A stretch of 64,000 nucleotides of DNA from Escherichia phage vB_Ec-M-J. Where the stretch lies: the sequence record OQ718158.1; one strand, 5' to 3'. This document shows positions 1-64,000 of the stretch, piece by piece. The position numbers and the translations under genes are program-made. The notes beneath the pieces are model-generated. The model saw nothing but the letters and a program-made list of their open reading frames with translations. It ran no database searches and was not told the DNA's origin. Position 1 is the first letter of the stretch. The number at the start of each line of letters is the position of its first letter.

Positions 1-2
1 CG

Positions 3-176
3 GTTGTGTCTATGTACAATGATGTGCAGCATGGAATTATCCCTGAAATTCTTCAAGATGGTCTAAATATTAACACAAAGATTCCAGCACAAGAGCCTGA
101 AGAGGTTGTTCAGCCTGAACCAGAACCTCCTATACGTAAAGTACTGGATCTGTCTGGCATCAAAATTAACATCTAA
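3..176 (+). CDS. hypothetical protein, 5'-truncated by window edge
   Basis: Frame +3 open from window start to TAA at 174-176; Pro/Glu-rich tail. Confidence 0.35.
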   Translation, partial: VVSMYNDVQHGIIPEILQDGLNINTKIPAQEPEEVVQPEPEPPIRKVLDLSGIKINI

Positions 177-198
177 AATACATTCAATAGGAGAAGTA

Positions 199-348
199 AT
201 GAGTAATCAAAAAATCGACTTAGTAGTAAAACTTCAAGAGATTCAAGCACTAGCTAAAGAACTTGATGAAAAACGTGCAGCAGCAGTTGATTCACTGTGT
301 GCAACAATTCTGACTGTTTTTGCAGATTACGAAAAGAAATCTGATTAA
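199..348 (+). CDS. hypothetical small protein
   Basis: ATG at 199 preceded by AGGAGAAG; hairpin terminator follows. Confidence 0.55.
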   Translation: MSNQKIDLVVKLQEIQALAKELDEKRAAAVDSLCATILTVFADYEKKSD

Positions 349-360
349 ACATTACTTTAT

Positions 361-388
361 ACCCAGTCTAGTACTGGGTATTTTTTTA
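361..388 (+). terminator. intrinsic terminator
   Basis: acccagtctagtactgggt hairpin followed by T7 run. Confidence 0.6.
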
Positions 389-398
389 AGGAAATAAA

Positions 399-791
399 AT
401 GACTGAATCAGAACTACATGAAATGATAGATTTCATTTATGAAATGATACAAGATAAAAATAACATCAATACAATTATTTCTGGTCCAAGACAAATTGGT
501 AATCAAATGACATATTCTTTATCTTTATGGATAAAACAGAACTACAAAGTTGATTGTTTGTATTTCCGTCCTGATATTGATGCTTATTATTTTGTCAATC
601 ATGATGCATTAATGAAACCAAATAAGCGTCCAGTTGATGATACCTTTGTGACACACCCATTTTACCTGGCTGATTCCGAAGAAGATGAGTTTCAAAAGAA
701 CACAACGTTAAGCCCAGGTGAAATTTGCATCCCTTACACACTAAAAGATAAAATGATTTACATCACAGAAGTTATGAAAACATGCTGGTAA
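399..791 (+). CDS. hypothetical protein (EE-FQ motif family)
   Basis: ORF with AAGGA SD; contains SEEDEFQKNT motif shared with dispersed paralogs. Confidence 0.65.
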   Translation: MTESELHEMIDFIYEMIQDKNNINTIISGPRQIGNQMTYSLSLWIKQNYKVDCLYFRPDIDAYYFVNHDALMKPNKRPVDDTFVTHPFYLADSEEDEFQKNTTLSPGEICIPYTLKDKMIYITEVMKTCW

Positions 792-839
792 GTGCAATGA
801 AACTCTGATATAATACAAATAATGATAATAGGAGGATAT

Positions 840-1058
840 ATGAAATTTATTAATTTTGATATTTCTAAGGTCAAAGAATTATTTGTAAGAAATGCAGTTT
901 ATGATATCATGTTACATAACGGTACTGTACAAGAAGATGTTGTATTGTTTTCGTTTGATGGTGAAAATCTCGAAACTATATATAAATTCAGCAACTTAGA
1001 TGGTGACTTTTGGGAAACCAGTGCTGTTAAAATGTATAGAATTAAAAAGGAGCAGTAA
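840..1058 (+). CDS. hypothetical protein
   Basis: ATG at 840 after AGGAGGA SD; track ORF 822 trimmed to SD-supported start. Confidence 0.6.
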   Translation: MKFINFDISKVKELFVRNAVYDIMLHNGTVQEDVVLFSFDGENLETIYKFSNLDGDFWETSAVKMYRIKKEQ

Positions 1059-1059
1059 T

Positions 1060-1548
1060 ATGCCAATTCGTGGTGTACCAGAACCATTAATGGAAGTTAT
1101 TAAGCATGTTCGCATTGGAGATCGAGAAGTTAATCTTCGCCGTAATAACATTTTTTACTTTAAAACTTCAGAAATGAGTTCTGTACAGATTGTCATTGGT
1201 ACATCTATTAAGATTACTCGTGTACTTGATGGTAGTACTGACTTCGTTGAATATAATGTACTTACTAATAAAGTAACGCATATATATAAATGGAGTGGGT
1301 ATAAAACTATTAAGTATGAATTTGACTTAGCTAGAACTGAAGAAGAACGATTTATGCTGAGTACTATCAATCCAGCAAACTATCCTGACCTTGATGCATT
1401 TTTGCTAATTTTAAAATTGTATAATGAAGCAAATCAGAAAGCCAAAGATTATGATAGAATCATGTATGAACGCCGAAAAGAACGTGCACAAAAAAGTTAT
1501 GATCTGTATGATAGCCCATACGTGAAATATAGTAAGGGGTCGAAATGA
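1060..1548 (+). CDS. hypothetical protein (EE-FQ motif family)
   Basis: ATG at 1060 after AAGGAG SD; TEEERFMLSTI motif. Confidence 0.6.
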   Translation: MPIRGVPEPLMEVIKHVRIGDREVNLRRNNIFYFKTSEMSSVQIVIGTSIKITRVLDGSTDFVEYNVLTNKVTHIYKWSGYKTIKYEFDLARTEEERFMLSTINPANYPDLDAFLLILKLYNEANQKAKDYDRIMYERRKERAQKSYDLYDSPYVKYSKGSK

Positions 1549-1949
1549 ATAAAGAAGTTCAAATTATCATAACTCCACCTATACAAAGTCTGGATGTATC
1601 CATTAGTGATTTTTTGGAAAAATACTATGAATGGTTTAATGAAGATTCAGTAATTTATAACCATTCATTACCTGATGGTTTCGTTGAGCTTATTGAATTA
1701 AATGCCAAATCACTATACTTCTGTGTTGAATACAATGATTATATGACAGATGAAGCATATCGTTTTCGTTGTACATTGTATCCTAACCATTTTTCCATTG
1801 GTTATAAAGACTATCAGTACTGCACCACAAACTATAGTGTAGAGGAAGAATTTCAGTACAATTTACTTTATCCTGATTTGGATTATACGATTGCAGTACT
1901 GTTGACTAAAATCATGGATTTTTATAAAGATAAATATAATGCAGCCTAA
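1545..1949 (+). CDS. hypothetical protein (EE-FQ motif family)
   Basis: ATGA overlap with upstream gene; VEEEFQYNLL motif. Confidence 0.6.
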   Translation: MNKEVQIIITPPIQSLDVSISDFLEKYYEWFNEDSVIYNHSLPDGFVELIELNAKSLYFCVEYNDYMTDEAYRFRCTLYPNHFSIGYKDYQYCTTNYSVEEEFQYNLLYPDLDYTIAVLLTKIMDFYKDKYNAA

Positions 1950-2124
1950 GACATTTGATGAGTGGTTTAATCTACACTATAATATAAATGCAGCAGATAT
2001 ATACTATTTTAAGCTTGAATTGTATATATCATTGCGTAACCCAATTGAGTACTATAACAACATTATCAATTGTGATGATTTTGGTACATATTTTAGTATA
2101 GCAGTCATGGACAAAATAAGATGA
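1939..2124 (+). CDS. hypothetical small protein
   Basis: 61-aa ORF overlapping neighbours. Confidence 0.45.
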   Translation: MQPKTFDEWFNLHYNINAADIYYFKLELYISLRNPIEYYNNIINCDDFGTYFSIAVMDKIR

Positions 2125-2294
2125 CACACAAAGAATGGTTAGATGAACTAAAATTTAAACATAATCCTTTTGGTTTTGGTATACGCCAAGGTCATTATGA
2201 TGTGTTAAAAGATAAACAACTTTTCAAATCATTTGTACTTGATGAGGATAGTAATCACTGGTACATCTATGAGCTTGCAATTAGGAAATAGAAG
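2121..2294 (+). CDS. hypothetical small protein, MTH(E/K)EW family
   Basis: 57-aa ORF, ATGA overlap; N-terminus MTHKEWLDEL similar to the tandem 54-aa genes at 3620-4106. Confidence 0.5.
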
Positions 2295-2301
2295 ATATAG
2301 T

Positions 2302-2651
<350 letters not shown>

Positions 2652-2664
2652 CGAGGAATCCAAA

Positions 2665-2862
2665 GTGACTAAAGCAGAACTTGTAGCATTATTGGAATCA
2701 TATCCCGATGATGCATGTATTGAAGTTGTTCATAGTGCGAGACATTTTGACATTGAAGATGTAGTACGTTATAATGATAAAGGTGTACTCATCATGGAAC
2801 TATGTATTGGTGAAATGAAAACTGTACCCGAATCAGAAAAACGTAAAAATAGTAAACCGTAA
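2665..2862 (+). CDS. hypothetical protein
   Basis: GTG start after ACGAGGAAT SD. Confidence 0.55.
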   Translation: MTKAELVALLESYPDDACIEVVHSARHFDIEDVVRYNDKGVLIMELCIGEMKTVPESEKRKNSKP

Positions 2863-2872
2863 GGAAAATAAA

Positions 2873-3091
2873 ATGGAATCTACTCTATTAGAAGTTATTA
2901 ACTCATTAAACGCTGGCGACAATGTTCAAGTACTCCTACAGGGATACCGTGTAAAAGGTTCAGTAGTTTTAGTTAATGACACCACTGTTGTTGTAACTGA
3001 AACTAACCCGTTTGACAGTAATGAACTTGCTAATATCCATATTGATATTAAAAGTATTATTGGTGTTGGTGTAACTAAACCACAAGAATAA
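2873..3091 (+). CDS. hypothetical protein
   Basis: AAGGAAAA SD then ATG. Confidence 0.6.
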   Translation: MESTLLEVINSLNAGDNVQVLLQGYRVKGSVVLVNDTTVVVTETNPFDSNELANIHIDIKSIIGVGVTKPQE

Positions 3092-3112
3092 CAATTGTTA
3101 TTGGGGATTACT

Positions 3113-3379
3113 ATGCATTTTGAAAAATTCAATACAAATCGTAACACACGCATTGACGTTCTTTATGAAACACAAGACTCAATAAGCATTCGTACACGTA
3201 GTGGTGATGTATATCATGACTGTACTATTGGTTGGGAACAGGGAAGAACACGTAGTGCAGAATTCGATAACTATCGCTTCTACCAAGGGGACACCACAAT
3301 CTGGCCTGAAGACGTAGAAGATATTGCGTTTGAAGATGAACATAAAGATGAATTTATAAAATTTAATCCCGAATCATAA
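3113..3379 (+). CDS. hypothetical protein
   Basis: ATG at 3113 after GGGGA; track start 3095 is TTG. Confidence 0.55.
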   Translation: MHFEKFNTNRNTRIDVLYETQDSISIRTRSGDVYHDCTIGWEQGRTRSAEFDNYRFYQGDTTIWPEDVEDIAFEDEHKDEFIKFNPES

Positions 3380-3396
3380 ATATTGGAACAGACTAT

Positions 3397-3512
<116 letters not shown>

Positions 3513-3516
3513 AAAT

Positions 3517-3602
<86 letters not shown>

Positions 3603-3619
3603 CAATTAAAGGTTAAACC

Positions 3620-3780
<161 letters not shown>

Positions 3781-3784
<4 letters not shown>

Positions 3785-3941
3785 CACATGAAGAATGGAT
3801 GAATGACATTAATTTTAGATATTCGGGTATCGGTAAATGGCTAAAGTATCATTGGGAATTCATTTCAGAGCCACATCTGTATGATAAACTTATCAACGAT
3901 CCAGCATATGAAATGTACTTAATTGAACTACTGGTACGAAT

Positions 3942-3945
<4 letters not shown>
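3781..3945 (+). CDS. hypothetical 54-aa protein, MTHEEW family copy 2
   Basis: Near-identical 5' half to copy 1; ATGA overlap. Confidence 0.55.
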
Positions 3946-4113
<168 letters not shown>

Positions 4114-4114
4114 G

Positions 4115-4536
<422 letters not shown>

Positions 4537-4540
<4 letters not shown>

Positions 4541-4565
4541 CTAAATAGTTCAGTACTGATATAAT
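4537..4565 (+). promoter_or_regulatory. sigma70-like promoter with cagtactg spacer
   Basis: TTGACT-N17-TATAAT. Confidence 0.6.
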
Positions 4566-4569
4566 GAAT

Positions 4570-4910
4570 TCCACAATCAGACGTATATGGTGTAAGTTAC
4601 GTCGATGTAATCCAGAACAAGATCTCTGGTACTCTAGGAAGTGGTGAATGTTAACCTAGACGGGTTTGATAATTGGACGATAGGCAATTATTACTTGACT
4701 AGCAGGTTTAAACTAGAGGTGACAGTCCTTTACCAAACTGGAAAACCGGATGGACTTTTATTTAAAAGGGTAAGGCGTGGAAATATGTTTACAGTAGTTG
4801 CTTTTAGTAGCCTGTACGCCCCACGTCAAGGTAGCCGAAAGGCAAGTTAAAACGGGTGGTTATAAAGCTGAATTAACAGCGGCGTTTAAAAGCGTCACCA
4901 TCCATTTTTT
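4570..4910 (+). ncRNA. candidate structured non-coding RNA (about 340 nt)
   Basis: Promoter-proximal, locally GC-richer, no convincing ORF, ends in T8 run. Confidence 0.3.
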
Positions 4911-4928
4911 TTAATTAAAGTTGGTGAT

Positions 4929-5568
<640 letters not shown>

Positions 5569-5572
5569 CAAA

Positions 5573-5730
<158 letters not shown>

Positions 5731-5755
5731 CAAAAAAAAACAATGAGAGGTATAA

Positions 5756-6253
<498 letters not shown>

Positions 6254-6254
6254 T

Positions 6255-6286
<32 letters not shown>

Positions 6287-6330
6287 GATTCCCGATTCAG
6301 TAGTTTTAAAGCAGACCCGTATGTGCCTAT

Positions 6331-6422
<92 letters not shown>

Positions 6423-6441
6423 AGAGGTACTTCGAGTATGC

Positions 6442-6493
<52 letters not shown>

Positions 6494-6582
6494 TCAGTAC
6501 TACTTTTTAATTGACATATCATTGGATGAGGTGTAATATGGTTCAAGAAGAAAACTGGGGTTTTTAACACAAAGAGGCCAAT

Positions 6583-6725
<143 letters not shown>

Positions 6726-6726
6726 A

Positions 6727-6766
<40 letters not shown>

Positions 6767-6882
6767 TCAGGTCGATTAGTTAAAAGAGTATAACACGGAC
6801 CTTGTAAGTCTGAATAATCAGTGCAATTCTGATATTGACCTCAAAAATGATATTTTTCTTACATATAAATACTCCATAATAT

Positions 6883-7290
6883 ATGGAGAACTATATGAAA
6901 GAAAAACGTTATTGTACATGTTGTAAAATTGAATTGGTTCGAAAGGGCCAAACAAAATATTGTAGTGTTGCATGTCAACAAGAGCTACAATATCAACAGA
7001 AAGTTGATAAATGGCTTAACGGTGAACATCCTGGATATAAAGGTATTACCATACAGTTATGTCCATTTGTGAGAAGATATCTACATGAAACACGCGGAAC
7101 TGCATGTGAAGAATGTGGATGGGATAAACGTCATCCAATAGATGGTGCAGTACTGACAGAAGTTGAGCACATTGATGGTGATGCTACAAATAATGACCTA
7201 CCAAATTTAAAAATCCTTTGCCCTAATTGTCATTCGATGACACCAACATTCAGAGCAAGGAACAAGAACTCCGCAAGGAATCGTAAATAA
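6883..7290 (+). CDS. HNH homing endonuclease
   Basis: N-terminal Cys cluster plus EVEHIDGD...NN...LCPNCHS HNH motif. Confidence 0.75.
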   Translation: MENYMKEKRYCTCCKIELVRKGQTKYCSVACQQELQYQQKVDKWLNGEHPGYKGITIQLCPFVRRYLHETRGTACEECGWDKRHPIDGAVLTEVEHIDGDATNNDLPNLKILCPNCHSMTPTFRARNKNSARNRK

Positions 7291-7306
7291 TTTTTTAAGG
7301 TACAAT

Positions 7307-7726
7307 ATGACATACAACATTGTTAAAATGGTGAACTACGTATTAAAAAACAACGCATGGTCACTGCATGATGTACAATTAGAAGATATTGGTGAAGTTA
7401 GAGTTTTTTGCTATGATGACGATTTGAACGAAACCACAGATTTGAGTAAATGTTTTAATATTTTTCTTGGTTATGAAATCGATAATCATTTTTATTCATT
7501 TGATGTGTATGTTGAACGAGTTAAAATCAGAATTTCTAATGTAAATAGTGATTATTTTGACACTATTATGATTGAATTGAATTTTGACGATATTGATACT
7601 GAAGAAAAATTCTTTCAGTACTGTCTCGTAAACGATCTAAATGGATTGACATTTGAGGACATTAAAGCTATACTTATAGTTCAAAGATTAATTCCAGAAG
7701 AGGTTATAAATCCCTTTAATGACTAG
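7307..7726 (+). CDS. hypothetical protein (EE-FQ motif family)
   Basis: TEEKFFQYCLVNDLNGLTFEDI motif; paralog of next gene. Confidence 0.6.
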   Translation: MTYNIVKMVNYVLKNNAWSLHDVQLEDIGEVRVFCYDDDLNETTDLSKCFNIFLGYEIDNHFYSFDVYVERVKIRISNVNSDYFDTIMIELNFDDIDTEEKFFQYCLVNDLNGLTFEDIKAILIVQRLIPEEVINPFND

Positions 7727-8078
7727 TTTAATAACTCGTATAATGCAAGATGTTCGTAAGAATCTTCATACTGGTAATTTTGATGATCCTAACATAAAAA
7801 TATTATGTTATGATGTATTCACACTGGTACACCCATCTGAATCTAATAATATATACATAGCATATACTTCTCCTAATATTTTGTATCAATTTGACTTATA
7901 TAGTACAATGGCTAAGATAACATTAGATGTTTCTAAGGAGCCATTTTTTATAGCAGTACGTGATTTTGAGTACACAGAAGAGTCATTATTCCAGTACTCA
8001 ATGATAAATGACATTGGTGACTTGACATTAGAAGAGATAAATGTTATAGTTGGTATGTGTCGTTTGATTAATCCATAA
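7719..8078 (+). CDS. hypothetical protein (EE-FQ motif family)
   Basis: TEESLFQYSMINDIGDLTLEEI motif; overlaps upstream gene by 8 nt. Confidence 0.6.
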   Translation: MTSLITRIMQDVRKNLHTGNFDDPNIKILCYDVFTLVHPSESNNIYIAYTSPNILYQFDLYSTMAKITLDVSKEPFFIAVRDFEYTEESLFQYSMINDIGDLTLEEINVIVGMCRLINP

Positions 8079-8091
8079 CTCGGAGCTTAAT

Positions 8092-8283
8092 ATGTTTTTG
8101 AATTTGTTATGCTTATTTGGTCGTACATTGGTTCTTGCTATTATTCATACACCTGGTATTCGTAATTATGTTTCTTATGAATTTAAGAAAAATTACCACA
8201 ACAATACTGAAGTTCGTGCAACTAAGATGTGCAAAGACTTCAATGGAGATGTTCCACCATTCAAGAAGTACGAGGATGAATAA
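8092..8283 (+). CDS. hypothetical protein
   Basis: GGAG SD; TAATG coupling to next gene. Confidence 0.5.
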   Translation: MFLNLLCLFGRTLVLAIIHTPGIRNYVSYEFKKNYHNNTEVRATKMCKDFNGDVPPFKKYEDE

Positions 8284-8567
8284 TGGAATTTATTGTTGCA
8301 CCTGATGAACTAAAAACATTCACGTTCCGAGACAATAACAATTATCCTTATACAAATCATTCATTGAATTCATTGCATGTTATTTCAATCATTGCATCTG
8401 AATACAGAGACAATCCATGTATTGATTTTAAAACCACTGATGGTGAATATACATGGGTAGTTCCGAACGATAAATACAGTTATCAGGGTGCAGTAGAGAT
8501 CCGCGACTCGATTCTAAAGCAAATCGAAGATGGACATACTCATCCTAAACTAAACATTCAGTACTGA
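8283..8567 (+). CDS. hypothetical protein
   Basis: TAATG overlap start. Confidence 0.55.
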   Translation: MEFIVAPDELKTFTFRDNNNYPYTNHSLNSLHVISIIASEYRDNPCIDFKTTDGEYTWVVPNDKYSYQGAVEIRDSILKQIEDGHTHPKLNIQY

Positions 8568-8726
8568 AATCGTTTAACCGGATAGCTTCTAGTCGGTACT
8601 GAATTCCTCCTTTTGTCTAGAAGCTATCACTCTTTTAAAGTATAATGATATCACCCTCATGGTTCATTATATTCGTTACCCTCTAACAGTATCTTTTTAT
8701 TCCTCTTTGATACTGTATTTTAGAAG

Positions 8727-8756
8727 TTGACATTTTTACTTCTACTGTGTTATACT
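8727..8756 (+). promoter_or_regulatory. sigma70-like promoter
   Basis: TTGACA-N18-TATACT. Confidence 0.5.
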
Positions 8757-8759
8757 TAA

Positions 8760-8795
8760 GGCTGATTCATTATGAATCGGCCTTTTTTCTTGTGG
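8760..8795 (+). terminator. hairpin plus T-run immediately downstream of promoter (attenuator-like)
   Basis: ggctgattca..tgaatcggcc stem followed by TTTTTTC. Confidence 0.4.
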
Positions 8796-8806
8796 GGATT
8801 AATGTA

Positions 8807-9223
8807 ATGAATAAAGAAGTTATTAGTTTAATGGATGAGTATATCAACCAAACATATCGTTTTATATTTTTTAATGCATTTGAGTCCAGGACAACGTATC
8901 ATTCTGGTGAATATGAGATAATAACTGGATCATTTCTTAACGGATACATGGAGTTTTTAGAACAAAGCGATAATGTTTTCATTTCCATATCTGAAAAACA
9001 TGGTGATGATTATGTTATTGATGTATGGCCTAATAAAGTAGAGATTGACACTACAAAGAAAATTGTAATTGATGTGGACGAATCATTGTATGATTTAACT
9101 GAAGATATGTATATGCAACTAAATTTCGTATACGATCTAACTAACATAAGTTATTCTAATCTAAGTAAATTATTTTATATTTGTGGTGTACTACATAAAA
9201 ACGTACAACAAAATAAAGGATAA
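8807..9223 (+). CDS. hypothetical protein (EE-FQ-like motif)
   Basis: ATG at 8807 (MNKEV); track ORF 8747 trimmed; TEDMYMQLNFVYDLTN motif. Confidence 0.55.
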   Translation: MNKEVISLMDEYINQTYRFIFFNAFESRTTYHSGEYEIITGSFLNGYMEFLEQSDNVFISISEKHGDDYVIDVWPNKVEIDTTKKIVIDVDESLYDLTEDMYMQLNFVYDLTNISYSNLSKLFYICGVLHKNVQQNKG

Positions 9224-9234
9224 ACATTTAAATG

Positions 9235-9263
9235 TTGACAATTGACAACATAAATGGTATCTT
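9235..9263 (+). promoter_or_regulatory. sigma70-like promoter
   Basis: TTGACA-N17-TATCTT with TG extension. Confidence 0.4.
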
Positions 9264-9295
9264 TGAAATTGCCAGAAACCTACGAGGAATATGAT

Positions 9296-9703
9296 ATGGT
9301 CAAAATTTTAAGTGACAATGCGGTTGATATTGTCATTGATGTACTTGAAAACAGTAATACATTTGAGAAGAAACACAGTACTGTATACTTCGGTAAAGAT
9401 TGTTGGCTGAACTATACATCTGATAGTTCATTTATAATTCGTGTTGAGAAGGGTGATATTGGATTAACGATACATGCTTCCTATACTAAAACAATCACTG
9501 TTATTGCCAACAAGCCAAGTACTTCTGATTTCTGGGATAGAATTGATGATTGTGACCATTTCATGTCAACATTCTATAAAACAGAAGAAGAACATTTCAT
9601 GGATAGTACTGTCAAAGAATTAGCTATTCCATTTAAACTTATGAAAGCAGCAAGAGATTTTATTTTAAAATACAAAAAAATAGGAGTTGATGATGCAATT
9701 TAA
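9296..9703 (+). CDS. hypothetical protein (EE-FQ motif family)
   Basis: ATG after ACGAGGAAT; KTEEEHFMDSTV motif; alternative start at 9254. Confidence 0.5.
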   Translation: MVKILSDNAVDIVIDVLENSNTFEKKHSTVYFGKDCWLNYTSDSSFIIRVEKGDIGLTIHASYTKTITVIANKPSTSDFWDRIDDCDHFMSTFYKTEEEHFMDSTVKELAIPFKLMKAARDFILKYKKIGVDDAI

Positions 9704-10139
9704 TGGTAAGGTTTCTAAAGTAGGTTTAGTTTTTGAAAATTGTGAGTTCATTGAGATTGATGTAAAGAATGTTTTATGGATGCATATTGCTGACGTGAAA
9801 ACTCTTTGTAGTCGTTTTTCCAACGGTCTAACTATTAGTACTGGTATTGGTGAGTTCGGTATTGCATTGCGTAGTGATACTCCATCGGATTTCATGGATA
9901 ACTCTACACTGTTAGACCGTTTAAAAATGCGTGATGTTACACACGTTTATCTTTATGATACTAATGGTGTTGAACAGCGTTATGTAGTTGAATGGGCTAA
10001 TTATAACCTTAGTGATCAATATTCAGTAAACCAGCGTGTTCAACTCACCCCTGGTGGTAATATTGTGTTTGTTAGTTCAACTGGTAAATTAATCAGTGTA
10101 GATGATGAAAGTATTGATCTATTCACTTCATATAACTAA
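9690..10139 (+). CDS. hypothetical protein
   Basis: AGGAG SD; overlaps upstream stop. Confidence 0.6.
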   Translation: MMQFNGKVSKVGLVFENCEFIEIDVKNVLWMHIADVKTLCSRFSNGLTISTGIGEFGIALRSDTPSDFMDNSTLLDRLKMRDVTHVYLYDTNGVEQRYVVEWANYNLSDQYSVNQRVQLTPGGNIVFVSSTGKLISVDDESIDLFTSYN

Positions 10140-10150
10140 TACGAGATAAT

Positions 10151-10570
10151 ATGAAAACAATCAAAACACATTTCAAAGATACATGGACAGAAGTAAGTAC
10201 TGGTAATATTCAAGATATTTTATACAGTACTGAAACTATTCATGTATATGATGAAGAGACAGCAGCCGAGCAGTTAAAGGTATTGCATCGTAGTGTAGGT
10301 GAACACACCGAGTACGGTGTCAAACATACTCGTGAATTGGTAAGTACTGATCATATTGACACCCGCACTGTAAATCTATCAAAAGAAGAAATGTTTGATT
10401 TTATTCTAAACAATACTTTAGCAATTCAACCAGATGGTTCACTATACAGTAAAACAGATGGTACACAAGTTCGTAAAAAGTACAATGTGACCATCAATGA
10501 TACGGTGATGTCTGGATATGATTTAGTTGATGCAATCAACGAGTACGTTTCTATGCAGAGGTTGAAATGA
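10151..10570 (+). CDS. hypothetical protein
   Basis: 139-aa ORF. Confidence 0.55.
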   Translation: MKTIKTHFKDTWTEVSTGNIQDILYSTETIHVYDEETAAEQLKVLHRSVGEHTEYGVKHTRELVSTDHIDTRTVNLSKEEMFDFILNNTLAIQPDGSLYSKTDGTQVRKKYNVTINDTVMSGYDLVDAINEYVSMQRLK

Positions 10571-10932
10571 TTAATCTGATATATTTTACAATTATTTGTT
10601 GCATTACTATTGTACTTTGTCGTCTAATTCATGTATACTCATATCATAAAGCGTTGAGAATCGAACAAGAGATTTACAACGAAAACCGTGAGCCAGAGCC
10701 AGAGAAGCTACCCCGCTCACCATATGCATTGAAGCGTGAGATGCATTCGGAGAGTAAGAAGTGGGGTTATGCAATAACCAAGCATGGTTATATCTACACT
10801 GCTGCAAATGGCTATTTTCAAATTCACCATGATCTTTCAGTTGCGATTGGAATTTTATGGGAAATGGAGGATATAGGTGGTTATGAGCGTACTAAATTCC
10901 CAAACTTACAAAATGATCCAGGAACTTCATGA
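10567..10932 (+). CDS. hypothetical membrane-anchored protein
   Basis: ATGA overlap; hydrophobic N-terminal helix. Confidence 0.55.
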   Translation: MINLIYFTIICCITIVLCRLIHVYSYHKALRIEQEIYNENREPEPEKLPRSPYALKREMHSESKKWGYAITKHGYIYTAANGYFQIHHDLSVAIGILWEMEDIGGYERTKFPNLQNDPGTS

Positions 10933-11086
10933 AGAACATGATATAATTGTAGATGTAGAAAAGAAGGAAGTTGTTATGAAGAAGCAAGCATACCGCATCT
11001 TAGACAACTTCTATCTTAAGGCATTTATAATGAAGTTCTGTGCAGACGAGCACTTAACAGGACGTGTTATACGCAAGGAGTCGTAG
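10913..11086 (+). CDS. hypothetical small protein
   Basis: ATG at 10913 overlapping upstream gene end. Confidence 0.4.
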   Translation: MIQELHEEHDIIVDVEKKEVVMKKQAYRILDNFYLKAFIMKFCADEHLTGRVIRKES

Positions 11087-11428
11087 ATGGACATGAGTTC
11101 AACAATTCAGTACTTGAGCGAGAATTTTGTCAAAATCATTTCACGTGGTGGTATGATTGTGCATCCTGAAACTGAAGATATGTATATCATTCGTTTTGAT
11201 GCAAATTCTTATGATCAAGTACTTGTTGTTTCGAAATTAGTAGGTTATAATGAAGTCGTTCAGTTCTGCTGTACCGAGTTCGGTATCTATATTAAAGATG
11301 CAGAAACCAATGAGATTTCACATTATTTTTATCACACACTGATGGGTACTAAAGATTTTGGATTGAAATTCAATGATTTAGTACAATGTCACTATATGTT
11401 TAAAACATACCCAGCATCTGGGAAATAA
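11087..11428 (+). CDS. hypothetical protein
   Basis: AGGAG SD then ATG. Confidence 0.6.
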   Translation: MDMSSTIQYLSENFVKIISRGGMIVHPETEDMYIIRFDANSYDQVLVVSKLVGYNEVVQFCCTEFGIYIKDAETNEISHYFYHTLMGTKDFGLKFNDLVQCHYMFKTYPASGK

Positions 11429-11439
11429 GGAGTAACAAT

Positions 11440-12255
11440 ATGAGCAACATTTTCTTCAAAACCATTTCCTTCAAAAAAGAATCTTACTCTTACGCTTATG
11501 TAGATGGTAAAGTACTCAATATCGTTCTAGATGGTGTTGATGTGCCTGTTCAATTTACCAGTCATCAAGAAGCGATTGAGGGTGCTCAAGAGCTTAACAG
11601 CTTACTAAATGGTATTGAGAAGAAACCTGAAGTTAAATCTGACCTTGATTTATTGGTTGACAAAATTAAAAGTGGTGAACTATTATCAATTCTAGACCAG
11701 TGTAATGAAAAATTACGTGGTGTTGTTGGTGATGTACGTACTACAGTTCAAGATCGTCTACTTGAGCAAGCATTCAAAGAAGTTACTAAGAAAACTGAAG
11801 AACGTGTTGAAGGTATGATTAAAAACATTGATGACGTTCTCACTCATATGTTCACCAAGCCATACGAATCAAGTACTGATTCTGAAGAGAAACAAGAAGA
11901 ACCAGTAGAACGCACCAAGCCATCTATTGTTACTAAAGTTAAACATAGTTTTGGTTCACTGGATGATGTATTTGGCTTTACAAATGTACGTGTTAGTACT
12001 GATGAAAAACCAGAAGTTGATGAAATGCTAATTGGTGACATGACAACTGGACAACTCAAAAAAGAGATTGATACCTTTGTTAATGAACTAATTAGTTCTG
12101 AACGTGCTGAAAATATGTTTAGCAGTATTTCAGCAAACTTCGGTAAAGAAGCAACTGAGCAAGCAGTACAGGCATTCAAAGATTTGATTTACACTGTTGC
12201 AATTGCTAATCCAGAACAAACACTGGAAGAAGTTCTACGTAAAAACTTCAAATAA
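11440..12255 (+). CDS. hypothetical acidic protein
   Basis: 271-aa ORF with AAGGAG SD; followed by terminator. Confidence 0.65.
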   Translation: MSNIFFKTISFKKESYSYAYVDGKVLNIVLDGVDVPVQFTSHQEAIEGAQELNSLLNGIEKKPEVKSDLDLLVDKIKSGELLSILDQCNEKLRGVVGDVRTTVQDRLLEQAFKEVTKKTEERVEGMIKNIDDVLTHMFTKPYESSTDSEEKQEEPVERTKPSIVTKVKHSFGSLDDVFGFTNVRVSTDEKPEVDEMLIGDMTTGQLKKEIDTFVNELISSERAENMFSSISANFGKEATEQAVQAFKDLIYTVAIANPEQTLEEVLRKNFK

Positions 12256-12261
12256 GATATA

Positions 12262-12298
12262 GATAAAAGAAAAGCCACTACAATGTAGTGGCTTTTTT
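12262..12298. terminator. bidirectional intrinsic terminator
   Basis: gccactacaatgtagtggc hairpin flanked by A-run and T-run between convergent genes. Confidence 0.65.
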
Positions 12299-12299
12299 G

Positions 12300-13457
12300 T
12301 TATGCGTTATAACCAACAATGACTACAGTACAGCCAAATGGTTCAACAACTTTTAATACAACATTATCATCTGCATCGAGTTCAACTTCACTTAGAACAA
12401 CATGATTGTCTTCAGCATATACTTGAACTTGTGGGAGGATTTTACCATGTTCACTGACAGGAATGGACAGTGTGTACATAGAATCACCATCAACTACCCA
12501 ATCACTATCGGTATACGTGTTGTGATATGGAGTGGTGTGTAAGGTTTTACCAATAATACTCAATGAGATTGGAGCGTCATCAGTTTGGTACACAGTAATA
12601 TTACCGCTAGGATCTACAATGAGGTCTACTCCAATTTGGAATAAATCACCACTGTATGCTTGTAGAGCAAGATACTCACCACGCTCATGCACAGTAGCTG
12701 GTACAGTTGCCATGTACATACCATCGGACGTGTACTCAAACTGAGATAGAAGTACTGAAGTAACGAAGTCAATATCTTCGCCGCTTTCTAGTATATCAAA
12801 TTCAATAGTTTTGGTATTATATATGTCAGAAGTGAGTATGATGGTTCCTTTACCGGATTGAGTAATTGGATCAACTGGAATACTAAAAACATCATCAATT
12901 ATTTCAGTTGTGAAGTACTCGGTTCCGTCAGGAAGTATAACGGTAATACGCATTCCAGTTGTATCAATGGCTGAACCTGCGTTGAATAGGCGACCACCTA
13001 CCAAATCATCACCTACGAACGTTGGGAACATAAGGATGTTGTCTATATCTCTATCTATAATCCCGCATTCAGGGGTGTACATATTATATAGTGTTTGTGA
13101 ACTACCTAGAATTGTTTTGTGCAAAAGAAACTTATAAACAAACCCAGTAGGATCTGATTCAAGTTTAGCATCTGAGTATCCTCTTACGAAAAAAGAGTTC
13201 TTTCTTATTTCACTTAGGATTTGGTCATTAGTTTTGTTGTAGTTTAATTGATATCCTTGTATATCCTTTGTTGTAATTTGTACTTTACGATAAATTACAT
13301 TACTTACAGGATCAAGTAAATCATATAATCTATGGCTTCTCTGACGATAGATTCGAACATTTTTGAGTTTAGTCCCATCGTTGAGAATTGCACCATCGAC
13401 TACATATCCACATTCACCGAACTTATATCGTCCAGCAGCAGCAATCGATCTTGACAT
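12300..13457 (-). CDS. hypothetical protein (lone minus-strand gene in plus-strand block)
   Basis: 385-aa ORF with GGAGGG SD upstream on minus strand. Confidence 0.65.
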   Translation of the reverse strand: MSRSIAAAGRYKFGECGYVVDGAILNDGTKLKNVRIYRQRSHRLYDLLDPVSNVIYRKVQITTKDIQGYQLNYNKTNDQILSEIRKNSFFVRGYSDAKLESDPTGFVYKFLLHKTILGSSQTLYNMYTPECGIIDRDIDNILMFPTFVGDDLVGGRLFNAGSAIDTTGMRITVILPDGTEYFTTEIIDDVFSIPVDPITQSGKGTIILTSDIYNTKTIEFDILESGEDIDFVTSVLLSQFEYTSDGMYMATVPATVHERGEYLALQAYSGDLFQIGVDLIVDPSGNITVYQTDDAPISLSIIGKTLHTTPYHNTYTDSDWVVDGDSMYTLSIPVSEHGKILPQVQVYAEDNHVVLSEVELDADDNVVLKVVEPFGCTVVIVGYNA

Positions 13458-13517
13458 TCATCCCTCCATTGGTATAATTATTATAACGTATTTATTCTAG
13501 ATAGGTAAAAAAGCACC

Positions 13518-13546
13518 TTGACTGAGTTGTGTTTTTGACGTATACT
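13518..13546 (+). promoter_or_regulatory. sigma70-like promoter
   Basis: TTGACT-N17-TATACT. Confidence 0.55.
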
Positions 13547-13573
13547 TAAATGGAATATCAATAAGGGGATTTT

Positions 13574-14158
13574 ATGAGTGTTGTAGAAAAACGTTTAGTA
13601 CTGAAAAATGGTAAAATGACTGTTAAGCTATACAAAGATGAAGCTGATTCTTTTATGGCTAAAGCAATTGAGAAATCCGAACGATATAAAATTCTTGCAC
13701 CTGCAAGTAAATCGCCGTATGGGTTTAATCACGCTCACAGTCATTTTGTTGGTATGGTATGTGAACATGCTTCATTTGTACTTTTTAATGAAATTGAAAA
13801 CTATTCAGGTATTGCACTTAACATCGATCCAGCGTTCCAAAGTGATGGACGTGATGGGGAATGTGATATCAAAGTAAACAACTTAAGAATTGAAGTGAAA
13901 GGTATCAAGTACAAATCGTGGACCGACTTTGGACCATGTGTTAGTACTCGACAGTTAAAAAATATACAGAAAAAAGCTGACGTTATTCTGTGGGTATTGT
14001 ATAATGAGAAAAAGCAAGAATTCACATTTGAGGGATTCAACTATGTAAAAGACATTAGTTCGATTCCAGTTGTGCTAACAGGTGTACCAGGGCGACCAAT
14101 GATTGAAAATCACCCAGTACTGAGTATTATTAAACCACTTCAGGAGTTACCATTATGA
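13574..14158 (+). CDS. hypothetical protein
   Basis: 194-aa ORF after AAGGGG SD. Confidence 0.65.
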   Translation: MSVVEKRLVLKNGKMTVKLYKDEADSFMAKAIEKSERYKILAPASKSPYGFNHAHSHFVGMVCEHASFVLFNEIENYSGIALNIDPAFQSDGRDGECDIKVNNLRIEVKGIKYKSWTDFGPCVSTRQLKNIQKKADVILWVLYNEKKQEFTFEGFNYVKDISSIPVVLTGVPGRPMIENHPVLSIIKPLQELPL

Positions 14159-14382
14159 TTACTGCCACTGTATATCAAGATATTAATGAAGAATTTAATT
14201 CTAAAATTGCATTTTTATCCTTTCCCGTATTGCCAGCTATTGGTGCTACGTTGAATCTTACAATCTGTGGCTTTGAAAAATACTATGAAGTACTAGATAT
14301 TGAGTACTGTGCAGATGTTTATTCATGCAACAGTGAGATTGCTATTCCTGTGCAAATCGACATTATTGTAAAAGAGGTTTGA
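14155..14382 (+). CDS. hypothetical protein
   Basis: ATGA overlap. Confidence 0.55.
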   Translation: MITATVYQDINEEFNSKIAFLSFPVLPAIGATLNLTICGFEKYYEVLDIEYCADVYSCNSEIAIPVQIDIIVKEV

Positions 14383-14843
14383 TTATGTTTAAACACTTTC
14401 TAGTAATCACTGCTGTTGTATTCAGTACTTCCTGCTTTGTTGCACCAGTACATGCGGAAGACCAGCGTCAAACAATCAAGACGATTGGAACAGGGAAAGC
14501 CCAACCAAAACGTACTGCTGAAGAATACATGCCTGAGATGCGTGAACGTTACCGCCAGCAATACCGTGAAAAACATGCTAATGATAAGCCTATCAAAAAG
14601 CATAAATGGAATGTAGTCAAATCGCCATCGTTTTGTGCTGGGTATGCTAAGGTTAAGGATGAACAGCACAACAAACAGTACTATAAAGATATGTACACAT
14701 TCTATGATTCGAGGATCTCGGATGATGACATGATGGCTGCTAAGGTTGATAAAGAAGAATTTCTTCAGGGTTATGACATGACCGATGATGACAAGATCAT
14801 GGAATGTGTTGAAGTATATGAAAAATACAGAGGTTTTGAATGA
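14379..14843 (+). CDS. hypothetical secreted protein
   Basis: ATGA overlap; signal-peptide-like N-terminus ending VHAEDQ. Confidence 0.6.
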   Translation: MIMFKHFLVITAVVFSTSCFVAPVHAEDQRQTIKTIGTGKAQPKRTAEEYMPEMRERYRQQYREKHANDKPIKKHKWNVVKSPSFCAGYAKVKDEQHNKQYYKDMYTFYDSRISDDDMMAAKVDKEEFLQGYDMTDDDKIMECVEVYEKYRGFE

Positions 14844-15283
14844 CACTTTTGCTGATTCTAGGTTTATTAGTGTCATATTTCATTTTTCTTAACATCTTCT
14901 CTGATGCATCACATTTTGCATATGCTTCAGCTATTGCAAAACACGAAGGGATAAAGAAGTATATTCCTGCATTGTTATTCTCATATATGTACCATCCAAG
15001 GTACTTTACACTAGGTGTGTTTGACAAGTATGTATACGACGAAAAAGCACTCAATGAAATTGAATACTTTGTAAGAACTCATGCTAATAACAATCCAAAA
15101 TCATTAATTAACTTTACTGATAATCGCAAACGTGTTAGTATTAGAAGTGACTTGTATCCTACCAGTCACTTTCATCTAGGCGATTGTAGTGTGTACAGGG
15201 TTAGATACGAAAACTTACTGTTACCACCATCACATATAAGATACATAGAAAAATACTTGTTGAAATGTGTTGACTCCAAATAG
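14840..15283 (+). CDS. hypothetical membrane-associated protein
   Basis: ATGA overlap; N-terminal hydrophobic helix. Confidence 0.55.
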   Translation: MTLLLILGLLVSYFIFLNIFSDASHFAYASAIAKHEGIKKYIPALLFSYMYHPRYFTLGVFDKYVYDEKALNEIEYFVRTHANNNPKSLINFTDNRKRVSIRSDLYPTSHFHLGDCSVYRVRYENLLLPPSHIRYIEKYLLKCVDSK

Positions 15284-15336
15284 TAAATGGCAGTATAATA
15301 GCTTCGTACCGCAATAACTGACAAGAGGATTTAACG

Positions 15337-15795
15337 ATGGACGTATTAGCTACTCAATTCAAACGCAACGCAGAAGAACGTGAAGGTTACCTAAGTATCA
15401 GTGAAGTGGTTGAAGATGGATTCAAGCAGTACATTTTCAACAGTGCAATTAAACTGAAGCCAACAAAAGATTCACCGGACCGCAGCTTCACCAAGTGGAT
15501 TGCATTCTGGGAAGAGTCACCAATTGCAATCGAAATGACTGTCATCACTACAGTACTGGAAACTGGTTACATCAAAGCAATTGTAGTTGATAAGAAAGTT
15601 CGTACTCTTGATGAAATCGGGACATACCCAGCACGTAACTCTAAAGTATTTGGGTGTTTAGTTGATGGTAAGTTTATGATTGAAAAAGATGCTAAGAACT
15701 ATGTAATTGATAAACTACAAACCAGTGCTACTAAACAGGAAGTCGTAGACCAGAACGCAGTGGATGCTATTAAAAAGGCATGGGGTCTGAAATAA
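15337..15795 (+). CDS. hypothetical protein
   Basis: AGAGGA SD. Confidence 0.6.
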   Translation: MDVLATQFKRNAEEREGYLSISEVVEDGFKQYIFNSAIKLKPTKDSPDRSFTKWIAFWEESPIAIEMTVITTVLETGYIKAIVVDKKVRTLDEIGTYPARNSKVFGCLVDGKFMIEKDAKNYVIDKLQTSATKQEVVDQNAVDAIKKAWGLK

Positions 15796-16217
15796 TGTTC
15801 ACACTTAGCAATGCAAAGTATCTATTTCTTATTGCTATTATTGGTTGGGTGATGGCTCCAGTGCTTAATGCACTGGGGTTTCCAGACGGACATAAACTTG
15901 TAAATGTTTCAGGTGTAATCCAGGGCATTTCATGGTATTCATTGATTATATTTTCTATATGTATTCATACATTTGCACGTGATCACCGCCGTCTGCTTTT
16001 TGTTAAAGTATTCGGTACTAAGAGATATAGTTTTGTGTTTACATTTATTTTAATACCATGTATTATCTATGCTTTTGTATTTGATTACTATACTTATCTG
16101 TGGGTGTGTGGTTCTATGTTTGTTATGTTGGAATATACAAGAACTGTTCAAAACTCATATGCTGATGAGTATTATGATCTTGAAGTTAAACGAAAATTAA
16201 CGGAGCTAAACAAATGA
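15795..16217 (+). CDS. hypothetical membrane protein
   Basis: TAATG coupling; multiple hydrophobic segments. Confidence 0.55.
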   Translation: MFTLSNAKYLFLIAIIGWVMAPVLNALGFPDGHKLVNVSGVIQGISWYSLIIFSICIHTFARDHRRLLFVKVFGTKRYSFVFTFILIPCIIYAFVFDYYTYLWVCGSMFVMLEYTRTVQNSYADEYYDLEVKRKLTELNK

Positions 16218-16639
16218 GGGGATACAATAAGATTTGTATTTTTGTATTTTTAGTTTGTGCAATCAATACATTTGGATATTACTGTACTGAAAACAACATT
16301 TCATATGGTTTAAATCCTTTGTGGTTTACAATTGCCAATGTAGCACAAATTGGTATTGCTGTTATGTCTGCACTTATGTTCTGTCCAATTGTCACTATGG
16401 ATACTGATCATGAAAGGCTTGGATTTATCCGTGATACTGGAGACGAACCTTACAGTAGATTGATTGTGTTGTATCCATTTATTGTTATTTTAGGTACTAA
16501 CATCCAACTTGGGTCTTTATCTAATAGTGTTACTTCAGCAGCCATTACAGTCTTTGCATTCACATTTTTTATGGTACACAAATCAGTACTCAAATGGCAC
16601 ATCACCAAAATGGCAGAGAAAGGTACGGAAAACAGTTGA
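16214..16639 (+). CDS. hypothetical membrane protein
   Basis: ATGA overlap; multiple hydrophobic segments. Confidence 0.55.
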   Translation: MRGYNKICIFVFLVCAINTFGYYCTENNISYGLNPLWFTIANVAQIGIAVMSALMFCPIVTMDTDHERLGFIRDTGDEPYSRLIVLYPFIVILGTNIQLGSLSNSVTSAAITVFAFTFFMVHKSVLKWHITKMAEKGTENS

Positions 16640-16664
16640 CGTGAGTTATTGAGAGATATATAAT
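16636..16664 (+). promoter_or_regulatory. sigma70-like promoter
   Basis: TTGACG-N17-TATAAT. Confidence 0.55.
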
Positions 16665-16698
16665 TATTACATCAAAACTGGGAAATGGTAAGGAACTT

Positions 16699-16950
16699 AT
16701 GAACATCGATAAGGTCAAAGAACTTAGTGAAGCACTAATTAAGAACGAAGAAGCTTGTGAAGAACTTCGCAGTACTATCAAAGTTGAGTACGCACGTCTT
16801 CAAGCTATGCTTCAGGAATCCGAATGGGTTGTAACTAAATCTATCGAAGCAATCTATAAGGATATCGAATCCCTTTTCAACAAGAAAAGTAAGATTGAAT
16901 CTGATTCATATAACAAACGTAAAGAGTTATCTACTGCACTTGGTATCTAA
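16699..16950 (+). CDS. hypothetical protein
   Basis: AAGGAA SD. Confidence 0.55.
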   Translation: MNIDKVKELSEALIKNEEACEELRSTIKVEYARLQAMLQESEWVVTKSIEAIYKDIESLFNKKSKIESDSYNKRKELSTALGI

Positions 16951-16956
16951 AAGTAT

Positions 16957-16985
16957 TTGACTTAACCAATAACATGGAGTACAAT
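16957..16985 (+). promoter_or_regulatory. sigma70-like promoter
   Basis: TTGACT-N17-TACAAT. Confidence 0.5.
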
Positions 16986-17024
16986 GTGCTCCTAATTTAA
17001 TTATCAGCTAAAAAGGAAAACATT

Positions 17025-17285
17025 ATGAAATCTATTCTCGTTGCAGTTAACCTGGTTGCTTCCCCATCTTTTAACTTCAAACAAGTTGTTGCTGATAATC
17101 TGAAGAAGATCTGTCCAAACGCTGAATTGACTTTCTGTGTGTTTGATTCAGAAAAAGTAACTAAAGTTGATCTAAACTATCTTTTGAACGAAGTACAAAG
17201 TATTTCTGGTGAAAGTAGTTTGGAAGTACTGAATACGGTTGCTGATGACTATGATGATACACTGGTAATTTCGGAGAAATTCTAA
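17025..17285 (+). CDS. hypothetical protein
   Basis: AAGGAAA SD. Confidence 0.55.
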   Translation: MKSILVAVNLVASPSFNFKQVVADNLKKICPNAELTFCVFDSEKVTKVDLNYLLNEVQSISGESSLEVLNTVADDYDDTLVISEKF

Positions 17286-17290
17286 ATCCA

Positions 17291-17710
17291 ATGCTTAGAT
17301 TTATACATTACTTAATCAGTAAGTTCTTTGGTTATTATACTATTGAAGGTAAAGCTACGCTTGCACATAAAATCTTTGTAGCATTATGTGTGGGTGATTA
17401 TGACGTATTGAATAAGCACTGTAAATCTAAAGCATGTATTGACATAATGGCACTTCGTATCTATGAGTGTCAGTTCAATAGATATAATTTTTACCAGTAC
17501 AGATATGATAAAGATGATTTTGATAGCATTAAAATGCTAAAGAATTTATGTAATAATAAAAAGAATATGCATATATCTGAATTTGTTGCATTGTATTTTT
17601 ATTTAAAAAGTTCATTATACATGAATACACTACAACGCTTCGATACTAGAATTAATGTATTCAACGATAAAGAATTTTATATCTATGATAAATTTTTAGA
17701 TAAGGTTTAA
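17291..17710 (+). CDS. hypothetical protein
   Basis: 139-aa ORF. Confidence 0.5.
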   Translation: MLRFIHYLISKFFGYYTIEGKATLAHKIFVALCVGDYDVLNKHCKSKACIDIMALRIYECQFNRYNFYQYRYDKDDFDSIKMLKNLCNNKKNMHISEFVALYFYLKSSLYMNTLQRFDTRINVFNDKEFYIYDKFLDKV

Positions 17711-17711
17711 T

Positions 17712-18209
17712 ATGACAACTGTTTATATTGATAAACGCTTGGGAGTATTACTTACTGATTCAAAAGTGACATCAACTGAGCAACGTTCATTTTTGAACCT
17801 ATTCCCGTTGAAGCCAAAACTTAGTTATGGTGTAGTTTCACAAAAAACATTGTATGTACACGACCGACTGTTTAGTGCTTGCGGTGAGGTTAGTGAAATT
17901 AACAAAGTACTGAGATACTTGATTTCACAAGAGACTGTGATACCAGACCGCAAGGCGAGTTGTCACTGTGTTCTTGTGTCAAAAGATTACATCATTCACT
18001 TAATCGTTAATAAGGGTAAGTTTACCAAGAAGATTGATTATCTCCATAATGATTATACATTCTTTATGGGTAGTGGTGGTGAATACATGCTTGATGCAGC
18101 AGTACATGAAGAGTATAATACTCTTCTTGATAAGGTATTTGATACCTTCATGGATGTTCATAACCATGATATCTATACCGATGATAATATTAATGTATAC
18201 CGTTTTTGA
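17712..18209 (+). CDS. hypothetical protein
   Basis: 165-aa ORF. Confidence 0.55.
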   Translation: MTTVYIDKRLGVLLTDSKVTSTEQRSFLNLFPLKPKLSYGVVSQKTLYVHDRLFSACGEVSEINKVLRYLISQETVIPDRKASCHCVLVSKDYIIHLIVNKGKFTKKIDYLHNDYTFFMGSGGEYMLDAAVHEEYNTLLDKVFDTFMDVHNHDIYTDDNINVYRF

Positions 18210-18231
18210 TTTCATTCATTAGGAGAAGTAA

Positions 18232-19200
18232 GTGAAAAAGCTTGATTTAAATGCAATTTCTGAAGAAGTACTGGATGAGTGTTTTGCTAGTGAAGAAGTC
18301 AACGTATTAGAGGCTCTTGATTCCGTAGAAGAAGAAGAAGAACATGACGGTCACAAGTTTGAGAAACCAAAAACAGGTATCAGCTTAACTCGCCCTAAAG
18401 GGATAACGAATGAAATGCTCATCCAAGCAGTGCGTGATGGCATAGACGTTAAAAAGAACATTGACCTTTTGGTTCGCTACAACTATCCAATGGTAGTAAG
18501 TGTTGCACGTAAGTGTACATGTTTTATCCCATTTGAAGATAAGATTTCTTATGGTGTTGAAGGTTTAATGCGAGCAATTCATACGTTCGACACTACCAAA
18601 AATGTTAAGTTCATTACATATGCAACAACAACTGTGTACATGACAATCTATAACGAAAGTGCAGATGCTAATTATCTAGTGCATTTCCCACGTTATATGA
18701 GTGTTAATAACATTTATGTGAAACGTTGTGTTGAAGAGTATCAAAGGAAACATGGTAAATACCCAACTCCTGAGATGGTGTCAAAAGAGACTGGTATTGA
18801 GATTCAACACGTTAAGAATTGTCTAACTTACAATAACACTTATGTAGCATTGAATATGAAAATGAGTAATGATTCAGAAAGTACATTATCTGACATTGTT
18901 ACTTCAGTTGAACCTGATTACAACTTAGGTGTAGAAACTGTCAGTACCCCACTGGTACAAAGTATTGCAGAAATGATGAGTAACCTATCTACCAAAGACC
19001 GTGAATTGATTGAACGTGTACATGGTATTGGTTCTTATTCTGAACCAGAAACGCTACGAGAAATCATTGAGAGTGGTTTTGAAGATGAGAAGGGTAAGGT
19101 CATGACTGCTCGTTCTTCATTGCACCGTAAGTACTCTGAAGCAATGGAACGACTGCGTAAGATGGTTAAGACAAAAGGTTATGAGTTCGAAGATTTTTAA
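18232..19200 (+). CDS. RNA polymerase sigma factor, sigma-70 family (phage-encoded)
   Basis: GTG start after AGGAGAAG; region-2-like GVEGLMRAIHTFD...KFITYATTTVYMTI and region-4-like LSTKDRELIERVHGIGSYSEPETLREI; acidic N-terminus. Confidence 0.6.
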   Translation: MKKLDLNAISEEVLDECFASEEVNVLEALDSVEEEEEHDGHKFEKPKTGISLTRPKGITNEMLIQAVRDGIDVKKNIDLLVRYNYPMVVSVARKCTCFIPFEDKISYGVEGLMRAIHTFDTTKNVKFITYATTTVYMTIYNESADANYLVHFPRYMSVNNIYVKRCVEEYQRKHGKYPTPEMVSKETGIEIQHVKNCLTYNNTYVALNMKMSNDSESTLSDIVTSVEPDYNLGVETVSTPLVQSIAEMMSNLSTKDRELIERVHGIGSYSEPETLREIIESGFEDEKGKVMTARSSLHRKYSEAMERLRKMVKTKGYEFEDF

Positions 19201-19207
19201 GATTAAA

Positions 19208-19236
19208 GGGTTGACTTCGGTCAGCCCTTTTTTTAT
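19208..19236 (+). terminator. intrinsic terminator (PeSL-like hairpin lacking the -10)
   Basis: gggttgacttcggtcagccc UUCG-loop hairpin followed by T7. Confidence 0.65.
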
Positions 19237-19239
19237 GGG

Positions 19240-19760
19240 ACAAATTTATTAATGGTGATACAATGATCTATGTACAATCACAATGACAGTACTGGTACTG
19301 ACAATCTTCCCCTACTTCACTTGAAAATGTAAAGGATAGATGAGCTTTTCATTGTAGCGAACAGCAAAAGAAACCCGTTAGATGTGGGCATAGTTTGAAC
19401 CCCTCACGGCAATGCGGCTGTATAAAGAACCACGTTAGGATAGCTGGTGGTTCCTCGATAGACATATAAGGATAACACCTTACGAATTATCTAAGGGAGA
19501 GTTATCGAATTTTGTACAGGAAAGTTGCGTCCAAAATTTGAGTACTCACATTAAGTATTTGATTGCATAGATACTTAATGAAGATACACTATGTTTAAAA
19601 GTGTAGACCGTCATATGAAACTGAAGTAGAGAGAAACAGGATGACCCGCTTTCGCACTCGTTATGAGTAATCTTCAATGCAATAGCTCTGATACCATTAG
19701 CGTCAAATTTCCCTCCGTGCGGGGGGGAAGAAAAATCCCTTCCTCAAATCCCGTCAATAT
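19240..19760 (+). ncRNA. ORF-free structured region, candidate non-coding RNA
   Basis: About 520 nt with no ORF of 60 aa or more on either strand, locally GC-richer, between terminator and next promoter. Confidence 0.3.
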
Positions 19761-19769
19761 TAAAAGTCC

Positions 19770-19798
19770 TTGACAGTTATGATTCATTCGCGTAGAAT
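19770..19798 (+). promoter_or_regulatory. sigma70-like promoter
   Basis: TTGACA-N17-TAGAAT. Confidence 0.55.
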
Positions 19799-19862
19799 AC
19801 GTAGTATTAGAAGCGAACAGACATCTCGAAGAGATGGATGATTAACCACTAAGGAATATCTA

Positions 19863-20072
19863 ATGAATTCAGTAATCTTTTTAATTATTGCTCTTTCACC
19901 ACAATCTGGTGTACAAATCACCCCAATGAATTCAATGAATCAATGCATTGCAGTACGTGACAGTACGTATGAACAAGTAAACAGCGTTTCACTTAGAACA
20001 GTTGGTGAAGAATTAATGTGGTGTTACAATAGTAATACTAAAGAAAAACTAATTGTTGGACAAACAGAATGA
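19863..20072 (+). CDS. hypothetical secreted protein
   Basis: AAGGAA SD; hydrophobic N-terminus. Confidence 0.55.
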   Translation: MNSVIFLIIALSPQSGVQITPMNSMNQCIAVRDSTYEQVNSVSLRTVGEELMWCYNSNTKEKLIVGQTE

Positions 20073-20296
20073 GTTATGGTGTTCGTTTTGAGATTCGTTC
20101 TATTGTTATCAATGACGAGAAACAAGCATCGTTGGATGACGATATACGAGAACTATATCTATCATGTATCCGTGCAAAATCTGAAGCAGATGCATTATCA
20201 CAAATGATTGGTTTTAATTTCTTTCATGGATACTATTTGGTACGAGTTATCGAAGTTAAAAAAGTCACTTTTGAGTGTCTTGCTGGAGAAATATAA
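20069..20296 (+). CDS. hypothetical protein
   Basis: ATGA overlap. Confidence 0.55.
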   Translation: MSYGVRFEIRSIVINDEKQASLDDDIRELYLSCIRAKSEADALSQMIGFNFFHGYYLVRVIEVKKVTFECLAGEI

Positions 20297-20297
20297 A

Positions 20298-21092
20298 ATG
20301 AGCACTATAGATGAATTGATTCGCCGGAATTCAAAATACTACGAACCATCAGAAATTGTCGGCAACATTACTAAATCTGAGTTCGGACCAAATACTCGAA
20401 AACTCATTCATGTAATGTCACGTGATGGCTTTAAATGTGATTGTTGTGGTGAATCCAATGTGGTATTCACTTTACATAAGCACAGTACTAAAGACCGTTA
20501 TAAATTCAGACCTTATGTACTTAAAGGGAAACGCCTTGTACGCATGACGTTAGACCATAATGTACTAGACTGTCTTCAGGGCGGTAATGATAAAGAGAAC
20601 ATGACTGCATTGTGTGAGGATTGTAACGCATTACGCCAGCATAAGTTTGCTGAGTACAGTGAGTTTAAGTACTGGTATCATAACGCAGATCGTTCCATCG
20701 AGCCTGACGTTAACTACTGCTTCATTGAGTACATTAAGAATGCAAAAGATACATACATTCTAAAATCAATGTCACCTATTACAGTGTTCCCTGAGAATCT
20801 ATTCAGTACTATGCAGCGTGATTTTAAACGTGGTATCATTAATGCATTCAAACACTTAGACAAAGGTATCAAGCACTTTGAGGTGCAATGCTTAAATGAA
20901 GGAATGAATCGTTTAGTACAAATTTACATGAAATCATTTATAGGTGTTGACACCGCACGTCTACCAGTATATAATTACTTTATTGAAAGCGAAGAAGGTG
21001 AATCACTTCGTGATTATGGTGAAAGATTTAATAATAAAGTTTTCACTGCAATCGCAAACGAGATTCATTACTATAAACCATATGTAATTTAA
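20298..21092 (+). CDS. HNH-family endonuclease-like protein
   Basis: ATG at 20298; KCDCCGE...LDHNVLDC...ALCEDCNALRQHK Cys/His/Asn motif. Confidence 0.5.
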   Translation: MSTIDELIRRNSKYYEPSEIVGNITKSEFGPNTRKLIHVMSRDGFKCDCCGESNVVFTLHKHSTKDRYKFRPYVLKGKRLVRMTLDHNVLDCLQGGNDKENMTALCEDCNALRQHKFAEYSEFKYWYHNADRSIEPDVNYCFIEYIKNAKDTYILKSMSPITVFPENLFSTMQRDFKRGIINAFKHLDKGIKHFEVQCLNEGMNRLVQIYMKSFIGVDTARLPVYNYFIESEEGESLRDYGERFNNKVFTAIANEIHYYKPYVI

Positions 21093-21106
21093 TTAGAGGA
21101 TATATC

Positions 21107-21289
21107 ATGCAAATCATCATTCTTATCGTAGGTATCATTCTTGGTGTATATGGTCACTCCTGGATGAACGAGAAGTTCCCTAATACCCGTCCTGAGTATT
21201 GCAGTACTAATGTATTCCAGAATAGTGATAAACCAAAGGATAGTATTGGTAAGAAACTGGACAAAGTACTTGACGTAATCAACGAATAA
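21107..21289 (+). CDS. hypothetical small membrane protein
   Basis: GAGGA SD; N-terminal TM helix. Confidence 0.5.
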   Translation: MQIIILIVGIILGVYGHSWMNEKFPNTRPEYCSTNVFQNSDKPKDSIGKKLDKVLDVINE

Positions 21290-21298
21290 GGGTAAAGT

Positions 21299-21499
21299 AT
21301 GTTTAAATCAAATACAAATGTTGGTAAGAAGGTTCAATTACTTGAGGATGTATCCACTATGAGTGGAACCTTCACTAAAGGTCACATCATGACTATTATT
21401 GCCGAAACATCCCGTGGGTGGGATTTGGAAGATGCTGATGGTAATCGCATCCTTGAGGCTGGATTCTATGGTCATCGTGAATATAAAATCATTGATTAA
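21299..21499 (+). CDS. hypothetical protein
   Basis: 66-aa ORF. Confidence 0.5.
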   Translation: MFKSNTNVGKKVQLLEDVSTMSGTFTKGHIMTIIAETSRGWDLEDADGNRILEAGFYGHREYKIID

Positions 21500-21595
21500 G
21501 GATGCAACATGACTTTAGAGATTGTCTTTGGTATTGTTAGCTTAGTCGTCTGTGTGGGTTGGTTTGGGTATCTGATGATTTTTGGTGATTAATAC

Positions 21596-21623
21596 TTGAC
21601 ATAAGATATCAGTACTGTATAAT
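21596..21623 (+). promoter_or_regulatory. sigma70-like promoter with cagtactg spacer
   Basis: TTGACA-N16-TATAAT followed by gtttatatcaaa. Confidence 0.6.
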
Positions 21624-21668
21624 GTTTATATCAAACGACACCCACTTTAACAAATAATAGGAAATATT

Positions 21669-21947
21669 ATGTCTTTTACCAAAGAAGAACGTGACCTTAT
21701 TAAAAAAGCAATCTGGTTTTATGCTAATGAAGGGGAGTGCGATGAAGAAAAAGCACGTGAACTGTGTAATATCCTTGAGCAGAAACAAGAACTGAAAGTT
21801 TATCGTATCCGTGTTTTGGATGACGGGGATCGTATTGTCCTAGCTGAAACAAAAGAAGAAGCAGAACAAATCTTCACTGATAAAAACGAAAATCCACATT
21901 GGATGGAAGAAGTCTGTGAAGTAAAAAAAGGTACTTATATCGATTGA
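21669..21947 (+). CDS. hypothetical acidic protein
   Basis: 92-aa ORF downstream of promoter. Confidence 0.6.
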   Translation: MSFTKEERDLIKKAIWFYANEGECDEEKARELCNILEQKQELKVYRIRVLDDGDRIVLAETKEEAEQIFTDKNENPHWMEEVCEVKKGTYID

Positions 21948-21972
21948 CTGTACTGAATAATAGCAGTATAAT
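21945..21972 (+). promoter_or_regulatory. sigma70-like promoter
   Basis: TTGACT-N16-TATAAT followed by gtttatatcaaa. Confidence 0.55.
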
Positions 21973-22065
21973 GTTTATATCAAAGGGAATGCAGTGAAAG
22001 GAAAGACAGCATAATCGTACTCGTCACTGCGTTTCCACCCTTTTAAATTAAATGAGGAATTAACT

Positions 22066-22374
22066 ATGTTTCAAACTAACACTCAAGGTTTTGTAATCAT
22101 CGATTTGAATCAAAACAGCGGTTATTGGATGAAACCTACTGACGCATGTATGCAGTTTGATTTTTTAGGTTACAGGATTAGTGTAAGTACTGGTGCTTCT
22201 GTACTGCGTGGTGGTTGTATCGTTGAACATCTGGTAACTGATCCAGAAGGTCGTGAGTATGAAATCGCAGGTTCAGTACAAGATGCCATTATGTTTGTAT
22301 GTCAGCGTGAAATGAATAGTTCGAATTCAAATGCACTGACTCATGCTCTTTCTCAAGAAGTGGAGGTTCGTTAA
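22066..22374 (+). CDS. hypothetical protein
   Basis: GAGGAA SD. Confidence 0.6.
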   Translation: MFQTNTQGFVIIDLNQNSGYWMKPTDACMQFDFLGYRISVSTGASVLRGGCIVEHLVTDPEGREYEIAGSVQDAIMFVCQREMNSSNSNALTHALSQEVEVR

Positions 22375-22625
22375 TGAAATATATCGTAGCAGTACTCGTT
22401 GCATTTTTACTCACTGCATGTGACGCTTCAACCAAAGAACGCACAAGTGATTTTATTCTCCCTATTGAATTACAAGAAGCAGGATGTAAGATTTATCGTA
22501 TGCAAAAGGATGGTGCTGGCGTAACCTTGTATACAGTTTATTGCCCTAATGCAAATACCAGTACTGGATACAGCAGCGGTAAAACACGAATCAATACTTC
22601 AGTGATTAATGGAGTACAACAATGA
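22374..22625 (+). CDS. putative lipoprotein
   Basis: TAATG coupling; signal peptide with lipobox LLTAC. Confidence 0.6.
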   Translation: MKYIVAVLVAFLLTACDASTKERTSDFILPIELQEAGCKIYRMQKDGAGVTLYTVYCPNANTSTGYSSGKTRINTSVINGVQQ

Positions 22626-22990
22626 GCCTTGATACAACCCGTGCAACAGATTTATTAACTCGTATGAATAATGAAGAATTTCTTGCTGAAATAAAGTACA
22701 AGCTTGAAAAACTGGCACGAAGTGCTGAAGTAATTGAAGTTGAAGGTCACTTACCAATGGACCAATTCCATACGTTCAACGAAGATATGGTTTATTATCC
22801 AAATGAAATTTGGATTGAGTGGGAGTCATGGACTAACAAAACTCTACGCATTGAAGGTTATTGTGTGAATTATGAATCTGAACCTGGTGATGTTACAAAA
22901 ACTCTCTCCATTTGGTGTACAAAAACACATGAACTCGTTGAGGTGAATTTGAATTATATGAAAGGTTTCCGTTGGGGTGATGTTCAATGA
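22622..22990 (+). CDS. hypothetical protein
   Basis: ATGA overlap. Confidence 0.55.
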   Translation: MSLDTTRATDLLTRMNNEEFLAEIKYKLEKLARSAEVIEVEGHLPMDQFHTFNEDMVYYPNEIWIEWESWTNKTLRIEGYCVNYESEPGDVTKTLSIWCTKTHELVEVNLNYMKGFRWGDVQ

Positions 22991-23262
22991 TTAAAAAACT
23001 ATTGACAGTTGTCTTTGTATTCTGTACAATGTTTCTTACAGCATGTAATGATGACGGCAGGTTTAGTGCAAAAGACTTAGTTCGTCAGGATTGTACATTC
23101 ACAGGTAAGTCTTTTATTAACGAGTATGAAATATGTACACAATCAGGTCGTATCTGTGGTGGTTGGGAAAAACGTCAGGAGCGATTGTATGTATATGAAT
23201 GCCCTGGTCATCTCAACAAAGTACTAAGCACACACAAACTTGTTTATGATAAGGTTGAATAA
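22987..23262 (+). CDS. putative lipoprotein
   Basis: ATGA overlap; signal peptide with lipobox FLTAC. Confidence 0.6.
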   Translation: MIKKLLTVVFVFCTMFLTACNDDGRFSAKDLVRQDCTFTGKSFINEYEICTQSGRICGGWEKRQERLYVYECPGHLNKVLSTHKLVYDKVE

Positions 23263-23477
23263 TGACTACCAATGAAATGATGCAGGTTATTTGGGATAAA
23301 GGTTGCGATCTTAAAATCACCAGTACTGATGTTCGTGTATTCAAAACTGAATATATGGAGTACTTGGACCTTGATACTTATAATAATATTGTATCAATTG
23401 AACACAAAGGTGCAGTACTGGAAACAATTGACGTAGTACTGAAGAAAGCTACCGACCTATTAGGAGCGGCAGTGTGA
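23262..23477 (+). CDS. hypothetical protein
   Basis: TAATG coupling. Confidence 0.55.
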   Translation: MTTNEMMQVIWDKGCDLKITSTDVRVFKTEYMEYLDLDTYNNIVSIEHKGAVLETIDVVLKKATDLLGAAV

Positions 23478-23620
23478 ATAACAAAGAGTGGGAAGAGTAC
23501 CGTAAGAAGTGCAGGGAGTTTGATAAAGAACTAACTGGTACAGTGAATGCAGTAATGTGGGTATCTGTAATTATTGCAGTTCTTGCGTTGGGTGCTATTA
23601 TTATTAATAAATTATTCTAA
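23474..23620 (+). CDS. hypothetical small membrane protein (48 aa)
   Basis: GTG start overlapping upstream stop (GTGTGA); C-terminal TM helix; below track cutoff. Confidence 0.3.
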   Translation: MNNKEWEEYRKKCREFDKELTGTVNAVMWVSVIIAVLALGAIIINKLF

Positions 23621-23630
23621 GGCGAATATC

Positions 23631-23831
23631 ATGTTTACTTTATATCTCGCAGTAGTTCTCACCAATGGTGAAATCACTCGTACTATTGGTGAAGGTGTAT
23701 ATAAAACACCAGACCAGTGCTACTCTGCTACTCATTGGCCTCGCGATAGTGGGGATGAAACTCGCACTGAATTCAAATGCATGAAAGTAAAAGGTGATTT
23801 TGTTAACCTTAAGGTTATCGAGGCGAAATAA
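23631..23831 (+). CDS. hypothetical protein
   Basis: ATG at 23631 after AAGGCGA; track ORF 23574 trimmed. Confidence 0.5.
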   Translation: MFTLYLAVVLTNGEITRTIGEGVYKTPDQCYSATHWPRDSGDETRTEFKCMKVKGDFVNLKVIEAK

Positions 23832-24346
23832 TGGATATTAATGAGTTGTTGATCTTATTGTTTAATCGTGGAAATGATGTAAGACGTTCTGAATATCAAG
23901 ACAAAATTCACATTGAAACTGATAAATGTTATGGTAAAACAACTCATGAGATTTTGAAGCCAAATGGCAAACGATATGCCGATGTATGTTTTCATGAACG
24001 AAGTGATGGTAGTGAAATAATCAGTACTGAAATTGTGTTTTATGATAGATCCTCGGAAGGTTCGTATGAAATAGAACTTATATATTGTCCTGGTTCAGAA
24101 ACACACAATAAACGTCAGATATTATATGATGTTTATTCACCTCCAGGTGTAGCTGAATATTTTGTTATTGATTACAGTACTGAAGAAAGTGTGTTTCAAC
24201 AGAGCTTGATTCATAACTTCCAGTTGAATGATCCAAATGTACCAAAGTTGTTCAAACTACTCGATACTATCGATGTTGATTTTGAATTTGTTATGTGCAT
24301 TAGAACTTCCTTGATCGATGAATTTATGGAACTACTTAATATATGA
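23831..24346 (+). CDS. hypothetical protein (EE-FQ motif family)
   Basis: TAATG coupling; TEESVFQQSLIHN motif. Confidence 0.6.
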   Translation: MDINELLILLFNRGNDVRRSEYQDKIHIETDKCYGKTTHEILKPNGKRYADVCFHERSDGSEIISTEIVFYDRSSEGSYEIELIYCPGSETHNKRQILYDVYSPPGVAEYFVIDYSTEESVFQQSLIHNFQLNDPNVPKLFKLLDTIDVDFEFVMCIRTSLIDEFMELLNI

Positions 24347-24564
24347 ATCGTTACTACATTGTGTATGAGCATGTATCTGAGTTTAATAATGTACGTGGTT
24401 ATAAGAAAGAAGTACAGAAGATTGATGTATTTGTTCGTGCATTAAGTCCAACACATGCACTATTTAAATTGTTTGATGAAGTAACTAAGTACAACACACC
24501 AAAAACACAACGCTATATTGAAACAGTACATAGTGTAATACTCACTGAATATGATGGAGAATGA
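24343..24564 (+). CDS. hypothetical protein
   Basis: ATGA overlap. Confidence 0.55.
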   Translation: MNRYYIVYEHVSEFNNVRGYKKEVQKIDVFVRALSPTHALFKLFDEVTKYNTPKTQRYIETVHSVILTEYDGE

Positions 24565-24567
24565 CAA

Positions 24568-24786
24568 ATGAATTTATATCTAGTTGAAGGGTCAGTACAA
24601 GTATCCAAGCAAGACGGAGAAGGGTATCGTTTTTCACATGTAGAATATTTTAAGTACGTAGTAAAGGCCGATGGTCAGTACGACGCAGAAATTCAGGTTG
24701 AAGAATCATTCCGTAAGAAGAATGATATTGGTAAATTTGAATACCAAGACTTACAATTCACTGTATGGCCTAGCATTAATGACTAA
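24568..24786 (+). CDS. hypothetical protein
   Basis: GGAGA SD. Confidence 0.55.
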   Translation: MNLYLVEGSVQVSKQDGEGYRFSHVEYFKYVVKADGQYDAEIQVEESFRKKNDIGKFEYQDLQFTVWPSIND

Positions 24787-24787
24787 G

Positions 24788-24991
24788 ATGTGGTGGTGTC
24801 ATGGTGTCTACAATGTCTATGAATATGGTAGATTCAAAATGAGCAGCACCTATGCCAGACGTGTTAATGCGAAAAACCAAGTTGATGCTGCTTGTGAGAT
24901 TGTAGAGTGGTATGCAGAGTTCAATGCAATTGATTTTATGTACGAAATAGTTACAATAAATGTTGTACAAATTGACACGTCTTTGATATAA
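24788..24991 (+). CDS. hypothetical protein
   Basis: ATG at 24788 just after upstream stop. Confidence 0.45.
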   Translation: MWWCHGVYNVYEYGRFKMSSTYARRVNAKNQVDAACEIVEWYAEFNAIDFMYEIVTINVVQIDTSLI

Positions 24992-25025
24992 TAACTGTAT
25001 CAAAACAACCGCAACTGAGGATACT

Positions 25026-25688
25026 ATGTTAGTTAATCTTAATTTCATCACTTCTCCTGATTGGGCATTGCGTGGTGTTTCTTTGAACTTTAAAGAAACT
25101 AATTTCGACTACATTGGTGATTGTACTTTAGTTAATGCTAAATTTGATCCTCATCATCCTTTTTGGGCTGAAATTCATGATCCTAATGTAAACAATAGTA
25201 CATCTGTTATGACTATTGTACAGACGAAACATACAGGTATCCTCGCAGGTTACAGACCAGGACATGCGATTGAACACTTCACTGATTATGATGTAGTAGA
25301 TGAGTATCCAATGATCCATGAAGATGGAAGTTTATACACGTCAGAAGACTTCCGTGCTATCTTTAATAGTACTGATGACATTCTACCAAGTGGTCGTCCA
25401 CGTCCTGAGTCTTATCTTATGCACTCGTCTTATGGTGTAGCAGATACGCTTGAACAGATTTTGACGAAGTACAAGAACCTTATTGAAGGTCCAGAAGAAA
25501 TTGTCATGTGCTATCATCCAGTACTGAAGTCTGACCAACCAGAGAGTGGTGGGTGGCGTTGGCATAAGAATGGTGAGTACATCGGTACTAAGCGTAGTAA
25601 AGAACGCTTTGAGTACTTGTATGATGAGCCAGATGTTGAGGTTGTTTTATGTTATAATTTTCTTAAGGTGAAAAAGAAATGTATCTAG
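25026..25688 (+). CDS. hypothetical protein
   Basis: 220-aa ORF with GAGGA SD. Confidence 0.65.
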   Translation: MLVNLNFITSPDWALRGVSLNFKETNFDYIGDCTLVNAKFDPHHPFWAEIHDPNVNNSTSVMTIVQTKHTGILAGYRPGHAIEHFTDYDVVDEYPMIHEDGSLYTSEDFRAIFNSTDDILPSGRPRPESYLMHSSYGVADTLEQILTKYKNLIEGPEEIVMCYHPVLKSDQPESGGWRWHKNGEYIGTKRSKERFEYLYDEPDVEVVLCYNFLKVKKKCI

Positions 25689-25921
25689 TATTGAGTTTTG
25701 TAGTTGCATTATTGTTTATGTTCTACCCTACACTAGTAGCAGTAGCCACTAAACGAAAGCTGGTGGATATCACTACTGTATTCTTGCTAAACGTGGCACT
25801 CGTTCTAGTGTCTATTATAATTCCCGTGAGCTTTACGGTTATTGATATGGCATCTGTATTACTATTCGTCTTCAGTTATCTTATGCTTATTGAAGAAAAA
25901 CCTGTTGACAAACGTTTGTAG
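25679..25921 (+). CDS. hypothetical membrane protein
   Basis: Two hydrophobic helices. Confidence 0.5.
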   Translation: MYLVLSFVVALLFMFYPTLVAVATKRKLVDITTVFLLNVALVLVSIIIPVSFTVIDMASVLLFVFSYLMLIEEKPVDKRL

Positions 25922-25932
25922 TACTGTATAAT
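25905..25932 (+). promoter_or_regulatory. sigma70-like promoter
   Basis: TTGACA-N16-TATAAT overlapping upstream gene end. Confidence 0.5.
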
Positions 25933-25979
25933 GGTTCTTGTAGTCTGAAACTTAACACTTAAACTTGAGGATATAAAAC

Positions 25980-26306
25980 ATGTTATCAGTTCTAATTTCA
26001 ATTCCTGCTCTAATTCTGTTATGGGTTATGGTTTTCGAATTCTTCATTAAAGACGAAACCGAGCGTGATGAGTTTCGTGAGTTGTTTATGTTAGACTCAC
26101 CCATTGTACGAATCTTCTTCGTTGTAGTACTTATTTCAGTACTGTCATGGTTAGTAAATTTTGTATTACCAATTGGACCATTTGTTTCAATTATGAATTT
26201 AGTTGAGAACATTGTTGGTATTGTGTGGTTTACTAATGCATTGTTTGCTGGTAAAGTTTCCATTTGGTTTGATATCTTGAAAGATAAACTAACTAGTAAG
26301 AAGTAA
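25980..26306 (+). CDS. hypothetical membrane protein
   Basis: GAGGA SD; hydrophobic segments. Confidence 0.55.
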   Translation: MLSVLISIPALILLWVMVFEFFIKDETERDEFRELFMLDSPIVRIFFVVVLISVLSWLVNFVLPIGPFVSIMNLVENIVGIVWFTNALFAGKVSIWFDILKDKLTSKK

Positions 26307-26384
26307 CGTTCAAAAAGTCTCTAATAGTATTAAATACTTCTGTACAAATAATATGTGCAGAAGTATTGCTCGTTAGAGGTTATA

Positions 26385-26750
26385 ATGAAAAAATATATAA
26401 GAATGATAATGGTGTTTGTAGTATTCATGCTTTATTCAAGGTTCAGTACAGCCGTACCTGCTTACCTTGATTGTATGGGAAACGATGGAACATGGCATGT
26501 ACTTTCTAATGACCCACAAAATGGAAACAATATTGTCGTAGATAATGAGGTTTACCGTTTCAGGGCCGAGAGTTTGATTGGGAATAAAAAGGTATCGACA
26601 TATAAATCAGATGCTGGTATAATAGCAAATGTAATATTGATAGTGGACCCCAAGACAAAGGATGGGGATATTTACATAGTCATTTATCAAGATTCGTCGA
26701 ACAAACGCGATCAGGATATTGATAAATTGAATATTCATTGTGAACTGTAA
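26385..26750 (+). CDS. hypothetical secreted protein
   Basis: ATG at 26385 after AGAGG; signal-peptide-like N-terminus. Confidence 0.55.
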   Translation: MKKYIRMIMVFVVFMLYSRFSTAVPAYLDCMGNDGTWHVLSNDPQNGNNIVVDNEVYRFRAESLIGNKKVSTYKSDAGIIANVILIVDPKTKDGDIYIVIYQDSSNKRDQDIDKLNIHCEL

Positions 26751-26760
26751 GGTATAACAA

Positions 26761-27144
26761 ATGATAAACGATGTAATGCTTTATGTATTAATTACTCCGA
26801 TTCTTATTAACTCAGTAATAACTATTTCAATGGCATTATTTGGTATAGTAGCAATTGTTTATGCGGTTAGTACTGGAAAGTATACTTTAATTAGTAAGGT
26901 TGATTCATGGTTCGCATCTGATAGTGTACCATATTCAGCTAGTATGATTACGATTGGTATTCTAATCGTTGCATTTACACTGCACTGTATTGGTTTTATT
27001 AATACAAGTATTTTTTCAGTTTTTATTGGTCTATCATTATATCCATCACTTTGGTACTTGATTTATGTAATCGATGTTTGGTATAATAACTACAAGCAGT
27101 ACAAAGTGAAGAAATCCATTTTATCCAAAGGAAACAAATCATGA
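26761..27144 (+). CDS. hypothetical membrane protein
   Basis: Several TM helices. Confidence 0.55.
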   Translation: MINDVMLYVLITPILINSVITISMALFGIVAIVYAVSTGKYTLISKVDSWFASDSVPYSASMITIGILIVAFTLHCIGFINTSIFSVFIGLSLYPSLWYLIYVIDVWYNNYKQYKVKKSILSKGNKS

Positions 27145-27491
27145 AAGTAATTTTGTTTTTTGTTTGTATGATTATATGTGGTATGTCTTATGCAGAACCA
27201 TTACCTGGACTAGTCTGTACTGAAGGTGATATTAAACACATTTACCAAGGTGATAGCGATGACCATACTATCGTTTATATCGATGGTGAAGTGTATAATT
27301 TTGTTAAAGAACATACTGTAGGTGACATTAGTTTTACGCAGTACTCGAATGATACTGATCCCAATATGCTTGCATTTCTTCAAGTTGATGTATATGAAGA
27401 AAGTAATGGTGAACAGTATGTTAAACTTGTGATGATGCGTAAGGCAGCAAAACAGGCAACATTCGGTGGCTTGTGTAAATATGAGGACTAA
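27141..27491 (+). CDS. hypothetical secreted protein
   Basis: ATGA overlap; signal peptide. Confidence 0.55.
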   Translation: MKVILFFVCMIICGMSYAEPLPGLVCTEGDIKHIYQGDSDDHTIVYIDGEVYNFVKEHTVGDISFTQYSNDTDPNMLAFLQVDVYEESNGEQYVKLVMMRKAAKQATFGGLCKYED

Positions 27492-27495
27492 ACAT

Positions 27496-27687
27496 ATGTT
27501 GATTTATCAATGTGATAACATTCGTGTTATGCAGCATCCCTACTTACAAATCTTTGATGTGCAGCAGTATATGGAAGGTGATGACCCAAGAACCTATGGT
27601 CGTAAGTATGATTACTTCACTGTAAAGCAGTGTCATAACATCAAAGAAGTACGACAATTAGTTCAAGAACTTCAAAATAAAGGTTGA
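27496..27687 (+). CDS. hypothetical protein
   Basis: ATG at 27496 after GAGGA; stop overlaps -35 of next cassette. Confidence 0.5.
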   Translation: MLIYQCDNIRVMQHPYLQIFDVQQYMEGDDPRTYGRKYDYFTVKQCHNIKEVRQLVQELQNKG

Positions 27688-27713
27688 CTTCGGTCAACCT
27701 TTTTTGTTATAAT
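27681..27713 (+). promoter_or_regulatory. PeSL-like promoter/UUCG-hairpin cassette
   Basis: aggTTGACTtcggtcaacct hairpin containing the -35, T-run, TATAAT 18 nt downstream. Confidence 0.6.
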
Positions 27714-27742
27714 TACTTCATCAACTACTGGGGATTTTAATT

Positions 27743-28183
27743 ATGTACGTATATCGTTTTGAACTTAAATTCAGTTATATTGAACCTAACTTAGATCCAG
27801 CAAAAACAGTAGGGCCGTTCGCACGGTACTCTTCACGATACAGTACTAAAAATGGATTTGACCGTTTGTGCATGACCACGCCTTCGCAATTCCAACCAGA
27901 ACCAACTGAAGATGGAATCTATTCAATCAAACGTGGCTGGGCATTTGGCTGTCAGAGTTTGAATGATTTGTTTAAGTTCTTTACTATGGACTTGGGTAAA
28001 TTACATCGTGCAGGGTTTGCTGTATCAGTATATGAAGTTCCTGATAATCATGTTGACATTGGTCGTAGTCAGGTTCAGTACTATTGTGGTAGTGCCAATC
28101 TGGTTCGTATTATGTCAGTGAGAGAAGCAAAGGATGAGTACCGCCAAAGTAAAAGAGTAATACATGAGGCTGTATATGGATAA
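27743..28183 (+). CDS. hypothetical protein
   Basis: 146-aa ORF downstream of cassette. Confidence 0.6.
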   Translation: MYVYRFELKFSYIEPNLDPAKTVGPFARYSSRYSTKNGFDRLCMTTPSQFQPEPTEDGIYSIKRGWAFGCQSLNDLFKFFTMDLGKLHRAGFAVSVYEVPDNHVDIGRSQVQYYCGSANLVRIMSVREAKDEYRQSKRVIHEAVYG

Positions 28184-28520
28184 GACTCAAATAGAATTAA
28201 AAAAATTTGTATCGTTTTATCTACCCAATGACCCACGTTGTACACAATATGATGTTGCATATTACAATGCATTGACTACACAGTTAATGAAGAAATTCAA
28301 ACAGTGTTTGACTGTATTCAATGATGATGGTAGACGTAGATATAGAATCATTCCAATGAATGATGAAAACGATAACTACTTTGACTTTGATGTTGTTTTT
28401 CGAGCATATAATGATGATAGAATAAAATTAAATTATGAGCAAATAATGCTTGACCTCAGTGTTATCTGTGTTATAATTACTCACATAGCCGAACTTGATG
28501 GTTTAAAAGAATGGTATTAA
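28176..28520 (+). CDS. hypothetical protein
   Basis: ATG at 28176 overlapping upstream gene end. Confidence 0.5.
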   Translation: MDKTQIELKKFVSFYLPNDPRCTQYDVAYYNALTTQLMKKFKQCLTVFNDDGRRRYRIIPMNDENDNYFDFDVVFRAYNDDRIKLNYEQIMLDLSVICVIITHIAELDGLKEWY

Positions 28521-28534
28521 CTTAGAGGATAATC

Positions 28535-28801
28535 ATGAAGCTTAAATTACAATACAATGGTTTTACTTTGCGTAACGACACTGAGTTTGTCAATCGTTCA
28601 CCAGGTGCTGAGTTGTTTTTGCGAGAGATGAACATTCCTTTCGTCATCACTACTGTTGGTGACCGTGAAGTGCTACAATACGCAGAGCATCCAGTTATTG
28701 ATGTTCCGTGGTATTCTGAGCATATGTATATGGATATGGCCCGTCGCTACGACTGTAAGTTCGTAGTTGAAGGTGATAAAATTACAGTCCAATTCAAATA
28801 A
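28535..28801 (+). CDS. hypothetical protein
   Basis: GAGGA SD. Confidence 0.6.
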   Translation: MKLKLQYNGFTLRNDTEFVNRSPGAELFLREMNIPFVITTVGDREVLQYAEHPVIDVPWYSEHMYMDMARRYDCKFVVEGDKITVQFK

Positions 28802-28812
28802 GGTAACTTAAA

Positions 28813-29106
28813 ATGATCAGTACTTCAGTAAATGCAAGCATCGTGGCAGACGTAGAAATGGTTAAAGAATGTACAGACGAAACCCTTCGCAACATGTACA
28901 TCAATGATTTGATTTCAGAGTACGGAAGTCGTGGTGTTCATGAGTTTGTTCGCCTAAGCGGTGAATTGATGAAGAATCGCATTCGTATGAAGCTTAATGT
29001 GCATCCAAAAGCATGGGCGTTTACAATGAAGTACGCTGAAGATATTGTTGAGTTGCGTCGCAATGATGTGTATAATCGTTTACACAATGGTACATTAAAG
29101 GACTAA
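28813..29106 (+). CDS. hypothetical protein
   Basis: AAGG SD. Confidence 0.55.
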   Translation: MISTSVNASIVADVEMVKECTDETLRNMYINDLISEYGSRGVHEFVRLSGELMKNRIRMKLNVHPKAWAFTMKYAEDIVELRRNDVYNRLHNGTLKD

Positions 29107-29156
29107 ATTATAGGAATCCGTAAAAGGATTCCTGTTCTTGTTTATAAGGTAATAAA

Positions 29157-29381
29157 ATGAAATATCTAGTACTAGTACTGCTATTCTTGAGTACTGTTGT
29201 ATGTGCTAAACCAAAGTATCATGTAGTGTGTATCAACGAGATGGAAGGATATACTGAAACATATAAGAACCATATTGTTGAAGTTGCAGCCCAAGGTTCC
29301 TATGGGACCATCATCTTCCTTAAGAACAATGTGATTGTTCAGTACAAAAAAGATTCAAATTGTAAAGTGACTAAAAAATGA
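29157..29381 (+). CDS. hypothetical secreted protein
   Basis: Signal peptide MKYLVLVLLFLSTVVCA. Confidence 0.55.
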   Translation: MKYLVLVLLFLSTVVCAKPKYHVVCINEMEGYTETYKNHIVEVAAQGSYGTIIFLKNNVIVQYKKDSNCKVTKK

Positions 29382-29451
29382 TCTAGATCAATTTTTCAGA
29401 TATTCTCTGTAAATAATAGCAGTACAGAACATTATTTTACGGAGGTGTAAT

Positions 29452-29688
29452 ATGGAAACTATAATCATCATATGTGCGTTGTTTGCATTTTTGGTAATGT
29501 GGTCACCAACATTCATTGCATATAAAATGAAAAATAAAAATGCAGAAGCAATTATGTACGTAAACTTATGTTGCATACTAACTTATGGAATACTTTTATT
29601 CTTTACTGAATTTACATTAATCCCAGTAGTAGTTTGTTCATCAATGTTTATTTGGTTGTTTCTGCTTTATGAATCTATTAAAAAATAA
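29452..29688 (+). CDS. hypothetical membrane protein
   Basis: GGAGGTG SD; TM helices. Confidence 0.55.
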   Translation: METIIIICALFAFLVMWSPTFIAYKMKNKNAEAIMYVNLCCILTYGILLFFTEFTLIPVVVCSSMFIWLFLLYESIKK

Positions 29689-29742
29689 AAGATATAGGGT
29701 TGGTAATATGCCATCCCTTTTACTTTATGTGGGGTTTAATTA

Positions 29743-30315
29743 ATGAATAGAAAAGGTAAGTTCAAAGTATCAAAGAAGAACAAAAGTTCTAGATTTAGAC
29801 CTATAACTTTAACTTTTAAGGCTAAAGAAGAATTAACTGCACTTAGTAAAAAGATAATTTCATCTAAGATTAAAGTATCATACGTAAATTCGGTAAAATT
29901 TCAGAAGGTTAAACCACAAGACAAACTCATTTCACTTATATTTAAACGTAATGATTTTGAGATATTAGTAGATGATTATAGAGCCTATAATGCTGGATTC
30001 ATTCATGTCACTTGTAATACCGAACTAACTGAGTTGGAACATTTGACATGTATCATAAGTGTAGATAACGGTGTGGTGAAGTACAATTTTTTACATTTTA
30101 CCAATATCAATAATGGAATGGGTGTACAATCCAGACCTATAGTACCTACATGTGATGTGACTAATTTAGCAAAGCTCAATGAAGAAGAATATTTTCAAGA
30201 AAGCATTGTAACTGAGCATTTAGATGCTATAATAGCAACTTACAAAGAATGCATATGGGTTTTGAATGCGATAAAGCCCAAATTGTGTTTAATGAATGTC
30301 GTTCGTGATTTATAA
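29743..30315 (+). CDS. hypothetical protein (EE-FQ motif family)
   Basis: NEEEYFQESIV motif. Confidence 0.6.
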   Translation: MNRKGKFKVSKKNKSSRFRPITLTFKAKEELTALSKKIISSKIKVSYVNSVKFQKVKPQDKLISLIFKRNDFEILVDDYRAYNAGFIHVTCNTELTELEHLTCIISVDNGVVKYNFLHFTNINNGMGVQSRPIVPTCDVTNLAKLNEEEYFQESIVTEHLDAIIATYKECIWVLNAIKPKLCLMNVVRDL

Positions 30316-30328
30316 CTGGAGATGTAGT

Positions 30329-30772
30329 ATGGGTTGGATTAACGTTAATAGCATTGAACTAAATGAGCAAGACATATTTGCCTTTGTTAATTTGGTAGAG
30401 AACATTGCTATTAAAGGTCGTCTGTTTAGTTCATCGGACGGTAAAAAATGGATCTCTCTTATGAACGACAATGGCGAGATTTATGACGTTATGCAACTAC
30501 CTCATTGGGCTTATAAGAATACATCTGATGATGTGATGGCTGCTGTTATGCGTGAGTTTGAGAAGCTGCCAGGTGGTGATATTAAGAACATCGTATTCAA
30601 TGCAGAACGCATGAACTACACACCAGAGCAGCTTCAACAGTTGGCAATTGCTGCCTATCAAGCTGCCATTAAGAAACCTGAATGTGTGATATTAAAGTAC
30701 ACACCGAACTTGAAGTTAACACTAGAAGATATGGATTCCTTTATCTTCAGTTCAGAACTTAAACAGTACTGA
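30329..30772 (+). CDS. hypothetical protein
   Basis: ATG at 30329 after GGAGATG. Confidence 0.55.
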   Translation: MGWINVNSIELNEQDIFAFVNLVENIAIKGRLFSSSDGKKWISLMNDNGEIYDVMQLPHWAYKNTSDDVMAAVMREFEKLPGGDIKNIVFNAERMNYTPEQLQQLAIAAYQAAIKKPECVILKYTPNLKLTLEDMDSFIFSSELKQY

Positions 30773-30883
30773 TTTGACTTTGGAACAACCATTTCATATG
30801 TGATATAATCTTAAGTGTCTGTTGAAATAAACAGCACATGAAGTATAAATATTAAAGTAATTTATCTCTTTAAGGAGTATGAA

Positions 30884-31267
30884 ATGGTTGATAAATGGAA
30901 TAAGAAAGATCCATCGCATGATGTGGATATTTCTGGAATTGATAATGCACATAAGCATAAGTATCTTGATTCACTAGGTCTACTAAAGCCTGACCAAAGT
31001 CTTGCACATGATCGTCCTTCACGCGAAAAAGCTTTCAGTTTAGAATCACTAGGCCATGAATTGAATCGTGTATTTGAAGATCATCCAATTTATGTACGTG
31101 ATATCATTGAGAAACTTAAAGTGACTCCTAAAGAGCACTTCAAGGCAACAGTACACGCAGCATTCCGTGCACTACATGAAGCACTAAAGAAAACTCATAA
31201 CCTTCGTAAGATTCATGATGATATCGTGAACTCTATTGAAGGCGAAAAACATAAGTTTAAAAAATAA
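30884..31267 (+). CDS. hypothetical basic protein with SLGLL motif
   Basis: AAGGAG SD; KYLDSLGLLKP motif shared with 32115 gene. Confidence 0.6.
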   Translation: MVDKWNKKDPSHDVDISGIDNAHKHKYLDSLGLLKPDQSLAHDRPSREKAFSLESLGHELNRVFEDHPIYVRDIIEKLKVTPKEHFKATVHAAFRALHEALKKTHNLRKIHDDIVNSIEGEKHKFKK

Positions 31268-31274
31268 TTAAAAG

Positions 31275-31307
31275 GGGTTGACTTCAGTCAGCCCTTTGTC
31301 GTATAAT
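31275..31307 (+). promoter_or_regulatory. PeSL-like promoter/hairpin cassette
   Basis: gggTTGACTtcagtcagccc hairpin, TATAAT 18 nt downstream. Confidence 0.55.
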
Positions 31308-31354
31308 ATTTTCATCAAGTGATACAAAATACAAACAACGTGAGGTATTAAATT

Positions 31355-31468
31355 ATGCAAGGTACTAAATTCATCATCGCTGCCCTAATCGCTGCTGTTG
31401 TAGTGGGTACAGTATGTTATTCAATTGACACCTATATCAATACACCTAGTGTTGAACAAACCAAATAA
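31355..31468 (+). CDS. hypothetical small membrane protein (37 aa)
   Basis: GAGG SD; single TM helix; below track cutoff. Confidence 0.4.
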   Translation: MQGTKFIIAALIAAVVVGTVCYSIDTYINTPSVEQTK

Positions 31469-31476
31469 GGGATATC

Positions 31477-31740
31477 ATGGCTGAAACATTATCACTATAT
31501 GCGTTAGTACTGTTATTTGTCGGATTTCTTCCCGCACTCATTACAGCCATTCGTGTTGTTAAACATGAAGCTGCATTGATTGTATGTAGTATTGGGTCGA
31601 ACATTCTATTGTATTTCTTTTTGACAAACACTATTGTACTGTTCGCTTTCTTTATCATGATTCTGTGGGTACTTGTAATTCTCGGATTCTTCATTTGGTC
31701 ATTGGTTGATCCTAAGAAAAAAACAGGAGAAGTGAAATGA
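31477..31740 (+). CDS. hypothetical membrane protein
   Basis: TM helices. Confidence 0.55.
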   Translation: MAETLSLYALVLLFVGFLPALITAIRVVKHEAALIVCSIGSNILLYFFLTNTIVLFAFFIMILWVLVILGFFIWSLVDPKKKTGEVK

Positions 31741-32033
31741 AATTAATTATTGTAATGATGATGTTTTTGGCTTTCCCAGTACTGGCTACTCCTAATCTGG
31801 ACTGCACACTGTTGCGTTCAGATGGTGACACACTTGAAATCAACACATATGAACTCTTTGGTCCAAGTGTAGTGGAGAATGAAACCACCTACAATTTCAA
31901 AGCTATTGACTTTGAAGGTAATGTTCCAGTACTAACTACAATGACTATTGACAAAACTACTTTACTCGGACGAATCACCACACAACGCGGAGAAAGTAAA
32001 ACATTCACAGCGAAAGCTGACTGTAACTACTAA
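31737..32033 (+). CDS. hypothetical secreted protein
   Basis: ATGA overlap; signal peptide. Confidence 0.55.
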   Translation: MKLIIVMMMFLAFPVLATPNLDCTLLRSDGDTLEINTYELFGPSVVENETTYNFKAIDFEGNVPVLTTMTIDKTTLLGRITTQRGESKTFTAKADCNY

Positions 32034-32045
32034 TGGTATAGTACA

Positions 32046-32076
32046 GTGAAAATAGGGTTGACTTCGGTCAACCTTT
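32046..32076 (+). promoter_or_regulatory. PeSL-like promoter/UUCG-hairpin cassette
   Basis: ggTTGACTtcggtcaacc hairpin, TATACT 17 nt downstream. Confidence 0.55.
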
Positions 32077-32114
32077 TCTTTATACTATAAATATAGTCAT
32101 AGAGAATAAACAAT

Positions 32115-33626
32115 ATGAAATCTATGGAGAGAAATCAAATGCCAGGTCAATTTACTGATAAAAATGGCGGGAACATGGCAGGTCACTCTGATAAATGGAG
32201 TGAACGCAATCGTCGTCAAAATAGCTACCAAGCAGGACAGGGGTCACGTGGTTCACGTAATCAAGGGACAGGTTTAGCTGGTAAGGCAAACGCAGAAGCA
32301 GGTGAAGTTAAGAGTACTGAGAACATGACTGAGCTAGAAAAGCTACGTTATGTTAACTCATTAGGTCTTCTTAACGCAACACAGAAACAACGCCTTGCTG
32401 ATATGGAACGTGCTGAGAAAGAACAAGAAGTTCCTAAAGAAGAACCAAAACCAGAAGCTCCTAAAGCAGCTAACCCTGTTAAAGAGTTATCTGATAACTT
32501 AGGTAAGATCTTTGCTAACAAACCACAGTTGATTCAGGGTATTGTCAAAGCACTACAGGCAGTTCCTAAAGAAGAACTCAAAGGTAAAGCACAAGCTGTA
32601 CTTGATGCAATGAAAGGTAATAAGAGCACTGAACCTACTGAAGTATTCAGTACTATCATGCGTGCACTTGAAGGTACACACAAAGAAGATTCCAAAGAAC
32701 CTGAACAGGGTGAAGCAAGTCTTGATGGTATTCTTAAAACTTTTGATAGTATTGGTAAAGCAGACCGTGCTAATGCCCAGCAAGTCAAGAATGTACTGGC
32801 TAAACTTGAAAACCGTTTAGAAGGTAAAGATGATAAGGTTAAGCTCGTATCAGATGCAGTTAACAGTGCACTTAAATCTTATGTACAAGGTGAGAAAAGT
32901 CGCTTCGTAACAGCTATGGATGCTGCATTCAACACTATGAAAAAGTATGAAGCAGAACATGGTGAGAAAGTGACACCTGATGGATATCTACTACGTAAAG
33001 ATGAAGAAGGTGCAGTTGAACAGAAAGATGTTGAGCCTGAGCAAGAAGATCTACCTGATACCGTTGATATGGATGGATACATTCATCGTCCTGAGATGGA
33101 AGAGTTTGGGTCAGATAAAGAAGGTTTTGAACATGCAATGGCAGTATATAAAGCATTAGTTAAAAATCCAGATTATGCTAACCGTTTTGTTGACGAGTTT
33201 GATAGTGCATGGAATAACTACAAAGAGAAAGGTTATGATTTCCCTGCTGAAGCTGCATTCTTTGAACTTGGTAAACTATTAGCTAAACATGGAATTGACG
33301 TTGGTTCATCTGATTCCGAAGGTATGGAAGAAGAACATCTTGAAATGACTGATAAATCAATTCATGAACTTCAAAAGTTAATGATGTGGATATCCGAGAT
33401 TGGTAAAAAAGCAGGTGCTGATAGTAAAAGTATCAACAAAAATATTAGTTGGATTAAAGATAATGTTGGTAACAATGCTCGTAAACTTCAAAAGGCTTGG
33501 GCTGATTTAGTAAATGGTGCAGATGATGTTGACATTGAATCACCAGAAGCATATGAGTATGCACTAACTACACTTGATAACTCATTCAAAGAGTACGACC
33601 GTGGTGTTGGAAAGGATAAAAAATAA
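32115..33626 (+). CDS. hypothetical charged Lys/Glu-rich protein (503 aa) with SLGLL motif
   Basis: Long ORF; RYVNSLGLLNAT motif; start codon uncertain. Confidence 0.65.
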   Translation: MKSMERNQMPGQFTDKNGGNMAGHSDKWSERNRRQNSYQAGQGSRGSRNQGTGLAGKANAEAGEVKSTENMTELEKLRYVNSLGLLNATQKQRLADMERAEKEQEVPKEEPKPEAPKAANPVKELSDNLGKIFANKPQLIQGIVKALQAVPKEELKGKAQAVLDAMKGNKSTEPTEVFSTIMRALEGTHKEDSKEPEQGEASLDGILKTFDSIGKADRANAQQVKNVLAKLENRLEGKDDKVKLVSDAVNSALKSYVQGEKSRFVTAMDAAFNTMKKYEAEHGEKVTPDGYLLRKDEEGAVEQKDVEPEQEDLPDTVDMDGYIHRPEMEEFGSDKEGFEHAMAVYKALVKNPDYANRFVDEFDSAWNNYKEKGYDFPAEAAFFELGKLLAKHGIDVGSSDSEGMEEEHLEMTDKSIHELQKLMMWISEIGKKAGADSKSINKNISWIKDNVGNNARKLQKAWADLVNGADDVDIESPEAYEYALTTLDNSFKEYDRGVGKDKK

Positions 33627-33635
33627 ACATTTAAA

Positions 33636-33667
33636 AGGTTGACTTCGGTCAACCTTTTTTTGTAAAT
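33636..33667 (+). promoter_or_regulatory. PeSL-like cassette (weak -10)
   Basis: aggTTGACTtcggtcaacct hairpin plus T-run; -10 only GTAAAT. Confidence 0.45.
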
Positions 33668-33697
33668 ATTGTAGAGGGTTTTATAAGAGGTAATGCA

Positions 33698-33949
33698 ATG
33701 TTTAAATATGTTTTATTTTCACTTGTATTGTTTACTGATATAGTTTATAGTACTGAATACCAGTGCTCCATTGCTAGACAGGAGTTTAGAAACGGTGAGT
33801 TCTATACCAAGTCTTACACTAGAGGATTGGTACATGACAATAATAAAACTATAGGGTTCAATGCATTTGATAACAAAGATCGATATACGTCTGGAATACT
33901 ATCTGAACGTAAGTCTGATATACTAGGTATCGAGCGTGAATTCCGGTGA
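33698..33949 (+). CDS. hypothetical secreted protein
   Basis: Hydrophobic N-terminus. Confidence 0.5.
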   Translation: MFKYVLFSLVLFTDIVYSTEYQCSIARQEFRNGEFYTKSYTRGLVHDNNKTIGFNAFDNKDRYTSGILSERKSDILGIEREFR

Positions 33950-33959
33950 CACGGTTGCA

Positions 33960-34310
33960 ATGTGTAATGATATTGAGAGTACTAAGAAAGTATATACTAA
34001 TGGTGAAAATACTTTTAGATTCCACAATCTTACTACTAATGAAAGTTTATACTTCTACAACTGTAAAGAGTTCATTAAACCTGTGGATAACTCATGTGAT
34101 ATGCCGGAGCCAAAAGCTGCTGTATGTGAGGAACCACAATCCAAAGCTGACAAAGATTCAAAAGATAAGAAAGACAAAGCTGACAAATCGGATAAAAAAG
34201 AAAACAAAAAGAAAGCTAAAGATGATAAAGATAAAAAGTCCCCTAAGCCAAATCCATTTGAAAAGCCAAAGAATGAAAAGCCAAAACCAGACATGACATG
34301 TAAAATATAA
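33960..34310 (+). CDS. hypothetical Cys-containing protein with Lys/Asp-rich tail
   Basis: ATG at 33960; low-complexity KDKKDKADKSDKK tail. Confidence 0.45.
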   Translation: MCNDIESTKKVYTNGENTFRFHNLTTNESLYFYNCKEFIKPVDNSCDMPEPKAAVCEEPQSKADKDSKDKKDKADKSDKKENKKKAKDDKDKKSPKPNPFEKPKNEKPKPDMTCKI

Positions 34311-34317
34311 AAGAAAA

Positions 34318-34350
34318 GGGTTGACTTCGGTCGGCCTTTTTTGCTATAAT
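34318..34350 (+). promoter_or_regulatory. PeSL-like promoter/UUCG-hairpin cassette
   Basis: gggTTGACTtcggtcggcc hairpin, T-run, TATAAT, conserved leader catttcatcaact. Confidence 0.6.
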
Positions 34351-34376
34351 CATTTCATCAACTACTGGAGGCAAAC

Positions 34377-34790
34377 ATGTTAAAAGTTATTTTCCGTTCT
34401 ATCAGTTCATTACTTCTTATGATTAGTTCAGTTTGTTATGCAAATGAAGTATCTGATTTATTTGAGAAGAATTACCCAACTGCACAAGAGATGGGTGTTT
34501 TAAAATGCAAGCTAACTTCGTACAACATCATCGGCAGTAAACTTGTACTAGAACATGAACGTAGTACACCAATCCCTCTAGTAGAAGAAGGTAGTACCTT
34601 TAGCTTCAAGTACGGGGTGAACGTAACATCTGGTGTAATGAACAATGTTGATGCAGAGACTGGTTCAACATGGAGTACTAGCGGTAAAGATGTGTTTCAT
34701 CGTATGCGTGAAAATGGTAAACTGAAGTACGTATATGAAAGTTCATTCATGAAACGTGTATTCATTATAAAAAATTGTGTACCAGCATAA
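34377..34790 (+). CDS. hypothetical secreted protein
   Basis: GGAGG SD; signal peptide. Confidence 0.6.
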   Translation: MLKVIFRSISSLLLMISSVCYANEVSDLFEKNYPTAQEMGVLKCKLTSYNIIGSKLVLEHERSTPIPLVEEGSTFSFKYGVNVTSGVMNNVDAETGSTWSTSGKDVFHRMRENGKLKYVYESSFMKRVFIIKNCVPA

Positions 34791-34801
34791 GGAACAACAT
34801 C

Positions 34802-35077
34802 ATGCGTTCATTTGAAAACTTAATAGGTAAACTTCGCTTACAAGAAATTGAAGCTGATGTGAAGGAATTATCTGAAACTAAGAGTTACATTCATTTAGAT
34901 GAACTGTTTATTAAGTACGGTGAGATTGGTTTTAAGTCATTATTTGTGTTTGTCATGAAGGTGCATAGTTTAAAGTACTTTGATTTGAGTTCAAAAGACG
35001 GACAACCAAATCTGTATTACATGTATTATCTTAAGAACATAGACGAAGCTAATACATTATTCTTAGAATATATGTAG
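34802..35077 (+). CDS. hypothetical protein
   Basis: ATG at 34802 after AAGGAAC. Confidence 0.5.
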   Translation: MRSFENLIGKLRLQEIEADVKELSETKSYIHLDELFIKYGEIGFKSLFVFVMKVHSLKYFDLSSKDGQPNLYYMYYLKNIDEANTLFLEYM

Positions 35078-35086
35078 GGGTAAAAA

Positions 35087-35425
35087 ATGGAACAACATTT
35101 TGAATTAATTAATAAGGTATCATTTTATGTAGTATCATTAATTTGGGTGTATTACATGTTTTGTTACATTATTGCATTCTTCCGATACACGACCTTGTAT
35201 CAACGCATATACTACGATGCACCCATTTCATTTATGATGTTCTGTGCATGTACGTGGGGGATAATTGAAGCACTGGTATGTGGATATAGTACTGACGAAT
35301 TAAATCTCGTATCGGGGTTGACATTACTAACAATTGCCATTATGATAGCTACTGTTCCGATATTTTTGCTCTTTAAACTGCTTCATCGTATCGATGAGTG
35401 GCGTAATAAAATCCCTGAAAAGTAA
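35087..35425 (+). CDS. small 3-TM membrane protein, family copy A
   Basis: Three hydrophobic helices; C-terminal WRNKIPEK. Confidence 0.6.
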   Translation: MEQHFELINKVSFYVVSLIWVYYMFCYIIAFFRYTTLYQRIYYDAPISFMMFCACTWGIIEALVCGYSTDELNLVSGLTLLTIAIMIATVPIFLLFKLLHRIDEWRNKIPEK

Positions 35426-35434
35426 GGATTGATA

Positions 35435-35776
35435 ATGATTTTTTACACTAATGCGTTTGCTTATGCCGTTGCATCAATCTACATTGTGTACTTCTTATTT
35501 GGTGGAGTACTGTACTTCTTTAAGTACAAAACATTGTTTAACCGAATGTATCCAAATCACCCAATTGTAGTAGTACTTTTGATGATTTCTGTTGCTCACA
35601 TCATTGTAGAAACAATAATGGGTATCAGTGCAGTACATTACAGTCTAGGTACTATTGTGATTATTACTATGATCATCGCATACATTTTAGTAATGGGTTC
35701 TGGTTTATTTGGGAATGTAGCAATGAAATTGTATAATCGAATTAAAACCTTACGTGATAATCTACCGGAGCGTTGA
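35435..35776 (+). CDS. small 3-TM membrane protein, family copy B
   Basis: C-terminal LRDNLPER; tandem to copy A. Confidence 0.6.
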   Translation: MIFYTNAFAYAVASIYIVYFLFGGVLYFFKYKTLFNRMYPNHPIVVVLLMISVAHIIVETIMGISAVHYSLGTIVIITMIIAYILVMGSGLFGNVAMKLYNRIKTLRDNLPER

Positions 35777-35777
35777 G

Positions 35778-36122
35778 ATGTATAATTTAAATTTAATCTC
35801 ATATATCATAACAACACTGTTTACTTTCTATACCTTTGTCGGTATACTCCTACTGTACTTTAAATTTTATAAACTCTTTGACCGTTTATATCCATCATTG
35901 GAACATGAATTCTTATTGGTGATGTACATCTGTTTAACGTGTATGTCTACATTTTTCACTGTATTTGATGGTATCATCGGTATTAAAGCTGAAGATCCAA
36001 ATGGCAGTACACTTGTTGCCTTTATCCTGGTAGGATTCTTCGGTACTTATATCACTTTCATTTCAACATGGTCTGTGGTTGATTATCTCATTAGATTACG
36101 AGATAAAATGCCAAATCGATAG
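35778..36122 (+). CDS. small 3-TM membrane protein, family copy C
   Basis: C-terminal LRDKMPNR; ATG 2 nt after upstream stop. Confidence 0.6.
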   Translation: MYNLNLISYIITTLFTFYTFVGILLLYFKFYKLFDRLYPSLEHEFLLVMYICLTCMSTFFTVFDGIIGIKAEDPNGSTLVAFILVGFFGTYITFISTWSVVDYLIRLRDKMPNR

Positions 36123-36131
36123 GGGATTGCT

Positions 36132-36389
36132 ATGTTTGCATTGCGTAATAAAAATACAAAAGAGATTCTATGTATCTCAACAGTATGGGATTGTGCAGGA
36201 AGTGAAATGATCCTCGAAGAAGGTTCAGGTGATTGTGTTTATGTTGTTCATGATCGTCGCGAACTGGAATCATTACTTGATGAATTTAATGCTGGTGGAA
36301 ATCCTAAAAGTACTCAATTCCCTGAGATCAGGAATCCAGCACCACCAGGCTCTTATGAAATTCTACAACTGTGGGAGATGGATAAGTAA
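36132..36389 (+). CDS. hypothetical protein
   Basis: 85-aa ORF. Confidence 0.55.
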   Translation: MFALRNKNTKEILCISTVWDCAGSEMILEEGSGDCVYVVHDRRELESLLDEFNAGGNPKSTQFPEIRNPAPPGSYEILQLWEMDK

Positions 36390-36769
36390 TGCGACAAATG
36401 CACAAAGTAACCGAGCTAAACAAGCGTCTGATTAAACAATCAATGTTTGAGGATAAAGAGTCTTACTATAACTTCAAACGTGCTGTAGAGGCTGCTATCC
36501 ACATTCAGAAGCTTAAAGATAGTGGATGTATTATTCTCGAAAATGGTTCTGACGTTGTTACTGATGACTTCAGTGTAGCGTTTGATGTTTCACCTGATGG
36601 TTCGCTATCAATGCCACGCTTAGGGACTGGTGACATGACTGTGTGGGTAGGTTTCACTATGGGGAATGTACCAGGCACGGTGTATGTAGATGATGCTGAG
36701 TTGAAAGAAAGCTTTAAAAACTTATCGCATCTTGAACCACAATACGCACATGAAATGAATTTATTTTGA
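36389..36769 (+). CDS. hypothetical protein
   Basis: TAATG coupling. Confidence 0.55.
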   Translation: MRQMHKVTELNKRLIKQSMFEDKESYYNFKRAVEAAIHIQKLKDSGCIILENGSDVVTDDFSVAFDVSPDGSLSMPRLGTGDMTVWVGFTMGNVPGTVYVDDAELKESFKNLSHLEPQYAHEMNLF

Positions 36770-36770
36770 G

Positions 36771-36799
36771 TTGACAAACTCATTCAGTACTGTATAATG
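36771..36799 (+). promoter_or_regulatory. sigma70-like promoter with cagtactg spacer
   Basis: TTGACA-N17-TATAAT followed by gtttatcaa. Confidence 0.6.
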
Positions 36800-36845
36800 T
36801 TTATCAAGGGGATGAACTTCTCATCCCCACAATCGAGGAATTGTC

Positions 36846-37400
36846 ATGATTACTTTTAAGAAAACTGCTAACCACATCCATGAGATCTACATTAACGGTC
36901 ACAAAGCTGGCCTTCTTCGTTTACTCGCCCATCATCCGAATATTACCGTATCTGATAATGAACCTAAAGATTGGCGTGTATTTTTCTTTGGAAAGTACAG
37001 TGATTTTCAAGTATCAAACCTGAAGAACATTCGTTCAGTATGCACGTTAACTGAAATTAAAGAAAAGTTAACCAAAGCATTGAAAACTAATCCAGATGGT
37101 GTTCTTCCACCTGATAACTTTGTAGAGAAAGGATATGCCTTAGCTCATTTCAAAGATGGTACTATTCAATCTATCAGTACTGAATATGAATATCAATGGA
37201 CTGAGTACTTCACTTATGGATCGCGTAATACATTGATGGCTTCACGTAGTAAATTGGAAGAAGTACTGACTCGTATGAATGAACGCGAGCGTCAGTACTA
37301 TGACAAACCAGAAATGTGGAGTTCAACTTACATTGACCGTATTGACTATGTTATTATGACTCCAATCTTTGACACTGCTTACTATGATTCTTTGAAATAA
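36846..37400 (+). CDS. hypothetical protein
   Basis: CGAGGAA SD; 184 aa. Confidence 0.65.
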   Translation: MITFKKTANHIHEIYINGHKAGLLRLLAHHPNITVSDNEPKDWRVFFFGKYSDFQVSNLKNIRSVCTLTEIKEKLTKALKTNPDGVLPPDNFVEKGYALAHFKDGTIQSISTEYEYQWTEYFTYGSRNTLMASRSKLEEVLTRMNERERQYYDKPEMWSSTYIDRIDYVIMTPIFDTAYYDSLK

Positions 37401-37411
37401 GGATAACTTAT

Positions 37412-37588
37412 ATGAAACTACGTACTCGTAATCGACTGATGGATGCACTGTACCATGAACAGCTTTCACTGAATGAAGTGAAGCGACAGTTAATGTACAC
37501 ATATCTGTTACCCGCTCGCATTGCAAAACAACGTGCTAAAGAATTGCTGAAAGAAGCAATCGAGTACTGGGAATCTGATTCGTACTAA
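37412..37588 (+). CDS. hypothetical small basic protein (58 aa)
   Basis: AAGGA SD; below track cutoff; the overlapping antisense track ORF is rejected. Confidence 0.45.
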   Translation: MKLRTRNRLMDALYHEQLSLNEVKRQLMYTYLLPARIAKQRAKELLKEAIEYWESDSY

Positions 37589-37616
37589 TTGTCACGTTAA
37601 TTAAGTGAGGCGATAA

Positions 37617-37868
37617 ATGAAAATTTTATTAGTTCTAATACTACTAATTGTTTTACCATTTACGTTAGTATCCCCTGAACTTGCATGGAATGTGTTTGTG
37701 TACTTACTATGTACTATGATAGTAAATGGTATCTTGTTCTTAGTTCTATTCATAAATGGAATAGGACACGGTGGAGGATGGACCAGTACTGCTGATATTG
37801 TACATAAAACCACTATGTCTTTATTTGTAGTGTGGAATTTATTCTGGACTTGGTTTGTGTTCTTCTAA
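37617..37868 (+). CDS. hypothetical membrane protein
   Basis: GAGG SD; TM helices. Confidence 0.55.
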   Translation: MKILLVLILLIVLPFTLVSPELAWNVFVYLLCTMIVNGILFLVLFINGIGHGGGWTSTADIVHKTTMSLFVVWNLFWTWFVFF

Positions 37869-37878
37869 TTAAAAAAAT

Positions 37879-38250
37879 ATGAATATAGATTTGAAAGGTG
37901 CAACACGAACTGTCATACTCATTGGGGAATATGCTATCAAGATTCCAACCTTTAAAAGTTGGAAGCTATTCTTAACAGGGATGATAGCTAACCTCAATGA
38001 ACGTTCGTGGATGCAGTACTCCAAGCGTAGTGATACTGGTATCTGTCCTACTTTGTGGTCATCATGTACTGGACTAGTAACTGTACAGAAACGTTGTAAG
38101 CCAGTACAACATAGGGGTTTATTTTGGGTGGAGTTGTGTGCTTTAGCATTGAATTCAGAGTTAAGTACTGACTTCTTCTATTCAGATGCGAAGCCAGAAA
38201 ACTTTGGGTATCTGTGTGGTAAGTTGGTTAAACTTGATTATGGAGATTAA
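37879..38250 (+). CDS. hypothetical protein
   Basis: 123-aa ORF. Confidence 0.5.
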   Translation: MNIDLKGATRTVILIGEYAIKIPTFKSWKLFLTGMIANLNERSWMQYSKRSDTGICPTLWSSCTGLVTVQKRCKPVQHRGLFWVELCALALNSELSTDFFYSDAKPENFGYLCGKLVKLDYGD

Positions 38251-38251
38251 T

Positions 38252-38521
38252 ATGTACGCATTGTATAATAAAGAAAAGAAACGATTTGCTAAGGTTGAAA
38301 TTTCGATTGATACATTTGATATGTTGGAGTACTGTATTGTAACGGACTTATATGCTAACTTGTATTACGTTCTTGATGACGTATCAGTACTGCAACGATT
38401 GCTTGAGAATTCCAAAAGTCAATGCCAGGGCATCCATGATGGTTCATCTTATGAAACACCTGAGTGTTCCTACGGCTATCTGGACGGGTATGAGATTGTG
38501 AAGTTGGGGATTGTTGAATAA
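38252..38521 (+). CDS. hypothetical protein
   Basis: ATG at 38252 after GGAGA. Confidence 0.5.
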   Translation: MYALYNKEKKRFAKVEISIDTFDMLEYCIVTDLYANLYYVLDDVSVLQRLLENSKSQCQGIHDGSSYETPECSYGYLDGYEIVKLGIVE

Positions 38522-38533
38522 ATGGATTAAACA

Positions 38534-38947
38534 ATGAAGAAGTGTATCACGTGTAATATTGAAAAAGACATTAGTGAATTTGGTATAAGAAGTGATACTG
38601 GGAAACATAGAAATACATGCAAAGGTTGTAGTAATATTACCAGTAAGAAAACCAGAAATAAAAAAACTGATGTCAAAAAACTTGAAGAAATCAAAAGAAA
38701 AAATAAAGATTTCATGACCAGAGTTAAATCATTTTATGGTTGTAGTGTTTGTATGATGAAGTATCCAGAATGTTTAGACTTTCACCATCTTGACCCTAAT
38801 ACCAAAGAACATACACCAAGTTCTATGTTCAGTAAAAGTCGAGATGCTATCAAAGATGAAATTCGAAAGTGTATGATTCTTTGTTCTAATCACCATCGCA
38901 TGGTACATTCTGGTAGACTATGTTTGATTGAAAGAAAAAAGGGTTGA
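38534..38947 (+). CDS. HNH homing endonuclease
   Basis: CxxC pairs plus DFHHLDPNTKEH...ILCSNHHRMVH; stop codon lies within the -35 of the next cassette. Confidence 0.7.
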   Translation: MKKCITCNIEKDISEFGIRSDTGKHRNTCKGCSNITSKKTRNKKTDVKKLEEIKRKNKDFMTRVKSFYGCSVCMMKYPECLDFHHLDPNTKEHTPSSMFSKSRDAIKDEIRKCMILCSNHHRMVHSGRLCLIERKKG

Positions 38948-38973
38948 CTTCGGTCAGCCCTTTTTGCTATAAT
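38941..38973 (+). promoter_or_regulatory. PeSL-like promoter/UUCG-hairpin cassette
   Basis: gggTTGACTtcggtcagccc hairpin, T-run, TATAAT. Confidence 0.65.
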
Positions 38974-39001
38974 CATTTCATCGAAACGAGAGGATGAATA
39001 C

Positions 39002-39517
39002 ATGACACGCATTAACTTAGTACACGTTAAAGAACTTGCTGACCAACATCTGATGGCTGAATATCGTGAACTCCCACGTGTGTTTGGTGCTGTACAAAAA
39101 CATGTTCAAGCACGTAAGCGAGTCCGTGATTTCAAAATTAACAGTACTTACCTGTTAGGTTCAGGTCATGTAACATTCTTCTACAACAAGTTATTGTACT
39201 TACAGAAGCGTCATATTGATATTGTTAACGAATGTTTGCGTCGTGGTATGAAGATTCAAAACACTGAAGTAAACGACATTAGCGGATTCCCTGCTGAGTT
39301 TTGTAATGACTACGTACCATCGGAGTCAGAGATTAAAATGTCTCGTGAGCGTTTGATTGAGAAGCTCCAGATGAAGCCTACGTGGTATAAATTTACTGAC
39401 GTTGAACGCCCACAGTACGTTAAAGATATGCAGGACGTAAGTAGTAATATAGAATCTAGTACTGATATGTTAGACGAAATTGAAGAACAAATCAAAGATG
39501 AAATGAATAATTATTAA
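39002..39517 (+). CDS. denV: endonuclease V (pyrimidine-dimer DNA glycosylase/AP lyase), T4 DenV homolog
   Basis: N-terminus [35 protein letters not shown]...RVRDFKI...GHVTFFY closely matches T4 endonuclease V as recalled from memory. Confidence 0.8.
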
Positions 39518-39522
39518 AGGTA

Positions 39523-39540
39523 AGGGTTAACTTCGGTCAC
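39523..39540 (+). repeat. degenerate remnant of PeSL-like cassette
   Basis: gggttaacttcggtcac resembles the cassette hairpin but lacks T-run and -10. Confidence 0.35.
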
Positions 39541-39555
39541 ACAAAGGAACATAAC

Positions 39556-39750
39556 ATGTTATTAGTATATTCAAAGCGTTTCTGGATTTCTTTTATTGTA
39601 CTATCGCTTATCGGCTTCGGTGTGAGTATACTCTTTTCGTGGGATGAATTGGGTACATGGTATTATGAAGTTCCGTGGTACATGAAGATAGCTCCTTGTT
39701 ATGCGGCATTGTTCGTGTCATTCCTTATTGTTGTCTTCAGCGAGGATTAG
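39556..39750 (+). CDS. hypothetical membrane protein
   Basis: AAGGAA SD; two TM helices. Confidence 0.55.
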   Translation: MLLVYSKRFWISFIVLSLIGFGVSILFSWDELGTWYYEVPWYMKIAPCYAALFVSFLIVVFSED

Positions 39751-39801
39751 TTGATGTAGTAGGTGCTACACCAAAGTATTTGGATATTTGAGATATAAAC
39801 A

Positions 39802-39830
39802 TTGACACCTGTTCTATCTTTCTGTATTAT
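39802..39830 (+). promoter_or_regulatory. sigma70-like promoter
   Basis: TTGACA-N17-TATTAT. Confidence 0.5.
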
Positions 39831-39856
39831 GTACATCACCAAATGAGGAATACCAC

Positions 39857-40216
39857 ATGGCATCTTTAAGTGAAATCGCGGAATACAACCCACTAACAAT
39901 CTCAACAATTCAACGTACAAAAACTTTTTATTTCCGTCCTGCTGATGGATGGAAACGTGGAATGAATGGTGACTATCGAGTACTGGAAGATGCACTCGTC
40001 GAGCGTATCAACTCTGAACTACATAAGTATGAAGGTGTTAAAGTTGTGCGTTCAACTTCTCGTTATTTTGAGTACTACATTGAGTCTTCAACTGTAAATG
40101 AAAACTCATCATTCTCGGTGGATAACACTGATATTCTTCGCAATGCAGTTGGTCTGTTATGCAACATTGCTGAGGAAATGGGATTAACTATTACTACAAT
40201 GAGTGAATTAGAATGA
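39857..40216 (+). CDS. hypothetical protein
   Basis: GAGGAA SD. Confidence 0.6.
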   Translation: MASLSEIAEYNPLTISTIQRTKTFYFRPADGWKRGMNGDYRVLEDALVERINSELHKYEGVKVVRSTSRYFEYYIESSTVNENSSFSVDNTDILRNAVGLLCNIAEEMGLTITTMSELE

Positions 40217-40410
40217 TTAAAACTTTTATTCTTACTATGGTATTTGGGTCTTATGGGTATGGTGGTGGTGTAGCAACAGTTGAGTATCCATTATACGAAG
40301 ATTGTAAGGCCGCCGCTGAAGTGTTTGTAAAAACAACCAAAGATTTAGCAACTGTCACTGATGCAAAAGCTTGGTGTACAACTAAAAATACACCAGAAAC
40401 TAAGAAATAA
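40213..40410 (+). CDS. hypothetical secreted/membrane protein
   Basis: ATGA overlap; hydrophobic N-terminus. Confidence 0.5.
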   Translation: MIKTFILTMVFGSYGYGGGVATVEYPLYEDCKAAAEVFVKTTKDLATVTDAKAWCTTKNTPETKK

Positions 40411-40418
40411 AAAATAAA

Positions 40419-40451
40419 GGGTTGACTTCGGTCAGCCCTTTTTGCTATAAT
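40419..40451 (+). promoter_or_regulatory. PeSL-like promoter/UUCG-hairpin cassette
   Basis: Near-identical copy of cassette at 38941 and 41830. Confidence 0.65.
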
Positions 40452-40477
40452 TATTTCATCAACTGATGAGGTAACAA

Positions 40478-40714
40478 ATGAAACTATCTTTTATACGATT
40501 AGCTGAATTTTTCGGTACTAATGTAATTACTCTACAACAAATCGCAGATAATACATCATTAACTACTCAAGAAGTACTTGACTTAGATGTAATTCAGTGC
40601 GATAATACTTCCATCGATTACAAAGAAGGTCTTGTCGAAAAAGATAAGATTCAAGCTAAGATTAATGGTGCTGGACGGGTTCAGTACTGGAAAGGAGTTT
40701 TAAGTAATGTATAA
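40478..40714 (+). CDS. hypothetical protein
   Basis: GAGG SD in conserved cassette leader. Confidence 0.55.
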   Translation: MKLSFIRLAEFFGTNVITLQQIADNTSLTTQEVLDLDVIQCDNTSIDYKEGLVEKDKIQAKINGAGRVQYWKGVLSNV

Positions 40715-41822
40715 ATTTTATTTTAATGACGATGGTGAAAAAGTTTATTTCCACGAAGAACTTGGTATGCGTTTTGAATGGATGCACGCGGAAGACATTG
40801 AACAATTTTCTTGTGGAAAAACTGCCAAAGACCACGTTGATGACATAGAGGCATCATTCTATGATTTAGGAATAACTGATATCACAATTTTGGGTATTGG
40901 TGTGTCAAACGCAGCTGAATTTGGTATTTCTGGAAATTCACATGCTAAAATCGTCTTAAAAAAAGACGATATCATCTATAATAATTATAAAATAACTGCT
41001 TTTAAAACAAAGCTTAATAAGTTGTCAGAAGGTGATGGTATTAAGTTATCTTTTTCATACACAAATGATAATTATTACTATTACGTAACCAAACTTGCAA
41101 AATTACAATCTAAAAACTGTCATATACATCCAAATGAAATAATTGATAATGGAATTTCATCTAAAATAAAATTCACATATAGTGATGGTGTAACTGTACC
41201 TAGAAGAATAAATGATATATTGACAAAAACTAAAATTAATGTGAGTTATTTTGTAGATGATGATATTAGAGATGGGGTAGCTTTAAATCGATGTAGAGAA
41301 TTGAAATATCATTTTCAGTCTATTTACAAGCATGAGAATGGACGATACTTTGTAAAATATGAGTGTACTAGAGGTCATCAATGTGATCAAGACTATCATG
41401 CATTTACTGGTACAGCGAAGCAATCATGTGGTGTGTGTTCTAAACTTAAGACACACTCATATGGTCATAATGATACCATGAAATTTTTAAGGAATTTGCA
41501 TATTACAATAACGGAAAAAACTTTCAATGATTTGAAAGATAAAATGAAACTTCCATATGATTTTTATGTGAAAGATTTAAATGCGTTGATAGAATATGAC
41601 GGTAGTGATCATTTTAAAAATAAGTCATCTCGAAACAATTTTATTGATCGTCAGAAGAAAGATAAAATGAAAACGGAGTACGCAATCAACAATGGATATA
41701 ACTTCCTACGAATTGCATATTATGAAGGTCATCTTGAAGTACTGGAATCTTTCCTGAAACTCATCGAAGAGAACCCAGGAAAGCAAATCGTACAGATTTA
41801 TGGTGATGTGAAAATCATCTAA
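40707..41822 (+). CDS. putative nuclease with C-terminal Vsr/DUF559-like domain
   Basis: C-terminal ALIEYDGSDHF...RQKKD...NGYNFLRI pattern plus internal Cys cluster; family assignment from memory. Confidence 0.4.
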   Translation: MYKFYFNDDGEKVYFHEELGMRFEWMHAEDIEQFSCGKTAKDHVDDIEASFYDLGITDITILGIGVSNAAEFGISGNSHAKIVLKKDDIIYNNYKITAFKTKLNKLSEGDGIKLSFSYTNDNYYYYVTKLAKLQSKNCHIHPNEIIDNGISSKIKFTYSDGVTVPRRINDILTKTKINVSYFVDDDIRDGVALNRCRELKYHFQSIYKHENGRYFVKYECTRGHQCDQDYHAFTGTAKQSCGVCSKLKTHSYGHNDTMKFLRNLHITITEKTFNDLKDKMKLPYDFYVKDLNALIEYDGSDHFKNKSSRNNFIDRQKKDKMKTEYAINNGYNFLRIAYYEGHLEVLESFLKLIEENPGKQIVQIYGDVKII

Positions 41823-41829
41823 AACAAAA

Positions 41830-41862
41830 AGGGTTGACTTCGGTCAGCCCTTTTTGCTATAA
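41830..41862 (+). promoter_or_regulatory. PeSL-like promoter/UUCG-hairpin cassette
   Basis: gggTTGACTtcggtcagccc hairpin, T-run, TATAAT, leader catttcatcaactgatgagg. Confidence 0.65.
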
Positions 41863-41891
41863 TCATTTCATCAACTGATGAGGATAACGAA

Positions 41892-42662
41892 ATGACCAGA
41901 GAAGCACGTAGCATTCAAATCCAGAAAAACTTCAACTCCATGATGGTTGCTCTTGAGTGTTTGCTCGACGATAACAGTACTGTAAAAAGTATGGTTGTCA
42001 GCGGTGCACCTGGTGTTGGTAAGACTTACACCCTGTCACAACGCCTCCAGAAAGCTCATGACGCAGCAGAATGGAACGTAGCTACTATCAGTGGTAAGAT
42101 GACTACTCTTGCTCTGTACGAAGTTCTGTACAAGAATCGTCACAGCACTAACGTATTAGTACTGGATGATATGGACAGCATCTTTGATTCAGAAGACGGT
42201 ATGAACCTGCTCAAAGCAGTACTGGACAGCGGTAAACGTACTGTGTCTTACATGACTAGCTCTAAGTACTTAACTACCAACGGTATCCCTAACAGCTTTG
42301 ATTTTAACGGTCGTATCGTATTCATTACTAACAAAGATTTAGCACTGAATGCTAAAGCTAAAACCAAAATGTCTGCTCACTATGCTGCTCTTATGTCTCG
42401 CTCTGTGTATGTTGACTTACAGATCCAGACTAAAAGCGATATCATGATTCACATTGAAAACGTAATGAACAAGACCAACATCCTGTCAACTAAAGGTGTT
42501 AATAGTAATGGTAGCAAAGCAATCCTGAATTGGATGCTGAAACATGAAGATGCACTTCGTGCCCCTTCACTGCGTATGCCTCTGTTGATTTCAGCAGTAT
42601 ACAACAACAACCCGTATGATTGGGAAGAGCAGTGCGAAAACTTGTTCCTTGAGAAAATTTAA
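41892..42662 (+). CDS. P-loop NTPase (AAA-like ATPase)
   Basis: Walker A SGAPGVGKT, Walker B VLVLDDMD, sensor-like RIVFITN. Confidence 0.65.
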   Translation: MTREARSIQIQKNFNSMMVALECLLDDNSTVKSMVVSGAPGVGKTYTLSQRLQKAHDAAEWNVATISGKMTTLALYEVLYKNRHSTNVLVLDDMDSIFDSEDGMNLLKAVLDSGKRTVSYMTSSKYLTTNGIPNSFDFNGRIVFITNKDLALNAKAKTKMSAHYAALMSRSVYVDLQIQTKSDIMIHIENVMNKTNILSTKGVNSNGSKAILNWMLKHEDALRAPSLRMPLLISAVYNNNPYDWEEQCENLFLEKI

Positions 42663-42729
42663 TTACATGTATTGACAGCACTACACTATGGTAGTACTAT
42701 AACTTAATATTCACCACCGGAGATACGAT

Positions 42730-43068
42730 ATGCTTGAGTTTTTTAATTCAGATACAATGCTTAGTATTACTTTGATTTATCTGTTTGGTTTTTTCTTTTA
42801 TCATGCACTAGTTGTAGTACTATGGTATTTTAAAAAGAAAATTGTTTTCAAACTGTATCCTGATGGAAATATTTCACTACTTCTTTTCACTATTATCCAA
42901 GGTATGTTTGCAATTGTTGGTCTTATCGCACACTTAATTTATTGTGCTAATCCACAGTTGAACTCAATATCACAATATATTGTTTTCCTTGGATTACTAA
43001 TTTGGGTGCTGATATACTTGTTTAATCTCATCATTAATGGTAGAGCAAAAATTCGTGGGGACTTCTAA
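42730..43068 (+). CDS. small 3-TM membrane protein, family copy D
   Basis: GGAGA SD; three hydrophobic helices. Confidence 0.6.
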   Translation: MLEFFNSDTMLSITLIYLFGFFFYHALVVVLWYFKKKIVFKLYPDGNISLLLFTIIQGMFAIVGLIAHLIYCANPQLNSISQYIVFLGLLIWVLIYLFNLIINGRAKIRGDF

Positions 43069-43415
43069 TGTTTGAATCTTATCTTGAGTTTTTAAAGAGT
43101 AGTTCTGTTGCACATTCAATTGCAGGGATTATTCTAACAGGTTATGTAACATTTTGGGTAGTTATGTTTCTAGGATGGTATTTTAAACGACAATTCTATA
43201 AGCGTAATGGTGAAGATTTTATGAATTCTTTCATTAATCAATCGTTGTTTGCATCAACATTGATAGCATGTATTGTAGCAACACTCACAGGAAAGGTACT
43301 GCCAGCATTCTCCGCAGTTTACGGTACATTGGGTATGATATGTGTAGTTTTTTACTTGACCATTAAACTTTGTTGTGTTATGATTGAACTTCGAAACAAG
43401 ATACCGGAGGAATGA
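43068..43415 (+). CDS. small 3-TM membrane protein, family copy E
   Basis: TAATG coupling; C-terminal ELRNKIPEE. Confidence 0.6.
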   Translation: MFESYLEFLKSSSVAHSIAGIILTGYVTFWVVMFLGWYFKRQFYKRNGEDFMNSFINQSLFASTLIACIVATLTGKVLPAFSAVYGTLGMICVVFYLTIKLCCVMIELRNKIPEE

Positions 43416-43750
43416 TGGAATATTTTTTACACTTACTGCCGTGGTATATGAAAGTTAGTACTATGTACTATATTCTTAGTGCTGGATTCTACTTTCTGAT
43501 GTGGTTCTTCAAACGACCAATTTCAGTATTCATCTCTGATAACATGCTGCAATTAAAATTACACGCATGGTTTTTTATGGCGATGTTTATGCCTATTATT
43601 CACTACTCAATGATTAGTAGAGGTTTACGTTCTAATGGTGAACCAATTATATTAGTATTCTATTGGGGTTCAACTATTGCATATGTAAGTTTGTTGTTGA
43701 TCCCAGCCGTTCATAAATTGCGTTCTAAAGTTCCTGATGCGAGGTACTAA
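43412..43750 (+). CDS. small 3-TM membrane protein, family copy F
   Basis: ATGA coupling; C-terminal HKLRSKVPDARY. Confidence 0.6.
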   Translation: MMEYFLHLLPWYMKVSTMYYILSAGFYFLMWFFKRPISVFISDNMLQLKLHAWFFMAMFMPIIHYSMISRGLRSNGEPIILVFYWGSTIAYVSLLLIPAVHKLRSKVPDARY

Positions 43751-44064
43751 TGGATATCGTAACATTGATTTACACGTTGTATTCATTCTATTTTATTATG
43801 TGTTGGGTTGGATTTTTATTTGTACTGAAAATGTTTGATTATGTTGAAAAACAGATAAAAGAATTTTGTATTCCTTTTATTGGGTCAACCATAATTAGTA
43901 TTACTTGTTTGTATTATTTGGTATGTGATCCACCTGTTAATACAGCAATGATTGACTTCATGTTATTACCAACAACTGTTATTTTTTTATGTAGTCTGAT
44001 GCCACCGATTAGTCGTGGGCTAACCGAATTTAGACGCAATCAAAAGCGTAAACGAGGGATGTGA
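43750..44064 (+). CDS. small membrane protein, family copy G
   Basis: TAATG coupling; basic C-terminus. Confidence 0.55.
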   Translation: MDIVTLIYTLYSFYFIMCWVGFLFVLKMFDYVEKQIKEFCIPFIGSTIISITCLYYLVCDPPVNTAMIDFMLLPTTVIFLCSLMPPISRGLTEFRRNQKRKRGM

Positions 44065-44432
44065 TGGAAATTGCACTTATTATATTAACTGCTATGTTGT
44101 TTATTAGTACAATTGTTATTATTGGCAAGTTCTTCTGTGTATCCTTCTTGGAAACCGTATACGATGAAATTGCTGATGATTATGAATTACATGCGGGATT
44201 TTTTACTACGTATTGGATTAGTTTATTACTACTTATCACTGTATGGATTTTACATATATTCAAATGGGGTATGGTAGATGGTGATCCAGTACTGGCAATT
44301 ATCTGTGTAGTGTTTGGTCTACTCGGTGGTGCTGTCCATAATCTGATGGTAATTTGGCAAACCGTACAATATGTATTAGTTCCACATTTTCAGAGAATGC
44401 ACCAAAGCATCAAATACCGCAAACGAGGATAA
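44061..44432 (+). CDS. small membrane protein, family copy H
   Basis: ATGA coupling; basic C-terminus. Confidence 0.55.
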   Translation: MMEIALIILTAMLFISTIVIIGKFFCVSFLETVYDEIADDYELHAGFFTTYWISLLLLITVWILHIFKWGMVDGDPVLAIICVVFGLLGGAVHNLMVIWQTVQYVLVPHFQRMHQSIKYRKRG

Positions 44433-44433
44433 C

Positions 44434-44796
44434 ATGAATAATATTGAATTATCTTTTATTGGTCAATTAATGGTAATGGCGTATACATTTATCTTCTCAC
44501 TGAATGCATTCGTGTGCATTGGGAAGTACTTCCATAAGCGACCATTATCAAATATATATGATGTAATACAAAGGAGATATAGTCCAGCATATACTGTGTT
44601 GAGTACAGCATTCAATTTTGGTTTTATTCTAATGCTGGTTGCATTATTAACATCGAGTTCGAATTTTATAACATTTGGTATTATGGTATGTTCACTAACA
44701 CTGTGTGTGGTTATTCTCTGTGCATCAGTTGAGTTGATGGCGTGGATGTATAATAAGATTTCCGAAATCCATGAGCGTTTAGGTAAGAGGAACTAA
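44434..44796 (+). CDS. small membrane protein, family copy I
   Basis: GAGGA SD; basic C-terminus. Confidence 0.55.
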   Translation: MNNIELSFIGQLMVMAYTFIFSLNAFVCIGKYFHKRPLSNIYDVIQRRYSPAYTVLSTAFNFGFILMLVALLTSSSNFITFGIMVCSLTLCVVILCASVELMAWMYNKISEIHERLGKRN

Positions 44797-44797
44797 A

Positions 44798-45169
44798 ATG
44801 AGTTATCGTGAAATATTTTCGATCATTACTATTATTGTGTTTAGTTTAGGTTCTTTGATTTGGTTATTGTATTACTTCTGTGTAACCCCAGTATATAATA
44901 TGCTAAATTCAGTACGCTCTGATGTTGGTATTGTTTCTTTTATTATCTTCATGGCATATTATATGCTAAGTATCACAGGTTTGGTTTTGGTTGTTATCTT
45001 TGACCTTGGACCGAATCAAGATGGTATGGAGGTGTGGGAATTGATAACGATGTTTGCATGTATGATACCTGCATTTGGTGTATGTGCTGGTGTATTTTAT
45101 GGGTTATGTAAAGGTGTGAACTACTTAAAAAATATCCACAATACTATTCGTAAAAAACGTATGTTATAA
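44798..45169 (+). CDS. small membrane protein, family copy J
   Basis: AGAGGAA SD; basic C-terminus. Confidence 0.55.
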   Translation: MSYREIFSIITIIVFSLGSLIWLLYYFCVTPVYNMLNSVRSDVGIVSFIIFMAYYMLSITGLVLVVIFDLGPNQDGMEVWELITMFACMIPAFGVCAGVFYGLCKGVNYLKNIHNTIRKKRML

Positions 45170-45172
45170 TAA

Positions 45173-45205
45173 AAAATCCAGTACTATAATAGTACTGGAT
45201 TAATT
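45173..45205. terminator. bidirectional terminator between convergent blocks
   Basis: ccagtactataatagtactgg palindromic hairpin flanked by A/T runs. Confidence 0.6.
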
Positions 45206-46330
45206 TTAATTATCTAAGCCACCAATTACACTGAACTGTGTGGTAACGTCTGAACTATTATCTATGTAAGTTCTTCGACCAACATAATATAGTTGTCCTT
45301 TTGCTTGAATAAAAGTTACGGTCCCTGTATTGAATGTTATAATATCATTGTATGTAATGTCAGGTGGTAGTGCTGCTGATAATGCAGTAACAGCACTTAA
45401 TGCAGCACTAGCACTACCATTTATACCAGCAGCAATACTACCAGTACCATAGAACTTATTATCTTTACCAATGAATACGTTGGCTGATGCTTGTGTAGCT
45501 GATGTTATTGCCTTACCAATTTGGAATGCGGTTCCTATGGTGTATGGTGTGCTCCTGGCTGCGTCTATGCTTTGTGTATATCCATCCCCTAGCTGACCAT
45601 TAACTTTGTCACCACATGAGTATAGAGTACCATTGAGGCTGTATATGATCCCACGGTTAGAGAAGCTAACAGCTTCTGCATTAGTCCATACTGGTGCGGT
45701 GTATGAGTTTACACGACTAGCGGTAGTTCCTAGACCTAGTATACCATATGTGTTATCACCACATCCAAACCATTGTCCAGAACTGTTTTGATAGAACACT
45801 GAACGTTCTGTTGATTCCATGCGTACAGCATCCACAGCACCACTTTTAACGAACGAAGTGGATGAGGATGTAGTACCAGTACCCAATGCACCATAAGTGT
45901 TTGTACCAATCGCATAGATTGATCCTAGTGGTGTCATAACACGTATGCAGTTATATCCCAATTGAACTTTACATTCAAATAGGTTGTCCCATATTTCAGG
46001 AACAGCAGAAAATAAATTTGTAATTTCGAACCATGATGTTGTCGAACCAGTTAATCCTATACTGCTTTTGTTTCCTAAAATGAAAACAGTTTTGTCCTTC
46101 TTAATTATCCATGATGATAGAAAGCCTATCTCACAGCTATGAACATTTGATTCGATTTGGGTAATATAATACTTAACGGTGTTATCACCCATAAATGCCG
46201 CAGCACCAGATGCAAAAAGGTTTCCAGTTTGTTTATTTAAAATGTAGTTATTGTTTCCATATACACTAACATCATAAGAACTTTCTTGTTTTTCGTTCCC
46301 ATAATCAAATAACAATACGAAAGGTAACAT
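45206..46330 (-). CDS. MLPF-family beta-propeller protein, paralog 1 of 15
   Basis: N-terminus MLPFVLLFDYGNE; RCC1-like blade CGDKVNGQLGDG; AAGGAG SD. Confidence 0.7.
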   Translation of the reverse strand: MLPFVLLFDYGNEKQESSYDVSVYGNNNYILNKQTGNLFASGAAAFMGDNTVKYYITQIESNVHSCEIGFLSSWIIKKDKTVFILGNKSSIGLTGSTTSWFEITNLFSAVPEIWDNLFECKVQLGYNCIRVMTPLGSIYAIGTNTYGALGTGTTSSSTSFVKSGAVDAVRMESTERSVFYQNSSGQWFGCGDNTYGILGLGTTASRVNSYTAPVWTNAEAVSFSNRGIIYSLNGTLYSCGDKVNGQLGDGYTQSIDAARSTPYTIGTAFQIGKAITSATQASANVFIGKDNKFYGTGSIAAGINGSASAALSAVTALSAALPPDITYNDIITFNTGTVTFIQAKGQLYYVGRRTYIDNSSDVTTQFSVIGGLDN

Positions 46331-46407
46331 GATAAAATCTCCTTGTGTTATACTTTATTTAATCATTTTATAATGTACAATTTTACAGCGATTTAATTGA
46401 GGTACTC
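46331..46407. promoter_or_regulatory. divergent promoter region
   Basis: A/T-rich 77-nt spacer between divergent starts, SD on each side. Confidence 0.4.
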
Positions 46408-47058
46408 ATGAATAAAAGAAGTAAGTTCTATCAAGAATATTTCACTAAACAGAAACGATTCACAAAAAAATACTTTACATCATCCCACCGACCAGTTGCA
46501 AGTTACAAACGTCCTAATACTAACTATCTTACTGGTGGCAAGTTTAGTGCAAAGTTCGAATTACTTATGCGTGAAAAGAATATCAAGATGCATTACGCAG
46601 AGACAAGAAAAAACTCATCAATTATTTGTTCTGATTTTCTTGAGTACGGTTGCTTAACTTATAAATTCAATGATGTATATTTGTATATTGATGTTGATTG
46701 TAACAGTACTCGTATGTTTGAGATTTCAATTCACCCAAATCACAACCGTTATATAAACATTAACTTGGTTGATAAAGTACTGATTGGTATATCTAGTACT
46801 GATGGTGGTGGATTTGAATTTATTGCTTCAAAATATGATGAAGATTTCGTACTTTACCCAGTACTTGATGATGTGAAAGATATTCTCAATTCATTAAAAG
46901 GAAGTCAATACAAATTATCTGAAGAACAGCTATTTCAGTACTCACTTATTCATGATGATATCGAGATATACTTAGAGTGTGCGAGAATCTTGGAGTATCT
47001 TTATAATGAACTAACAACAACTGGTAAAGTGACAGCATTCACATTATATAATATGTAA
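46408..47058 (+). CDS. hypothetical protein (EE-FQ motif family) embedded in the minus-strand array
   Basis: GAGG SD; SEEQLFQYSLIHDD motif. Confidence 0.6.
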   Translation: MNKRSKFYQEYFTKQKRFTKKYFTSSHRPVASYKRPNTNYLTGGKFSAKFELLMREKNIKMHYAETRKNSSIICSDFLEYGCLTYKFNDVYLYIDVDCNSTRMFEISIHPNHNRYININLVDKVLIGISSTDGGGFEFIASKYDEDFVLYPVLDDVKDILNSLKGSQYKLSEEQLFQYSLIHDDIEIYLECARILEYLYNELTTTGKVTAFTLYNM

Positions 47059-47091
47059 AAGAAAAAGCCAGTACATAGTACTGGCTTTATA
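47059..47091. terminator. bidirectional terminator
   Basis: gccagtacatagtactggc hairpin flanked by A-run and T-run. Confidence 0.6.
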
Positions 47092-48225
47092 TTAAACTGG
47101 TGGAGAATTATATGGCTCAAATTTATAAGTTGTCGTAGCAGTACCAGCAATGGCGTTGTTAGCTAGTATGTACATAGTCCTATAGTCGATTACTACCACA
47201 GTAATACTACCACCAAAAGCATAGTCTGTTATGTTATTAGTGTTGAATGGTAAATTAGATGAACTGGTCCATGTATTAGCTGTTGTGCTATTTGTACCAT
47301 TGGAATAGCCGACACTAGATGCACCAGTTGTCCATAAGTTTCCATCATTGAACAACGATACATGGTTAGCTGTATATGATTTATTAGGTATAGAACTATC
47401 AATTGGCGTATTCCAAACTTTAGTAACCCATGTTGTGACGGCTGTATTATTAGTAACACCATTACCTAACGAACCATTTATTGGTATACCTCTTATATAA
47501 GAAGTGTTAGTACTAGGGTCAACATATCCAAATGTATATGTATCAAATGCAAATTGAAAACAATCAGAACTCGGTAATGTGTACAGTAATGTATATGAAG
47601 ACGTGATTATTGATGAATTTGTACCGTTCACGCCTTGGTATAAAATACCACTACCCAATATTTGATTATTATTTTTTGTTATAGCAGTCATAGATGGATA
47701 TGTTTTTACTTCACGCACATCATTAGTTACATATGTTTGTGTTGATAATGCAACATTACTACCATTACCAATAACACCTGTATTTGCACCGCTTCCATAA
47801 AGTGAACCATCATTCAAAAGTACCATTGTGGCATTACTATTTCCAGTAATTGTTTTAATATTACTAACATCCACCGCAGCAAATACAGTTGATGTTAAAT
47901 CAGTGAAACGTGTATAATGTGATGTTGTGCCATTGATTGGTGTCGCAAAACCAGAATACAAAATTCTATTTTCTTTGGTAATAAGGAATGTTCCAGTAAC
48001 ACCGTTTGAATGGATATCAATAATATTATCGCCCATTAATACCCAATCACTTACGAATGTTGTACCAGCACCCAACCCATATGTCGTATTGTATCCACGT
48101 CCATACACTCTACCATCACTGAGTAATGTTACCACACATTGACCACCACCACCAAGGATAACTTTTTGGATAGTACTCTTTACTTTTATATTCCCGTACT
48201 TAACCATTCTTGCAAAAGGTAACAT
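47092..48225 (-). CDS. MLPF-family beta-propeller protein, paralog 2
   Basis: MLPFARMVKYGNIKV; Gly/Thr/Asn-rich body; conserved upstream box. Confidence 0.7.
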   Translation of the reverse strand: MLPFARMVKYGNIKVKSTIQKVILGGGGQCVVTLLSDGRVYGRGYNTTYGLGAGTTFVSDWVLMGDNIIDIHSNGVTGTFLITKENRILYSGFATPINGTTSHYTRFTDLTSTVFAAVDVSNIKTITGNSNATMVLLNDGSLYGSGANTGVIGNGSNVALSTQTYVTNDVREVKTYPSMTAITKNNNQILGSGILYQGVNGTNSSIITSSYTLLYTLPSSDCFQFAFDTYTFGYVDPSTNTSYIRGIPINGSLGNGVTNNTAVTTWVTKVWNTPIDSSIPNKSYTANHVSLFNDGNLWTTGASSVGYSNGTNSTTANTWTSSSNLPFNTNNITDYAFGGSITVVVIDYRTMYILANNAIAGTATTTYKFEPYNSPPV

Positions 48226-48295
48226 AATTCCCTCCTTTATTCTTTATACTATATTTAATCAAAAAGAAAAGCCAGTACTCTGTACTGGCATTATT
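48226..48295 (-). promoter_or_regulatory. array intergenic module: hairpin terminator plus conserved TATAA/SD box
   Basis: Minus-sense gccagtacagagtactggc-TTTTCTTTTTGATTAAATATAGTATAAAGAATAAAGGAGGGAATT-ATG. Confidence 0.55.
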
Positions 48296-49456
48296 TTAAA
48301 TTGGTGAATCTTCAACAAATATAGTACTAGCAGTACCACCAGATACTAGGTTAGTACCACTTGAATATATTTTGTTTCCATCTGTCATATATGTTTTACC
48401 ATAGCAACTTTGGATTTTAACATCTTTGAAATTCAAATCAGGAGTAATAGATTTAGTGTAAGTTAATACGTTAGTAGTTGAACCTGTACTTAATTGTCCA
48501 TAGTATGAAGTCGCTGAGTTATTACCAGCAACGTATACACCTGTGTCAGTAATAACAAAGTTAGAGTAATATCCGTACCCATATCCTATATCTAATATAT
48601 TTCCTTGTGGTTGATTTGCCACAACAGTTGTCAATATGTTGGTTGATGCTGCTGTATTAGTAGCAGCCTGTCCATATGATTGGTCACCACCAGTATACAC
48701 AGTAACAACAGACGTACTATTGTTTCTAGCAATACCTTGAACCATACCATTAACAGTACTTATAAATGCTATAGTACTAACAGTTGCTGGTAATCTATCT
48801 GATAATGCGAATACATTATAAAAACTCACGGTTGAAGTACTGTTAGTATCACCCTTAACTTCACCTGTGTAATATAGTCTACCACTTTCGGCAATAAACG
48901 AACACATGTTTATACCTGCAATAATCCTTTTCGGAACCGCACCACTTGGTATAATTGATTGTACTAAAGTAGAGAAACTGTTAGAATAAGAAGCATTCCC
49001 AAGCTGCCCTCCTGTGTTATAACCACCACTCCAAATTGTCCCATTACTCATAAGTATTGAAATGAAGTTATTCCCTAGTGATATTTCTGAAATTGTTCCT
49101 TGGGAATTAACTTGATTAATAACAGTTTGCATAGAAGTCCATGCATTAACAGATGATGTACCCATACACACATTGTATTGTCGCCCTGTGTATTGATATG
49201 TACCATCTGATTTGTGAATCATTGTAGCATACTGACCACACCATACATCAATGACATCCGATGCAGTTACTGTCCATGATGTTCTGGTTGTATTGTCTCC
49301 TAAACCCAACTGACCACTTGAATTGGAACCACGGGTATATAATTTACCATTACTACCCAATACCATAACCCAGTTATACCCTGCAACTAATTTTTTAATG
49401 GCAGCAGGGGATGGTGCAATGTTCCCGTAATCAAACAATCTTACAAAAGGTAACAT
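48296..49456 (-). CDS. MLPF-family beta-propeller protein, paralog 3
   Basis: Start set at MLPFVRLFDYGN (track ORF extends 13 codons upstream); GQLGLGDNTT and GGQLGN blades; AAGGAG SD. Confidence 0.7.
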   Translation of the reverse strand: MLPFVRLFDYGNIAPSPAAIKKLVAGYNWVMVLGSNGKLYTRGSNSSGQLGLGDNTTRTSWTVTASDVIDVWCGQYATMIHKSDGTYQYTGRQYNVCMGTSSVNAWTSMQTVINQVNSQGTISEISLGNNFISILMSNGTIWSGGYNTGGQLGNASYSNSFSTLVQSIIPSGAVPKRIIAGINMCSFIAESGRLYYTGEVKGDTNSTSTVSFYNVFALSDRLPATVSTIAFISTVNGMVQGIARNNSTSVVTVYTGGDQSYGQAATNTAASTNILTTVVANQPQGNILDIGYGYGYYSNFVITDTGVYVAGNNSATSYYGQLSTGSTTNVLTYTKSITPDLNFKDVKIQSCYGKTYMTDGNKIYSSGTNLVSGGTASTIFVEDSPI

Positions 49457-49469
49457 TTTTTTCTCCTTA

Positions 49470-50618
49470 TTATATTGATGGCATATCCAACACATATGAG
49501 TTGCTAGTAATTGATGAATATGTAGAATTTAAACCTGTACTATAAACATAATCACCTGCCCATAAGAATGTTCTATCCAATGTTGTATGTATTTCAATAT
49601 CATCATATGATGATAATGATATTTGTGCTAGTGTATATGTAGTAGCATCAATGTTTGAACCAATACCCAAAGTACCATTGTATTGTGATTGGGAGTTTTG
49701 ACCAGTTGCATATATACCAGATTTGGTTATTAAATGCTGATTGTACATTGACGTACCTTTAAACAATTTAATTAAATTAGAGTTAGGTGTAGTTATTGGT
49801 GCAGGAGCAAGTATTGTTGTTGTAGTGCCACCATCACCTAATTGTCCATATCGTTGGTAACCACCAGCGTATACCTGTTTAACTCCAGCCGTAGTTTCAA
49901 TAATAAAGAATGAACCATAGCCAGTAGTATTAAAGTCTATAATTTTATTTGTACTCAAACCAACATTATATCTAGTAAATGTTGTTGCATTTGCTGAACC
50001 ACCAGCATTCCCACCTACCATTTGCCCACTATAATAAAATGCTCCAGTACTGTCAGTATAAGCCATACAGTTCTCACTACCATAGATTTTTACTGGTGTA
50101 CTGGGGAAACTAGAGGTTATATTCACACATGTATTATATTTTGCAGTAGTTCCAGTAATTTCACCATTGTTGTTTTGCCCAATTACCCAAACTGTGTCAT
50201 CCGAACGTATAGCCATTGAGCTATAAAACGAGGATACAAATTGTTTAATAAAGGAACCAGGGAGAGAAGTAAGCATACTATTGATTTGTGCACTCACATT
50301 GGTCCATGTATTCACAACTGAATTGACACCTGCGGCTGCACCTGAACCAGAACTCCACCATGATTCATCATTCTTTTTAATCAATGTACCATTAGCAGAG
50401 CAATAAACATCAGCAACTGAACTATTAACTAATATCCATGCCCTCGCTGCTGTTGTATTACCAGTACCTAGCTGTCCTGCTGCATTACTACCCTTAGCAT
50501 ATAAATCTCCATTCTGCGTTAAAAGCATAGCATGTTGGTATCCAGTTGACAATTTCTTTATTTTTGGTAATGCTGGTGCTTCATTTCCATAATCAAACAT
50601 TCTAACAAAAGGTAACAT
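49470..50618 (-). CDS. MLPF-family beta-propeller protein, paralog 4
   Basis: MLPFVRMFDYGNEAP; AAGQLGTGNTT and YGQLGDGG blades; C-terminal YVLDMPSI. Confidence 0.7.
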   Translation of the reverse strand: MLPFVRMFDYGNEAPALPKIKKLSTGYQHAMLLTQNGDLYAKGSNAAGQLGTGNTTAARAWILVNSSVADVYCSANGTLIKKNDESWWSSGSGAAAGVNSVVNTWTNVSAQINSMLTSLPGSFIKQFVSSFYSSMAIRSDDTVWVIGQNNNGEITGTTAKYNTCVNITSSFPSTPVKIYGSENCMAYTDSTGAFYYSGQMVGGNAGGSANATTFTRYNVGLSTNKIIDFNTTGYGSFFIIETTAGVKQVYAGGYQRYGQLGDGGTTTTILAPAPITTPNSNLIKLFKGTSMYNQHLITKSGIYATGQNSQSQYNGTLGIGSNIDATTYTLAQISLSSYDDIEIHTTLDRTFLWAGDYVYSTGLNSTYSSITSNSYVLDMPSI

Positions 50619-50689
50619 AATTCCCTCCTTTATTCATTATACTATATTTAATCAAAAAGAAAAGCCAGTACTCAAGTACTGGCATTATC
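50619..50689 (-). promoter_or_regulatory. array intergenic module: hairpin terminator plus conserved TATAAT/SD box
   Basis: Minus-sense gccagtacttgagtactggc-TTTTCTTTTTGATTAAATATAGTATAATGAATAAAGGAGGGAATT-ATG. Confidence 0.55.
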
Positions 50690-51868
50690 TTAAAATTGTG
50701 GTAGTTGGTATTCAGTTAATGTCCATGTACCTGTAACTGTTCCATTCGGGGACATCCCTGTGTAGTATAATTTGCCACCAGCGTATACAAATAATGCATT
50801 GTCATTAGCAGCAACCATCGAAGTTTCTGGATCAAATACTACAGAAATTGGTAATTGTGATTGAACAAATACTGACGCATTGGTAGTTGAATTGTTACCA
50901 AGTTGTCCATAGTTGTTATACCCAGTACTGAAAATACGGCTACCATTTCTATATAATATACCCCTAGTACTTTGTGAATGTAGATCTATAAATTCAAAAT
51001 CGGAAACATTAGTTAATTGCAAATAAGTACTTTGTGGAGTTAGTGCTGTCTTATTCGTATTGGTTGTAACTCCATTACCTAATTGACCGTAAAATTGTGA
51101 TCCTAAACCATATAGCGGATAAGTACCATCTGAATAAAGAACTATACCCAACATCTTATTATGTGAAAGAATATCTATTGGATATTTCCCTGTACCAAAG
51201 TCGTATCTAGTCCAAGACGTTAATGTAGCCGACGCTGCCCCAGTTAACAAAGTACCAGTGGTAGTTGTGCCACATCGCCACGCTGAATTATCATTCTTAA
51301 TTATCCAAGTTGGACTATTAAAAAATGAACTAACCTTTTTAACATTAATATTGACCTGGGTTAATTCTGTAAGCATTGATGAACTTGAACCCAACTCATA
51401 TGTGGAGTTATTACCTATTGCATAAAGAACCCCACTATTTGTTAGTACAAACAAATTACGAACATTAGGATATATCTCTTTAATATCATCAATATTAATA
51501 CCCGAAAAATAAGAAGTACATTCCACAAAGGTAGTACTTTGTACTTCACTCGATGCACCTGTCCAGGTGTTCCATCCTGCATAATAAAATTTATTATCAT
51601 TAGTCTGTACTAAGCTATATGAAGAGTTCCTAGTGCACCAGAAATTTTTCACATTTTGCATTAATCGAACCCATGATGTCTGTGTTGTAGTATTACCCAG
51701 TCCGAAAATACCAGCATTGTTTCCACCGATACCCCACAAATCACCGTTACTATACTGTAGCATCAATGTATTGTTGGTGAACGCTGATGGTGCTTGCATT
51801 TTAATTACATTAGCTGATGGTGCAGGTTTAATATTCCCGTACTTAACCATTCTTGCAAAAGGTAACAT
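50690..51868 (-). CDS. MLPF-family beta-propeller protein, paralog 5
   Basis: MLPFARMVKYGNIKP; YGQLGNG blades; C-terminal EYQLPQF. Confidence 0.7.
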   Translation of the reverse strand: MLPFARMVKYGNIKPAPSANVIKMQAPSAFTNNTLMLQYSNGDLWGIGGNNAGIFGLGNTTTQTSWVRLMQNVKNFWCTRNSSYSLVQTNDNKFYYAGWNTWTGASSEVQSTTFVECTSYFSGINIDDIKEIYPNVRNLFVLTNSGVLYAIGNNSTYELGSSSSMLTELTQVNINVKKVSSFFNSPTWIIKNDNSAWRCGTTTTGTLLTGAASATLTSWTRYDFGTGKYPIDILSHNKMLGIVLYSDGTYPLYGLGSQFYGQLGNGVTTNTNKTALTPQSTYLQLTNVSDFEFIDLHSQSTRGILYRNGSRIFSTGYNNYGQLGNNSTTNASVFVQSQLPISVVFDPETSMVAANDNALFVYAGGKLYYTGMSPNGTVTGTWTLTEYQLPQF

Positions 51869-51943
51869 ATATTTTTCCTCCTTTATTCATTATACTATAT
51901 TTAATCAAAACGAAATGCCAGCACTCAAGTACTGGCATTATTG
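51869..51943 (-). promoter_or_regulatory. array intergenic module
   Basis: Same hairpin plus TATAATGAATAAAGGAGG box. Confidence 0.55.
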
Positions 51944-53134
51944 TTATAGTTGTCTTGGAGTATCAAGTACATATCTATTTGTACTAGGACCACCATCATC
52001 ATAAGTTCCGGTTGAATATATATTTTTCATATCAGCAGTTAGGAAAGTACGTAACGACCCTCGATATATTTTTATTTTATCATACATAGAATATGTTATT
52101 TCTGACGGCAATGGACATGCAGTAAATTTACCAATGGTAACATTAGAACCAACACCCAATGAACCAGCATAACTACTCGCATTTAAACCTGTTGCATATA
52201 CACCAGAACTCGTAACTAGTATACTAGATTGTGCTGGGTATCCAGTATGAATTGAATACAAAGTACCGGGTGGTAAGGTTGTACTATTATTTCCTAATAC
52301 TGCTCGTGCTGTACTAGACGTAGTGTTATTACCCCATGCCCCATTATTGGCGTTCCCACCCACTAGGAACTGACGTGCTCCTGTACTTGGATTCTCCACT
52401 AAAGCACTGACTGCACCAATTGTACATACAACATATTGTAATGTTTTTGTATATGTTGTACTTGGCTGATATAAAGTATATTGATTGTATGGAGTCCATG
52501 TATCAGTAGTACTTATACCTGATGTACTACCACCAATATATAAATTATTTTGTGTATCATAAAACATTACACAGCTATTTGTTGACTGTATTCGTGCAAT
52601 ATCAACATTAGGCGTGACAGCTTTTACAAATGATCCATCTGTTATTTGCTGAGTACTACCAGTACCATCAGCGAATTGTCTAGCCCCACTCCAACCAGTA
52701 CTCCATATTGTATTATTATCCATTAAGAAAGTAAACCAAGTAGTACCTGCATACATCTGTTTAATTGAAGTACCTGAACTTTGTGTGTACAAATTTTCAA
52801 TATATTGGTTATAACTTAAAAATGATGTAGTACTAGTTTCTAAACCAATATGACTACCATATCCACAATAAAAATAATTTAAGTCCTTATCTTGAACTAA
52901 CAAAGTTCCTTGTGTCATCCAGCAATCTTTGACATTTTCTCTAATTAATGTCCACGACCTTACTGCATTATTATTTCCGCGACCGAACTTCCCATAACTA
53001 TTATTTCCTCGTGCGTATAGTTGACCGTCAGTATAAAGTACAACCACATCAGTATCAGTTGGTATTATTTTCTTAATTAGAAGAGGTTCAGGTGTGATAT
53101 TCCCATAATCAAACAATCTAACAAAAGGTAACAT
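51944..53134 (-). CDS. MLPF-family beta-propeller protein, paralog 6
   Basis: MLPFVRLFDYGNITP; C-terminal YVLDTPRQL. Confidence 0.7.
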   Translation of the reverse strand: MLPFVRLFDYGNITPEPLLIKKIIPTDTDVVVLYTDGQLYARGNNSYGKFGRGNNNAVRSWTLIRENVKDCWMTQGTLLVQDKDLNYFYCGYGSHIGLETSTTSFLSYNQYIENLYTQSSGTSIKQMYAGTTWFTFLMDNNTIWSTGWSGARQFADGTGSTQQITDGSFVKAVTPNVDIARIQSTNSCVMFYDTQNNLYIGGSTSGISTTDTWTPYNQYTLYQPSTTYTKTLQYVVCTIGAVSALVENPSTGARQFLVGGNANNGAWGNNTTSSTARAVLGNNSTTLPPGTLYSIHTGYPAQSSILVTSSGVYATGLNASSYAGSLGVGSNVTIGKFTACPLPSEITYSMYDKIKIYRGSLRTFLTADMKNIYSTGTYDDGGPSTNRYVLDTPRQL

Positions 53135-53204
53135 ATTTTCCTCCTTTATTCATAATACTATATTTAACCAAAAAGAAAAGCCAGTACTTGATACTGGCGT
53201 AATG
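53135..53204 (-). promoter_or_regulatory. array intergenic module
   Basis: gccagtatcaagtactggc hairpin plus conserved box. Confidence 0.55.
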
Positions 53205-54347
53205 TCAATAAGCTTCCCACGGTAAGGGTGTCTTCCTAAATCCATACCTGGTTGTGGTCGCACCATCACCAGCAATGTATCGACCGATACCACATTGGTA
53301 TAACTCTGTACTACTACATATAGCACCACCAATAGTACCACTACTCCACAGAATTATATTAGAATATGTTATTGGTAAATCACTACATTTAGTATATACA
53401 CCAACGGTAGCAGTCCCACTAATACCACCAAACATACTTCGGTTAGCACCAGTATAATATATACCATCTGGACTCATAAATGCAGAGGTGTAAGTTGTAC
53501 TACAATCCACTGGACTTCTTATAGTATTAAGATCGCCTGGGTATGTCCTGACACCAAAGGTGTATACATTACCATCAGTTGTAATACCATTACCTAACTG
53601 CCCACTGTTTTGTCCACCACATGTAAGCAACAATGCAGAACCAGAAACAATTGCAGTAGCATTATACGAAGTACCCATCGCAATAGAAGCACCAGACAAT
53701 AGTTTTGGAGTAACAATAGCTGTTGTATTACCCTGGCCTAATTCACCATTGATATTTCGTCCCCATGCGTATATAGAAGTTGTATCCAATCGACATAGTA
53801 CTGAACCATAACTAAACGTATATCGCATGTCAATTACCGCATTAGGCAAATTAACCTTAGTTGCAACACTAATAACACCACCAGTAACACCACTGTTTGC
53901 GTTCATGTTACGACCATATGCATATAAAGAACCATCTGAAGTTTTAATATGCATCATACCATCTGTACAATACAATGCATCTATACTATCCACTGCAACC
54001 GGACCCATACTGGTAGTTATATCGGTCCACCCAAGCGTGGTAGTACTGGAAATTAAGTTATTTCCGGCGTATAGTATTCTATTATTATTAGTAACTACAA
54101 CTGTATATCTGGCAGTAACACCAATTAATCGAACATCAGTATATATCTTAGACCACGCACCTAATGAATTGGTGTTTGCATCCAAAAAGCCCAACTGCCC
54201 ATCTGTATTGTATCCAATACCCCATACATCACCTGCACTGTCCAATAACACTTCATGTGAAAATCCAATCTTAAAATCTTTTATTGTAGGAACTACCGGA
54301 ACTGGTGCAATATTCCCGTACTTAACCATTCTAGCAAAAGGTAACAT
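53205..54347 (-). CDS. MLPF-family beta-propeller protein, paralog 7
   Basis: MLPFARMVKYGNIAP; DGQLGF, GELGQGNTT and SGQLGNG blades. Confidence 0.7.
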   Translation of the reverse strand: MLPFARMVKYGNIAPVPVVPTIKDFKIGFSHEVLLDSAGDVWGIGYNTDGQLGFLDANTNSLGAWSKIYTDVRLIGVTARYTVVVTNNNRILYAGNNLISSTTTLGWTDITTSMGPVAVDSIDALYCTDGMMHIKTSDGSLYAYGRNMNANSGVTGGVISVATKVNLPNAVIDMRYTFSYGSVLCRLDTTSIYAWGRNINGELGQGNTTAIVTPKLLSGASIAMGTSYNATAIVSGSALLLTCGGQNSGQLGNGITTDGNVYTFGVRTYPGDLNTIRSPVDCSTTYTSAFMSPDGIYYTGANRSMFGGISGTATVGVYTKCSDLPITYSNIILWSSGTIGGAICSSTELYQCGIGRYIAGDGATTTRYGFRKTPLPWEAY

Positions 54348-54423
54348 AATTCCCTCCTTTATTCATTATACTATATTTAATACAAAAAAGAAAAGCCAGC
54401 ACTCAAGTACTGGCATTTTAATT
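54348..54423 (-). promoter_or_regulatory. array intergenic module
   Basis: Hairpin plus conserved box. Confidence 0.55.
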
Positions 54424-55572
54424 TTAACGAGGTATAACTATTTTTTTGAATAATCCAGTATTTCCTGCATTTTCTTCTTCATATGGAATTGTACCCATAC
54501 CAGCAGTTCTGCCACCATTCCCTGAACCATACAGTTCTCCATTCTTAATCATGAATGTTATCATATAACCATGTGTCATTTTATCATATGGAACTGGTTC
54601 AGTTATATTATTACATGCTCGCCATGTACTAATAACACTAGAGTTCGTTATACCATCACCTGATGCGTTTCCTCGACCAGCGAAATACCATATCCCACCT
54701 GCTCTAACGTGTGCTTCATAATTAGAACCACCTATGTAATCAATCGCAGTACTAGGAATACTAGAAGCTGGTATCTTTGTGATTGTTCTAAGACTGTTAA
54801 TAGTGCCATTAGTACCATCACCCAACTGTCCATATATTTGTGAACCGAATACATATAGCCCATCACTCTTTAATACGTAATTAGCACTATATGCATTTTC
54901 TGAATTTACCTGTAATACTCCAGTAGTAACAGTAGTCAATGTGGTGGTAGTTGTACCAGTCGAACCAATACTAGATTTATTCCCACTGTACTTTAATATT
55001 CCATTATTGTATAATACAAATGAAGCATTATCAGCGGTTACACCAATATCTTTAACATCAACTTCTGGTGTCAATGTCAGTACTGATACTCTTTGGTCAA
55101 CAGCCCCAGTAAAAACTTCACCGTTGTTATTGTAACCCATCTTATATAATTTATTATCTATTGTTAATAATAATGTAACGCCGTTTCCTATAACTATTTT
55201 ACTATATGTGTCATTCACATCATCAAAAATACCAAGTATTTCTGTCCATACACGATAAGTAGTATTAACACCACGATAGATTTGAGCACCAGTACTCCAC
55301 CATGTGCCATCATTTTTACGTACTAATATTCCATGTGTATTACCAGTAGTCCAAAATTCCTTTACATCAGTTAAACATAAAACCCACTCTTCAACTATAG
55401 TAGGAGAACTACTACCAGTACCTAATTGATAGTAAAAATTATGCCCTCTGCCATATAATCTTCCGTCTTCTAATAAAATAAACACATTATTCTGTAAAAC
55501 TTTTACCATCTTTATACCAACTGGCACAGGTGCTTCATTCCCATAATCAAACATTCTAACAAAAGGTAACAT
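54424..55572 (-). CDS. MLPF-family beta-propeller protein, paralog 8
   Basis: MLPFVRMFDYGNEAP; YYQLGTG and YGQLGDG blades. Confidence 0.7.
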   Translation of the reverse strand: MLPFVRMFDYGNEAPVPVGIKMVKVLQNNVFILLEDGRLYGRGHNFYYQLGTGSSSPTIVEEWVLCLTDVKEFWTTGNTHGILVRKNDGTWWSTGAQIYRGVNTTYRVWTEILGIFDDVNDTYSKIVIGNGVTLLLTIDNKLYKMGYNNNGEVFTGAVDQRVSVLTLTPEVDVKDIGVTADNASFVLYNNGILKYSGNKSSIGSTGTTTTTLTTVTTGVLQVNSENAYSANYVLKSDGLYVFGSQIYGQLGDGTNGTINSLRTITKIPASSIPSTAIDYIGGSNYEAHVRAGGIWYFAGRGNASGDGITNSSVISTWRACNNITEPVPYDKMTHGYMITFMIKNGELYGSGNGGRTAGMGTIPYEEENAGNTGLFKKIVIPR

Positions 55573-55643
55573 ATTTCCCTCCTTTATTCATTATACTATA
55601 TTTAATTCAAAAAGAAAAGCCAGTATCAAGTACTGGCATTATG
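55573..55643 (-). promoter_or_regulatory. array intergenic module
   Basis: Hairpin plus conserved box. Confidence 0.55.
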
Positions 55644-56753
55644 TTATTTTGGTAAATCAATTTTAGTAAAGACTGCAACATCCTCGCTTGCCCCTGGGAT
55701 GGCGTAATAAGAACCAGTACTATATACATCTCCGTCTTTTGTTAATATTGAAGTTAAACCATCACTAAAAAGAACATCACTAATCTCACTAACTGAAACA
55801 GGTAATTGTAAATTAGTAGCACTATATATTGCACCAGTTTGAGAATTGTTTAATCCCAAACCACGGTTCGCCCCAACACCCTTCTGATATGTACTAGTAA
55901 TTATAATTTGTGTAGCAGTATTTAATGCAGGTGAATTCGTCATAAACAACGGAGAACTATTAGGCAAAGAACTTACAGGAACTGCACGAAATGTAGTTGT
56001 ATCTGAACTAAGAAAGTTTGGCGTTTGACCACATACGAAATATGATGTACCATTATAGTAATTAAATGCATTACCACCTATAGCTGCATCTATTACTCCA
56101 GTACTACGTAATCCCCACGTGTTAATTTGTGTTCGGTTCCCCGTGCCATGCTGACCCCTGTCATTCCACCCAGAACTATATAACTTATTATCTAATGTAA
56201 TATACATACTGTCATTTGAATTCGTCATTACTTTACGCACATTAGTAGCACATTGAGTTAATGTGTAAATTGATGATGAACCAATACCTAAAGCACCACG
56301 ATATCCATTAGCCCCTGCACCATAGAGTACTGAACTAGTGCTAAGTACAAATATTAAACCATACGAACATACTATATCAGCAATTTCATTTACCGATAGT
56401 ACACTCGTAAACCACGCAGTCCTATCAACTAATACAGTACTGTAAGAAGTCCCAGTAGAAGACGAAAACCAATAAGTCTCACCAGCAGTCCATATAGTAT
56501 TGTCACTCTTAATAACAACAACTGTACGATCACCAGCAAAAAAATTAGTAACTTCTGTACTCACTAATCTCCATGAAGATACAGTGTTGGTATTACCATT
56601 TCCAGATTCACCACCTTGATTTCTACCTATGTAATATAAATCATGTGAATCAGTCAATAAGAATTGACCCTGTGTAGACGCACCAACTTTTATTATATTT
56701 TTAGGACCAGGTGTGATATTCCCATAATCAAACATTCTTACAAAAGGTAACAT
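55644..56753 (-). CDS. MLPF-family beta-propeller protein, paralog 9
   Basis: MLPFVRMFDYGNITP; RGQHGTGNRT blade; C-terminal FTKIDLPK. Confidence 0.7.
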   Translation of the reverse strand: MLPFVRMFDYGNITPGPKNIIKVGASTQGQFLLTDSHDLYYIGRNQGGESGNGNTNTVSSWRLVSTEVTNFFAGDRTVVVIKSDNTIWTAGETYWFSSSTGTSYSTVLVDRTAWFTSVLSVNEIADIVCSYGLIFVLSTSSVLYGAGANGYRGALGIGSSSIYTLTQCATNVRKVMTNSNDSMYITLDNKLYSSGWNDRGQHGTGNRTQINTWGLRSTGVIDAAIGGNAFNYYNGTSYFVCGQTPNFLSSDTTTFRAVPVSSLPNSSPLFMTNSPALNTATQIIITSTYQKGVGANRGLGLNNSQTGAIYSATNLQLPVSVSEISDVLFSDGLTSILTKDGDVYSTGSYYAIPGASEDVAVFTKIDLPK

Positions 56754-56763
56754 ATTTCTCTCC

Positions 56764-57894
56764 TTAATTTAATAATGCCCCTGGCAAATCCACTTTGACG
56801 AATTGTGCATATGCTGAGGAATTTTGATCAAAGTTTGGTCCCAATCCATAAAATGAGCTAATGCCGTCTTCATTTGTGTATATGATATAAACGTTCTTTA
56901 CATCATTTCCGCATATAAATCGAATGTCTTTCGTTTGTGTTCCCGCTGGAACATTACGAAGGTTCACAACGCCATTACTTGCATTGTTATCAGCCGACGC
57001 AATTGGTAATTGATTTTGACCATATTGACCACGCATATTTTTTGCATCTAAACCAAACACAGTATCTGATACCGCACCAACTTTCAAAAATGAACCAAAA
57101 CTATTATTGAATGACTTTGGAAATGTACCACTATAAACACTTCTCCCATCTGATAATACCGCTGAACTGAATTTCCCGCTATTCGATATGGCAAATTCAT
57201 TGTAAGGAAGTGTACCCATTTTGGTATATACAGAATATGAATTAGTGGAAGTATTATCAATAATCTTATTACCATTATATCCAATACCATACTGGTATCC
57301 GTCTGCATCTTGAACTATACACAAAGGACCACTTGGGGTTTGTGTCAACGAAACAACACGTTCAACTTGTATATCACCAAATGTATTTCTTCGCCATGTT
57401 CTATCTATTATAGTACTAGTATTACCCAAAGATAATGCCACACTATATAATAGATTGTTTTCAGTAAAAATGGCAACATAATATGCGTGGTTAATAACTT
57501 GCTTCATCCCAGCATCAATAACTTCCTGTGGAATATGATCAGTAACATCCAACCAATCAAGGTTAGATGATGCAATATCTGGAGTACTGAATTTGTCAAA
57601 TCTAGTTGAGCCACAAACTAGCACTCTATCATCATTTGTCAAAGCCACTGTGCTAGTCTGCATATTAGAACTGAATGATTTAACATTACTAATGTTAGAC
57701 TTGTACCAACCCTTATCAGCAGCACCCACCGTGAATCCGGTTCCCATTGATCCACTTGTACTTGTACCATAAGCCCACATCTCACCACTATATGTTAGTG
57801 CCATACAGTGGCTTCCATTTGCTTGGAAATCCTTTATACCAGTGGGAGCAACCACTGTATTCCCATAATCAAACATTCTAACAAAAGGTAACAT
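56764..57894 (-). CDS. MLPF-family protein, paralog 10
   Basis: MLPFVRMFDYGNTVV; only 10 nt from paralog 9 start; C-terminal FVKVDLPGALLN. Confidence 0.7.
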   Translation of the reverse strand: MLPFVRMFDYGNTVVAPTGIKDFQANGSHCMALTYSGEMWAYGTSTSGSMGTGFTVGAADKGWYKSNISNVKSFSSNMQTSTVALTNDDRVLVCGSTRFDKFSTPDIASSNLDWLDVTDHIPQEVIDAGMKQVINHAYYVAIFTENNLLYSVALSLGNTSTIIDRTWRRNTFGDIQVERVVSLTQTPSGPLCIVQDADGYQYGIGYNGNKIIDNTSTNSYSVYTKMGTLPYNEFAISNSGKFSSAVLSDGRSVYSGTFPKSFNNSFGSFLKVGAVSDTVFGLDAKNMRGQYGQNQLPIASADNNASNGVVNLRNVPAGTQTKDIRFICGNDVKNVYIIYTNEDGISSFYGLGPNFDQNSSAYAQFVKVDLPGALLN

Positions 57895-57971
57895 AACTAA
57901 TTCTCCAAATTCAAATAATTATAATGTATTTACAAAAAAAATACCAGCACATATTTCAGTACTGGTATCAT
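57895..57971 (-). promoter_or_regulatory. array intergenic module (variant box)
   Basis: Hairpin with cagtactg core plus TGTAAATACATTATAAT and GGAG SD. Confidence 0.5.
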
Positions 57972-59153
57972 TTATGGTAAAATGATAGATTGTAACGAAC
58001 TCATACCCAATGCTGGAACACTAGCCTGTGGTGCTGGAGAATTCAATTTTGGTGATGAAACCGCATATGACATTCCTGAACCCAAATCTGGATCAAAAAC
58101 TACAGCACAATAATTCCCACTATATATAAGTCCATTCTTGTATCCTTGTGCACTTTGAATGCATTTCGTGAACGTACCAATATCTGTAGTGGCATTTATT
58201 AAGTTCCTCCCACGATAACCGCAGGTGTATATGAAATTATCATCGCCTATGTACATACTAGAATCCCCAGAAGAACTACATAGATACGACATATAAGCAC
58301 GCATGTTTTTAGGAGCAACTGACAATGTACCTGCATAGAATTTATTATTCGAACCCGTAATATCACCATCACCCAATGCACCAAAACTTCCCCAGCCAGT
58401 ACCATAATATCTCTTATCACTCAAGAATATAATACAGTTGTTATTACACATCTTGACTTGATATATCAATGAAGGATCAACCCCAGGGAATGATTCAGTG
58501 TATGTTAGAACAGCCAGATCAGTACTAGCATTACATTGATGATATGTATTAGTACCAGCGGACAAGATTGTTCCATTAGCTAACAGAATTCTCGCAGTAC
58601 CAGTACCAGCAGTACAAGCAACTGCACTTCCTGCACTTCCGGTGTATATTTGTCTGAAAGTAAAGAAACCAACAGTTTTACTTCCCTGCCCACTCCAACC
58701 AGTATTATCAACTCCACACGCCCATACTGAACCATCTTGCATGATCATCATTACACCAAAGCGTTCTATTGAAATATAAACAATCTTCGTTGTATCAACT
58801 GCACTAAATCTAGAAGTTATATCAGTCCATACCTTAACACTTACCGCCGTCGCACTGGAAGTAGGATCTTCACCAGCTATCATTATCCTCCCATTGTTAG
58901 TAAGATACATTGTCTGACTATAACCAGTACTACAAAACTTAACACTATCAGTCTCTGGAACTTTTAACCACTCGTTGTAACGTGTTACGTTAGTGTTATT
59001 ACCTAACTGATAATAGTTATTCATCCCAGATACATATAACACACCATCCTTTATTAAACTATAAGTCGCACTATAGTCACTACAGGTATAACGTGTACCC
59101 ACAGGTCGCTCAACGACGTTCCCATAATCAAACATTCTAACAAAAGGTAACAT
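57972..59153 (-). CDS. MLPF-family protein, paralog 11
   Basis: MLPFVRMFDYGNVVE; divergent body. Confidence 0.7.
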   Translation of the reverse strand: MLPFVRMFDYGNVVERPVGTRYTCSDYSATYSLIKDGVLYVSGMNNYYQLGNNTNVTRYNEWLKVPETDSVKFCSTGYSQTMYLTNNGRIMIAGEDPTSSATAVSVKVWTDITSRFSAVDTTKIVYISIERFGVMMIMQDGSVWACGVDNTGWSGQGSKTVGFFTFRQIYTGSAGSAVACTAGTGTARILLANGTILSAGTNTYHQCNASTDLAVLTYTESFPGVDPSLIYQVKMCNNNCIIFLSDKRYYGTGWGSFGALGDGDITGSNNKFYAGTLSVAPKNMRAYMSYLCSSSGDSSMYIGDDNFIYTCGYRGRNLINATTDIGTFTKCIQSAQGYKNGLIYSGNYCAVVFDPDLGSGMSYAVSSPKLNSPAPQASVPALGMSSLQSIILP

Positions 59154-59226
59154 AATAAAATCTCCGTAATTAAATTATATAGTATTTACAAAAAATACCA
59201 GTACATATTTCAGTACTGACCTATTA
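59154..59226 (-). promoter_or_regulatory. array intergenic module (variant box)
   Basis: Hairpin plus GTAAATACTATATAAT and GGAGA SD. Confidence 0.5.
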
Positions 59227-60348
59227 TTAAAAGGGCAACGGTAACTCAGTAAAAGTACTTACGTCCGGTAAACCATACATTGAATTAGCATCACCACAGT
59301 AATACCACTTCGTAGAATCATGTACCACCGATAAACGCTGTGCACATAACACTTCCTGTATGTCATTAAACACCATCGGGACTAACTCATATGTATCCGC
59401 AAATGAAGATACACCACCACTCGCATGAAAAGTATTCGTCCCAGCATAAAATAACTGATTAGTGTTCTTACCCACAGCAAATGTCATCAATATCCCATCA
59501 TTCTCCCATAAAGAAGAAAACTTATCAACACTACCAGAAAGCTCTGTGTAAGTACTCGTAATGGCACTCGCAGCCGCCGCATTACCCATCTGTTTATTCA
59601 AGTTCTGTCCAGCAATAAAATATCTCGTGCGTGCACTAGAATCAGTATATAATAACCCAGTGTTCGTAGTCATCATTCCAATGTCCTTAATCGTCATACC
59701 AGTCTGTGAATAACTTAGATACGAAGTTAAACTACCATTATTACCCAACGAACCGTTATCACTCATGCCACAACGATGTAATATACCACTTGTATCAACG
59801 TAGATAGTACTAACTAAACTCGTATACAACTCTTGTACATTATTCGCAATAAACACAGCAGTCGCCTTATTACTAACCCCACCAAATGATAGGTTATTAT
59901 CAAATCCCTTAGCGTATAATTGATTATTAGTAGTCAATAATCCAATCGTGAAATAAGACATTTTCATATCCCTTACTGTACTCAAATCTACTGCCCCAAA
60001 TTGGTGCGTAACATCTGTCCATGTGAAAATCTGTGCACTACCAACACCACCCGTTTCAAACCATTTGTCACCACAGTACAATATGCGATTACCCTTAGTA
60101 AAGATAACTGTTACCAATCCACTACCACACGCAAACTTTACATCACTTCTAACCTTCGTCCAATCAAGTACATAGGTAGTGGTGTTATTACCTATACCTA
60201 ACTTGCCATAACGGTTATAACCACGCACCCACAAATCACCACTCTTAGTAATTAATAGTAATGCGTCTCCTGTACTTATTATTCGAAATCCCGAACTAGG
60301 ATCAGGTACTTCATTTCCATAATCAAACATTCTAACAAAAGGTAACAT
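59227..60348 (-). CDS. MLPF-family protein, paralog 12
   Basis: MLPFVRMFDYGNEVP; C-terminal FTELPLPF. Confidence 0.7.
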   Translation of the reverse strand: MLPFVRMFDYGNEVPDPSSGFRIISTGDALLLITKSGDLWVRGYNRYGKLGIGNNTTTYVLDWTKVRSDVKFACGSGLVTVIFTKGNRILYCGDKWFETGGVGSAQIFTWTDVTHQFGAVDLSTVRDMKMSYFTIGLLTTNNQLYAKGFDNNLSFGGVSNKATAVFIANNVQELYTSLVSTIYVDTSGILHRCGMSDNGSLGNNGSLTSYLSYSQTGMTIKDIGMMTTNTGLLYTDSSARTRYFIAGQNLNKQMGNAAAASAITSTYTELSGSVDKFSSLWENDGILMTFAVGKNTNQLFYAGTNTFHASGGVSSFADTYELVPMVFNDIQEVLCAQRLSVVHDSTKWYYCGDANSMYGLPDVSTFTELPLPF

Positions 60349-60421
60349 ATATCCCTCCTTTATTCATTATACTATATTTAATCAAAAAAGAAATGCCAGT
60401 ACTCAAGTACTGGCATAGTAT
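60349..60421 (-). promoter_or_regulatory. array intergenic module
   Basis: tgccagtactcaagtactggca hairpin plus conserved box. Confidence 0.55.
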
Positions 60422-61549
60422 TCAAAAAGGTAAATCAATTTGCTTAGTAATAATAGTATCTAACGGTATTGAACACAATGAGAAATTCTTTCCACCCGTA
60501 TTTTCAGGATTATATCCATTCATCCATACATTATTACCTTCGTAAAATGTATTCCAGTATAAAGACCCACTATATCGTGTATTCGAATTGAACGATGTAA
60601 AATTGAATTCTTGAAATGCTGTAAAATATGGAAGGGAACTTGAACTACTTCCCGTAAATGGGGTATGCCCAGTTGCTATTAGTTTGTTTGTATCTGCATT
60701 AATTAAAAATACAACACTAGTCGAATAGTCCAACGAATCAGGATGATATATATTACTCATATCACCTATAGTAAAACCAACATCAAAAACTTTACTATGT
60801 GCACCACTACCAGCAAAAGTAGTTCCAGTTGCATATATTTTATTATCAGATGTTATCATTACAAAACCAACACCAGAAACAAAACTGCATTTTATATCAT
60901 AAGATATATCATCAAACAACGGAACAAATGTGGTTGCATCACCCGATGTTGCTTTAACTTGAAAGCTGTTATTTGAACCTGAACCATATACAGTTCCATC
61001 GTTTTTAATCTTAAACAATGTATCGCCAAGGTAACCGCCAAATATATTATCCACATTAGTGTCAAGTACAGTCCACGCTGAAACATAATTTTTATGTCCT
61101 AAACCTAATGTACCACTTCGATTCCATCCTCTTCCATAAAGTGTTCCGTCTTTCATTAATATAAATGCTGTATAACCACATAACATTTTTTTAATTTGGG
61201 TAACATCTATACCAGTGAAATACACAGCCCAGTCAGTATATCCTTGTTGGAAAGTATTAGAATTCGTGAATGCATATGTTGAACCTGAACCATATATTTT
61301 ATCACCTTTAATAACAACGGAAAACGATCCTAACCATAAGTCATCAACTTCAGTTGTGATTTGTTGAACTGCTCCTAACGATACAAACTGTGTACTTAAA
61401 CCCGCATTATAGTTTGAATCTTCACCGTGTGCATATACAGTGCCATCTTGCATTAGAAACATTTCAAGAGTGTAACTAACAACACTTTTCTTTATATTAT
61501 TAACTTCGATTATATTCCCATAATCAAACATTCTAACAAAAGGTAACAT
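60422..61549 (-). CDS. MLPF-family protein, paralog 13
   Basis: MLPFVRMFDYGNIIE; C-terminal KQIDLPF. Confidence 0.7.
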   Translation of the reverse strand: MLPFVRMFDYGNIIEVNNIKKSVVSYTLEMFLMQDGTVYAHGEDSNYNAGLSTQFVSLGAVQQITTEVDDLWLGSFSVVIKGDKIYGSGSTYAFTNSNTFQQGYTDWAVYFTGIDVTQIKKMLCGYTAFILMKDGTLYGRGWNRSGTLGLGHKNYVSAWTVLDTNVDNIFGGYLGDTLFKIKNDGTVYGSGSNNSFQVKATSGDATTFVPLFDDISYDIKCSFVSGVGFVMITSDNKIYATGTTFAGSGAHSKVFDVGFTIGDMSNIYHPDSLDYSTSVVFLINADTNKLIATGHTPFTGSSSSSLPYFTAFQEFNFTSFNSNTRYSGSLYWNTFYEGNNVWMNGYNPENTGGKNFSLCSIPLDTIITKQIDLPF

Positions 61550-61618
61550 AATTCCCTCCTTTATTCATTATACTATATTTAATCAAAAAAAGCCAGTATC
61601 AAGTACTGGCATATTAAT
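61550..61618 (-). promoter_or_regulatory. array intergenic module
   Basis: Hairpin plus conserved box. Confidence 0.55.
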
Positions 61619-62767
61619 TTACTGCAAAAATGACATATCGACTTCTGTATAATTAAGAACGTTCTGTCCAGAAATACCACCCATTACTACTATTGCAAGG
61701 CCACAATAATATAATTTTCCAGTATCAGTAAGTATAAGTGAACCAGATGGGGTGCGTACCAAATTACAAGAGGTATTAAACGAAGTATATGAAGGAGTAT
61801 AGGAGTACTGATTAATATTATTACCAACACCTAATTGACCAGACGCGTTGCTTCCAGATGCATAAAGTACTTCATCACCTTTAACTATATGTGATGCCAT
61901 GTTACCAACACAAGTATATAAACTATAAACACCTGCACTCAATAATGTGGGGGTTTTATATTGTATATCAGTAGAAGAGGAAGTACCACCTGTACCAAAT
62001 TCGTTCCCATATTGTGCACCGAACTGTTTACCACAAGCGTACAAATTATTATCCGATTTGATAAAAAATGTACTCTGATAACTTACATTAAAATCTATAA
62101 CATCCGAAGAAATCATCGTCACCCCAGTAATAGAAGTTTGATTACCCGTGCCCAACTGGTAGTAATAGTTAAAACCACAACCCCATAAAGTATTATCTTC
62201 TCGCAAATAAATGTTACCAACTGCCTTTTTAACCGAAGTTATAGTATCTACTCTTTTGAATGTGTTAAAAGAATTAATGTTTGTGCCATCACCAAATGAT
62301 GATATGTTCGATATATTGTTAGCTCCACAACAATACAATGTACCATCGTTTGTTATCAAATTCACCTTCATATCATAAAAACTACTCATGTATTTTATAT
62401 CAGAAACATTAATACCACTTGATGTTATCCACGTAGTACAGTCCGTCCACAAAGTTTTTCTATCAGTTACACCAGTGAATGCCTTCGTGTTACCAGTGAT
62501 AAAAACTTTTCCAGTACCTTTCTCTTCATACAATTGACAATCACTACTGTTATCTTCCAATAGAACTCGTTTAACATTCTCCGCACAAAGAATAAATTTA
62601 CTCGATGCTACACCTGTACCAGTACCCCAATTCGTCGCAGAAGATGCATACAACTTATCAGTATAAGTATCATGAAGATACATAGAATCACTGGAATATA
62701 TTTTAAAACGCCCAGAGTTGGTAGGTGCTTCATTCCCATAATCAAACATTCTTACAAAAGGTAACAT
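61619..62767 (-). CDS. MLPF-family beta-propeller protein, paralog 14
   Basis: MLPFVRMFDYGNEAP; YYQLGTGNQT and SGQLGVGNN blades. Confidence 0.7.
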   Translation of the reverse strand: MLPFVRMFDYGNEAPTNSGRFKIYSSDSMYLHDTYTDKLYASSATNWGTGTGVASSKFILCAENVKRVLLEDNSSDCQLYEEKGTGKVFITGNTKAFTGVTDRKTLWTDCTTWITSSGINVSDIKYMSSFYDMKVNLITNDGTLYCCGANNISNISSFGDGTNINSFNTFKRVDTITSVKKAVGNIYLREDNTLWGCGFNYYYQLGTGNQTSITGVTMISSDVIDFNVSYQSTFFIKSDNNLYACGKQFGAQYGNEFGTGGTSSSTDIQYKTPTLLSAGVYSLYTCVGNMASHIVKGDEVLYASGSNASGQLGVGNNINQYSYTPSYTSFNTSCNLVRTPSGSLILTDTGKLYYCGLAIVVMGGISGQNVLNYTEVDMSFLQ

Positions 62768-62779
62768 ATTTCCTCCAAA

Positions 62780-63685
62780 TTATTTAAAAACATACTGCGT
62801 ATTAACACGTGTCCCGTTGTCGTAACCAAGTACGTAAAATATTTCAGCACTATTATTAGAGCCAAATAATGCACCAGTACTATTACTCAACGTTGTATTG
62901 ATAGCTAATGGTATCCATTTGTTTTGCTCGGCATCATATTTTAATAAATTTAATGCACCATAAGATACTGCATATATACCTTTGTCATATCTATTGTAAA
63001 TTATCTTACTAGGGTTAGCTCCACCAACTGCTGCCATTCTTGACCAAACCGCACTCTCTATGTGATATTTTTGTGCAGGAGTAGATCCTTGTCCTGTAAA
63101 ATATATGTAAGTACCATCAGTGCACATATCACCACCACCATTGTTTGTTGTATTCCCAGTAGTACCTAACGATGTCCATGTATTAGTACTCGGCGTATAA
63201 CTATATAATGCAGTATTAGACGGTGAACCCCACAAATATATCTTATCCCCTGTAGTAATCATCTTACTATATACTGCCTGGTTAGGTTTGCCAACACTTG
63301 TATTATTCAGTGTCCATGTATCAGAGCTTATGTCATATACATAAAAATTATTATTAGCAACATTCGCTGCACCTAAACCACCGAACAAATATATTTTTCC
63401 TTGATAGGCACACAATGCACTTCCATAGGTGGATACTGGTGGTGATGATAATTGTACCCATATTCTAGAATTTAAATTAAAACTCCATAACTGATTATCC
63501 TGGTTCGAAGTATTCATTATACCACCAAATATATAAGCAGTATTTCTTGATGCATCATACGTATAACCAAAGTTATTTCGTGCTGAAGGTACTGGTGATG
63601 TGGTAAATTGAGTTCGTATACCACCATTTGGGGCTGGTAATGGAGCTTCATTCCCATAATCAAACATTCTAACAAAAGGTAACAT
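62780..63685 (-). CDS. MLPF-family protein with kelch-like repeats, paralog 15
   Basis: Start set at MLPFVRMFDYGNEAP (track ORF extends 30 codons upstream); kelch-like IFGG / IYLFGG / IYLWG units. Confidence 0.65.
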   Translation of the reverse strand: MLPFVRMFDYGNEAPLPAPNGGIRTQFTTSPVPSARNNFGYTYDASRNTAYIFGGIMNTSNQDNQLWSFNLNSRIWVQLSSPPVSTYGSALCAYQGKIYLFGGLGAANVANNNFYVYDISSDTWTLNNTSVGKPNQAVYSKMITTGDKIYLWGSPSNTALYSYTPSTNTWTSLGTTGNTTNNGGGDMCTDGTYIYFTGQGSTPAQKYHIESAVWSRMAAVGGANPSKIIYNRYDKGIYAVSYGALNLLKYDAEQNKWIPLAINTTLSNSTGALFGSNNSAEIFYVLGYDNGTRVNTQYVFK

Positions 63686-63733
63686 ATTTCCTCCTTTATT
63701 CATTATATCATATTTACCCCATAAACAAAACCC
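63686..63733 (-). promoter_or_regulatory. conserved TATAAT/SD box upstream of paralog 15
   Basis: Minus-sense TAAATATGATATAATGAATAAAGGAGGAAAT-ATG. Confidence 0.5.
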
Positions 63734-63762
63734 TTGACATCCTTTCAGTACTGGTGTACTAT
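63734..63762 (+). promoter_or_regulatory. sigma70-like promoter
   Basis: TTGACA-N17-TACTAT with cagtactg in spacer. Confidence 0.5.
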
Positions 63763-63787
63763 AGAAGGAATACAAGGAGAACTACAC

Positions 63788-64000
63788 ATGACAGCTACAC
63801 TTAAGTACTACATTAATACTCTAAATGAACTAGAGTACGGTAAGTTTCTCGCGGATAGTTCGTGGCTAATTGAGCTAAAAACACATAACAGTACTGGATG
63901 TAACCTTATGCTGAACAATGCACTTGATACCCTTGTAGTGAGTATTTTACACAGCACCATCTGCGGGGATAGCAATAAACAATTATCAAAAATCTTAGTA
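63788..64000 (+). CDS. hypothetical protein, 3'-truncated by window end
   Basis: ATG after AAGGAGAA; open to window end. Confidence 0.5.
   Translation, partial: MTATLKYYINTLNELEYGKFLADSSWLIELKTHNSTGCNLMLNNALDTLVVSILHSTICGDSNKQLSKILV

Follow-up and report, generated by a model that had tools for sequence, protein, structure and literature searches.

PeSLs (promoter-early stem-loops) have been described in the T4-like phages RB49/phi1, PST/T4 and nt-1/KVP40 (Arbiol 2010, PMC2839356; Comeau 2014, PMC4122927). Degraded 'half' PeSLs next to indels have also been published (PMC2839356, PMC4122927), and mini-circles between PeSLs have been shown experimentally, by inverse PCR, only for RB49 and phi1 (PMC2839356). 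The Rak2-like phages are distant relatives of the T4-like phages, with core proteins that are about 31-38% identical (PMC5259590). For Rak2-like or jumbo phages, our literature search yielded no paper in which PeSLs are named; it turned up one reference-list mention and otherwise generic descriptions of an 'RpoD-like promoter' only.

The DNA analysed here, the window, is a stretch of 64 kb from Escherichia phage vB_Ec-M-J that carries a denV gene, from which the original prediction had suggested a T-even-related lineage. The phage is not a T-even. A megablast search with the denV locus matches 121Q-like jumbo phages (350-380 kb) best; the locus is 94-99% identical to JP4, UB, 121Q, PBECO4 and others, and no T-even record is among the matches. 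The records of the matching phages give their taxonomy as Asteriusvirus, only three of the 234 window ORFs of at least 50 aa match the complete T4 genome at E < 1e-3, and the window DenV belongs to a sister clade of the T-even proteins. The window thus belongs to Asteriusvirus (121Q/PBECO4-like, Rak2-like jumbo coliphages). A megablast search of complete E. coli genomes found no match to the denV locus, which is therefore neither a prophage nor a host copy.

A PeSL-type cassette upstream of denV

The gene is headed by a short composite element that recurs in the window. The parts of the denV copy and the positions of the other copies are as follows.

38936..39001, + strand: putative PeSL-type composite terminator/promoter cassette (sequence, promoter scan, RNA fold)
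38936-40, + strand: A-run (sequence)
38941-38960, + strand: hairpin with an 8-bp stem, one U.G pair and a C(UUCG)G loop (sequence, fold)
38944-49, + strand: -35 hexamer TTGACT, inside the 5' arm of the hairpin (sequence)
38961-65, + strand: T-run (sequence)
38965-67, + strand: TGn (sequence)
38968-73, + strand: -10 hexamer TATAAT (sequence)
38990-93, + strand: SD GAGG, after the leader (sequence); ATG at 39002
19208, 27681, 31275, 32055, 33636 and 34318 (span 19208..34350), + strand: six further cassettes (sequence)
40419..40477, + strand: intact cassette that likely terminates the denV unit and drives orf78 (sequence, scan, fold)
41831..41891, + strand: intact cassette heading a gene for an nrdC.10-like AAA ATPase (41892..42662) (sequence)
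39524..39539, + strand: half cassette GGGTTAACTTCGGTCA, with the 5' arm and loop kept and the 3' arm, T-run and -10 gone

As had been predicted, denV stands behind a repeated cassette that starts at 38941, where the sequence begins with GGGTTGACTTCGGTCAGCCC. This 20-mer has nine copies in the window at three mismatches or fewer, all on the + strand, where none would be expected by chance. The nine intact copies and the half copy lie at 19.2-41.9 kb, all in the same orientation, among small variable ORFs. Relative to a stop codon, the six further cassettes start anywhere from 6 nt upstream to 22 nt downstream, with an ATG usually 59-62 nt on, and the distance from hairpin start to ATG is 59-62 nt in seven of all nine. 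In a promoter scan the motif TTGACT-18-TATAAT with TGn scores 11/12 at 34321, 38944, 40422 and 41834; generic promoters are not enriched overall in the 10-kb region (42 found vs 46 expected). The RNA of the denV cassette folds with a dG of -18.6 kcal/mol, and the intact cassettes range from -16.6 to -18.6. The record of phage G17 annotates the same element as an ARNOLD terminator (-17); Rfam at gathering thresholds matches five tRNAs only, and nothing at the cassette.

By consensus and folding energy, the cassette fits a combined terminator and promoter of the PeSL class. The C(UUCG)G hairpin and T-run would end the upstream transcript, and the same DNA of about 60 bp would start transcription of denV through a near-consensus sigma-70 promoter, a leader and an SD. 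Given such a promoter, denV is expected to be an early gene read by host RNA polymerase. Like a PeSL, the window cassette combines a terminator stem-loop with a strong sigma-70 promoter, an SD and an ATG; its many copies, with a half copy among them, all point the same way and lie among small, non-essential early ORFs; and close relatives differ by indels and replacements at the elements. The stem form of the nt-1 PeSLs, A3-4 G3-loop-C3 T3-4 (PMC4122927), also fits. A difference lies in the position of the -35, which is within the hairpin arm here, whereas in the PST PeSLs the stem-loop is just 5' of the promoter (PMC4122927). PeSLs were defined in T4-like (Straboviridae) genomes, so that a Rak2-like genome falls outside the original scope of the class but not outside its mechanism.

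The early promoters of T4 are, like the window cassettes, extended strong promoters, but their -35 is GTTTAC and their -10 TACTAT, and the -35 overlaps with no C(UUCG)G hairpin. When the complete T4 sequence was searched with the hairpin, only 13-mer matches at chance level turned up, and no cassette. The 9-mer ATCAACTAC lies 6 nt after the -10 in eight T4 early promoters, that of T4 denV included, and at the same distance from the -10 in window cassettes 27681 and 34318, while cassettes 40419 and 41831 carry ATCAACTGATG. The leader of the denV cassette has diverged relative to this T4-early-type leader.

The denV gene and its transcription unit

The genes and other elements around denV are listed here.

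38534..38947, + strand: free-standing HNH homing-endonuclease gene, 137 aa (PHROG 2255, E 9e-32)
39002..39517, + strand: denV, pyrimidine-dimer DNA glycosylase/AP lyase by homology, 171 aa (Pfam, PHROG, PDB, AF2/Foldseek)
39556..39750, + strand: orf64, small hydrophobic protein (ORF list; hypothetical gp218 in 121Q)
39802..39830, + strand: plain sigma-70-like promoter TTGACA-17-TATTAT without a hairpin, 5' of orf119 (scan 11/12, a consensus match only)
39857..40216, + strand: orf119 (PHROG 32140, E 6e-81)
40213..40410, + strand: orf65, variable gene directly 5' of the 40419 cassette (ORF list, relatives)

The identification of the gene as a denV homologue has been borne out. Its product, which starts MTRINL behind an SD GAGG 8 nt 5' of the ATG, matches Pfam PF03013 Pyr_excise (55.2 bits, cut-off 23) and PHROG 1183 (E 8.5e-59); NCBIfam has no model matching it. 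It aligns with the T4 endonuclease V chains 2END, 1ENK and 1VAS over residues 1-131 at E 8e-54 to 1e-52 (7.9e-54 for 2END). With T4 DenV it shares 90% of residues 1-31, 70% of residues 1-90 and 64% of residues 1-131, ungapped, so that the match extends beyond the first 90 or so residues in which it had been noticed. The residues kept at T4-equivalent positions are Thr2, Arg3, His16, Glu20, Tyr21, Arg22, Glu23, Arg26, Arg117, Lys121, Trp128 and Tyr129. They include Thr2 and Glu23, the two whose presence had been proposed as a check. In an alignment of 27 homologues M1, T2 and R3 are invariant, as are Glu23 and the DNA-binding residues Arg3, Arg22, Arg26, Arg117 and Lys121. Thr2 of T4 endonuclease V is the N-terminal alpha-amino nucleophile. 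In the window protein the free alpha-amino group of Thr2, after removal of Met, would likewise attack C1' of the 5' pyrimidine of the dimer, Glu23 would help catalysis, and Arg3, Arg22, Arg26, Arg117 and Lys121 would hold the kinked DNA.

An AF2 model of the protein (pLDDT 83) has the all-alpha endonuclease V fold, and Foldseek aligns it with 1ENK/2END at E ~1e-13 with a TM(target) of 0.86 and an rmsd of 2.1 A over 130 columns. It differs from T4 endonuclease V at the C-terminus, being 171 aa long vs 138. Residues 1-131 form the catalytic domain. In the aromatic segment at its end W128, Y129 and K130 are kept, while Y131 is replaced by F and Y132 by T, so that the T4 C-terminus WYKYYGKAIYA corresponds to WYKFT followed by an acidic tail with no T4 counterpart. 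This tail (residues 132-171) is predicted to be helical from residue 138, and its 40 residues include 12 D/E and 3 K/R. By homology, the ORF is a DenV-type DNA glycosylase/AP lyase specific for cyclobutane pyrimidine dimers, and hence an enzyme of UV repair. The DenV proteins annotated in Asteriusvirus (121Q gp217, YP_009101804; G17_00096; JP4_CDS0197; TH47) are the same gene at the same locus, with protein identity up to 99% (P0001, TH47) and flanking DNA 95-99% identical. These relatives differ from the window in whether they carry the upstream HNH gene and in the genes after denV, and the DenV tail varies among them, giving proteins of 144/145, 158 and 171 aa and a 242-aa fusion. As a gene, denV is routine here, a textbook enzyme already annotated in the public records of 121Q-like phages.

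The TGA stop of the HNH gene (38945-38947) falls within the -35 hexamer of the denV cassette. This gene is annotated as an HNH endonuclease in JP4, fEgEco12 and WPEC3; its match to Pfam HNH_2 is sub-threshold only. Several HNH-type homing endonuclease genes lie within the same few kb and could drive part of the mosaicism of the region. Downstream of denV, orf64 matches no PHROG or Pfam family. Salmonella phage SD-2_S15 has an in-frame fusion of a shortened denV with orf119 (P0005, the 242-aa DenV-orf119 protein). The next gene, orf65, is absent in 121Q and G17, and a 203-aa ORF stands in its place in JP4.

A degenerate cassette copy had been predicted downstream of denV, and we locate it at 39524. 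The half cassette has one mismatch in 16, where the chance expectation in the window is ~4.5e-4; it folds with a dG of -2.2 kcal/mol, vs -18.6 for the intact denV cassette. In 121Q and G17 it is conserved as GGGTTGACTTCGGTTACACA, and similarity stops at 39539 in five records. In the close relatives fEgEco12, EC.P1 and BF17 an intact cassette occupies exactly this position, and the half copy in the window is therefore a true remnant. We considered and rejected a still-working promoter here, its -35 being TTAACT and the hexamer at the right spacing ATAACA. Since the hairpin, T-run and -10 of the half copy have been lost, denV most likely heads a unit of about 1.45 kb that runs up to 40419. The original description of a single-gene cassette is thus only partly right: two intact cassettes flank denV in fEgEco12, EC.P1 and BF17, but in the window the downstream copy is broken. 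In the window denV is probably the first gene of a four-gene transcription unit, which would comprise denV, orf64, orf119 and orf65 and would end at the intact cassette 40419. This makes orf64 probably co-transcribed with denV.

Recombination at the cassettes

Pairwise genome comparisons, from which the polarity of an event (deletion or insertion) cannot be read, place many differences between relatives at cassettes. Phage fEgEco12 is without window positions 39540-41827, its flanking blocks overlapping by 19 bp inside the cassette, and EC.P1 has the same junction; in both, the crossover partner of the half cassette is cassette 41831. BF17 is without 39540-40415, and the partner there is cassette 40419. 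In TH47 a 507-aa gene is inserted between two cassettes upstream of denV. The HNH gene is an indel relative to 121Q and G17, which are without 38523-38926, and BF17 has another ORF there. The indels and replacements of the HNH gene, orf65 and the endonuclease gene all abut cassettes (JP4, 121Q, G17, fEgEco12). Breakpoints at cassettes are thus seen in fEgEco12, EC.P1, BF17, TH47, 121Q, G17 and JP4, although some would adjoin cassettes anyway, since cassettes fill most of the intergenic space in the region.

Comparison of relatives that are 97-99% identical shows that cassette-to-cassette recombination reshapes the denV neighbourhood. The cassettes would act as portable homology patches, and recombination between copies would delete, insert or replace the intervening genes. 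On the same comparisons, the half cassette is a recombination scar that still serves as a crossover point. An alternative is that the mosaicism is generated mainly by free-standing homing endonucleases, encoded by the HNH-type genes that start at 38534 and 40707 and by the corresponding genes of relatives. They would act through double-strand-break repair and co-conversion, the cassettes being ordinary gene punctuation that happens to lie in the intergenic gaps. The endonuclease genes are indeed the most variable items, the HNH gene being present or absent and the 371-aa endonuclease gene giving way to one of 487 aa in 121Q and to one of 516 aa in WPEC3. The 507-aa insert of TH47 is itself a zinc-ribbon-repeat gene, and homing endonucleases are among the contributors to such mosaicism according to Comeau et al. 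(PMC4122927). However, the junctions of fEgEco12 and BF17 are clean crossovers within the 16-19 bp overlap of half and intact copies, with a complete cassette regenerated, and the TH47 insert is bounded by cassettes on both sides, which is predicted by cassette-cassette recombination and not by break repair alone. We regard homing endonucleases as a possible main cause, but not as the likely one.

The resemblance between cassettes might also be purely regulatory, with functional convergence accounting for near-identity across copies and phage families and no special role in recombination. A transcriptional role can be assigned to almost every base of AAAGGGTTGACTTCGGTCAGCCCTTTTT, since little freedom is left by the -35 hexamer, UUCG tetraloop, GC clamp and A/T runs. 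This explanation seems improbable to us, given that the breakpoints map within the cassette, that mini-circles between PeSLs have been demonstrated in RB49 and phi1 (PMC2839356), and that a U.G pair which is not obligatory (GGGTTGAC/GTCAGCCC) is common to Rak2-like phages, Aeromonas phage 65 and Vibrio phage D482. The identical AAAGGGTTGACTTCGGTCAGCCCTTTTT core, U.G pair included, and the T4-early-type leader ATCAACTAC invite the speculation that Rak2-like jumbo phages hold one PeSL family in common with Straboviridae such as Aeromonas phage 65 and the KVP40-like Vibrio phages. It would serve as a cross-family recombination 'currency' by which these otherwise very distant groups exchanged accessory early genes, among them denV, motB.2-like and nrdC.10-like genes; we think this rather unlikely.

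Residence of denV in Rak2-like phages

In a neighbour-joining tree of DenV proteins (500 bootstraps), the Tevenvirinae sequences are monophyletic in 93% of bootstraps, and the Rak2-like and Tevenvirinae sequences together split from other DenVs in 99.6%. Monophyly of the Rak2-like DenVs receives 28%, or 83% with four unplaced metagenomic sequences added. The window protein is not nested in the T-even clade; the Rak2-like and Tevenvirinae DenVs are sister clades with 60-64% identity, while the DenVs of other Straboviridae are only 36-40% identical to either. Identity within the Rak2-like group is 67-85%, a diversity of much the same depth as the distance to T4 (60-64%). The cassette lies directly 5' of denV in Asteriusvirus, Alcyoneusvirus KP13-7, Pectobacterium phage CBB and a metagenomic relative, with a variant in L010. 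In those four Rak2-like lineages the surroundings of denV are otherwise mostly unrelated, with few or no other shared neighbours. Together with the sister-clade tree, this linkage points to old residence plus ancient exchange.

These results bear on the idea of denV as a mobile single-gene module that came recently from a T-even-type phage and entered the genome by recombination at the cassettes around it. Cassette sequence does lie on both sides of denV, both flanking copies being intact in BF17, fEgEco12 and EC.P1. DenV is also far closer to T4 (64%) than are the other two T4-homologous window ORFs (38-41%) or the core proteins (31-38%, PMC5259590), and all three T4-homologous ORFs stand directly behind a cassette. 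Against this, denV and its upstream cassette occur together in every Rak2-like lineage examined, including CBB, whose DenV is 66-69% identical; the diversity of the Rak2-like DenVs is nearly as deep as their distance to T4, and the T-even proteins group in a clade apart; the hairpin is absent from T4; and in comparisons within the genus neighbours come and go while denV stays, with no compared genome lacking it. Recent delivery therefore seems very improbable, and the view of denV as a module delivered in this way is not upheld, it being the neighbours that vary. A recent transfer from T4 to a jumbo phage was likewise rejected on tree depth, on the linkage of cassette and gene across Rak2-like genera and on the lack of cassettes in T4.

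The data point to denV as a long-standing resident of the Rak2-like group, not newly delivered. Its closeness to T4 DenV would reflect an ancient lateral exchange between Tevenvirinae and Rak2-like phages, or a shared source. T4 denV likewise stands behind an early promoter, in a genome context otherwise unrelated to that of the window. We consider it quite likely that the whole account holds together, that is, a DenV enzyme expressed from a PeSL-type cassette as part of a four-gene unit, with recombination at the cassettes and an old residence of the gene.

On these sequence comparisons DenV does not track phage lineage, and DenV similarity should not serve as a lineage marker. The junctions of fEgEco12, BF17 and TH47 offer unusually clean natural material for studying recombination between such units. 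Our results suggest that the early region of Rak2-like jumbo phages, too, is punctuated and reshuffled by PeSL-type units, which have so far been described for T4-like phages.

The DenV protein and its genomic setting

The gene at 39002..39517 encodes a homologue of T4 endonuclease V, as the original prediction had proposed. Its product scores 55.2 bits against the Pfam pyrimidine dimer DNA glycosylase family PF03013 (cut-off 23), matches PHROG 1183 (endonuclease V N-glycosylase UV repair enzyme, 8.5e-59) and aligns without gaps, residues 1-131 on 1-131, with the solved structures of T4 endonuclease V (E 8e-54). In a BLASTP comparison 84 of 131 residues (64%) are identical to T4 DenV, the identity being 90% at residues 1-31 and 70% at residues 1-90. 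The essential residues of T4 endonuclease V are Thr2, Arg3, Glu20, Arg22, Glu23, Arg26, Arg117 and Lys121. All are kept in the window DenV and do not vary among 27 aligned homologues, including Thr2 and Glu23, which the prediction had singled out. The AlphaFold model (pLDDT 83) resembles 1ENK/2END (TM 0.86, rmsd 2.1 A), and the protein is probably a CPD glycosylase/AP-lyase. At the C-terminus T4 DenV has WYKYYGKAIYA, whereas the window DenV has WYKFT and a variable acidic tail, residues 132-171 (39395..39517), with 12 D/E and 3 K/R in the 40 residues after 131 and a helix predicted from residue 138. DenV lengths vary: proteins of 144/145 aa have no tail, those of 158 aa have a 13-residue deletion, and others are 171 aa or 176-181 aa long. 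The tail's end motif, (D/N)IE(Q/R)QIK(D/E)EMN, reappears in homologues of just 68-72% identity, which argues for an old tail and repeated losses of it.

The gene is a known one. The locus is 94-99% identical to JP4, UB, 121Q, PBECO4, G17, fEgEco12 and others, Escherichia phages of 350-380 kb placed in Asteriusvirus in their records, all of which already list the gene as endonuclease V or pyrimidine dimer glycosylase. Of all 234 window ORFs of at least 50 aa, just three have a match in the complete T4 genome; the window is therefore not a T-even genome, and the T-even-related lineage suggested by the prediction gives way to an Asteriusvirus-like one. The Rak2-like jumbo phages, which include Asteriusvirus, are described as remotely related to T4-like phages, their core proteins being 31-38% identical (PMC5259590). 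The features of the window discussed here are as follows, a cassette being a repeated combined terminator/promoter element.

3423..6842, five clustered tRNA genes (Ser-TGA, Ser-GCT, Met, Asn, Thr) among small plus-strand ORFs
18232..19200, sigma-70-family protein (Pfam regions 2 and 3)
27743..28183, T4 counterpart motB.2-like, 41% identity over 54 aa
38534..38947, HNH homing-endonuclease gene inserted between orf111 and the cassette
39002..39517, plus strand, denV, 171-aa ORF, T4 counterpart DenV, 64% identity
39524, half cassette, GGGTTAACTTCGGTCA, only 5' arm and loop retained
40707..41822, HNH/homing-endonuclease-like gene, 371 aa (PHROG 559, E 5e-27)
41892..42662, T4 counterpart nrdC.10-like (AAA ATPase), 38% identity
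45206..63775, minus strand, tandem array of sixteen paralogue-sized ORFs (331-399 aa)

One ORF of the array (47092..48225) has weak RCC1-repeat Pfam matches. The sigma-70-family gene ends 8 nt before the 19208 cassette, and phage CBB has a homologue of its product near denV.

Anatomy of the cassette

The 20-mer GGGTTGACTTCGGTCAGCCC at 38941 has nine copies at up to three mismatches, every one on the plus strand, where none is expected by chance. Aligned, the copies form one fixed unit of A-run, hairpin, T-run, TGn + TATAAT, leader, SD and ATG. The hairpin has a C(UUCG)G loop on an 8-bp stem and folds at -16.6 to -18.6 kcal/mol; the -35 (TTGACT) sits within its 5' arm, 18 nt from the -10. Relative to the stop codon of the preceding gene, the copies start anywhere from 6 nt upstream to 22 nt downstream, and in seven of the nine the next ATG lies 59-62 nt downstream. 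The TGA stop of the HNH gene is itself part of the cassette -35. In the G17 record the same element is annotated as an intrinsic terminator. We infer that transcripts terminate at the hairpin and that host RNA polymerase transcribes early from the promoter.

As predicted, denV is bracketed by the cassette at 38941 and a degenerate copy at 39524, a 16-mer match with one mismatch being expected only about 4.5e-4 times in the window. The half cassette folds at -2.2 kcal/mol and has neither T-run nor -10. Because it cannot terminate, transcription from denV would read through as far as the 40419 cassette.

All three window ORFs with T4 homologues (motB.2-like, DenV and nrdC.10-like) are the first gene after a cassette; given that some 125 genes include nine headed by a cassette, the probability of three out of three is about 2.6e-4.

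Rearrangements at cassettes

In the relatives compared, segments in common with the window are 97-99% identical, and the differences start or stop at cassettes.

Differences from the window in related phages
fEgEco12, EC.P1: 39540-41827 absent; the two collinear blocks share 19 bp within the cassette; intact cassette 3' of denV
BF17: 39540-40415 absent; intact cassette left 3' of denV; another ORF replaces the HNH gene
TH47: 507-aa zinc-ribbon-repeat gene inserted between HNH gene and denV, a cassette at each side
121Q, G17: HNH gene (38523-38926) and orf65 (40215-40410) absent, both gaps stopping short of a cassette by a few bases
121Q: different endonuclease (487 aa) before the 41831 cassette
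WPEC3: similarity stops at 39405, within denV; short DenV C-terminus ...ELPEYYTEMIK
Salmonella phage SD-2_S15: 242-aa DenV-orf119 fusion

The 507-aa gene of TH47 has repeated ITCPEHGDFEQ motifs. Thirteen records share the window-type junction (tail, half cassette, orf64), and in five others similarity breaks off at 39539. JP4, UB, fEgEco12, WPEC3 and TH47 carry the HNH gene, 121Q and G17 lack it, and BF17 has a replacement, while unrelated endonuclease genes stand in place of the 371-aa gene in 121Q and WPEC3 (516 aa). Recombinant junctions lie at cassettes in these relatives. The mosaicism probably arose mainly from homologous recombination between cassettes, and homing endonucleases are likely to have contributed.

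History of denV and relationship to PeSLs

The same cassette lies directly 5' of denV in the window, JP4 (one base different in the loop), 121Q, G17, Pectobacterium phage CBB and Klebsiella phage KP13-7, and a variant does so in a metagenomic Rak2-like relative (L010). Within 3 kb on each side, no other gene is common to the window denV neighbourhood and these loci, except in KP13-7, with two diverged upstream genes in common. The linkage of cassette and denV is conserved across Rak2-like genera; the prediction, confirmed in its observation, is only partly supported in its interpretation, since in the relatives compared it is the neighbours of denV that move, and delivery of denV as a mobile module is not supported. 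DenV identity is 67-85% inside the Rak2-like group, 56-64% to Tevenvirinae and only 36-43% to DenV from Pseudotevenvirus, Schizotequatrovirus, Tulanevirus and one phage of the Ackermannviridae. In a neighbour-joining tree (500 bootstraps), Rak2-like and Tevenvirinae DenVs split from the remainder in 99.6% of bootstraps, Tevenvirinae DenV is monophyletic in 93%, and Rak2-like DenVs cluster with four unplaced metagenomic sequences in 83%. We favour the reading that denV has resided behind the cassette since before the split of the Rak2-like genera; the likeness to T4 DenV would then reflect an ancient lateral exchange, in either direction, or a source common to both.

The cassette fits the published class of promoter-early stem-loops (PeSLs), composites of a terminator, a strong sigma-70 promoter and an SD, which cluster among small variable early ORFs, adjoin indels between close relatives and include degraded half copies; mini-circle formation has been demonstrated experimentally in RB49 and phi1 (PMC2839356, PMC4122927). 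Its stem also agrees with the form A3-4 G3-loop-C3 T3-4 described in nt-1. The core AAAGGGTTGACTTCGGTCAGCCCTTTTT, with a U.G pair, is identical in two T4-like phages, Aeromonas phage 65 (202870-203201) and Vibrio phage D482, and in both an ATG follows after some 60 nt; in phage 65 the core stands at the head of a gene annotated 'putative UV damage repair endonuclease'. In Citrobacter phage CfP1, a Pseudotevenvirus whose DenV is highly divergent (39% identity), a terminator hairpin with TTGCAA, then TATATT, lies 5' of denV; it resembles a PeSL placed ahead of the gene in another group of phages. The hairpin was not found in the T4 genome, nor were PeSLs found named in Rak2-like phages in the literature; the CBB paper describes a concentration of RpoD-like promoters in the early region. 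In cassette leaders (window 27720, 34357, 40458 and 41870), ATCAACTAC (or ATCAACTGATG) lies 6 nt past the -10. Eight early promoters of T4, that of denV included, have the same 9-mer equally far from the -10 (T4 6586, 27036, 53899, 65370, 70652, 73528, 163629 and 167042). This suggests that the Rak2-like cassette promoter and the early promoters of T4 have an initial-transcribed motif in common. Hinton's review mentions extra consensus regions in T4 early promoters and does not give the 9-mer sequence. The cassette is a known kind of element in a new host group.

Follow-up and report, generated by a model that had tools for sequence, protein, structure and literature searches.

A fold-independent N-terminal tag in a cassette array of a jumbo coliphage, a probable docking peptide for exchangeable virion modules

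The array described here belongs to a 121Q/phAPEC6-like jumbo coliphage (Asteriusvirus) and consists of 15 genes that begin with one conserved peptide. We consider it fairly probable that this 12-residue peptide is a docking tag that loads swappable ligand-binding modules onto the virion from a cassette array, the modules probably standing on the outside.

Between 45206 and 63775 of the window (the whole 64-kb stretch of DNA analysed), 15 ORFs on the minus strand bear the common N-terminal peptide, and the ORFs together with a 32-nt DNA motif bear out the preliminary description on this point. Of the span given there, 45206-63775, the start stands and the end does not: two mechanically called ORFs begin upstream of true MLPF ATGs at 49456 and 63685, and the latter ATG places the end of the array at 63685. 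The genes are consecutive, as had been claimed, except for one interruption by a plus-strand ORF, and the claimed size of about 370-400 aa fits the 14 RCC1-like members (369-396 aa) but not the fifteenth, a Kelch protein of 301 aa.

45206-46330, minus strand: g01, RCC1-like propeller, 374 aa, variant tag MLPFVLLFDYGN; RCC1 profile 50 bits; 99% to BF17
46408-47058, plus strand: ORF outside the family, 216 aa, phrog_34359, splitting the array between g01 and g02
47092-48225, minus strand: g02, RCC1-like, 377 aa, tag MLPFARMVKYGN (ORF, profile match, ortholog comparison)
48296-49456, minus strand: g03, RCC1-like, 386 aa; 13-nt gap after g04, no promoter of its own
49470-50618, minus strand: g04, RCC1-like, 382 aa; modelled seven-bladed propeller with free N-terminal tag, pLDDT 85.5
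50690-51868, minus strand: g05, RCC1-like, 392 aa, MVK tag; close orthologs only in 121Q and phAPEC6 (83%)
51944-53134, minus strand: g06, RCC1-like, 396 aa (profile match)
53205-54347, minus strand: g07, RCC1-like, 380 aa, MVK tag (profile match)
54424-55572, minus strand: g08, RCC1-like, 382 aa; ortholog elsewhere in the BF17 array order
55644-56753, minus strand: g09, RCC1-like, 369 aa; 10-nt gap after g10, no promoter of its own
56764-57894, minus strand: g10, RCC1-like, 376 aa (profile match)
57972-59153, minus strand: g11, RCC1-like, 393 aa (profile match)
59227-60348, minus strand: g12, RCC1-like, 373 aa; RLD profile the sole match, below its cutoff
60422-61549, minus strand: g13, RCC1-like, 375 aa (profile match)
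61619-62767, minus strand: g14, RCC1-like, 382 aa; 12-nt gap after g15, no promoter of its own
62780-63685, minus strand: g15, Kelch propeller, 301 aa, tag MLPFVRMFDYGN as in other members; PF24681 94 bits, Kelch_1-6

Misassembly as the source of the array was rejected, because the database search proposed in the preliminary description found arrays of the same kind in 43 independent phage records and several metagenome contigs.

The tag MLPF(V/A)R(M/L)(F/V)(D/K)YGN stands at the start of all 15 genes. Its 32-nt DNA motif gives 11 matches at ≤3 mismatches against 0 expected from shuffles, and the remaining four array genes bear MVK or VLLFD variants of the tag. Across relatives the general 12-residue form is M-L-P-F-x-R-(M/L/I)-hydrophobic-x-Y-G-N, in which positions 2, 4, 6, 10, and 12 are conserved and 5 and 9 are free, with positions 1-4 and 10-12 partly fixed by construction through the regular expression that gathered the tags. 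The residues seen at position 9 are D, K, E, Q, and N, and those at position 13 are I, T, V, E, and K; a short proline-containing linker joins the tag to the body module.

Profile matches assign the array bodies to 14 RCC1-like propellers and one Kelch propeller, and the RCC1-like blades claimed at the outset are confirmed. Structure prediction, suggested earlier as a check for seven-bladed propellers, gave a confident AlphaFold2 model of that form for g04 (TM 0.77 to UVR8), in which residues 1-19 are low-confidence coil; the Kelch model of g15 has a pLDDT of 86.9, with residues 1-21 below 50. The first strand begins at residue 20 or 24 in the models of the two propeller types, and pLDDT in the tag region is below 50-70 in both, a low N-terminal value being weak evidence when taken alone. 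The prediction for the tag is a free and flexible extension outside the propellers. The proposal that it forms a velcro strand closing the propeller is unsupported, because the tag is modelled, unstructured, outside both propellers and also heads Laminin_G_3 proteins that have no propeller. A C-terminal motif thought to end most copies (aromatic-x-x-hydrophobic-D/x-L/M-P) is present in about 10 of the 14 RCC1 members; g01, g02, g11, and g15 lack it. The array propellers share seven blades of the GxNxxGQLG type with the RLD proteins RCC1, UVR8, RPGR, and HERC2, but identity is about 15-23%, and nothing supports a GEF or chromatin role. The bodies are near neutral (pI 4.8-8.6, K+R roughly equal to D+E) and about 40% Ser/Thr/Asn/Gly. 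The hypervariability first ascribed to them holds between paralogs, with pairwise identities of only 14-30%, but not between orthologs in related phages, where a median dN/dS of 0.21 indicates purifying selection and thus marks the cassettes as maintained genes.

The loci analysed contain 133 tagged ORFs; below 90% identity these leave 90 representatives, and below 40% they leave 60 lineages. In relatives the tag also heads Laminin_G_3 bodies, which are ConA-like jelly-roll sandwiches. Phage CBB encodes 10 tagged genes with bodies that are Kelch, Laminin_G_3, or without fold assignment; these lie in tight operons and at three places in the genome, lack the Asteriusvirus junction, and still keep the tag. 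Both gp001 (RCC1) and gp002 of GAP32 are tagged, the Laminin_G_3 match of gp002 being weak and below the Pfam cutoff. Environmental (metagenome) arrays mix folds and include RCC1-Kelch fusions, with fusion lengths of 667 and 690 aa. The tag goes with no particular fold.

It also strongly accompanies virion incorporation. Virion mass spectrometry of CBB detected eight of the 10 tagged proteins (CBB_247, 536, 537, 548, 549, 551, 552, and 553), compared with 55 among all 554 ORFs (Fisher p=2e-7), and that of phAPEC6 detected six of 12 (gp003, 005, 006, 007, 009, and 010; p=9e-4); two tagged CBB proteins and six of phAPEC6 were missed, and peptide counts were low. GAP32 gp001 was likewise detected in virions, and the record of gp002 is annotated "virion structural protein." These detections support the docking or virion-targeting module that the preliminary description had put forward. 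Its statement that this is not a described phage system needs to be divided, since an RCC1-like array and the detection of its members in virions by mass spectrometry have been reported in relatives (PMC7247149, PMC5259590), whereas our literature search found no description of a shared tag, of its fold independence, or of the cassette junction. The fold-independent tag, its predicted lack of structure outside the propellers, and its association with the virion appear to be new, and the cassette design seems to be new as well.

In the mechanism that we propose, the locus would be a cassette array of accessory virion proteins, each composed of the 12-residue tag, a short linker, and a compact module that is rich in beta structure and of a ligand-binding type. 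The tag would act as a docking peptide, taking on an ordered form at a shared acceptor site of the particle, and many unrelated modules would be loaded onto the same acceptor sites, most likely facing outside as a mixed adhesin coat. Particles of 121Q and phAPEC6 carry a decoration at each hexon center and fibers on capsid and sheath; candidate acceptor sites would be the hexon-center decoration or fibers and the "hairy" sheath fibers of 121Q, phAPEC6, and CBB. Display on the outside of the virion is probable, with indirect support from the unassigned decoration and fibers, from the near-neutral, Ser/Thr/Asn/Gly-rich bodies, and from other phages. RCC1-like propellers are found in tail-fiber-annotated proteins of other phages, one of which has a T7-type fiber N-terminal domain, and in Vequintavirinae the label "virion structural protein" is given to homologs of the Laminin_G_3-type body that have a different N terminus.

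Modular receptor-binding proteins, such as T7 gp17-type fibers, combine a conserved N terminus specific for the virion platform with horizontally exchanged distal binding modules, and the multi-tailspike sets of CBA120, phi92, G7C, and K64-1/RaK2 place several different binding modules on each particle. The array resembles them in having a virion-specific N terminus on exchangeable binding modules, but its anchor is a 12-residue linear motif instead of a folded domain of about 100-150 aa, its bodies are single compact domains without the long fiber or beta-helix shafts typical of trimeric fibers and spikes, and its paralog number (12-16) is far above that of such sets. Lambda gpD is a capsid decoration protein anchored by a disordered N terminus, T4 Hoc is bound at hexamer centers, and the adenovirus fiber docks on the penton base through its tail motif FNPVYPY. 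The likeness to our proposal is a short terminal segment, disordered when free and ordered on the capsid, that holds displayed and often adhesive accessory modules; those systems have one or very few proteins per site. For the array proteins, capsid binding is putative. We know of no decoration or fiber system of this kind that loads dozens of unrelated folds through one motif.

Detection in virions fits equally well with internal packaging, which we regard as possible but rather unlikely: the tag would be a T4-type capsid-targeting sequence (CTS), and the proteins would enter the prohead core or inner body, be packaged and ejected with the DNA, and in the cell the diverse propellers and lectin-like folds would inhibit or decoy host defense proteins. 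The T4 internal proteins IPI, IPII, and IPIII, together with over 30 variants, carry a CTS, are highly diverse and, like the array proteins, have a short conserved N-terminal peptide (about 10-12 aa) as the one feature in common, the virion as destination, and clustered genes in highly plastic loci with composite promoter/stem-loop flanks (PMC3012670, PMC2839356). The phage group is T4-related and has T4-type head genes, including a gp21-like prohead (core) protease, an arms race would fit the cassette turnover, and 121Q and phAPEC6 particles contain an inner body, for which the phAPEC6 authors proposed the RCC1-like proteins (PMC7247149). However, the tag does not resemble the T4 CTS, and neither within it nor behind it is there a conserved protease site (Glu or an (L/I)-x-E cleavage motif). 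T4 internal proteins are small and charged and reside in the head interior, which for the array is the rival location, whereas the array-type bodies are large (30-75 kDa), neutral, Ser/Thr/Asn/Gly-rich beta-propellers or lectin-like (ConA-like) folds. Such bodies are typical of binding modules that work outside the cell, and their passage through a tail tube would be awkward. The related folds in tail-fiber-annotated proteins also speak against packaging, and the small numbers of peptides counted give no hint of copy numbers as in the T4 internal proteins.

It is very improbable that the array proteins condense DNA or form an inner-body scaffold, as "RCC1 / DNA condensation protein" annotations in database records of relatives, the proposal in PMC7247149, and the inner body of 121Q and phAPEC6 would have it: the label was borrowed from eukaryotic RCC1 on the strength of the fold name alone, the bodies are not basic, the identical tag is also found on Kelch and Laminin_G_3 proteins, and 15 paralogs of such low identity, with cassette gain and loss among close relatives, would be left unexplained.

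Under the docking-tag reading that we prefer, a conserved stretch of about 110 nt would additionally be the substrate of homologous recombination that reshuffles the repertoire. The conservation at the nucleotide level noted earlier does exist at the start codons but is not confined there, since it reaches about 75 nt upstream of the coding start, beyond the tag codons. The elements of this junction are the following.

50583-50693, minus strand: reference junction copy, with hairpin GCCAGTAC-TTGA-GTACTGGC and T-run, TTAAATATAGTATAAT, AAAGGAGG RBS, and ATG plus 36 nt of tag codons
45175-61610, minus strand: 12 terminator-like hairpins, one per transcription unit end, with a CCAGTAC...GTACTGG core and then a T-run
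45175-45201, 47064-47088, 48271-48289, 50664-50683, 51914-51939, 53180-53198, minus strand: hairpin stems 1-6
54395-54414, 55619-55637, 57940-57969, 59197-59220, 60393-60416, 61592-61610, minus strand: hairpin stems 7-12
46347-63716, minus strand: 12 promoter-like cores TAAATA-N3-TATAAT at a constant distance upstream of array ATGs, before g01, g02, g04-g08, g10-g13, and g15
46347, 48243, 50636, 51889, 53152, 54365, 55590, 57918, 59174, 60366, 61567, 63702, minus strand: positions of these cores

The reference junction is matched at 395 places in the 43 phage records, and its hairpin folds with -15.2 kcal/mol (z -4.4). The hairpin search found 21 sites against 8.0 +/- 3.1 expected, and the promoter core has 17 matches against 3.7 expected. 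Of the 15 genes, 12 form units of their own, in which an intrinsic-terminator-like hairpin, the TAAATA-N3-TATAAT core, and an RBS are all present; g03, g09, and g14 are probably co-transcribed with the preceding gene, because they lie 10-13 nt behind it. The sole other exact match of the core outside the array is upstream of the structural gene 12300-13457, which suggests late expression and a late-type array promoter, an assignment based on motif similarity to two structural genes.

Related phages differ by gain, loss, and relocation of entire cassettes. Relative to BF17, 121Q, phAPEC6, and EJP2 the window array is a mosaic in which g08 has moved; g12 has a close ortholog only in EJP2 (95%) and metagenome contig L027, g03 has no ortholog above 37% among the genomes compared, and metagenome arrays have still other cassette orders. 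Internal homology-block ends all fall within the junction or the tag, as is partly expected of alignments that run through any conserved stretch, and such breakpoints between relatives indicate that cassettes were swapped whole. The crossover of the g03 indel maps within the first 13 nt of the ORF.

We give very little credence to a conserved start without shared protein function, whether from gene conversion, from an inherited propeller closure strand, or from selection on DNA or RNA for translation initiation, a promoter-proximal element, or a recombination site. Tag codons are nearly fixed within the genus, conservation continues into the upstream junction, tag variants are genome-specific even on orthologous bodies, as from gene conversion, and one crossover lies inside the tag codons. 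Against this, amino acids are kept across genera while codons change: Pro3 is encoded by CCT in all 67 Asteriusvirus tags and by CCA in 20 of the 24 tags of Mimasvirus type, and the codons of Tyr10, Gly11, and Asn12 vary synonymously. Judged by these codons, the tag is kept by selection at the protein level, and the CBB genes at three sites without the junction, the unrelated folds, the modelled position outside the propeller, and the tie to virion incorporation all argue in the same direction.

The junction resembles the T4-type PeSL (promoter-early stem-loop), an intergenic terminator hairpin and promoter flanking accessory genes (PMC2839356, PMC4122927), and both are found at indel or replacement boundaries between close relatives. 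It differs in its late-type core without a sigma-70 -35/-10 pair at normal spacing, in its CCAGTAC/GTACTGG instead of GGGG/CCCC hairpin, and in the continuation of the conserved block into coding sequence, the tag. PeSL elements of the classic form are present elsewhere in the window, on the plus strand.

The fifteen-gene minus-strand array of the preliminary description is a real gene set, and its members (g01 to g15, numbered by rising coordinate) share the start MLPF(V/A)R(M/L)(F/V)(D/K)YGN. The 32-nt start motif gives 11 matches at three or fewer mismatches and none in shuffled sequence, and since 43 phage records and a set of independent metagenome contigs also have such arrays, a misassembly or collapsed repeat that would reduce to one gene is rejected. 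The far end of the array had been placed too high: the MLPF ATGs are the true starts and two mechanically called ORFs extend too far upstream, so the array spans 45206-63685. The intergenic gaps are 69-77 nt, apart from three of 10-13 nt and one of 761 nt that holds an ORF of its own:

46408-47058, plus strand, ORF of 216 aa in the 761-nt gap between g01 and g02, assigned to phrog_34359, no Pfam match

The related phage BF17 has a counterpart of this ORF in the identical place, and the relatives 121Q and phAPEC6 have an ORF of like size, relative position and strand at the array edge. A 208-aa ORF at 53827-54453 (plus strand), antisense to g07 and g08, is most likely spurious.

Beyond the shared start, the bodies of the proteins have pairwise identities of 14-30%. 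The RCC1-like blades first proposed for the array are present in g01 to g14 (Pfam RCC1, RCC1_2 or RLD) but not in g15, which has Kelch repeats instead. The Pfam gathering threshold for RCC1 or RCC1_2 (PF00415 or PF13540) is exceeded by 13 of the 14 RCC1-like members; the sole match of g12 is to the RLD profile (PF25390), which scores 56 bits where the cutoff is 150. AlphaFold2 returned a confident propeller for g04, the single RCC1-type member modeled (pLDDT 85.5, pTM 0.86), for which Foldseek gave TM scores of up to 0.77, with UVR8 (4dnw), and also matched RPGR, HERC2 and RCC1; the RCC1-type bodies are predicted, on the model of g04, to adopt the seven-bladed β-propeller fold. The Pfam repeats of g15 (PF24681 at 94 bits against a cutoff of 50, with Kelch_1, 2, 3, 4 and 6 all past their cutoffs) and its model (pLDDT 86.9, pTM 0.86, about 24 strands) predict a six-bladed Kelch propeller. 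The C-terminal motif first described for most copies is loose and is found in about 10 of the 14 RCC1-like members.

The 12-residue start, hereafter the tag, is carried by proteins of other folds. A search with the junction, the conserved intergenic DNA that runs into the tag codons, gave a match in the jumbo phage CBB that is confined to 39 nt at the coding start. Seven genes of CBB stand together:

CBB_548-554, seven consecutive genes, all starting MLPF[SPA][RI]...Y[GA]N

By Pfam their bodies comprise three Kelch and two Laminin_G_3 proteins and two without a match, and three more tagged genes (CBB_536, 537 and CBB_247) lie elsewhere in the genome. The tagged proteins of jumbo phage GAP32 are gp001 (RCC1) and gp002 (a weak Laminin_G_3 match under the Pfam cutoff). 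Degenerate DNA pattern scans of viral and metagenome contigs were the approach that recovered tagged loci, including further arrays, some of which combine Laminin_G_3-type, Kelch and RCC1 bodies with RCC1 plus Kelch fusions; a 42-residue tag profile run against 5.8 billion proteins gave only 8 candidates and 2 fragments. The fusions are encoded at two loci:

L017, 6413-8416, tagged protein of 667 aa (L017_02) with RCC1-like and Kelch propellers in a single chain (Pfam)
L028, 11752-13824, tagged protein of 690 aa (L028_04), a full-length homolog of L017_02 at 34% identity

The loci examined encode 133 tagged ORFs with a length of 150 aa or more, which reduce to 90 representatives at a 90% identity limit and to 60 lineages at a limit of 40%. 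Judged from these sequences, the tag is independent of the body fold. Two Vequintavirinae proteins annotated as virion structural proteins (CR3, L037 8995-9645; 4MG, L038 7953-8603) are homologous to the Laminin_G_3-type tagged bodies and begin M(N/E)EML(M/L)(L/V)G in place of MLPF, which may be a second, platform-specific tag.

The tag is predicted to be a free peptide, and its codon usage points to selection at the level of the protein. Residues 1-19 of g04 and 1-21 of g15 are modeled as coil with pLDDT of about 45-68, and the first strand begins at residue 20 and residue 24, respectively. A conserved N-terminus acting as a velcro strand that closes the propeller, one of two readings originally offered, has to be given up, since the tag lies outside the propeller in both models and is found on Laminin_G_3 proteins as well. 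Pro3 is encoded by CCT in all 67 Asteriusvirus tags and by CCA in 20 of the 24 tags of Mimasvirus type, and there is synonymous variation at Tyr10, Gly11 and Asn12. Positions 2, 4, 6, 10 and 12 are conserved and positions 5 and 9 are free, in a collection whose regular expression partly fixes positions 1-4 and 10-12 by construction; it did not constrain Arg6, present in 77 of the 90 representatives, or the hydrophobic position 7. Such a pattern would fit an extended strand with one face buried. The linker that follows contains proline (P15 in 46/90, P17 in 35/90). Tag variants on orthologous bodies are genome-specific (MFD in the window, MVK in 121Q and phAPEC6, MLE in EJP2), indicating concerted evolution of the tag within each genome, through gene conversion or through coevolution with its partner.

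The other original reading, a shared docking or virion-targeting module, is the better of the two, because the tag is associated with virion proteins detected by mass spectrometry in CBB and phAPEC6. Eight of 10 tagged CBB proteins were detected, where the full set of 554 ORFs gave 55 (Fisher p=2e-7), and 6 of 12 in phAPEC6, where 551 gave 62 (p=9e-4); five of the six CBB structural proteins without a GAP32 homolog are tagged. The phAPEC6 proteins are gp003, 005, 006, 007, 009 and 010, with one to four peptides apiece (PMC7247149), and GAP32 gp001, an RCC1-like protein, is likewise a structural protein by mass spectrometry, with copies listed in 121Q and PBECO4 (PMC5259590). No tag-containing peptide sequences were found in the CBB supplements. 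It is quite probable that the tag is a virion-incorporation signal.

The mass spectrometry supports association with the virion and is compatible with either an external or an internal location. External display is somewhat favored, on indirect evidence. The bodies are close to neutral, with Ser, Thr, Asn and Gly making up about 40% of their residues, and their folds resemble those of extracellular binding modules. Homologs of the Laminin_G_3-type bodies are virion structural proteins in the Vequintavirinae with another N-terminus, which would correspond to the anchor-plus-binding-module pattern of receptor-binding proteins, and some Pseudomonas phage proteins annotated as tail fibres contain RCC1-like propellers. 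The surface decorations of 121Q and phAPEC6 that lack an assignment also count in this direction: the 121Q particle has an unassigned decoration at each hexon center, long fibres on the capsid and sheath, and an inner body (Hua et al., PMC5646251). Attachment to the tail or baseplate and a role in adsorption could be proposed only by likeness to the RCC1-like domains in tail-fibre-annotated proteins of other phages. Unlike tail fibre and tailspike proteins, the array proteins would be anchored by a 12-aa unstructured peptide rather than a folded domain, and their bodies are modeled as single compact propellers, where tail fibres and tailspikes have a trimeric fibre or spike body.

We tentatively propose, at somewhat less than an even chance, that MLPFxR..YGN is a universal plug for a multicopy surface socket on Rak2-like jumbo phages, at hexon centers, hairy fibres or both, so that a dozen or more lectin-like modules, unrelated to one another, would form a mixed coat on a single virion, drawn from a repertoire re-dealt between phages by recombination at the tag or junction. 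If so, this would be plug-and-display by a short linear motif, without a described counterpart in phages, and would account in molecular terms for those decorations of the virions that lack an assignment.

Internal packaging is the less probable location, at perhaps one chance in a few, and follows the capsid targeting sequence (CTS) of T4 internal proteins, where a short N-terminal peptide is likewise common to otherwise unrelated virion-associated proteins. The likeness is very close in logic, not in homology, and these phages have T4-type head genes, prohead protease included, as well as an inner body in 121Q and phAPEC6. The prohead-protease cleavage motif after the CTS is (L/I)-x-E. A strict CTS is opposed by the tag itself, which has no sequence relation to the T4 CTS, no conserved Glu or cleavage site, and variable positions 9 and 13. 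The authors of the phAPEC6 study, who reported eleven RCC1-like proteins, speculated on an inner-body or DNA-ordering role (PMC7247149); DNA condensation is unlikely, as the composition of the proteins (pI 4.8-8.6) argues against DNA binding, and the annotation "DNA condensation/regulator of chromosome condensation" is misleading.

Upstream of 12 of the 15 genes the junction consists of a hairpin and T-run, then TAAATA-N3-TATAAT, AAGGAGG and the ATG. The hairpin core is CCAGTAC...GTACTGG, with consensus GCCAGTAC-TTGA-GTACTGGC, and hairpin plus T-run fold at -15.2 kcal/mol (z -4.4). In g03, g09 and g14, which start 10-13 nt after the preceding gene, the ribosome-binding site alone is retained, and these genes are probably cotranscribed with that gene. 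Outside the array, the exact TAAATA-N3-TATAAT occurs in the window only upstream of the first of two virion structural genes:

12300-13457, minus strand, virion structural gene (phrog_10468), preceded by the exact promoter core
32115-33626, plus strand, virion structural gene (phrog_20398), preceded by TATAAATATAGT

Both are embedded among small, early-looking genes, with a T4-late-like motif before each (ATAAATA or TATAAATA). Because the core or a similar motif precedes these structural genes and ATAAATA is the late motif proposed by the CBB and GAP32 authors, we infer that the junction promoter is of late type. A sigma-70 scan gave 81 sites versus 99.6 in shuffles, none of them at junctions.

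Each gene with its junction behaves as a cassette. Nine window cassettes have BF17 orthologs at 95-100% and g09 has one at 89%; the ortholog of g08 lies at another position within the BF17 array. Close orthologs of g05 are confined to 121Q and phAPEC6 (83%); among the compared phages the close ortholog of g12 is in EJP2 (95%), which also has the best match to g13 (63%), and g03 has no ortholog above 37% in the compared genomes. Among all homology-block ends internal to the array, none falls inside a body: one class lies where the tag codons of the flanking gene end (ATG+35 to +52), and the other from the ATG to 76 nt upstream, within the junction. The g03 indel has its crossover in the first 13 nt of the ORF, and further cassette orders are seen in metagenome contigs. 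The median dN/dS of orthologs is 0.21 (57 pairs), so the cassettes are maintained genes and point hypermutation of the bodies is not supported; their diversity comes from deep paralogy and reshuffling. In 121Q, several array members at 9090-13911 are fragmentary or split (gp234, 235, 237 and 239/240; products of 42-333 aa) and have intact orthologs in phAPEC6; they could be pseudogenes or sequencing frameshifts. Directly past the 121Q array, at 23359-27195, is a run of about 17 plus-strand genes, each encoding about 60 aa, and in BF17 small plus-strand genes start about 100 nt past the Kelch member.

The junction resembles the promoter-early stem-loop (PeSL) of T4-type phages in being an intergenic stem-loop terminator plus promoter that flanks accessory genes and in lying at the boundaries of the segments that close relatives have replaced, gained or lost (all internal block ends and the g03 crossover). 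It differs in its late-like core, which does not match the sigma-70 early -35/-10 consensus. PeSL-type elements proper, GGGTTGAC..GTCAGCCC then TATAAT, are found on the plus strand of the window, where the element GGGTTGACTTCGGTCAGCCC has at least nine copies between 19208 and 41850, with none expected by chance:

19208, 27681, 31275, 32055, 33636, 34318, 38941, 40419 and 41831, plus strand, examples of GGGTTGACTTCGGTCAGCCC

GGGTTGACTTCGGTCAGCCC is a stem-loop bearing a sigma-70 -35 (TTGAC), followed by a T-run in four of four inspected copies and then by TATAAT in three of these. From its sequence it appears to be the classic PeSL architecture in a Rak2-like jumbo phage, distinct from the array junction. 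The array junction extends the PeSL idea to a putative recombination substrate that reaches the coding sequence, whereby regulatory signals, targeting signal and crossover site would form a single unit.

Megablast places the window among the 121Q/PBECO4/phAPEC6-like jumbo coliphages (Asteriusvirus, 348-386 kb), closest to BF17, WPEC3, CMSTMSU and fEgEco12. The 15 kb upstream of the array are 50-81% covered in relatives, at 86-99% identity, and any one record covers only 10-41% of the array, which makes the array the variable part of a fairly conserved neighborhood. It illustrates clearly how large sets of paralogs are built and turned over in jumbo phages. Earlier publications already list the RCC1-like array itself, under a name that misleads, and the CBB authors recorded pairwise paralogy only (536-537 and 549-553). 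No prior description of the shared N-terminal peptide was found in the open-access literature searched. Three things appear not to have been described before: the fold-independent tag, its statistical association with incorporation into virions, and the recombination cassette made up of tag and junction. They are variants of known principles, namely the CTS, PeSL elements and the anchors at the N-terminus of receptor-binding proteins. A testable model of accessory virion proteins with a common 12-residue incorporation tag supplants the chromosome-condensation label and suggests candidate components for the unassigned hexon-center decoration and the hairy fibres that 121Q, phAPEC6 and CBB display. 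If the tag alone suffices, it would be a handle for putting foreign proteins onto jumbo phages, for display or host-range engineering.

Small plus-strand genes are numerous in the window, which also contains five tRNAs and has a GC content of about 35%. The tRNAs, Ser(TGA), Ser(GCT), Met, Asn(GTT) and Thr(TGT), form a cluster at 3423-6842, and the codons they serve are 1.4-2.3 times commoner in the array than in plus-strand genes; a tie between nearby tRNAs and the Ser/Thr/Asn-rich array was rejected, as the codon excess merely mirrors amino-acid composition. An HNH/homing endonuclease gene (phrog_559, phrog_9084) lies at 40707-41822 on the plus strand.

Follow-up and report, generated by a model that had tools for sequence, protein, structure and literature searches.

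The closest described counterparts of the gene studied here are 121Q gp233, PBECO4 gp297 and phAPEC6 gp011c, hypothetical proteins of jumbo coliphages that are 45% identical to its product over the full length, have the same neighbours and share its basic N-terminal helix and FQYSLI...TA(F/Y)TLYN C-terminus. In 121Q, PBECO4 and phAPEC6 the gene comes right after the membrane-gene hairpin and an RBS, without a promoter of its own and with no RCC1-like gene upstream. The gp011c ortholog is absent from the virion proteome of phAPEC6, in which six neighbouring RCC1-like proteins were detected (PMC7247149). As to the regulatory elements between genes, the closest described system is the T4-type PeSL (promoter-early stem-loop), a composite of a stem-loop and promoter elements (Arbiol et al., 2010, PMC2839356; Comeau et al., 2014, PMC4122927).

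We analyzed a 64,000-nucleotide stretch of Escherichia phage vB_Ec-M-J (OQ718158.1), hereafter called the window. Megablast placed it in the 121Q/PBECO4 jumbo coliphage group (Asteriusvirus), nearest to WPEC3, WPEC5, fEgEco12 and Turkey3 with 97-98% identity. The window is AT-rich (32-38% G+C), and its GC skew changes sign at the meeting point of a long plus-strand block and a minus-strand one, near 46-48 kb. The features at this junction are as follows.

42730..45169, plus strand: seven tandem small membrane-protein genes (104-123 aa, multi-pass)
45175..45201: hairpin AATCCAGTAC-loop-GTACTGGATT after the last membrane-protein gene, common to 121Q/PBECO4; here the terminator of paralog 1
45206..46330, minus strand: RCC1-like paralog 1 (374 aa), with the array N-terminus (MLPFVLLFDYGN) and promoter core; it parts the 216-aa gene from the plus-strand block
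46331..46407, both strands: gap of 77 bp that separates the start codon of paralog 1 from that of the 216-aa gene
46408..47058, plus strand: 216-aa orphan gene with an ATG start, ortholog of 121Q gp233/PBECO4 gp297/phAPEC6 gp011c (phrog_34359)
47064..47088: hairpin AAAGCCAGTAC-ATA-GTACTGGCTTT between the 216-aa gene and paralog 2, whose 3' ends face each other; the standard array terminator
47092..48225, minus strand: RCC1-like paralog 2 (377 aa), present only in nine close isolates and absent from L007, a representative of a 73% identical lineage

The original prediction had described a 216-aa plus-strand gene with an EE..FQ motif between paralogs 1 and 2, and its coordinates and setting are correct; the motif segment SEEQLFQYSLIHDD forms residues 171-184 of the protein (window 46918-46959, plus strand). 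The gene had also been taken for an insertion, as the order in a single genome hinted. When presence or absence at this position was compared among relatives, the gene was instead found to be a positionally fixed resident, ancestral at the end of the plus-strand block, and the lineage-specific element is paralog 1; the comparison thus turns the insertion into a conserved border gene beside a hopping array cassette. The best explanation, to which we assign a probability of roughly 0.7, is that the 216-aa gene would be an ancestral accessory gene confined to Asteriusvirus. It would close a plus-strand block rich in sigma70 promoters, which at this gene converges on a minus-strand array of RCC1-like virion-protein genes. 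In the window lineage, a single RCC1 cassette made up of paralog 1, its RBS and the promoter core (about 45202-46395) would have come between the membrane-operon hairpin and the 216-aa gene, and the gene would for that reason look embedded.

Judging from its annotation in relatives, its dN/dS of 0.06-0.19 and its single copy in each of 34 phage records (tblastn), the 216-aa gene is a real gene under purifying selection, and the same dN/dS rules out positive selection behind its fast divergence. Ortholog identities by tblastn were 93-99.5% in nine records, 43-47% in 23 and 30% in two (JNE01 and Turkey5), and wider searches added one further intermediate only, a metagenomic lineage (L007, L008) at 73% identity. 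No homolog beyond this phage group was found among 5.8 billion clustered proteins, nor any outside it in an exhaustive profile search of 1.84 billion representatives. One apparent remote homolog from the exhaustive search, P0009 (3182 aa, E 4e-8), was rejected, as it is an Ig-like repeat protein in which 13 weak repeat matches are summed, each with E > 1 pairwise.

Gene order was inspected in eight relatives (121Q, PBECO4, phAPEC6, ph0011, Sharanji, SD-1_S14, JNE01 and Turkey5) from two divergent lineages that comprise 25 of the 34 genomes, and no RCC1-like gene lies upstream of the ortholog in any of the eight. In the first six, the ortholog is the last plus-strand gene and faces the RCC1-like array; in 121Q-type phages it starts about 45 bp, hairpin included, past the last tandem membrane-protein gene. 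JNE01 and Turkey5 have the same order with one additional small plus-strand ORF on either side of the ortholog. Among the relatives inspected, the embedded order occurs only in WPEC3, WPEC5 and L007/L008. Paralog 1 in turn is detectable only in the nine close isolates and the 73% metagenomic lineage, and no ortholog of it was found as the first array member in other lineages. A foreign origin of paralog 1 was considered and rejected, since it has no close relatives outside its own two clusters and carries the array N-terminus and promoter core; no donor was found elsewhere.

At the left breakpoint, the alignment of the window with 121Q extends across the last membrane-protein gene and then the hairpin AATCCAGTAC...GTACTGGATTAAT. 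Beyond GTACTGGATTAAT, 121Q continues into the AAGGAG-N5-ATG of the ortholog and the window into the 3' end of paralog 1. The hairpin at 45175..45201, which in 121Q/PBECO4 stands directly 5' of the ortholog RBS, thereby forms the left edge of the extra segment in the window. The segment is flanked by an imperfect direct repeat, GATTAAT/GATTTAAT, which is too short and AT-rich to be weighed as a target-site duplication.

For the neighbouring ATPase, identity is 96% in the window-121Q pair and 59% when either of the two is set against JNE01, and the 216-aa gene shows 45% (window-121Q), 30% (window-JNE01) and 32% (121Q-JNE01) identity. Midpoint rooting on these values therefore sets JNE01/Turkey5 outside and makes the embedded state the derived one. 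The opposite polarity, with an ancestral embedded order and a deletion of paralog 1 in both the 121Q-type and the JNE01-type phages, appears unlikely to us, and of the alternatives for the locus it is the one we rank lowest. The 121Q junction is exactly what a deletion between the GATTAAT/GATTTAAT repeats would leave, gain or loss of RCC1 cassettes is demonstrable (paralog 2 in L007, an extra copy in WPEC5), and the truncation of the 216-aa gene in SD-1_S14 shows that deletions happen at the locus. However, under midpoint rooting this history requires two independent and precise losses, as compared with a single change for a derived embedded order. In JNE01/Turkey5, moreover, the ortholog is flanked on either side by other, additional plus-strand ORFs and no RCC1 remnant is seen, and a repeat this short and AT-rich may have arisen by chance. 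The polarity is weakened by evident mosaicism, as dS is unequal among the neighbours of the gene and spans 0.2 to 1.6 across adjacent genes between the window and L007. In that comparison dS is 0.77 for the 216-aa gene and for paralog 1 alike, which suggests that the two have travelled together since a single event and is consistent with one shared event. In WPEC3, the AAA-ATPase (L002 890-1663) shares only 59% identity with window 41892-42662 between neighbours that are 98-100% identical, as if the allele had been exchanged with a JNE01-type phage.

Identity to 121Q drops toward the junction, from 96% in the ATPase to about 90 and then 82, 73 and 63% in the membrane-protein genes and 45% in the 216-aa gene. 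The first four RCC1-like copies have no 121Q orthologs (25-36%), and the copies from 50690 onward again reach 83-88%. The 216-aa gene therefore sits in a hyperplastic island. Modular shuffling at the locus, as originally proposed, is borne out by RCC1 cassette indels on both sides of the gene: the absence of paralog 2 from L007, in which the paralog 3 ortholog comes after the hairpin, amounts to a second cassette indel beside the 216-aa gene, and WPEC5 has one extra RCC1 copy.

Both hairpins at the junction are stable (dG -15.6 to -16.5 kcal/mol, z -4.3 to -5.3). The one at 47064-47088 had been called a bidirectional terminator, and it is indeed strong whichever strand is read (dG about -15.7 kcal/mol, z -4.3 and -5.1); a good T-run, however, is found on the minus strand only, in the tail TTTTTCTTTT, and the terminator scan calls that strand alone. 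On the plus strand, the T's lie mostly within the stem (GGCTTT) and are followed by ATATTAAA. Equivalents of this hairpin occur between the last plus-strand gene and the first RCC1-like gene in L007, ph0011 and JNE01; the hairpin is therefore an ancestral feature of the convergence point. In 121Q and Sharanji, the 3' end of the ortholog meets the RCC1 region without a hairpin, and in 121Q it overlaps the first RCC1-like gene.

Viewed along the minus strand, the 216-aa gene lies exactly between two cassette parts, the hairpin and T-run that follow paralog 2 and, ahead of paralog 1, the core GATTAAATAAAGTATAAC. It may thus be asked whether the gene, together with a 43-nt leader, was inserted into an existing RCC1 intergenic cassette one slot into the array. 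For such an event speak a 13/16 match to the promoter core that overlaps the last codons of the gene directly after the T-run, the shorter C-terminus of the window lineage (...LYNM versus ...LYNIPKMVNL in 121Q) and the mapping of PeSL crossovers to equivalent positions (PMC2839356). Yet a core match with three mismatches is within chance (about six expected), and ph0011 and JNE01, in which the gene lacks the embedded setting, have the hairpin 3' of it as well. The lack of a paralog 1 ortholog at the head of the array in other lineages likewise argues against it, and the gene was not imported, its neighbours (the membrane-gene array and the RCC1 array) being the same in all 34 genomes. At most, this would be a one-slot swap, and we consider it improbable, if slightly less so than the two losses discussed above. 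Its product is the same as that of a shifted cassette: a swap of two adjacent genes gives an identical order, no matter which of them moved. For the shifted cassette that we prefer, the likely mechanism would be recombination at or near a composite cassette consisting of the hairpin CCAGTAC-loop-GTACTGG, a T-run, GATTAAATATAGTATAAT, an SD and the conserved first 12 codons. The membrane-gene operon ends in the same kind of hairpin as the array cassette, and the event would follow T4-type PeSL logic.

The 77-bp gap had been read as a divergent promoter region, and this holds for one of its two directions. On the minus strand, it contains the promoter core GATTAAATAAAGTATAAC (46347-46364) and AAGGAG (46339-46344), so that paralog 1 has kept the array promoter core and RBS (0/5000 shuffles score as well). 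The plus strand offers only a bare TATAAT (46369-46374) and a GAGG RBS (46399-46402), and no good -35 for this TATAAT was found in 46331..46407. A cassette origin of the 43 nt next to the ATG of the 216-aa gene was not detectable (p = 0.57 versus shuffles). A decayed hairpin between the paralog 1 promoter and the 216-aa gene was likewise rejected, as the alignment to the hairpin half was no better than shuffles (p = 0.57) and no significant secondary structure was found in the gap. The 121Q ortholog, without a promoter of its own, would presumably be fed by read-through of the preceding hairpin. In the window, the 216-aa gene would have lost this read-through from the membrane operon and would rely on a weak, -10-only signal in its new 43-nt leader.

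The array comprises 14 intact RCC1-like genes of 369-399 aa, of which paralogs 1 and 2 are the first two, and a shorter 331-aa ORF at 62780 that has only short segments in common with them. Paralogs 1 and 2 match Pfam RCC1/WD40_RLD and the PHROG 'regulator of chromosome condensation'. A hairpin-plus-T-run cassette stands 5' of 10 of the 14 intact genes and is close to the consensus in eight (hairpin GCCAGTAC-loop-GTACTGGC; T-run; GATTAAATATAGTATAAT; AAAGGAGG; ATGTTACCTTTTG...); the array hairpin occurs five times with none expected. Like the PeSL, this cassette combines a stem-loop terminator, an AT/T-rich spacer, a -10 and an SD, and is repeated between non-core genes of a hyperplastic region. 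Both elements also bound indels or replacements between close relatives and make every gene a self-contained expression unit. In the array, such a cassette-bounded indel is the absence of paralog 1 from 121Q-type and JNE01-type phages, with the breakpoint at the hairpin. Unlike the PeSL, the RCC1 cassette lacks a recognisable -35 (the promoter scan found none at 16-18 nt from its TATAAT, which reads TATAAC in the paralog 1 copy), it reaches into 36 conserved coding nucleotides, and it borders virion-protein genes whereas the T4-type PeSL borders early ORFans. The locus is a clear jumbo-phage example of shuffling mediated by regulatory cassettes outside the T4-type phages where this was first described, an ordinary but clean case at a hotspot of converging transcription.

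The plus-strand block itself contains nine canonical PeSL-like elements (GGGTTGACTTCGGTCARCCC, T-run and TATAAT, with the -35 inside the stem-loop), with none expected and none at this junction.

19211, 27684, 31278, 32058, 33639, 34321, 38944, 40422 and 41834, plus strand: PeSL-like elements, upstream of or between plus-strand genes

Four near-consensus sigma70 promoters of the form TTGACA-N15/16-TGTATAAT were also observed in the window (4131, 21611, 25920 and 36786, plus strand), and their palindromic (C)AGTACTG core is also that of the array hairpin motif. Neither a PeSL-like element nor such a promoter accompanies the 216-aa gene.

Within the array, eight paralogs (window 47092-62767, minus strand) have 5' cassettes (45 nt upstream and the initial 36 nt of coding sequence) that are 83-89% identical, and the gene bodies of the same eight gave no blastn matches to one another. 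In these virion proteins, near-identical 5' cassettes are thus joined to bodies that have diverged past recognition at the DNA level, which points to concerted evolution or to strong selection on the N-terminus MLPFVRMFDYGN. In the paralog at 48296-49495 (minus strand), the longest ORF begins 13 codons upstream of the conserved start (MCWICHQYNKEKK-MLPF...) and has a 26-nt overlap with the previous gene. Inside this ORF, the conserved MLPF is preceded by an AAGGAG of its own, and the internal ATG is probably the true start. These homogenised 5' cassettes and the acidic motif family described next are of greater interest than the insertion first proposed.

The original prediction had also assigned the 216-aa gene to a motif-sharing family, and this was confirmed: the other members lie only in the upstream plus-strand block, and among the 70 plus-strand ORFs with 90 aa or more, nine contain the motif [ED][ED]x(1-2)FQx[SNC], compared with 0.06 expected (0/2000 shuffles). 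The motif always lies 27-48 residues from the C-terminus and is found in none of 155 minus-strand segments. In the 216-aa protein, it occupies residues 172-179, 39 residues from the C-terminus. The motif is kept in the 121Q and JNE01 orthologs of the motif ORFs, and the orthologs of the 216-aa gene have the core (L/M)FQYSL(I/L)..DI..Y(L/I)E...TA(F/Y)(T/I)LYN, in which FQYSL is conserved in all and EE is variable. Three further members of the block are needed below.

7307..7726 and 7719..8078, plus strand: two small acidic paralogs of the motif family; the 216-aa gene finds its best profile match in ORF 7719, and a structure model was made for ORF 7307
29743..30315, plus strand: 190-aa motif ORF, the only window ORF aligned near full length by the ortholog HMM (E 1e-4, window ORF set)

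ORFs 7719, 7307 and 8747 are true paralogs of one another, and eight of the ten family members (the nine motif ORFs and paralog 8747) have a pI of 4.2-4.7. When ortholog alignments were compared by hhalign, the top six of 69 profiles were five of the strict-motif ORFs and paralog 8747, all aligned to residues 163-198 of the 216-aa protein. The match to ORF 7719 reached 78% probability (E 2e-5) over 31 columns; the five other motif-related ORFs gave 4-17%, with a background median of 0.2%. Four family members recurrently showed a weak match to phrog_12674 at the motif. No annotated relative was found for any member by Pfam, PHROG or PDB sequence search, and no function could be assigned to the 216-aa protein from Pfam, PHROG annotation, PDB sequence or BFVD fold searches.

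The 216-aa protein consists of 45 basic N-terminal residues (pI 10.5) and an acidic alpha/beta body (pI 4.8). Its AF2 model (pLDDT 66.6, pTM 0.67) shows a basic helix 3-22, a disordered linker, a helix 48-56, seven strands and the helices 154-162, 172-179 and 185-205, so that the motif is a short helix preceding the long C-terminal one. In the ORF 7307 model (pLDDT 80, pTM 0.76), the elements follow one another in the same order and the motif falls in the corresponding helix; the two models were compared by the order of secondary structure alone, without superposition. A likeness by convergence, in which EE..FQ is a short helix-capping motif and the 216-aa gene is unrelated to the small plus-strand ORFs, seems doubtful. 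It would account for there being just one reasonably strong profile-profile match with the rest below 20%, for the exhaustive HMM search retrieving none of the small motif ORFs and for EE not being conserved among the orthologs. It fits poorly, however, with an enrichment as extreme and position-specific as that of the motif, with all of the top six hhalign matches falling on the same segment, with the recurrence of phrog_12674 at the motif and with two independent AF2 models that agree in element order and motif helix and retrieve the same PDB family. On this comparative and model-based footing, we regard the family as real at the level of motif and fold and as mostly acidic, and the EE..FQ helix would be common to about ten paralog families, most of them acidic, with the 216-aa gene as one of these.

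Proteins of the p32/gC1qBP/Mam33 family (PF02330) are acidic proteins of the mitochondrial matrix that form an acidic homotrimeric doughnut and are built from a helix, a seven-stranded antiparallel sheet and C-terminal helices. In fold searches of the PDB, the models of the 216-aa protein and of ORF 7307 both retrieved p32/Mam33 with weak similarity, and the body of the 216-aa protein is acidic like this family; at the sequence level, it gave no Pfam match at E up to 1, PF02330 included, and no PDB match. Tentatively, the 216-aa protein could be a non-virion, probably oligomeric acidic alpha-beta7-alpha platform of the p32/MAM33 type that binds a basic partner and carries a basic amphipathic N-terminal helix. 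As a product of the sigma70-promoter-rich and presumably early block, it would be non-structural and accessory, most likely a host-interaction factor binding a basic partner from the host or the phage. The multi-paralog orphan family with its common helix motif may have a p32/MAM33-like fold as a whole. More speculatively still, EE..FQ might mark an unrecognised superfamily of such platforms, with about ten paralog families per Asteriusvirus genome acting as decoys or chaperones for basic proteins. In that scheme, which we think rather unlikely in its entirety, the 216-aa member would be specialised at the early/late border, and the RCC1 array would be diversified by a late-gene analogue of the PeSL with a homogenised N-terminal segment.

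In Salmonella phage SD-1_S14 (310-kb genome; L014 2480-2819), the ortholog is cut to its 5' half and the neighbouring RCC1-like genes are fragmented; with the ortholog halved, the gene is likely dispensable on at least that host. Within the plus-strand block, the minus-strand gene 12300-13457 (385 aa) stands alone. It was rejected as a displaced RCC1 copy, having no similarity to the RCC1-like genes, and matches 121Q gp155, an Ig-domain virion structural protein, in position and size.
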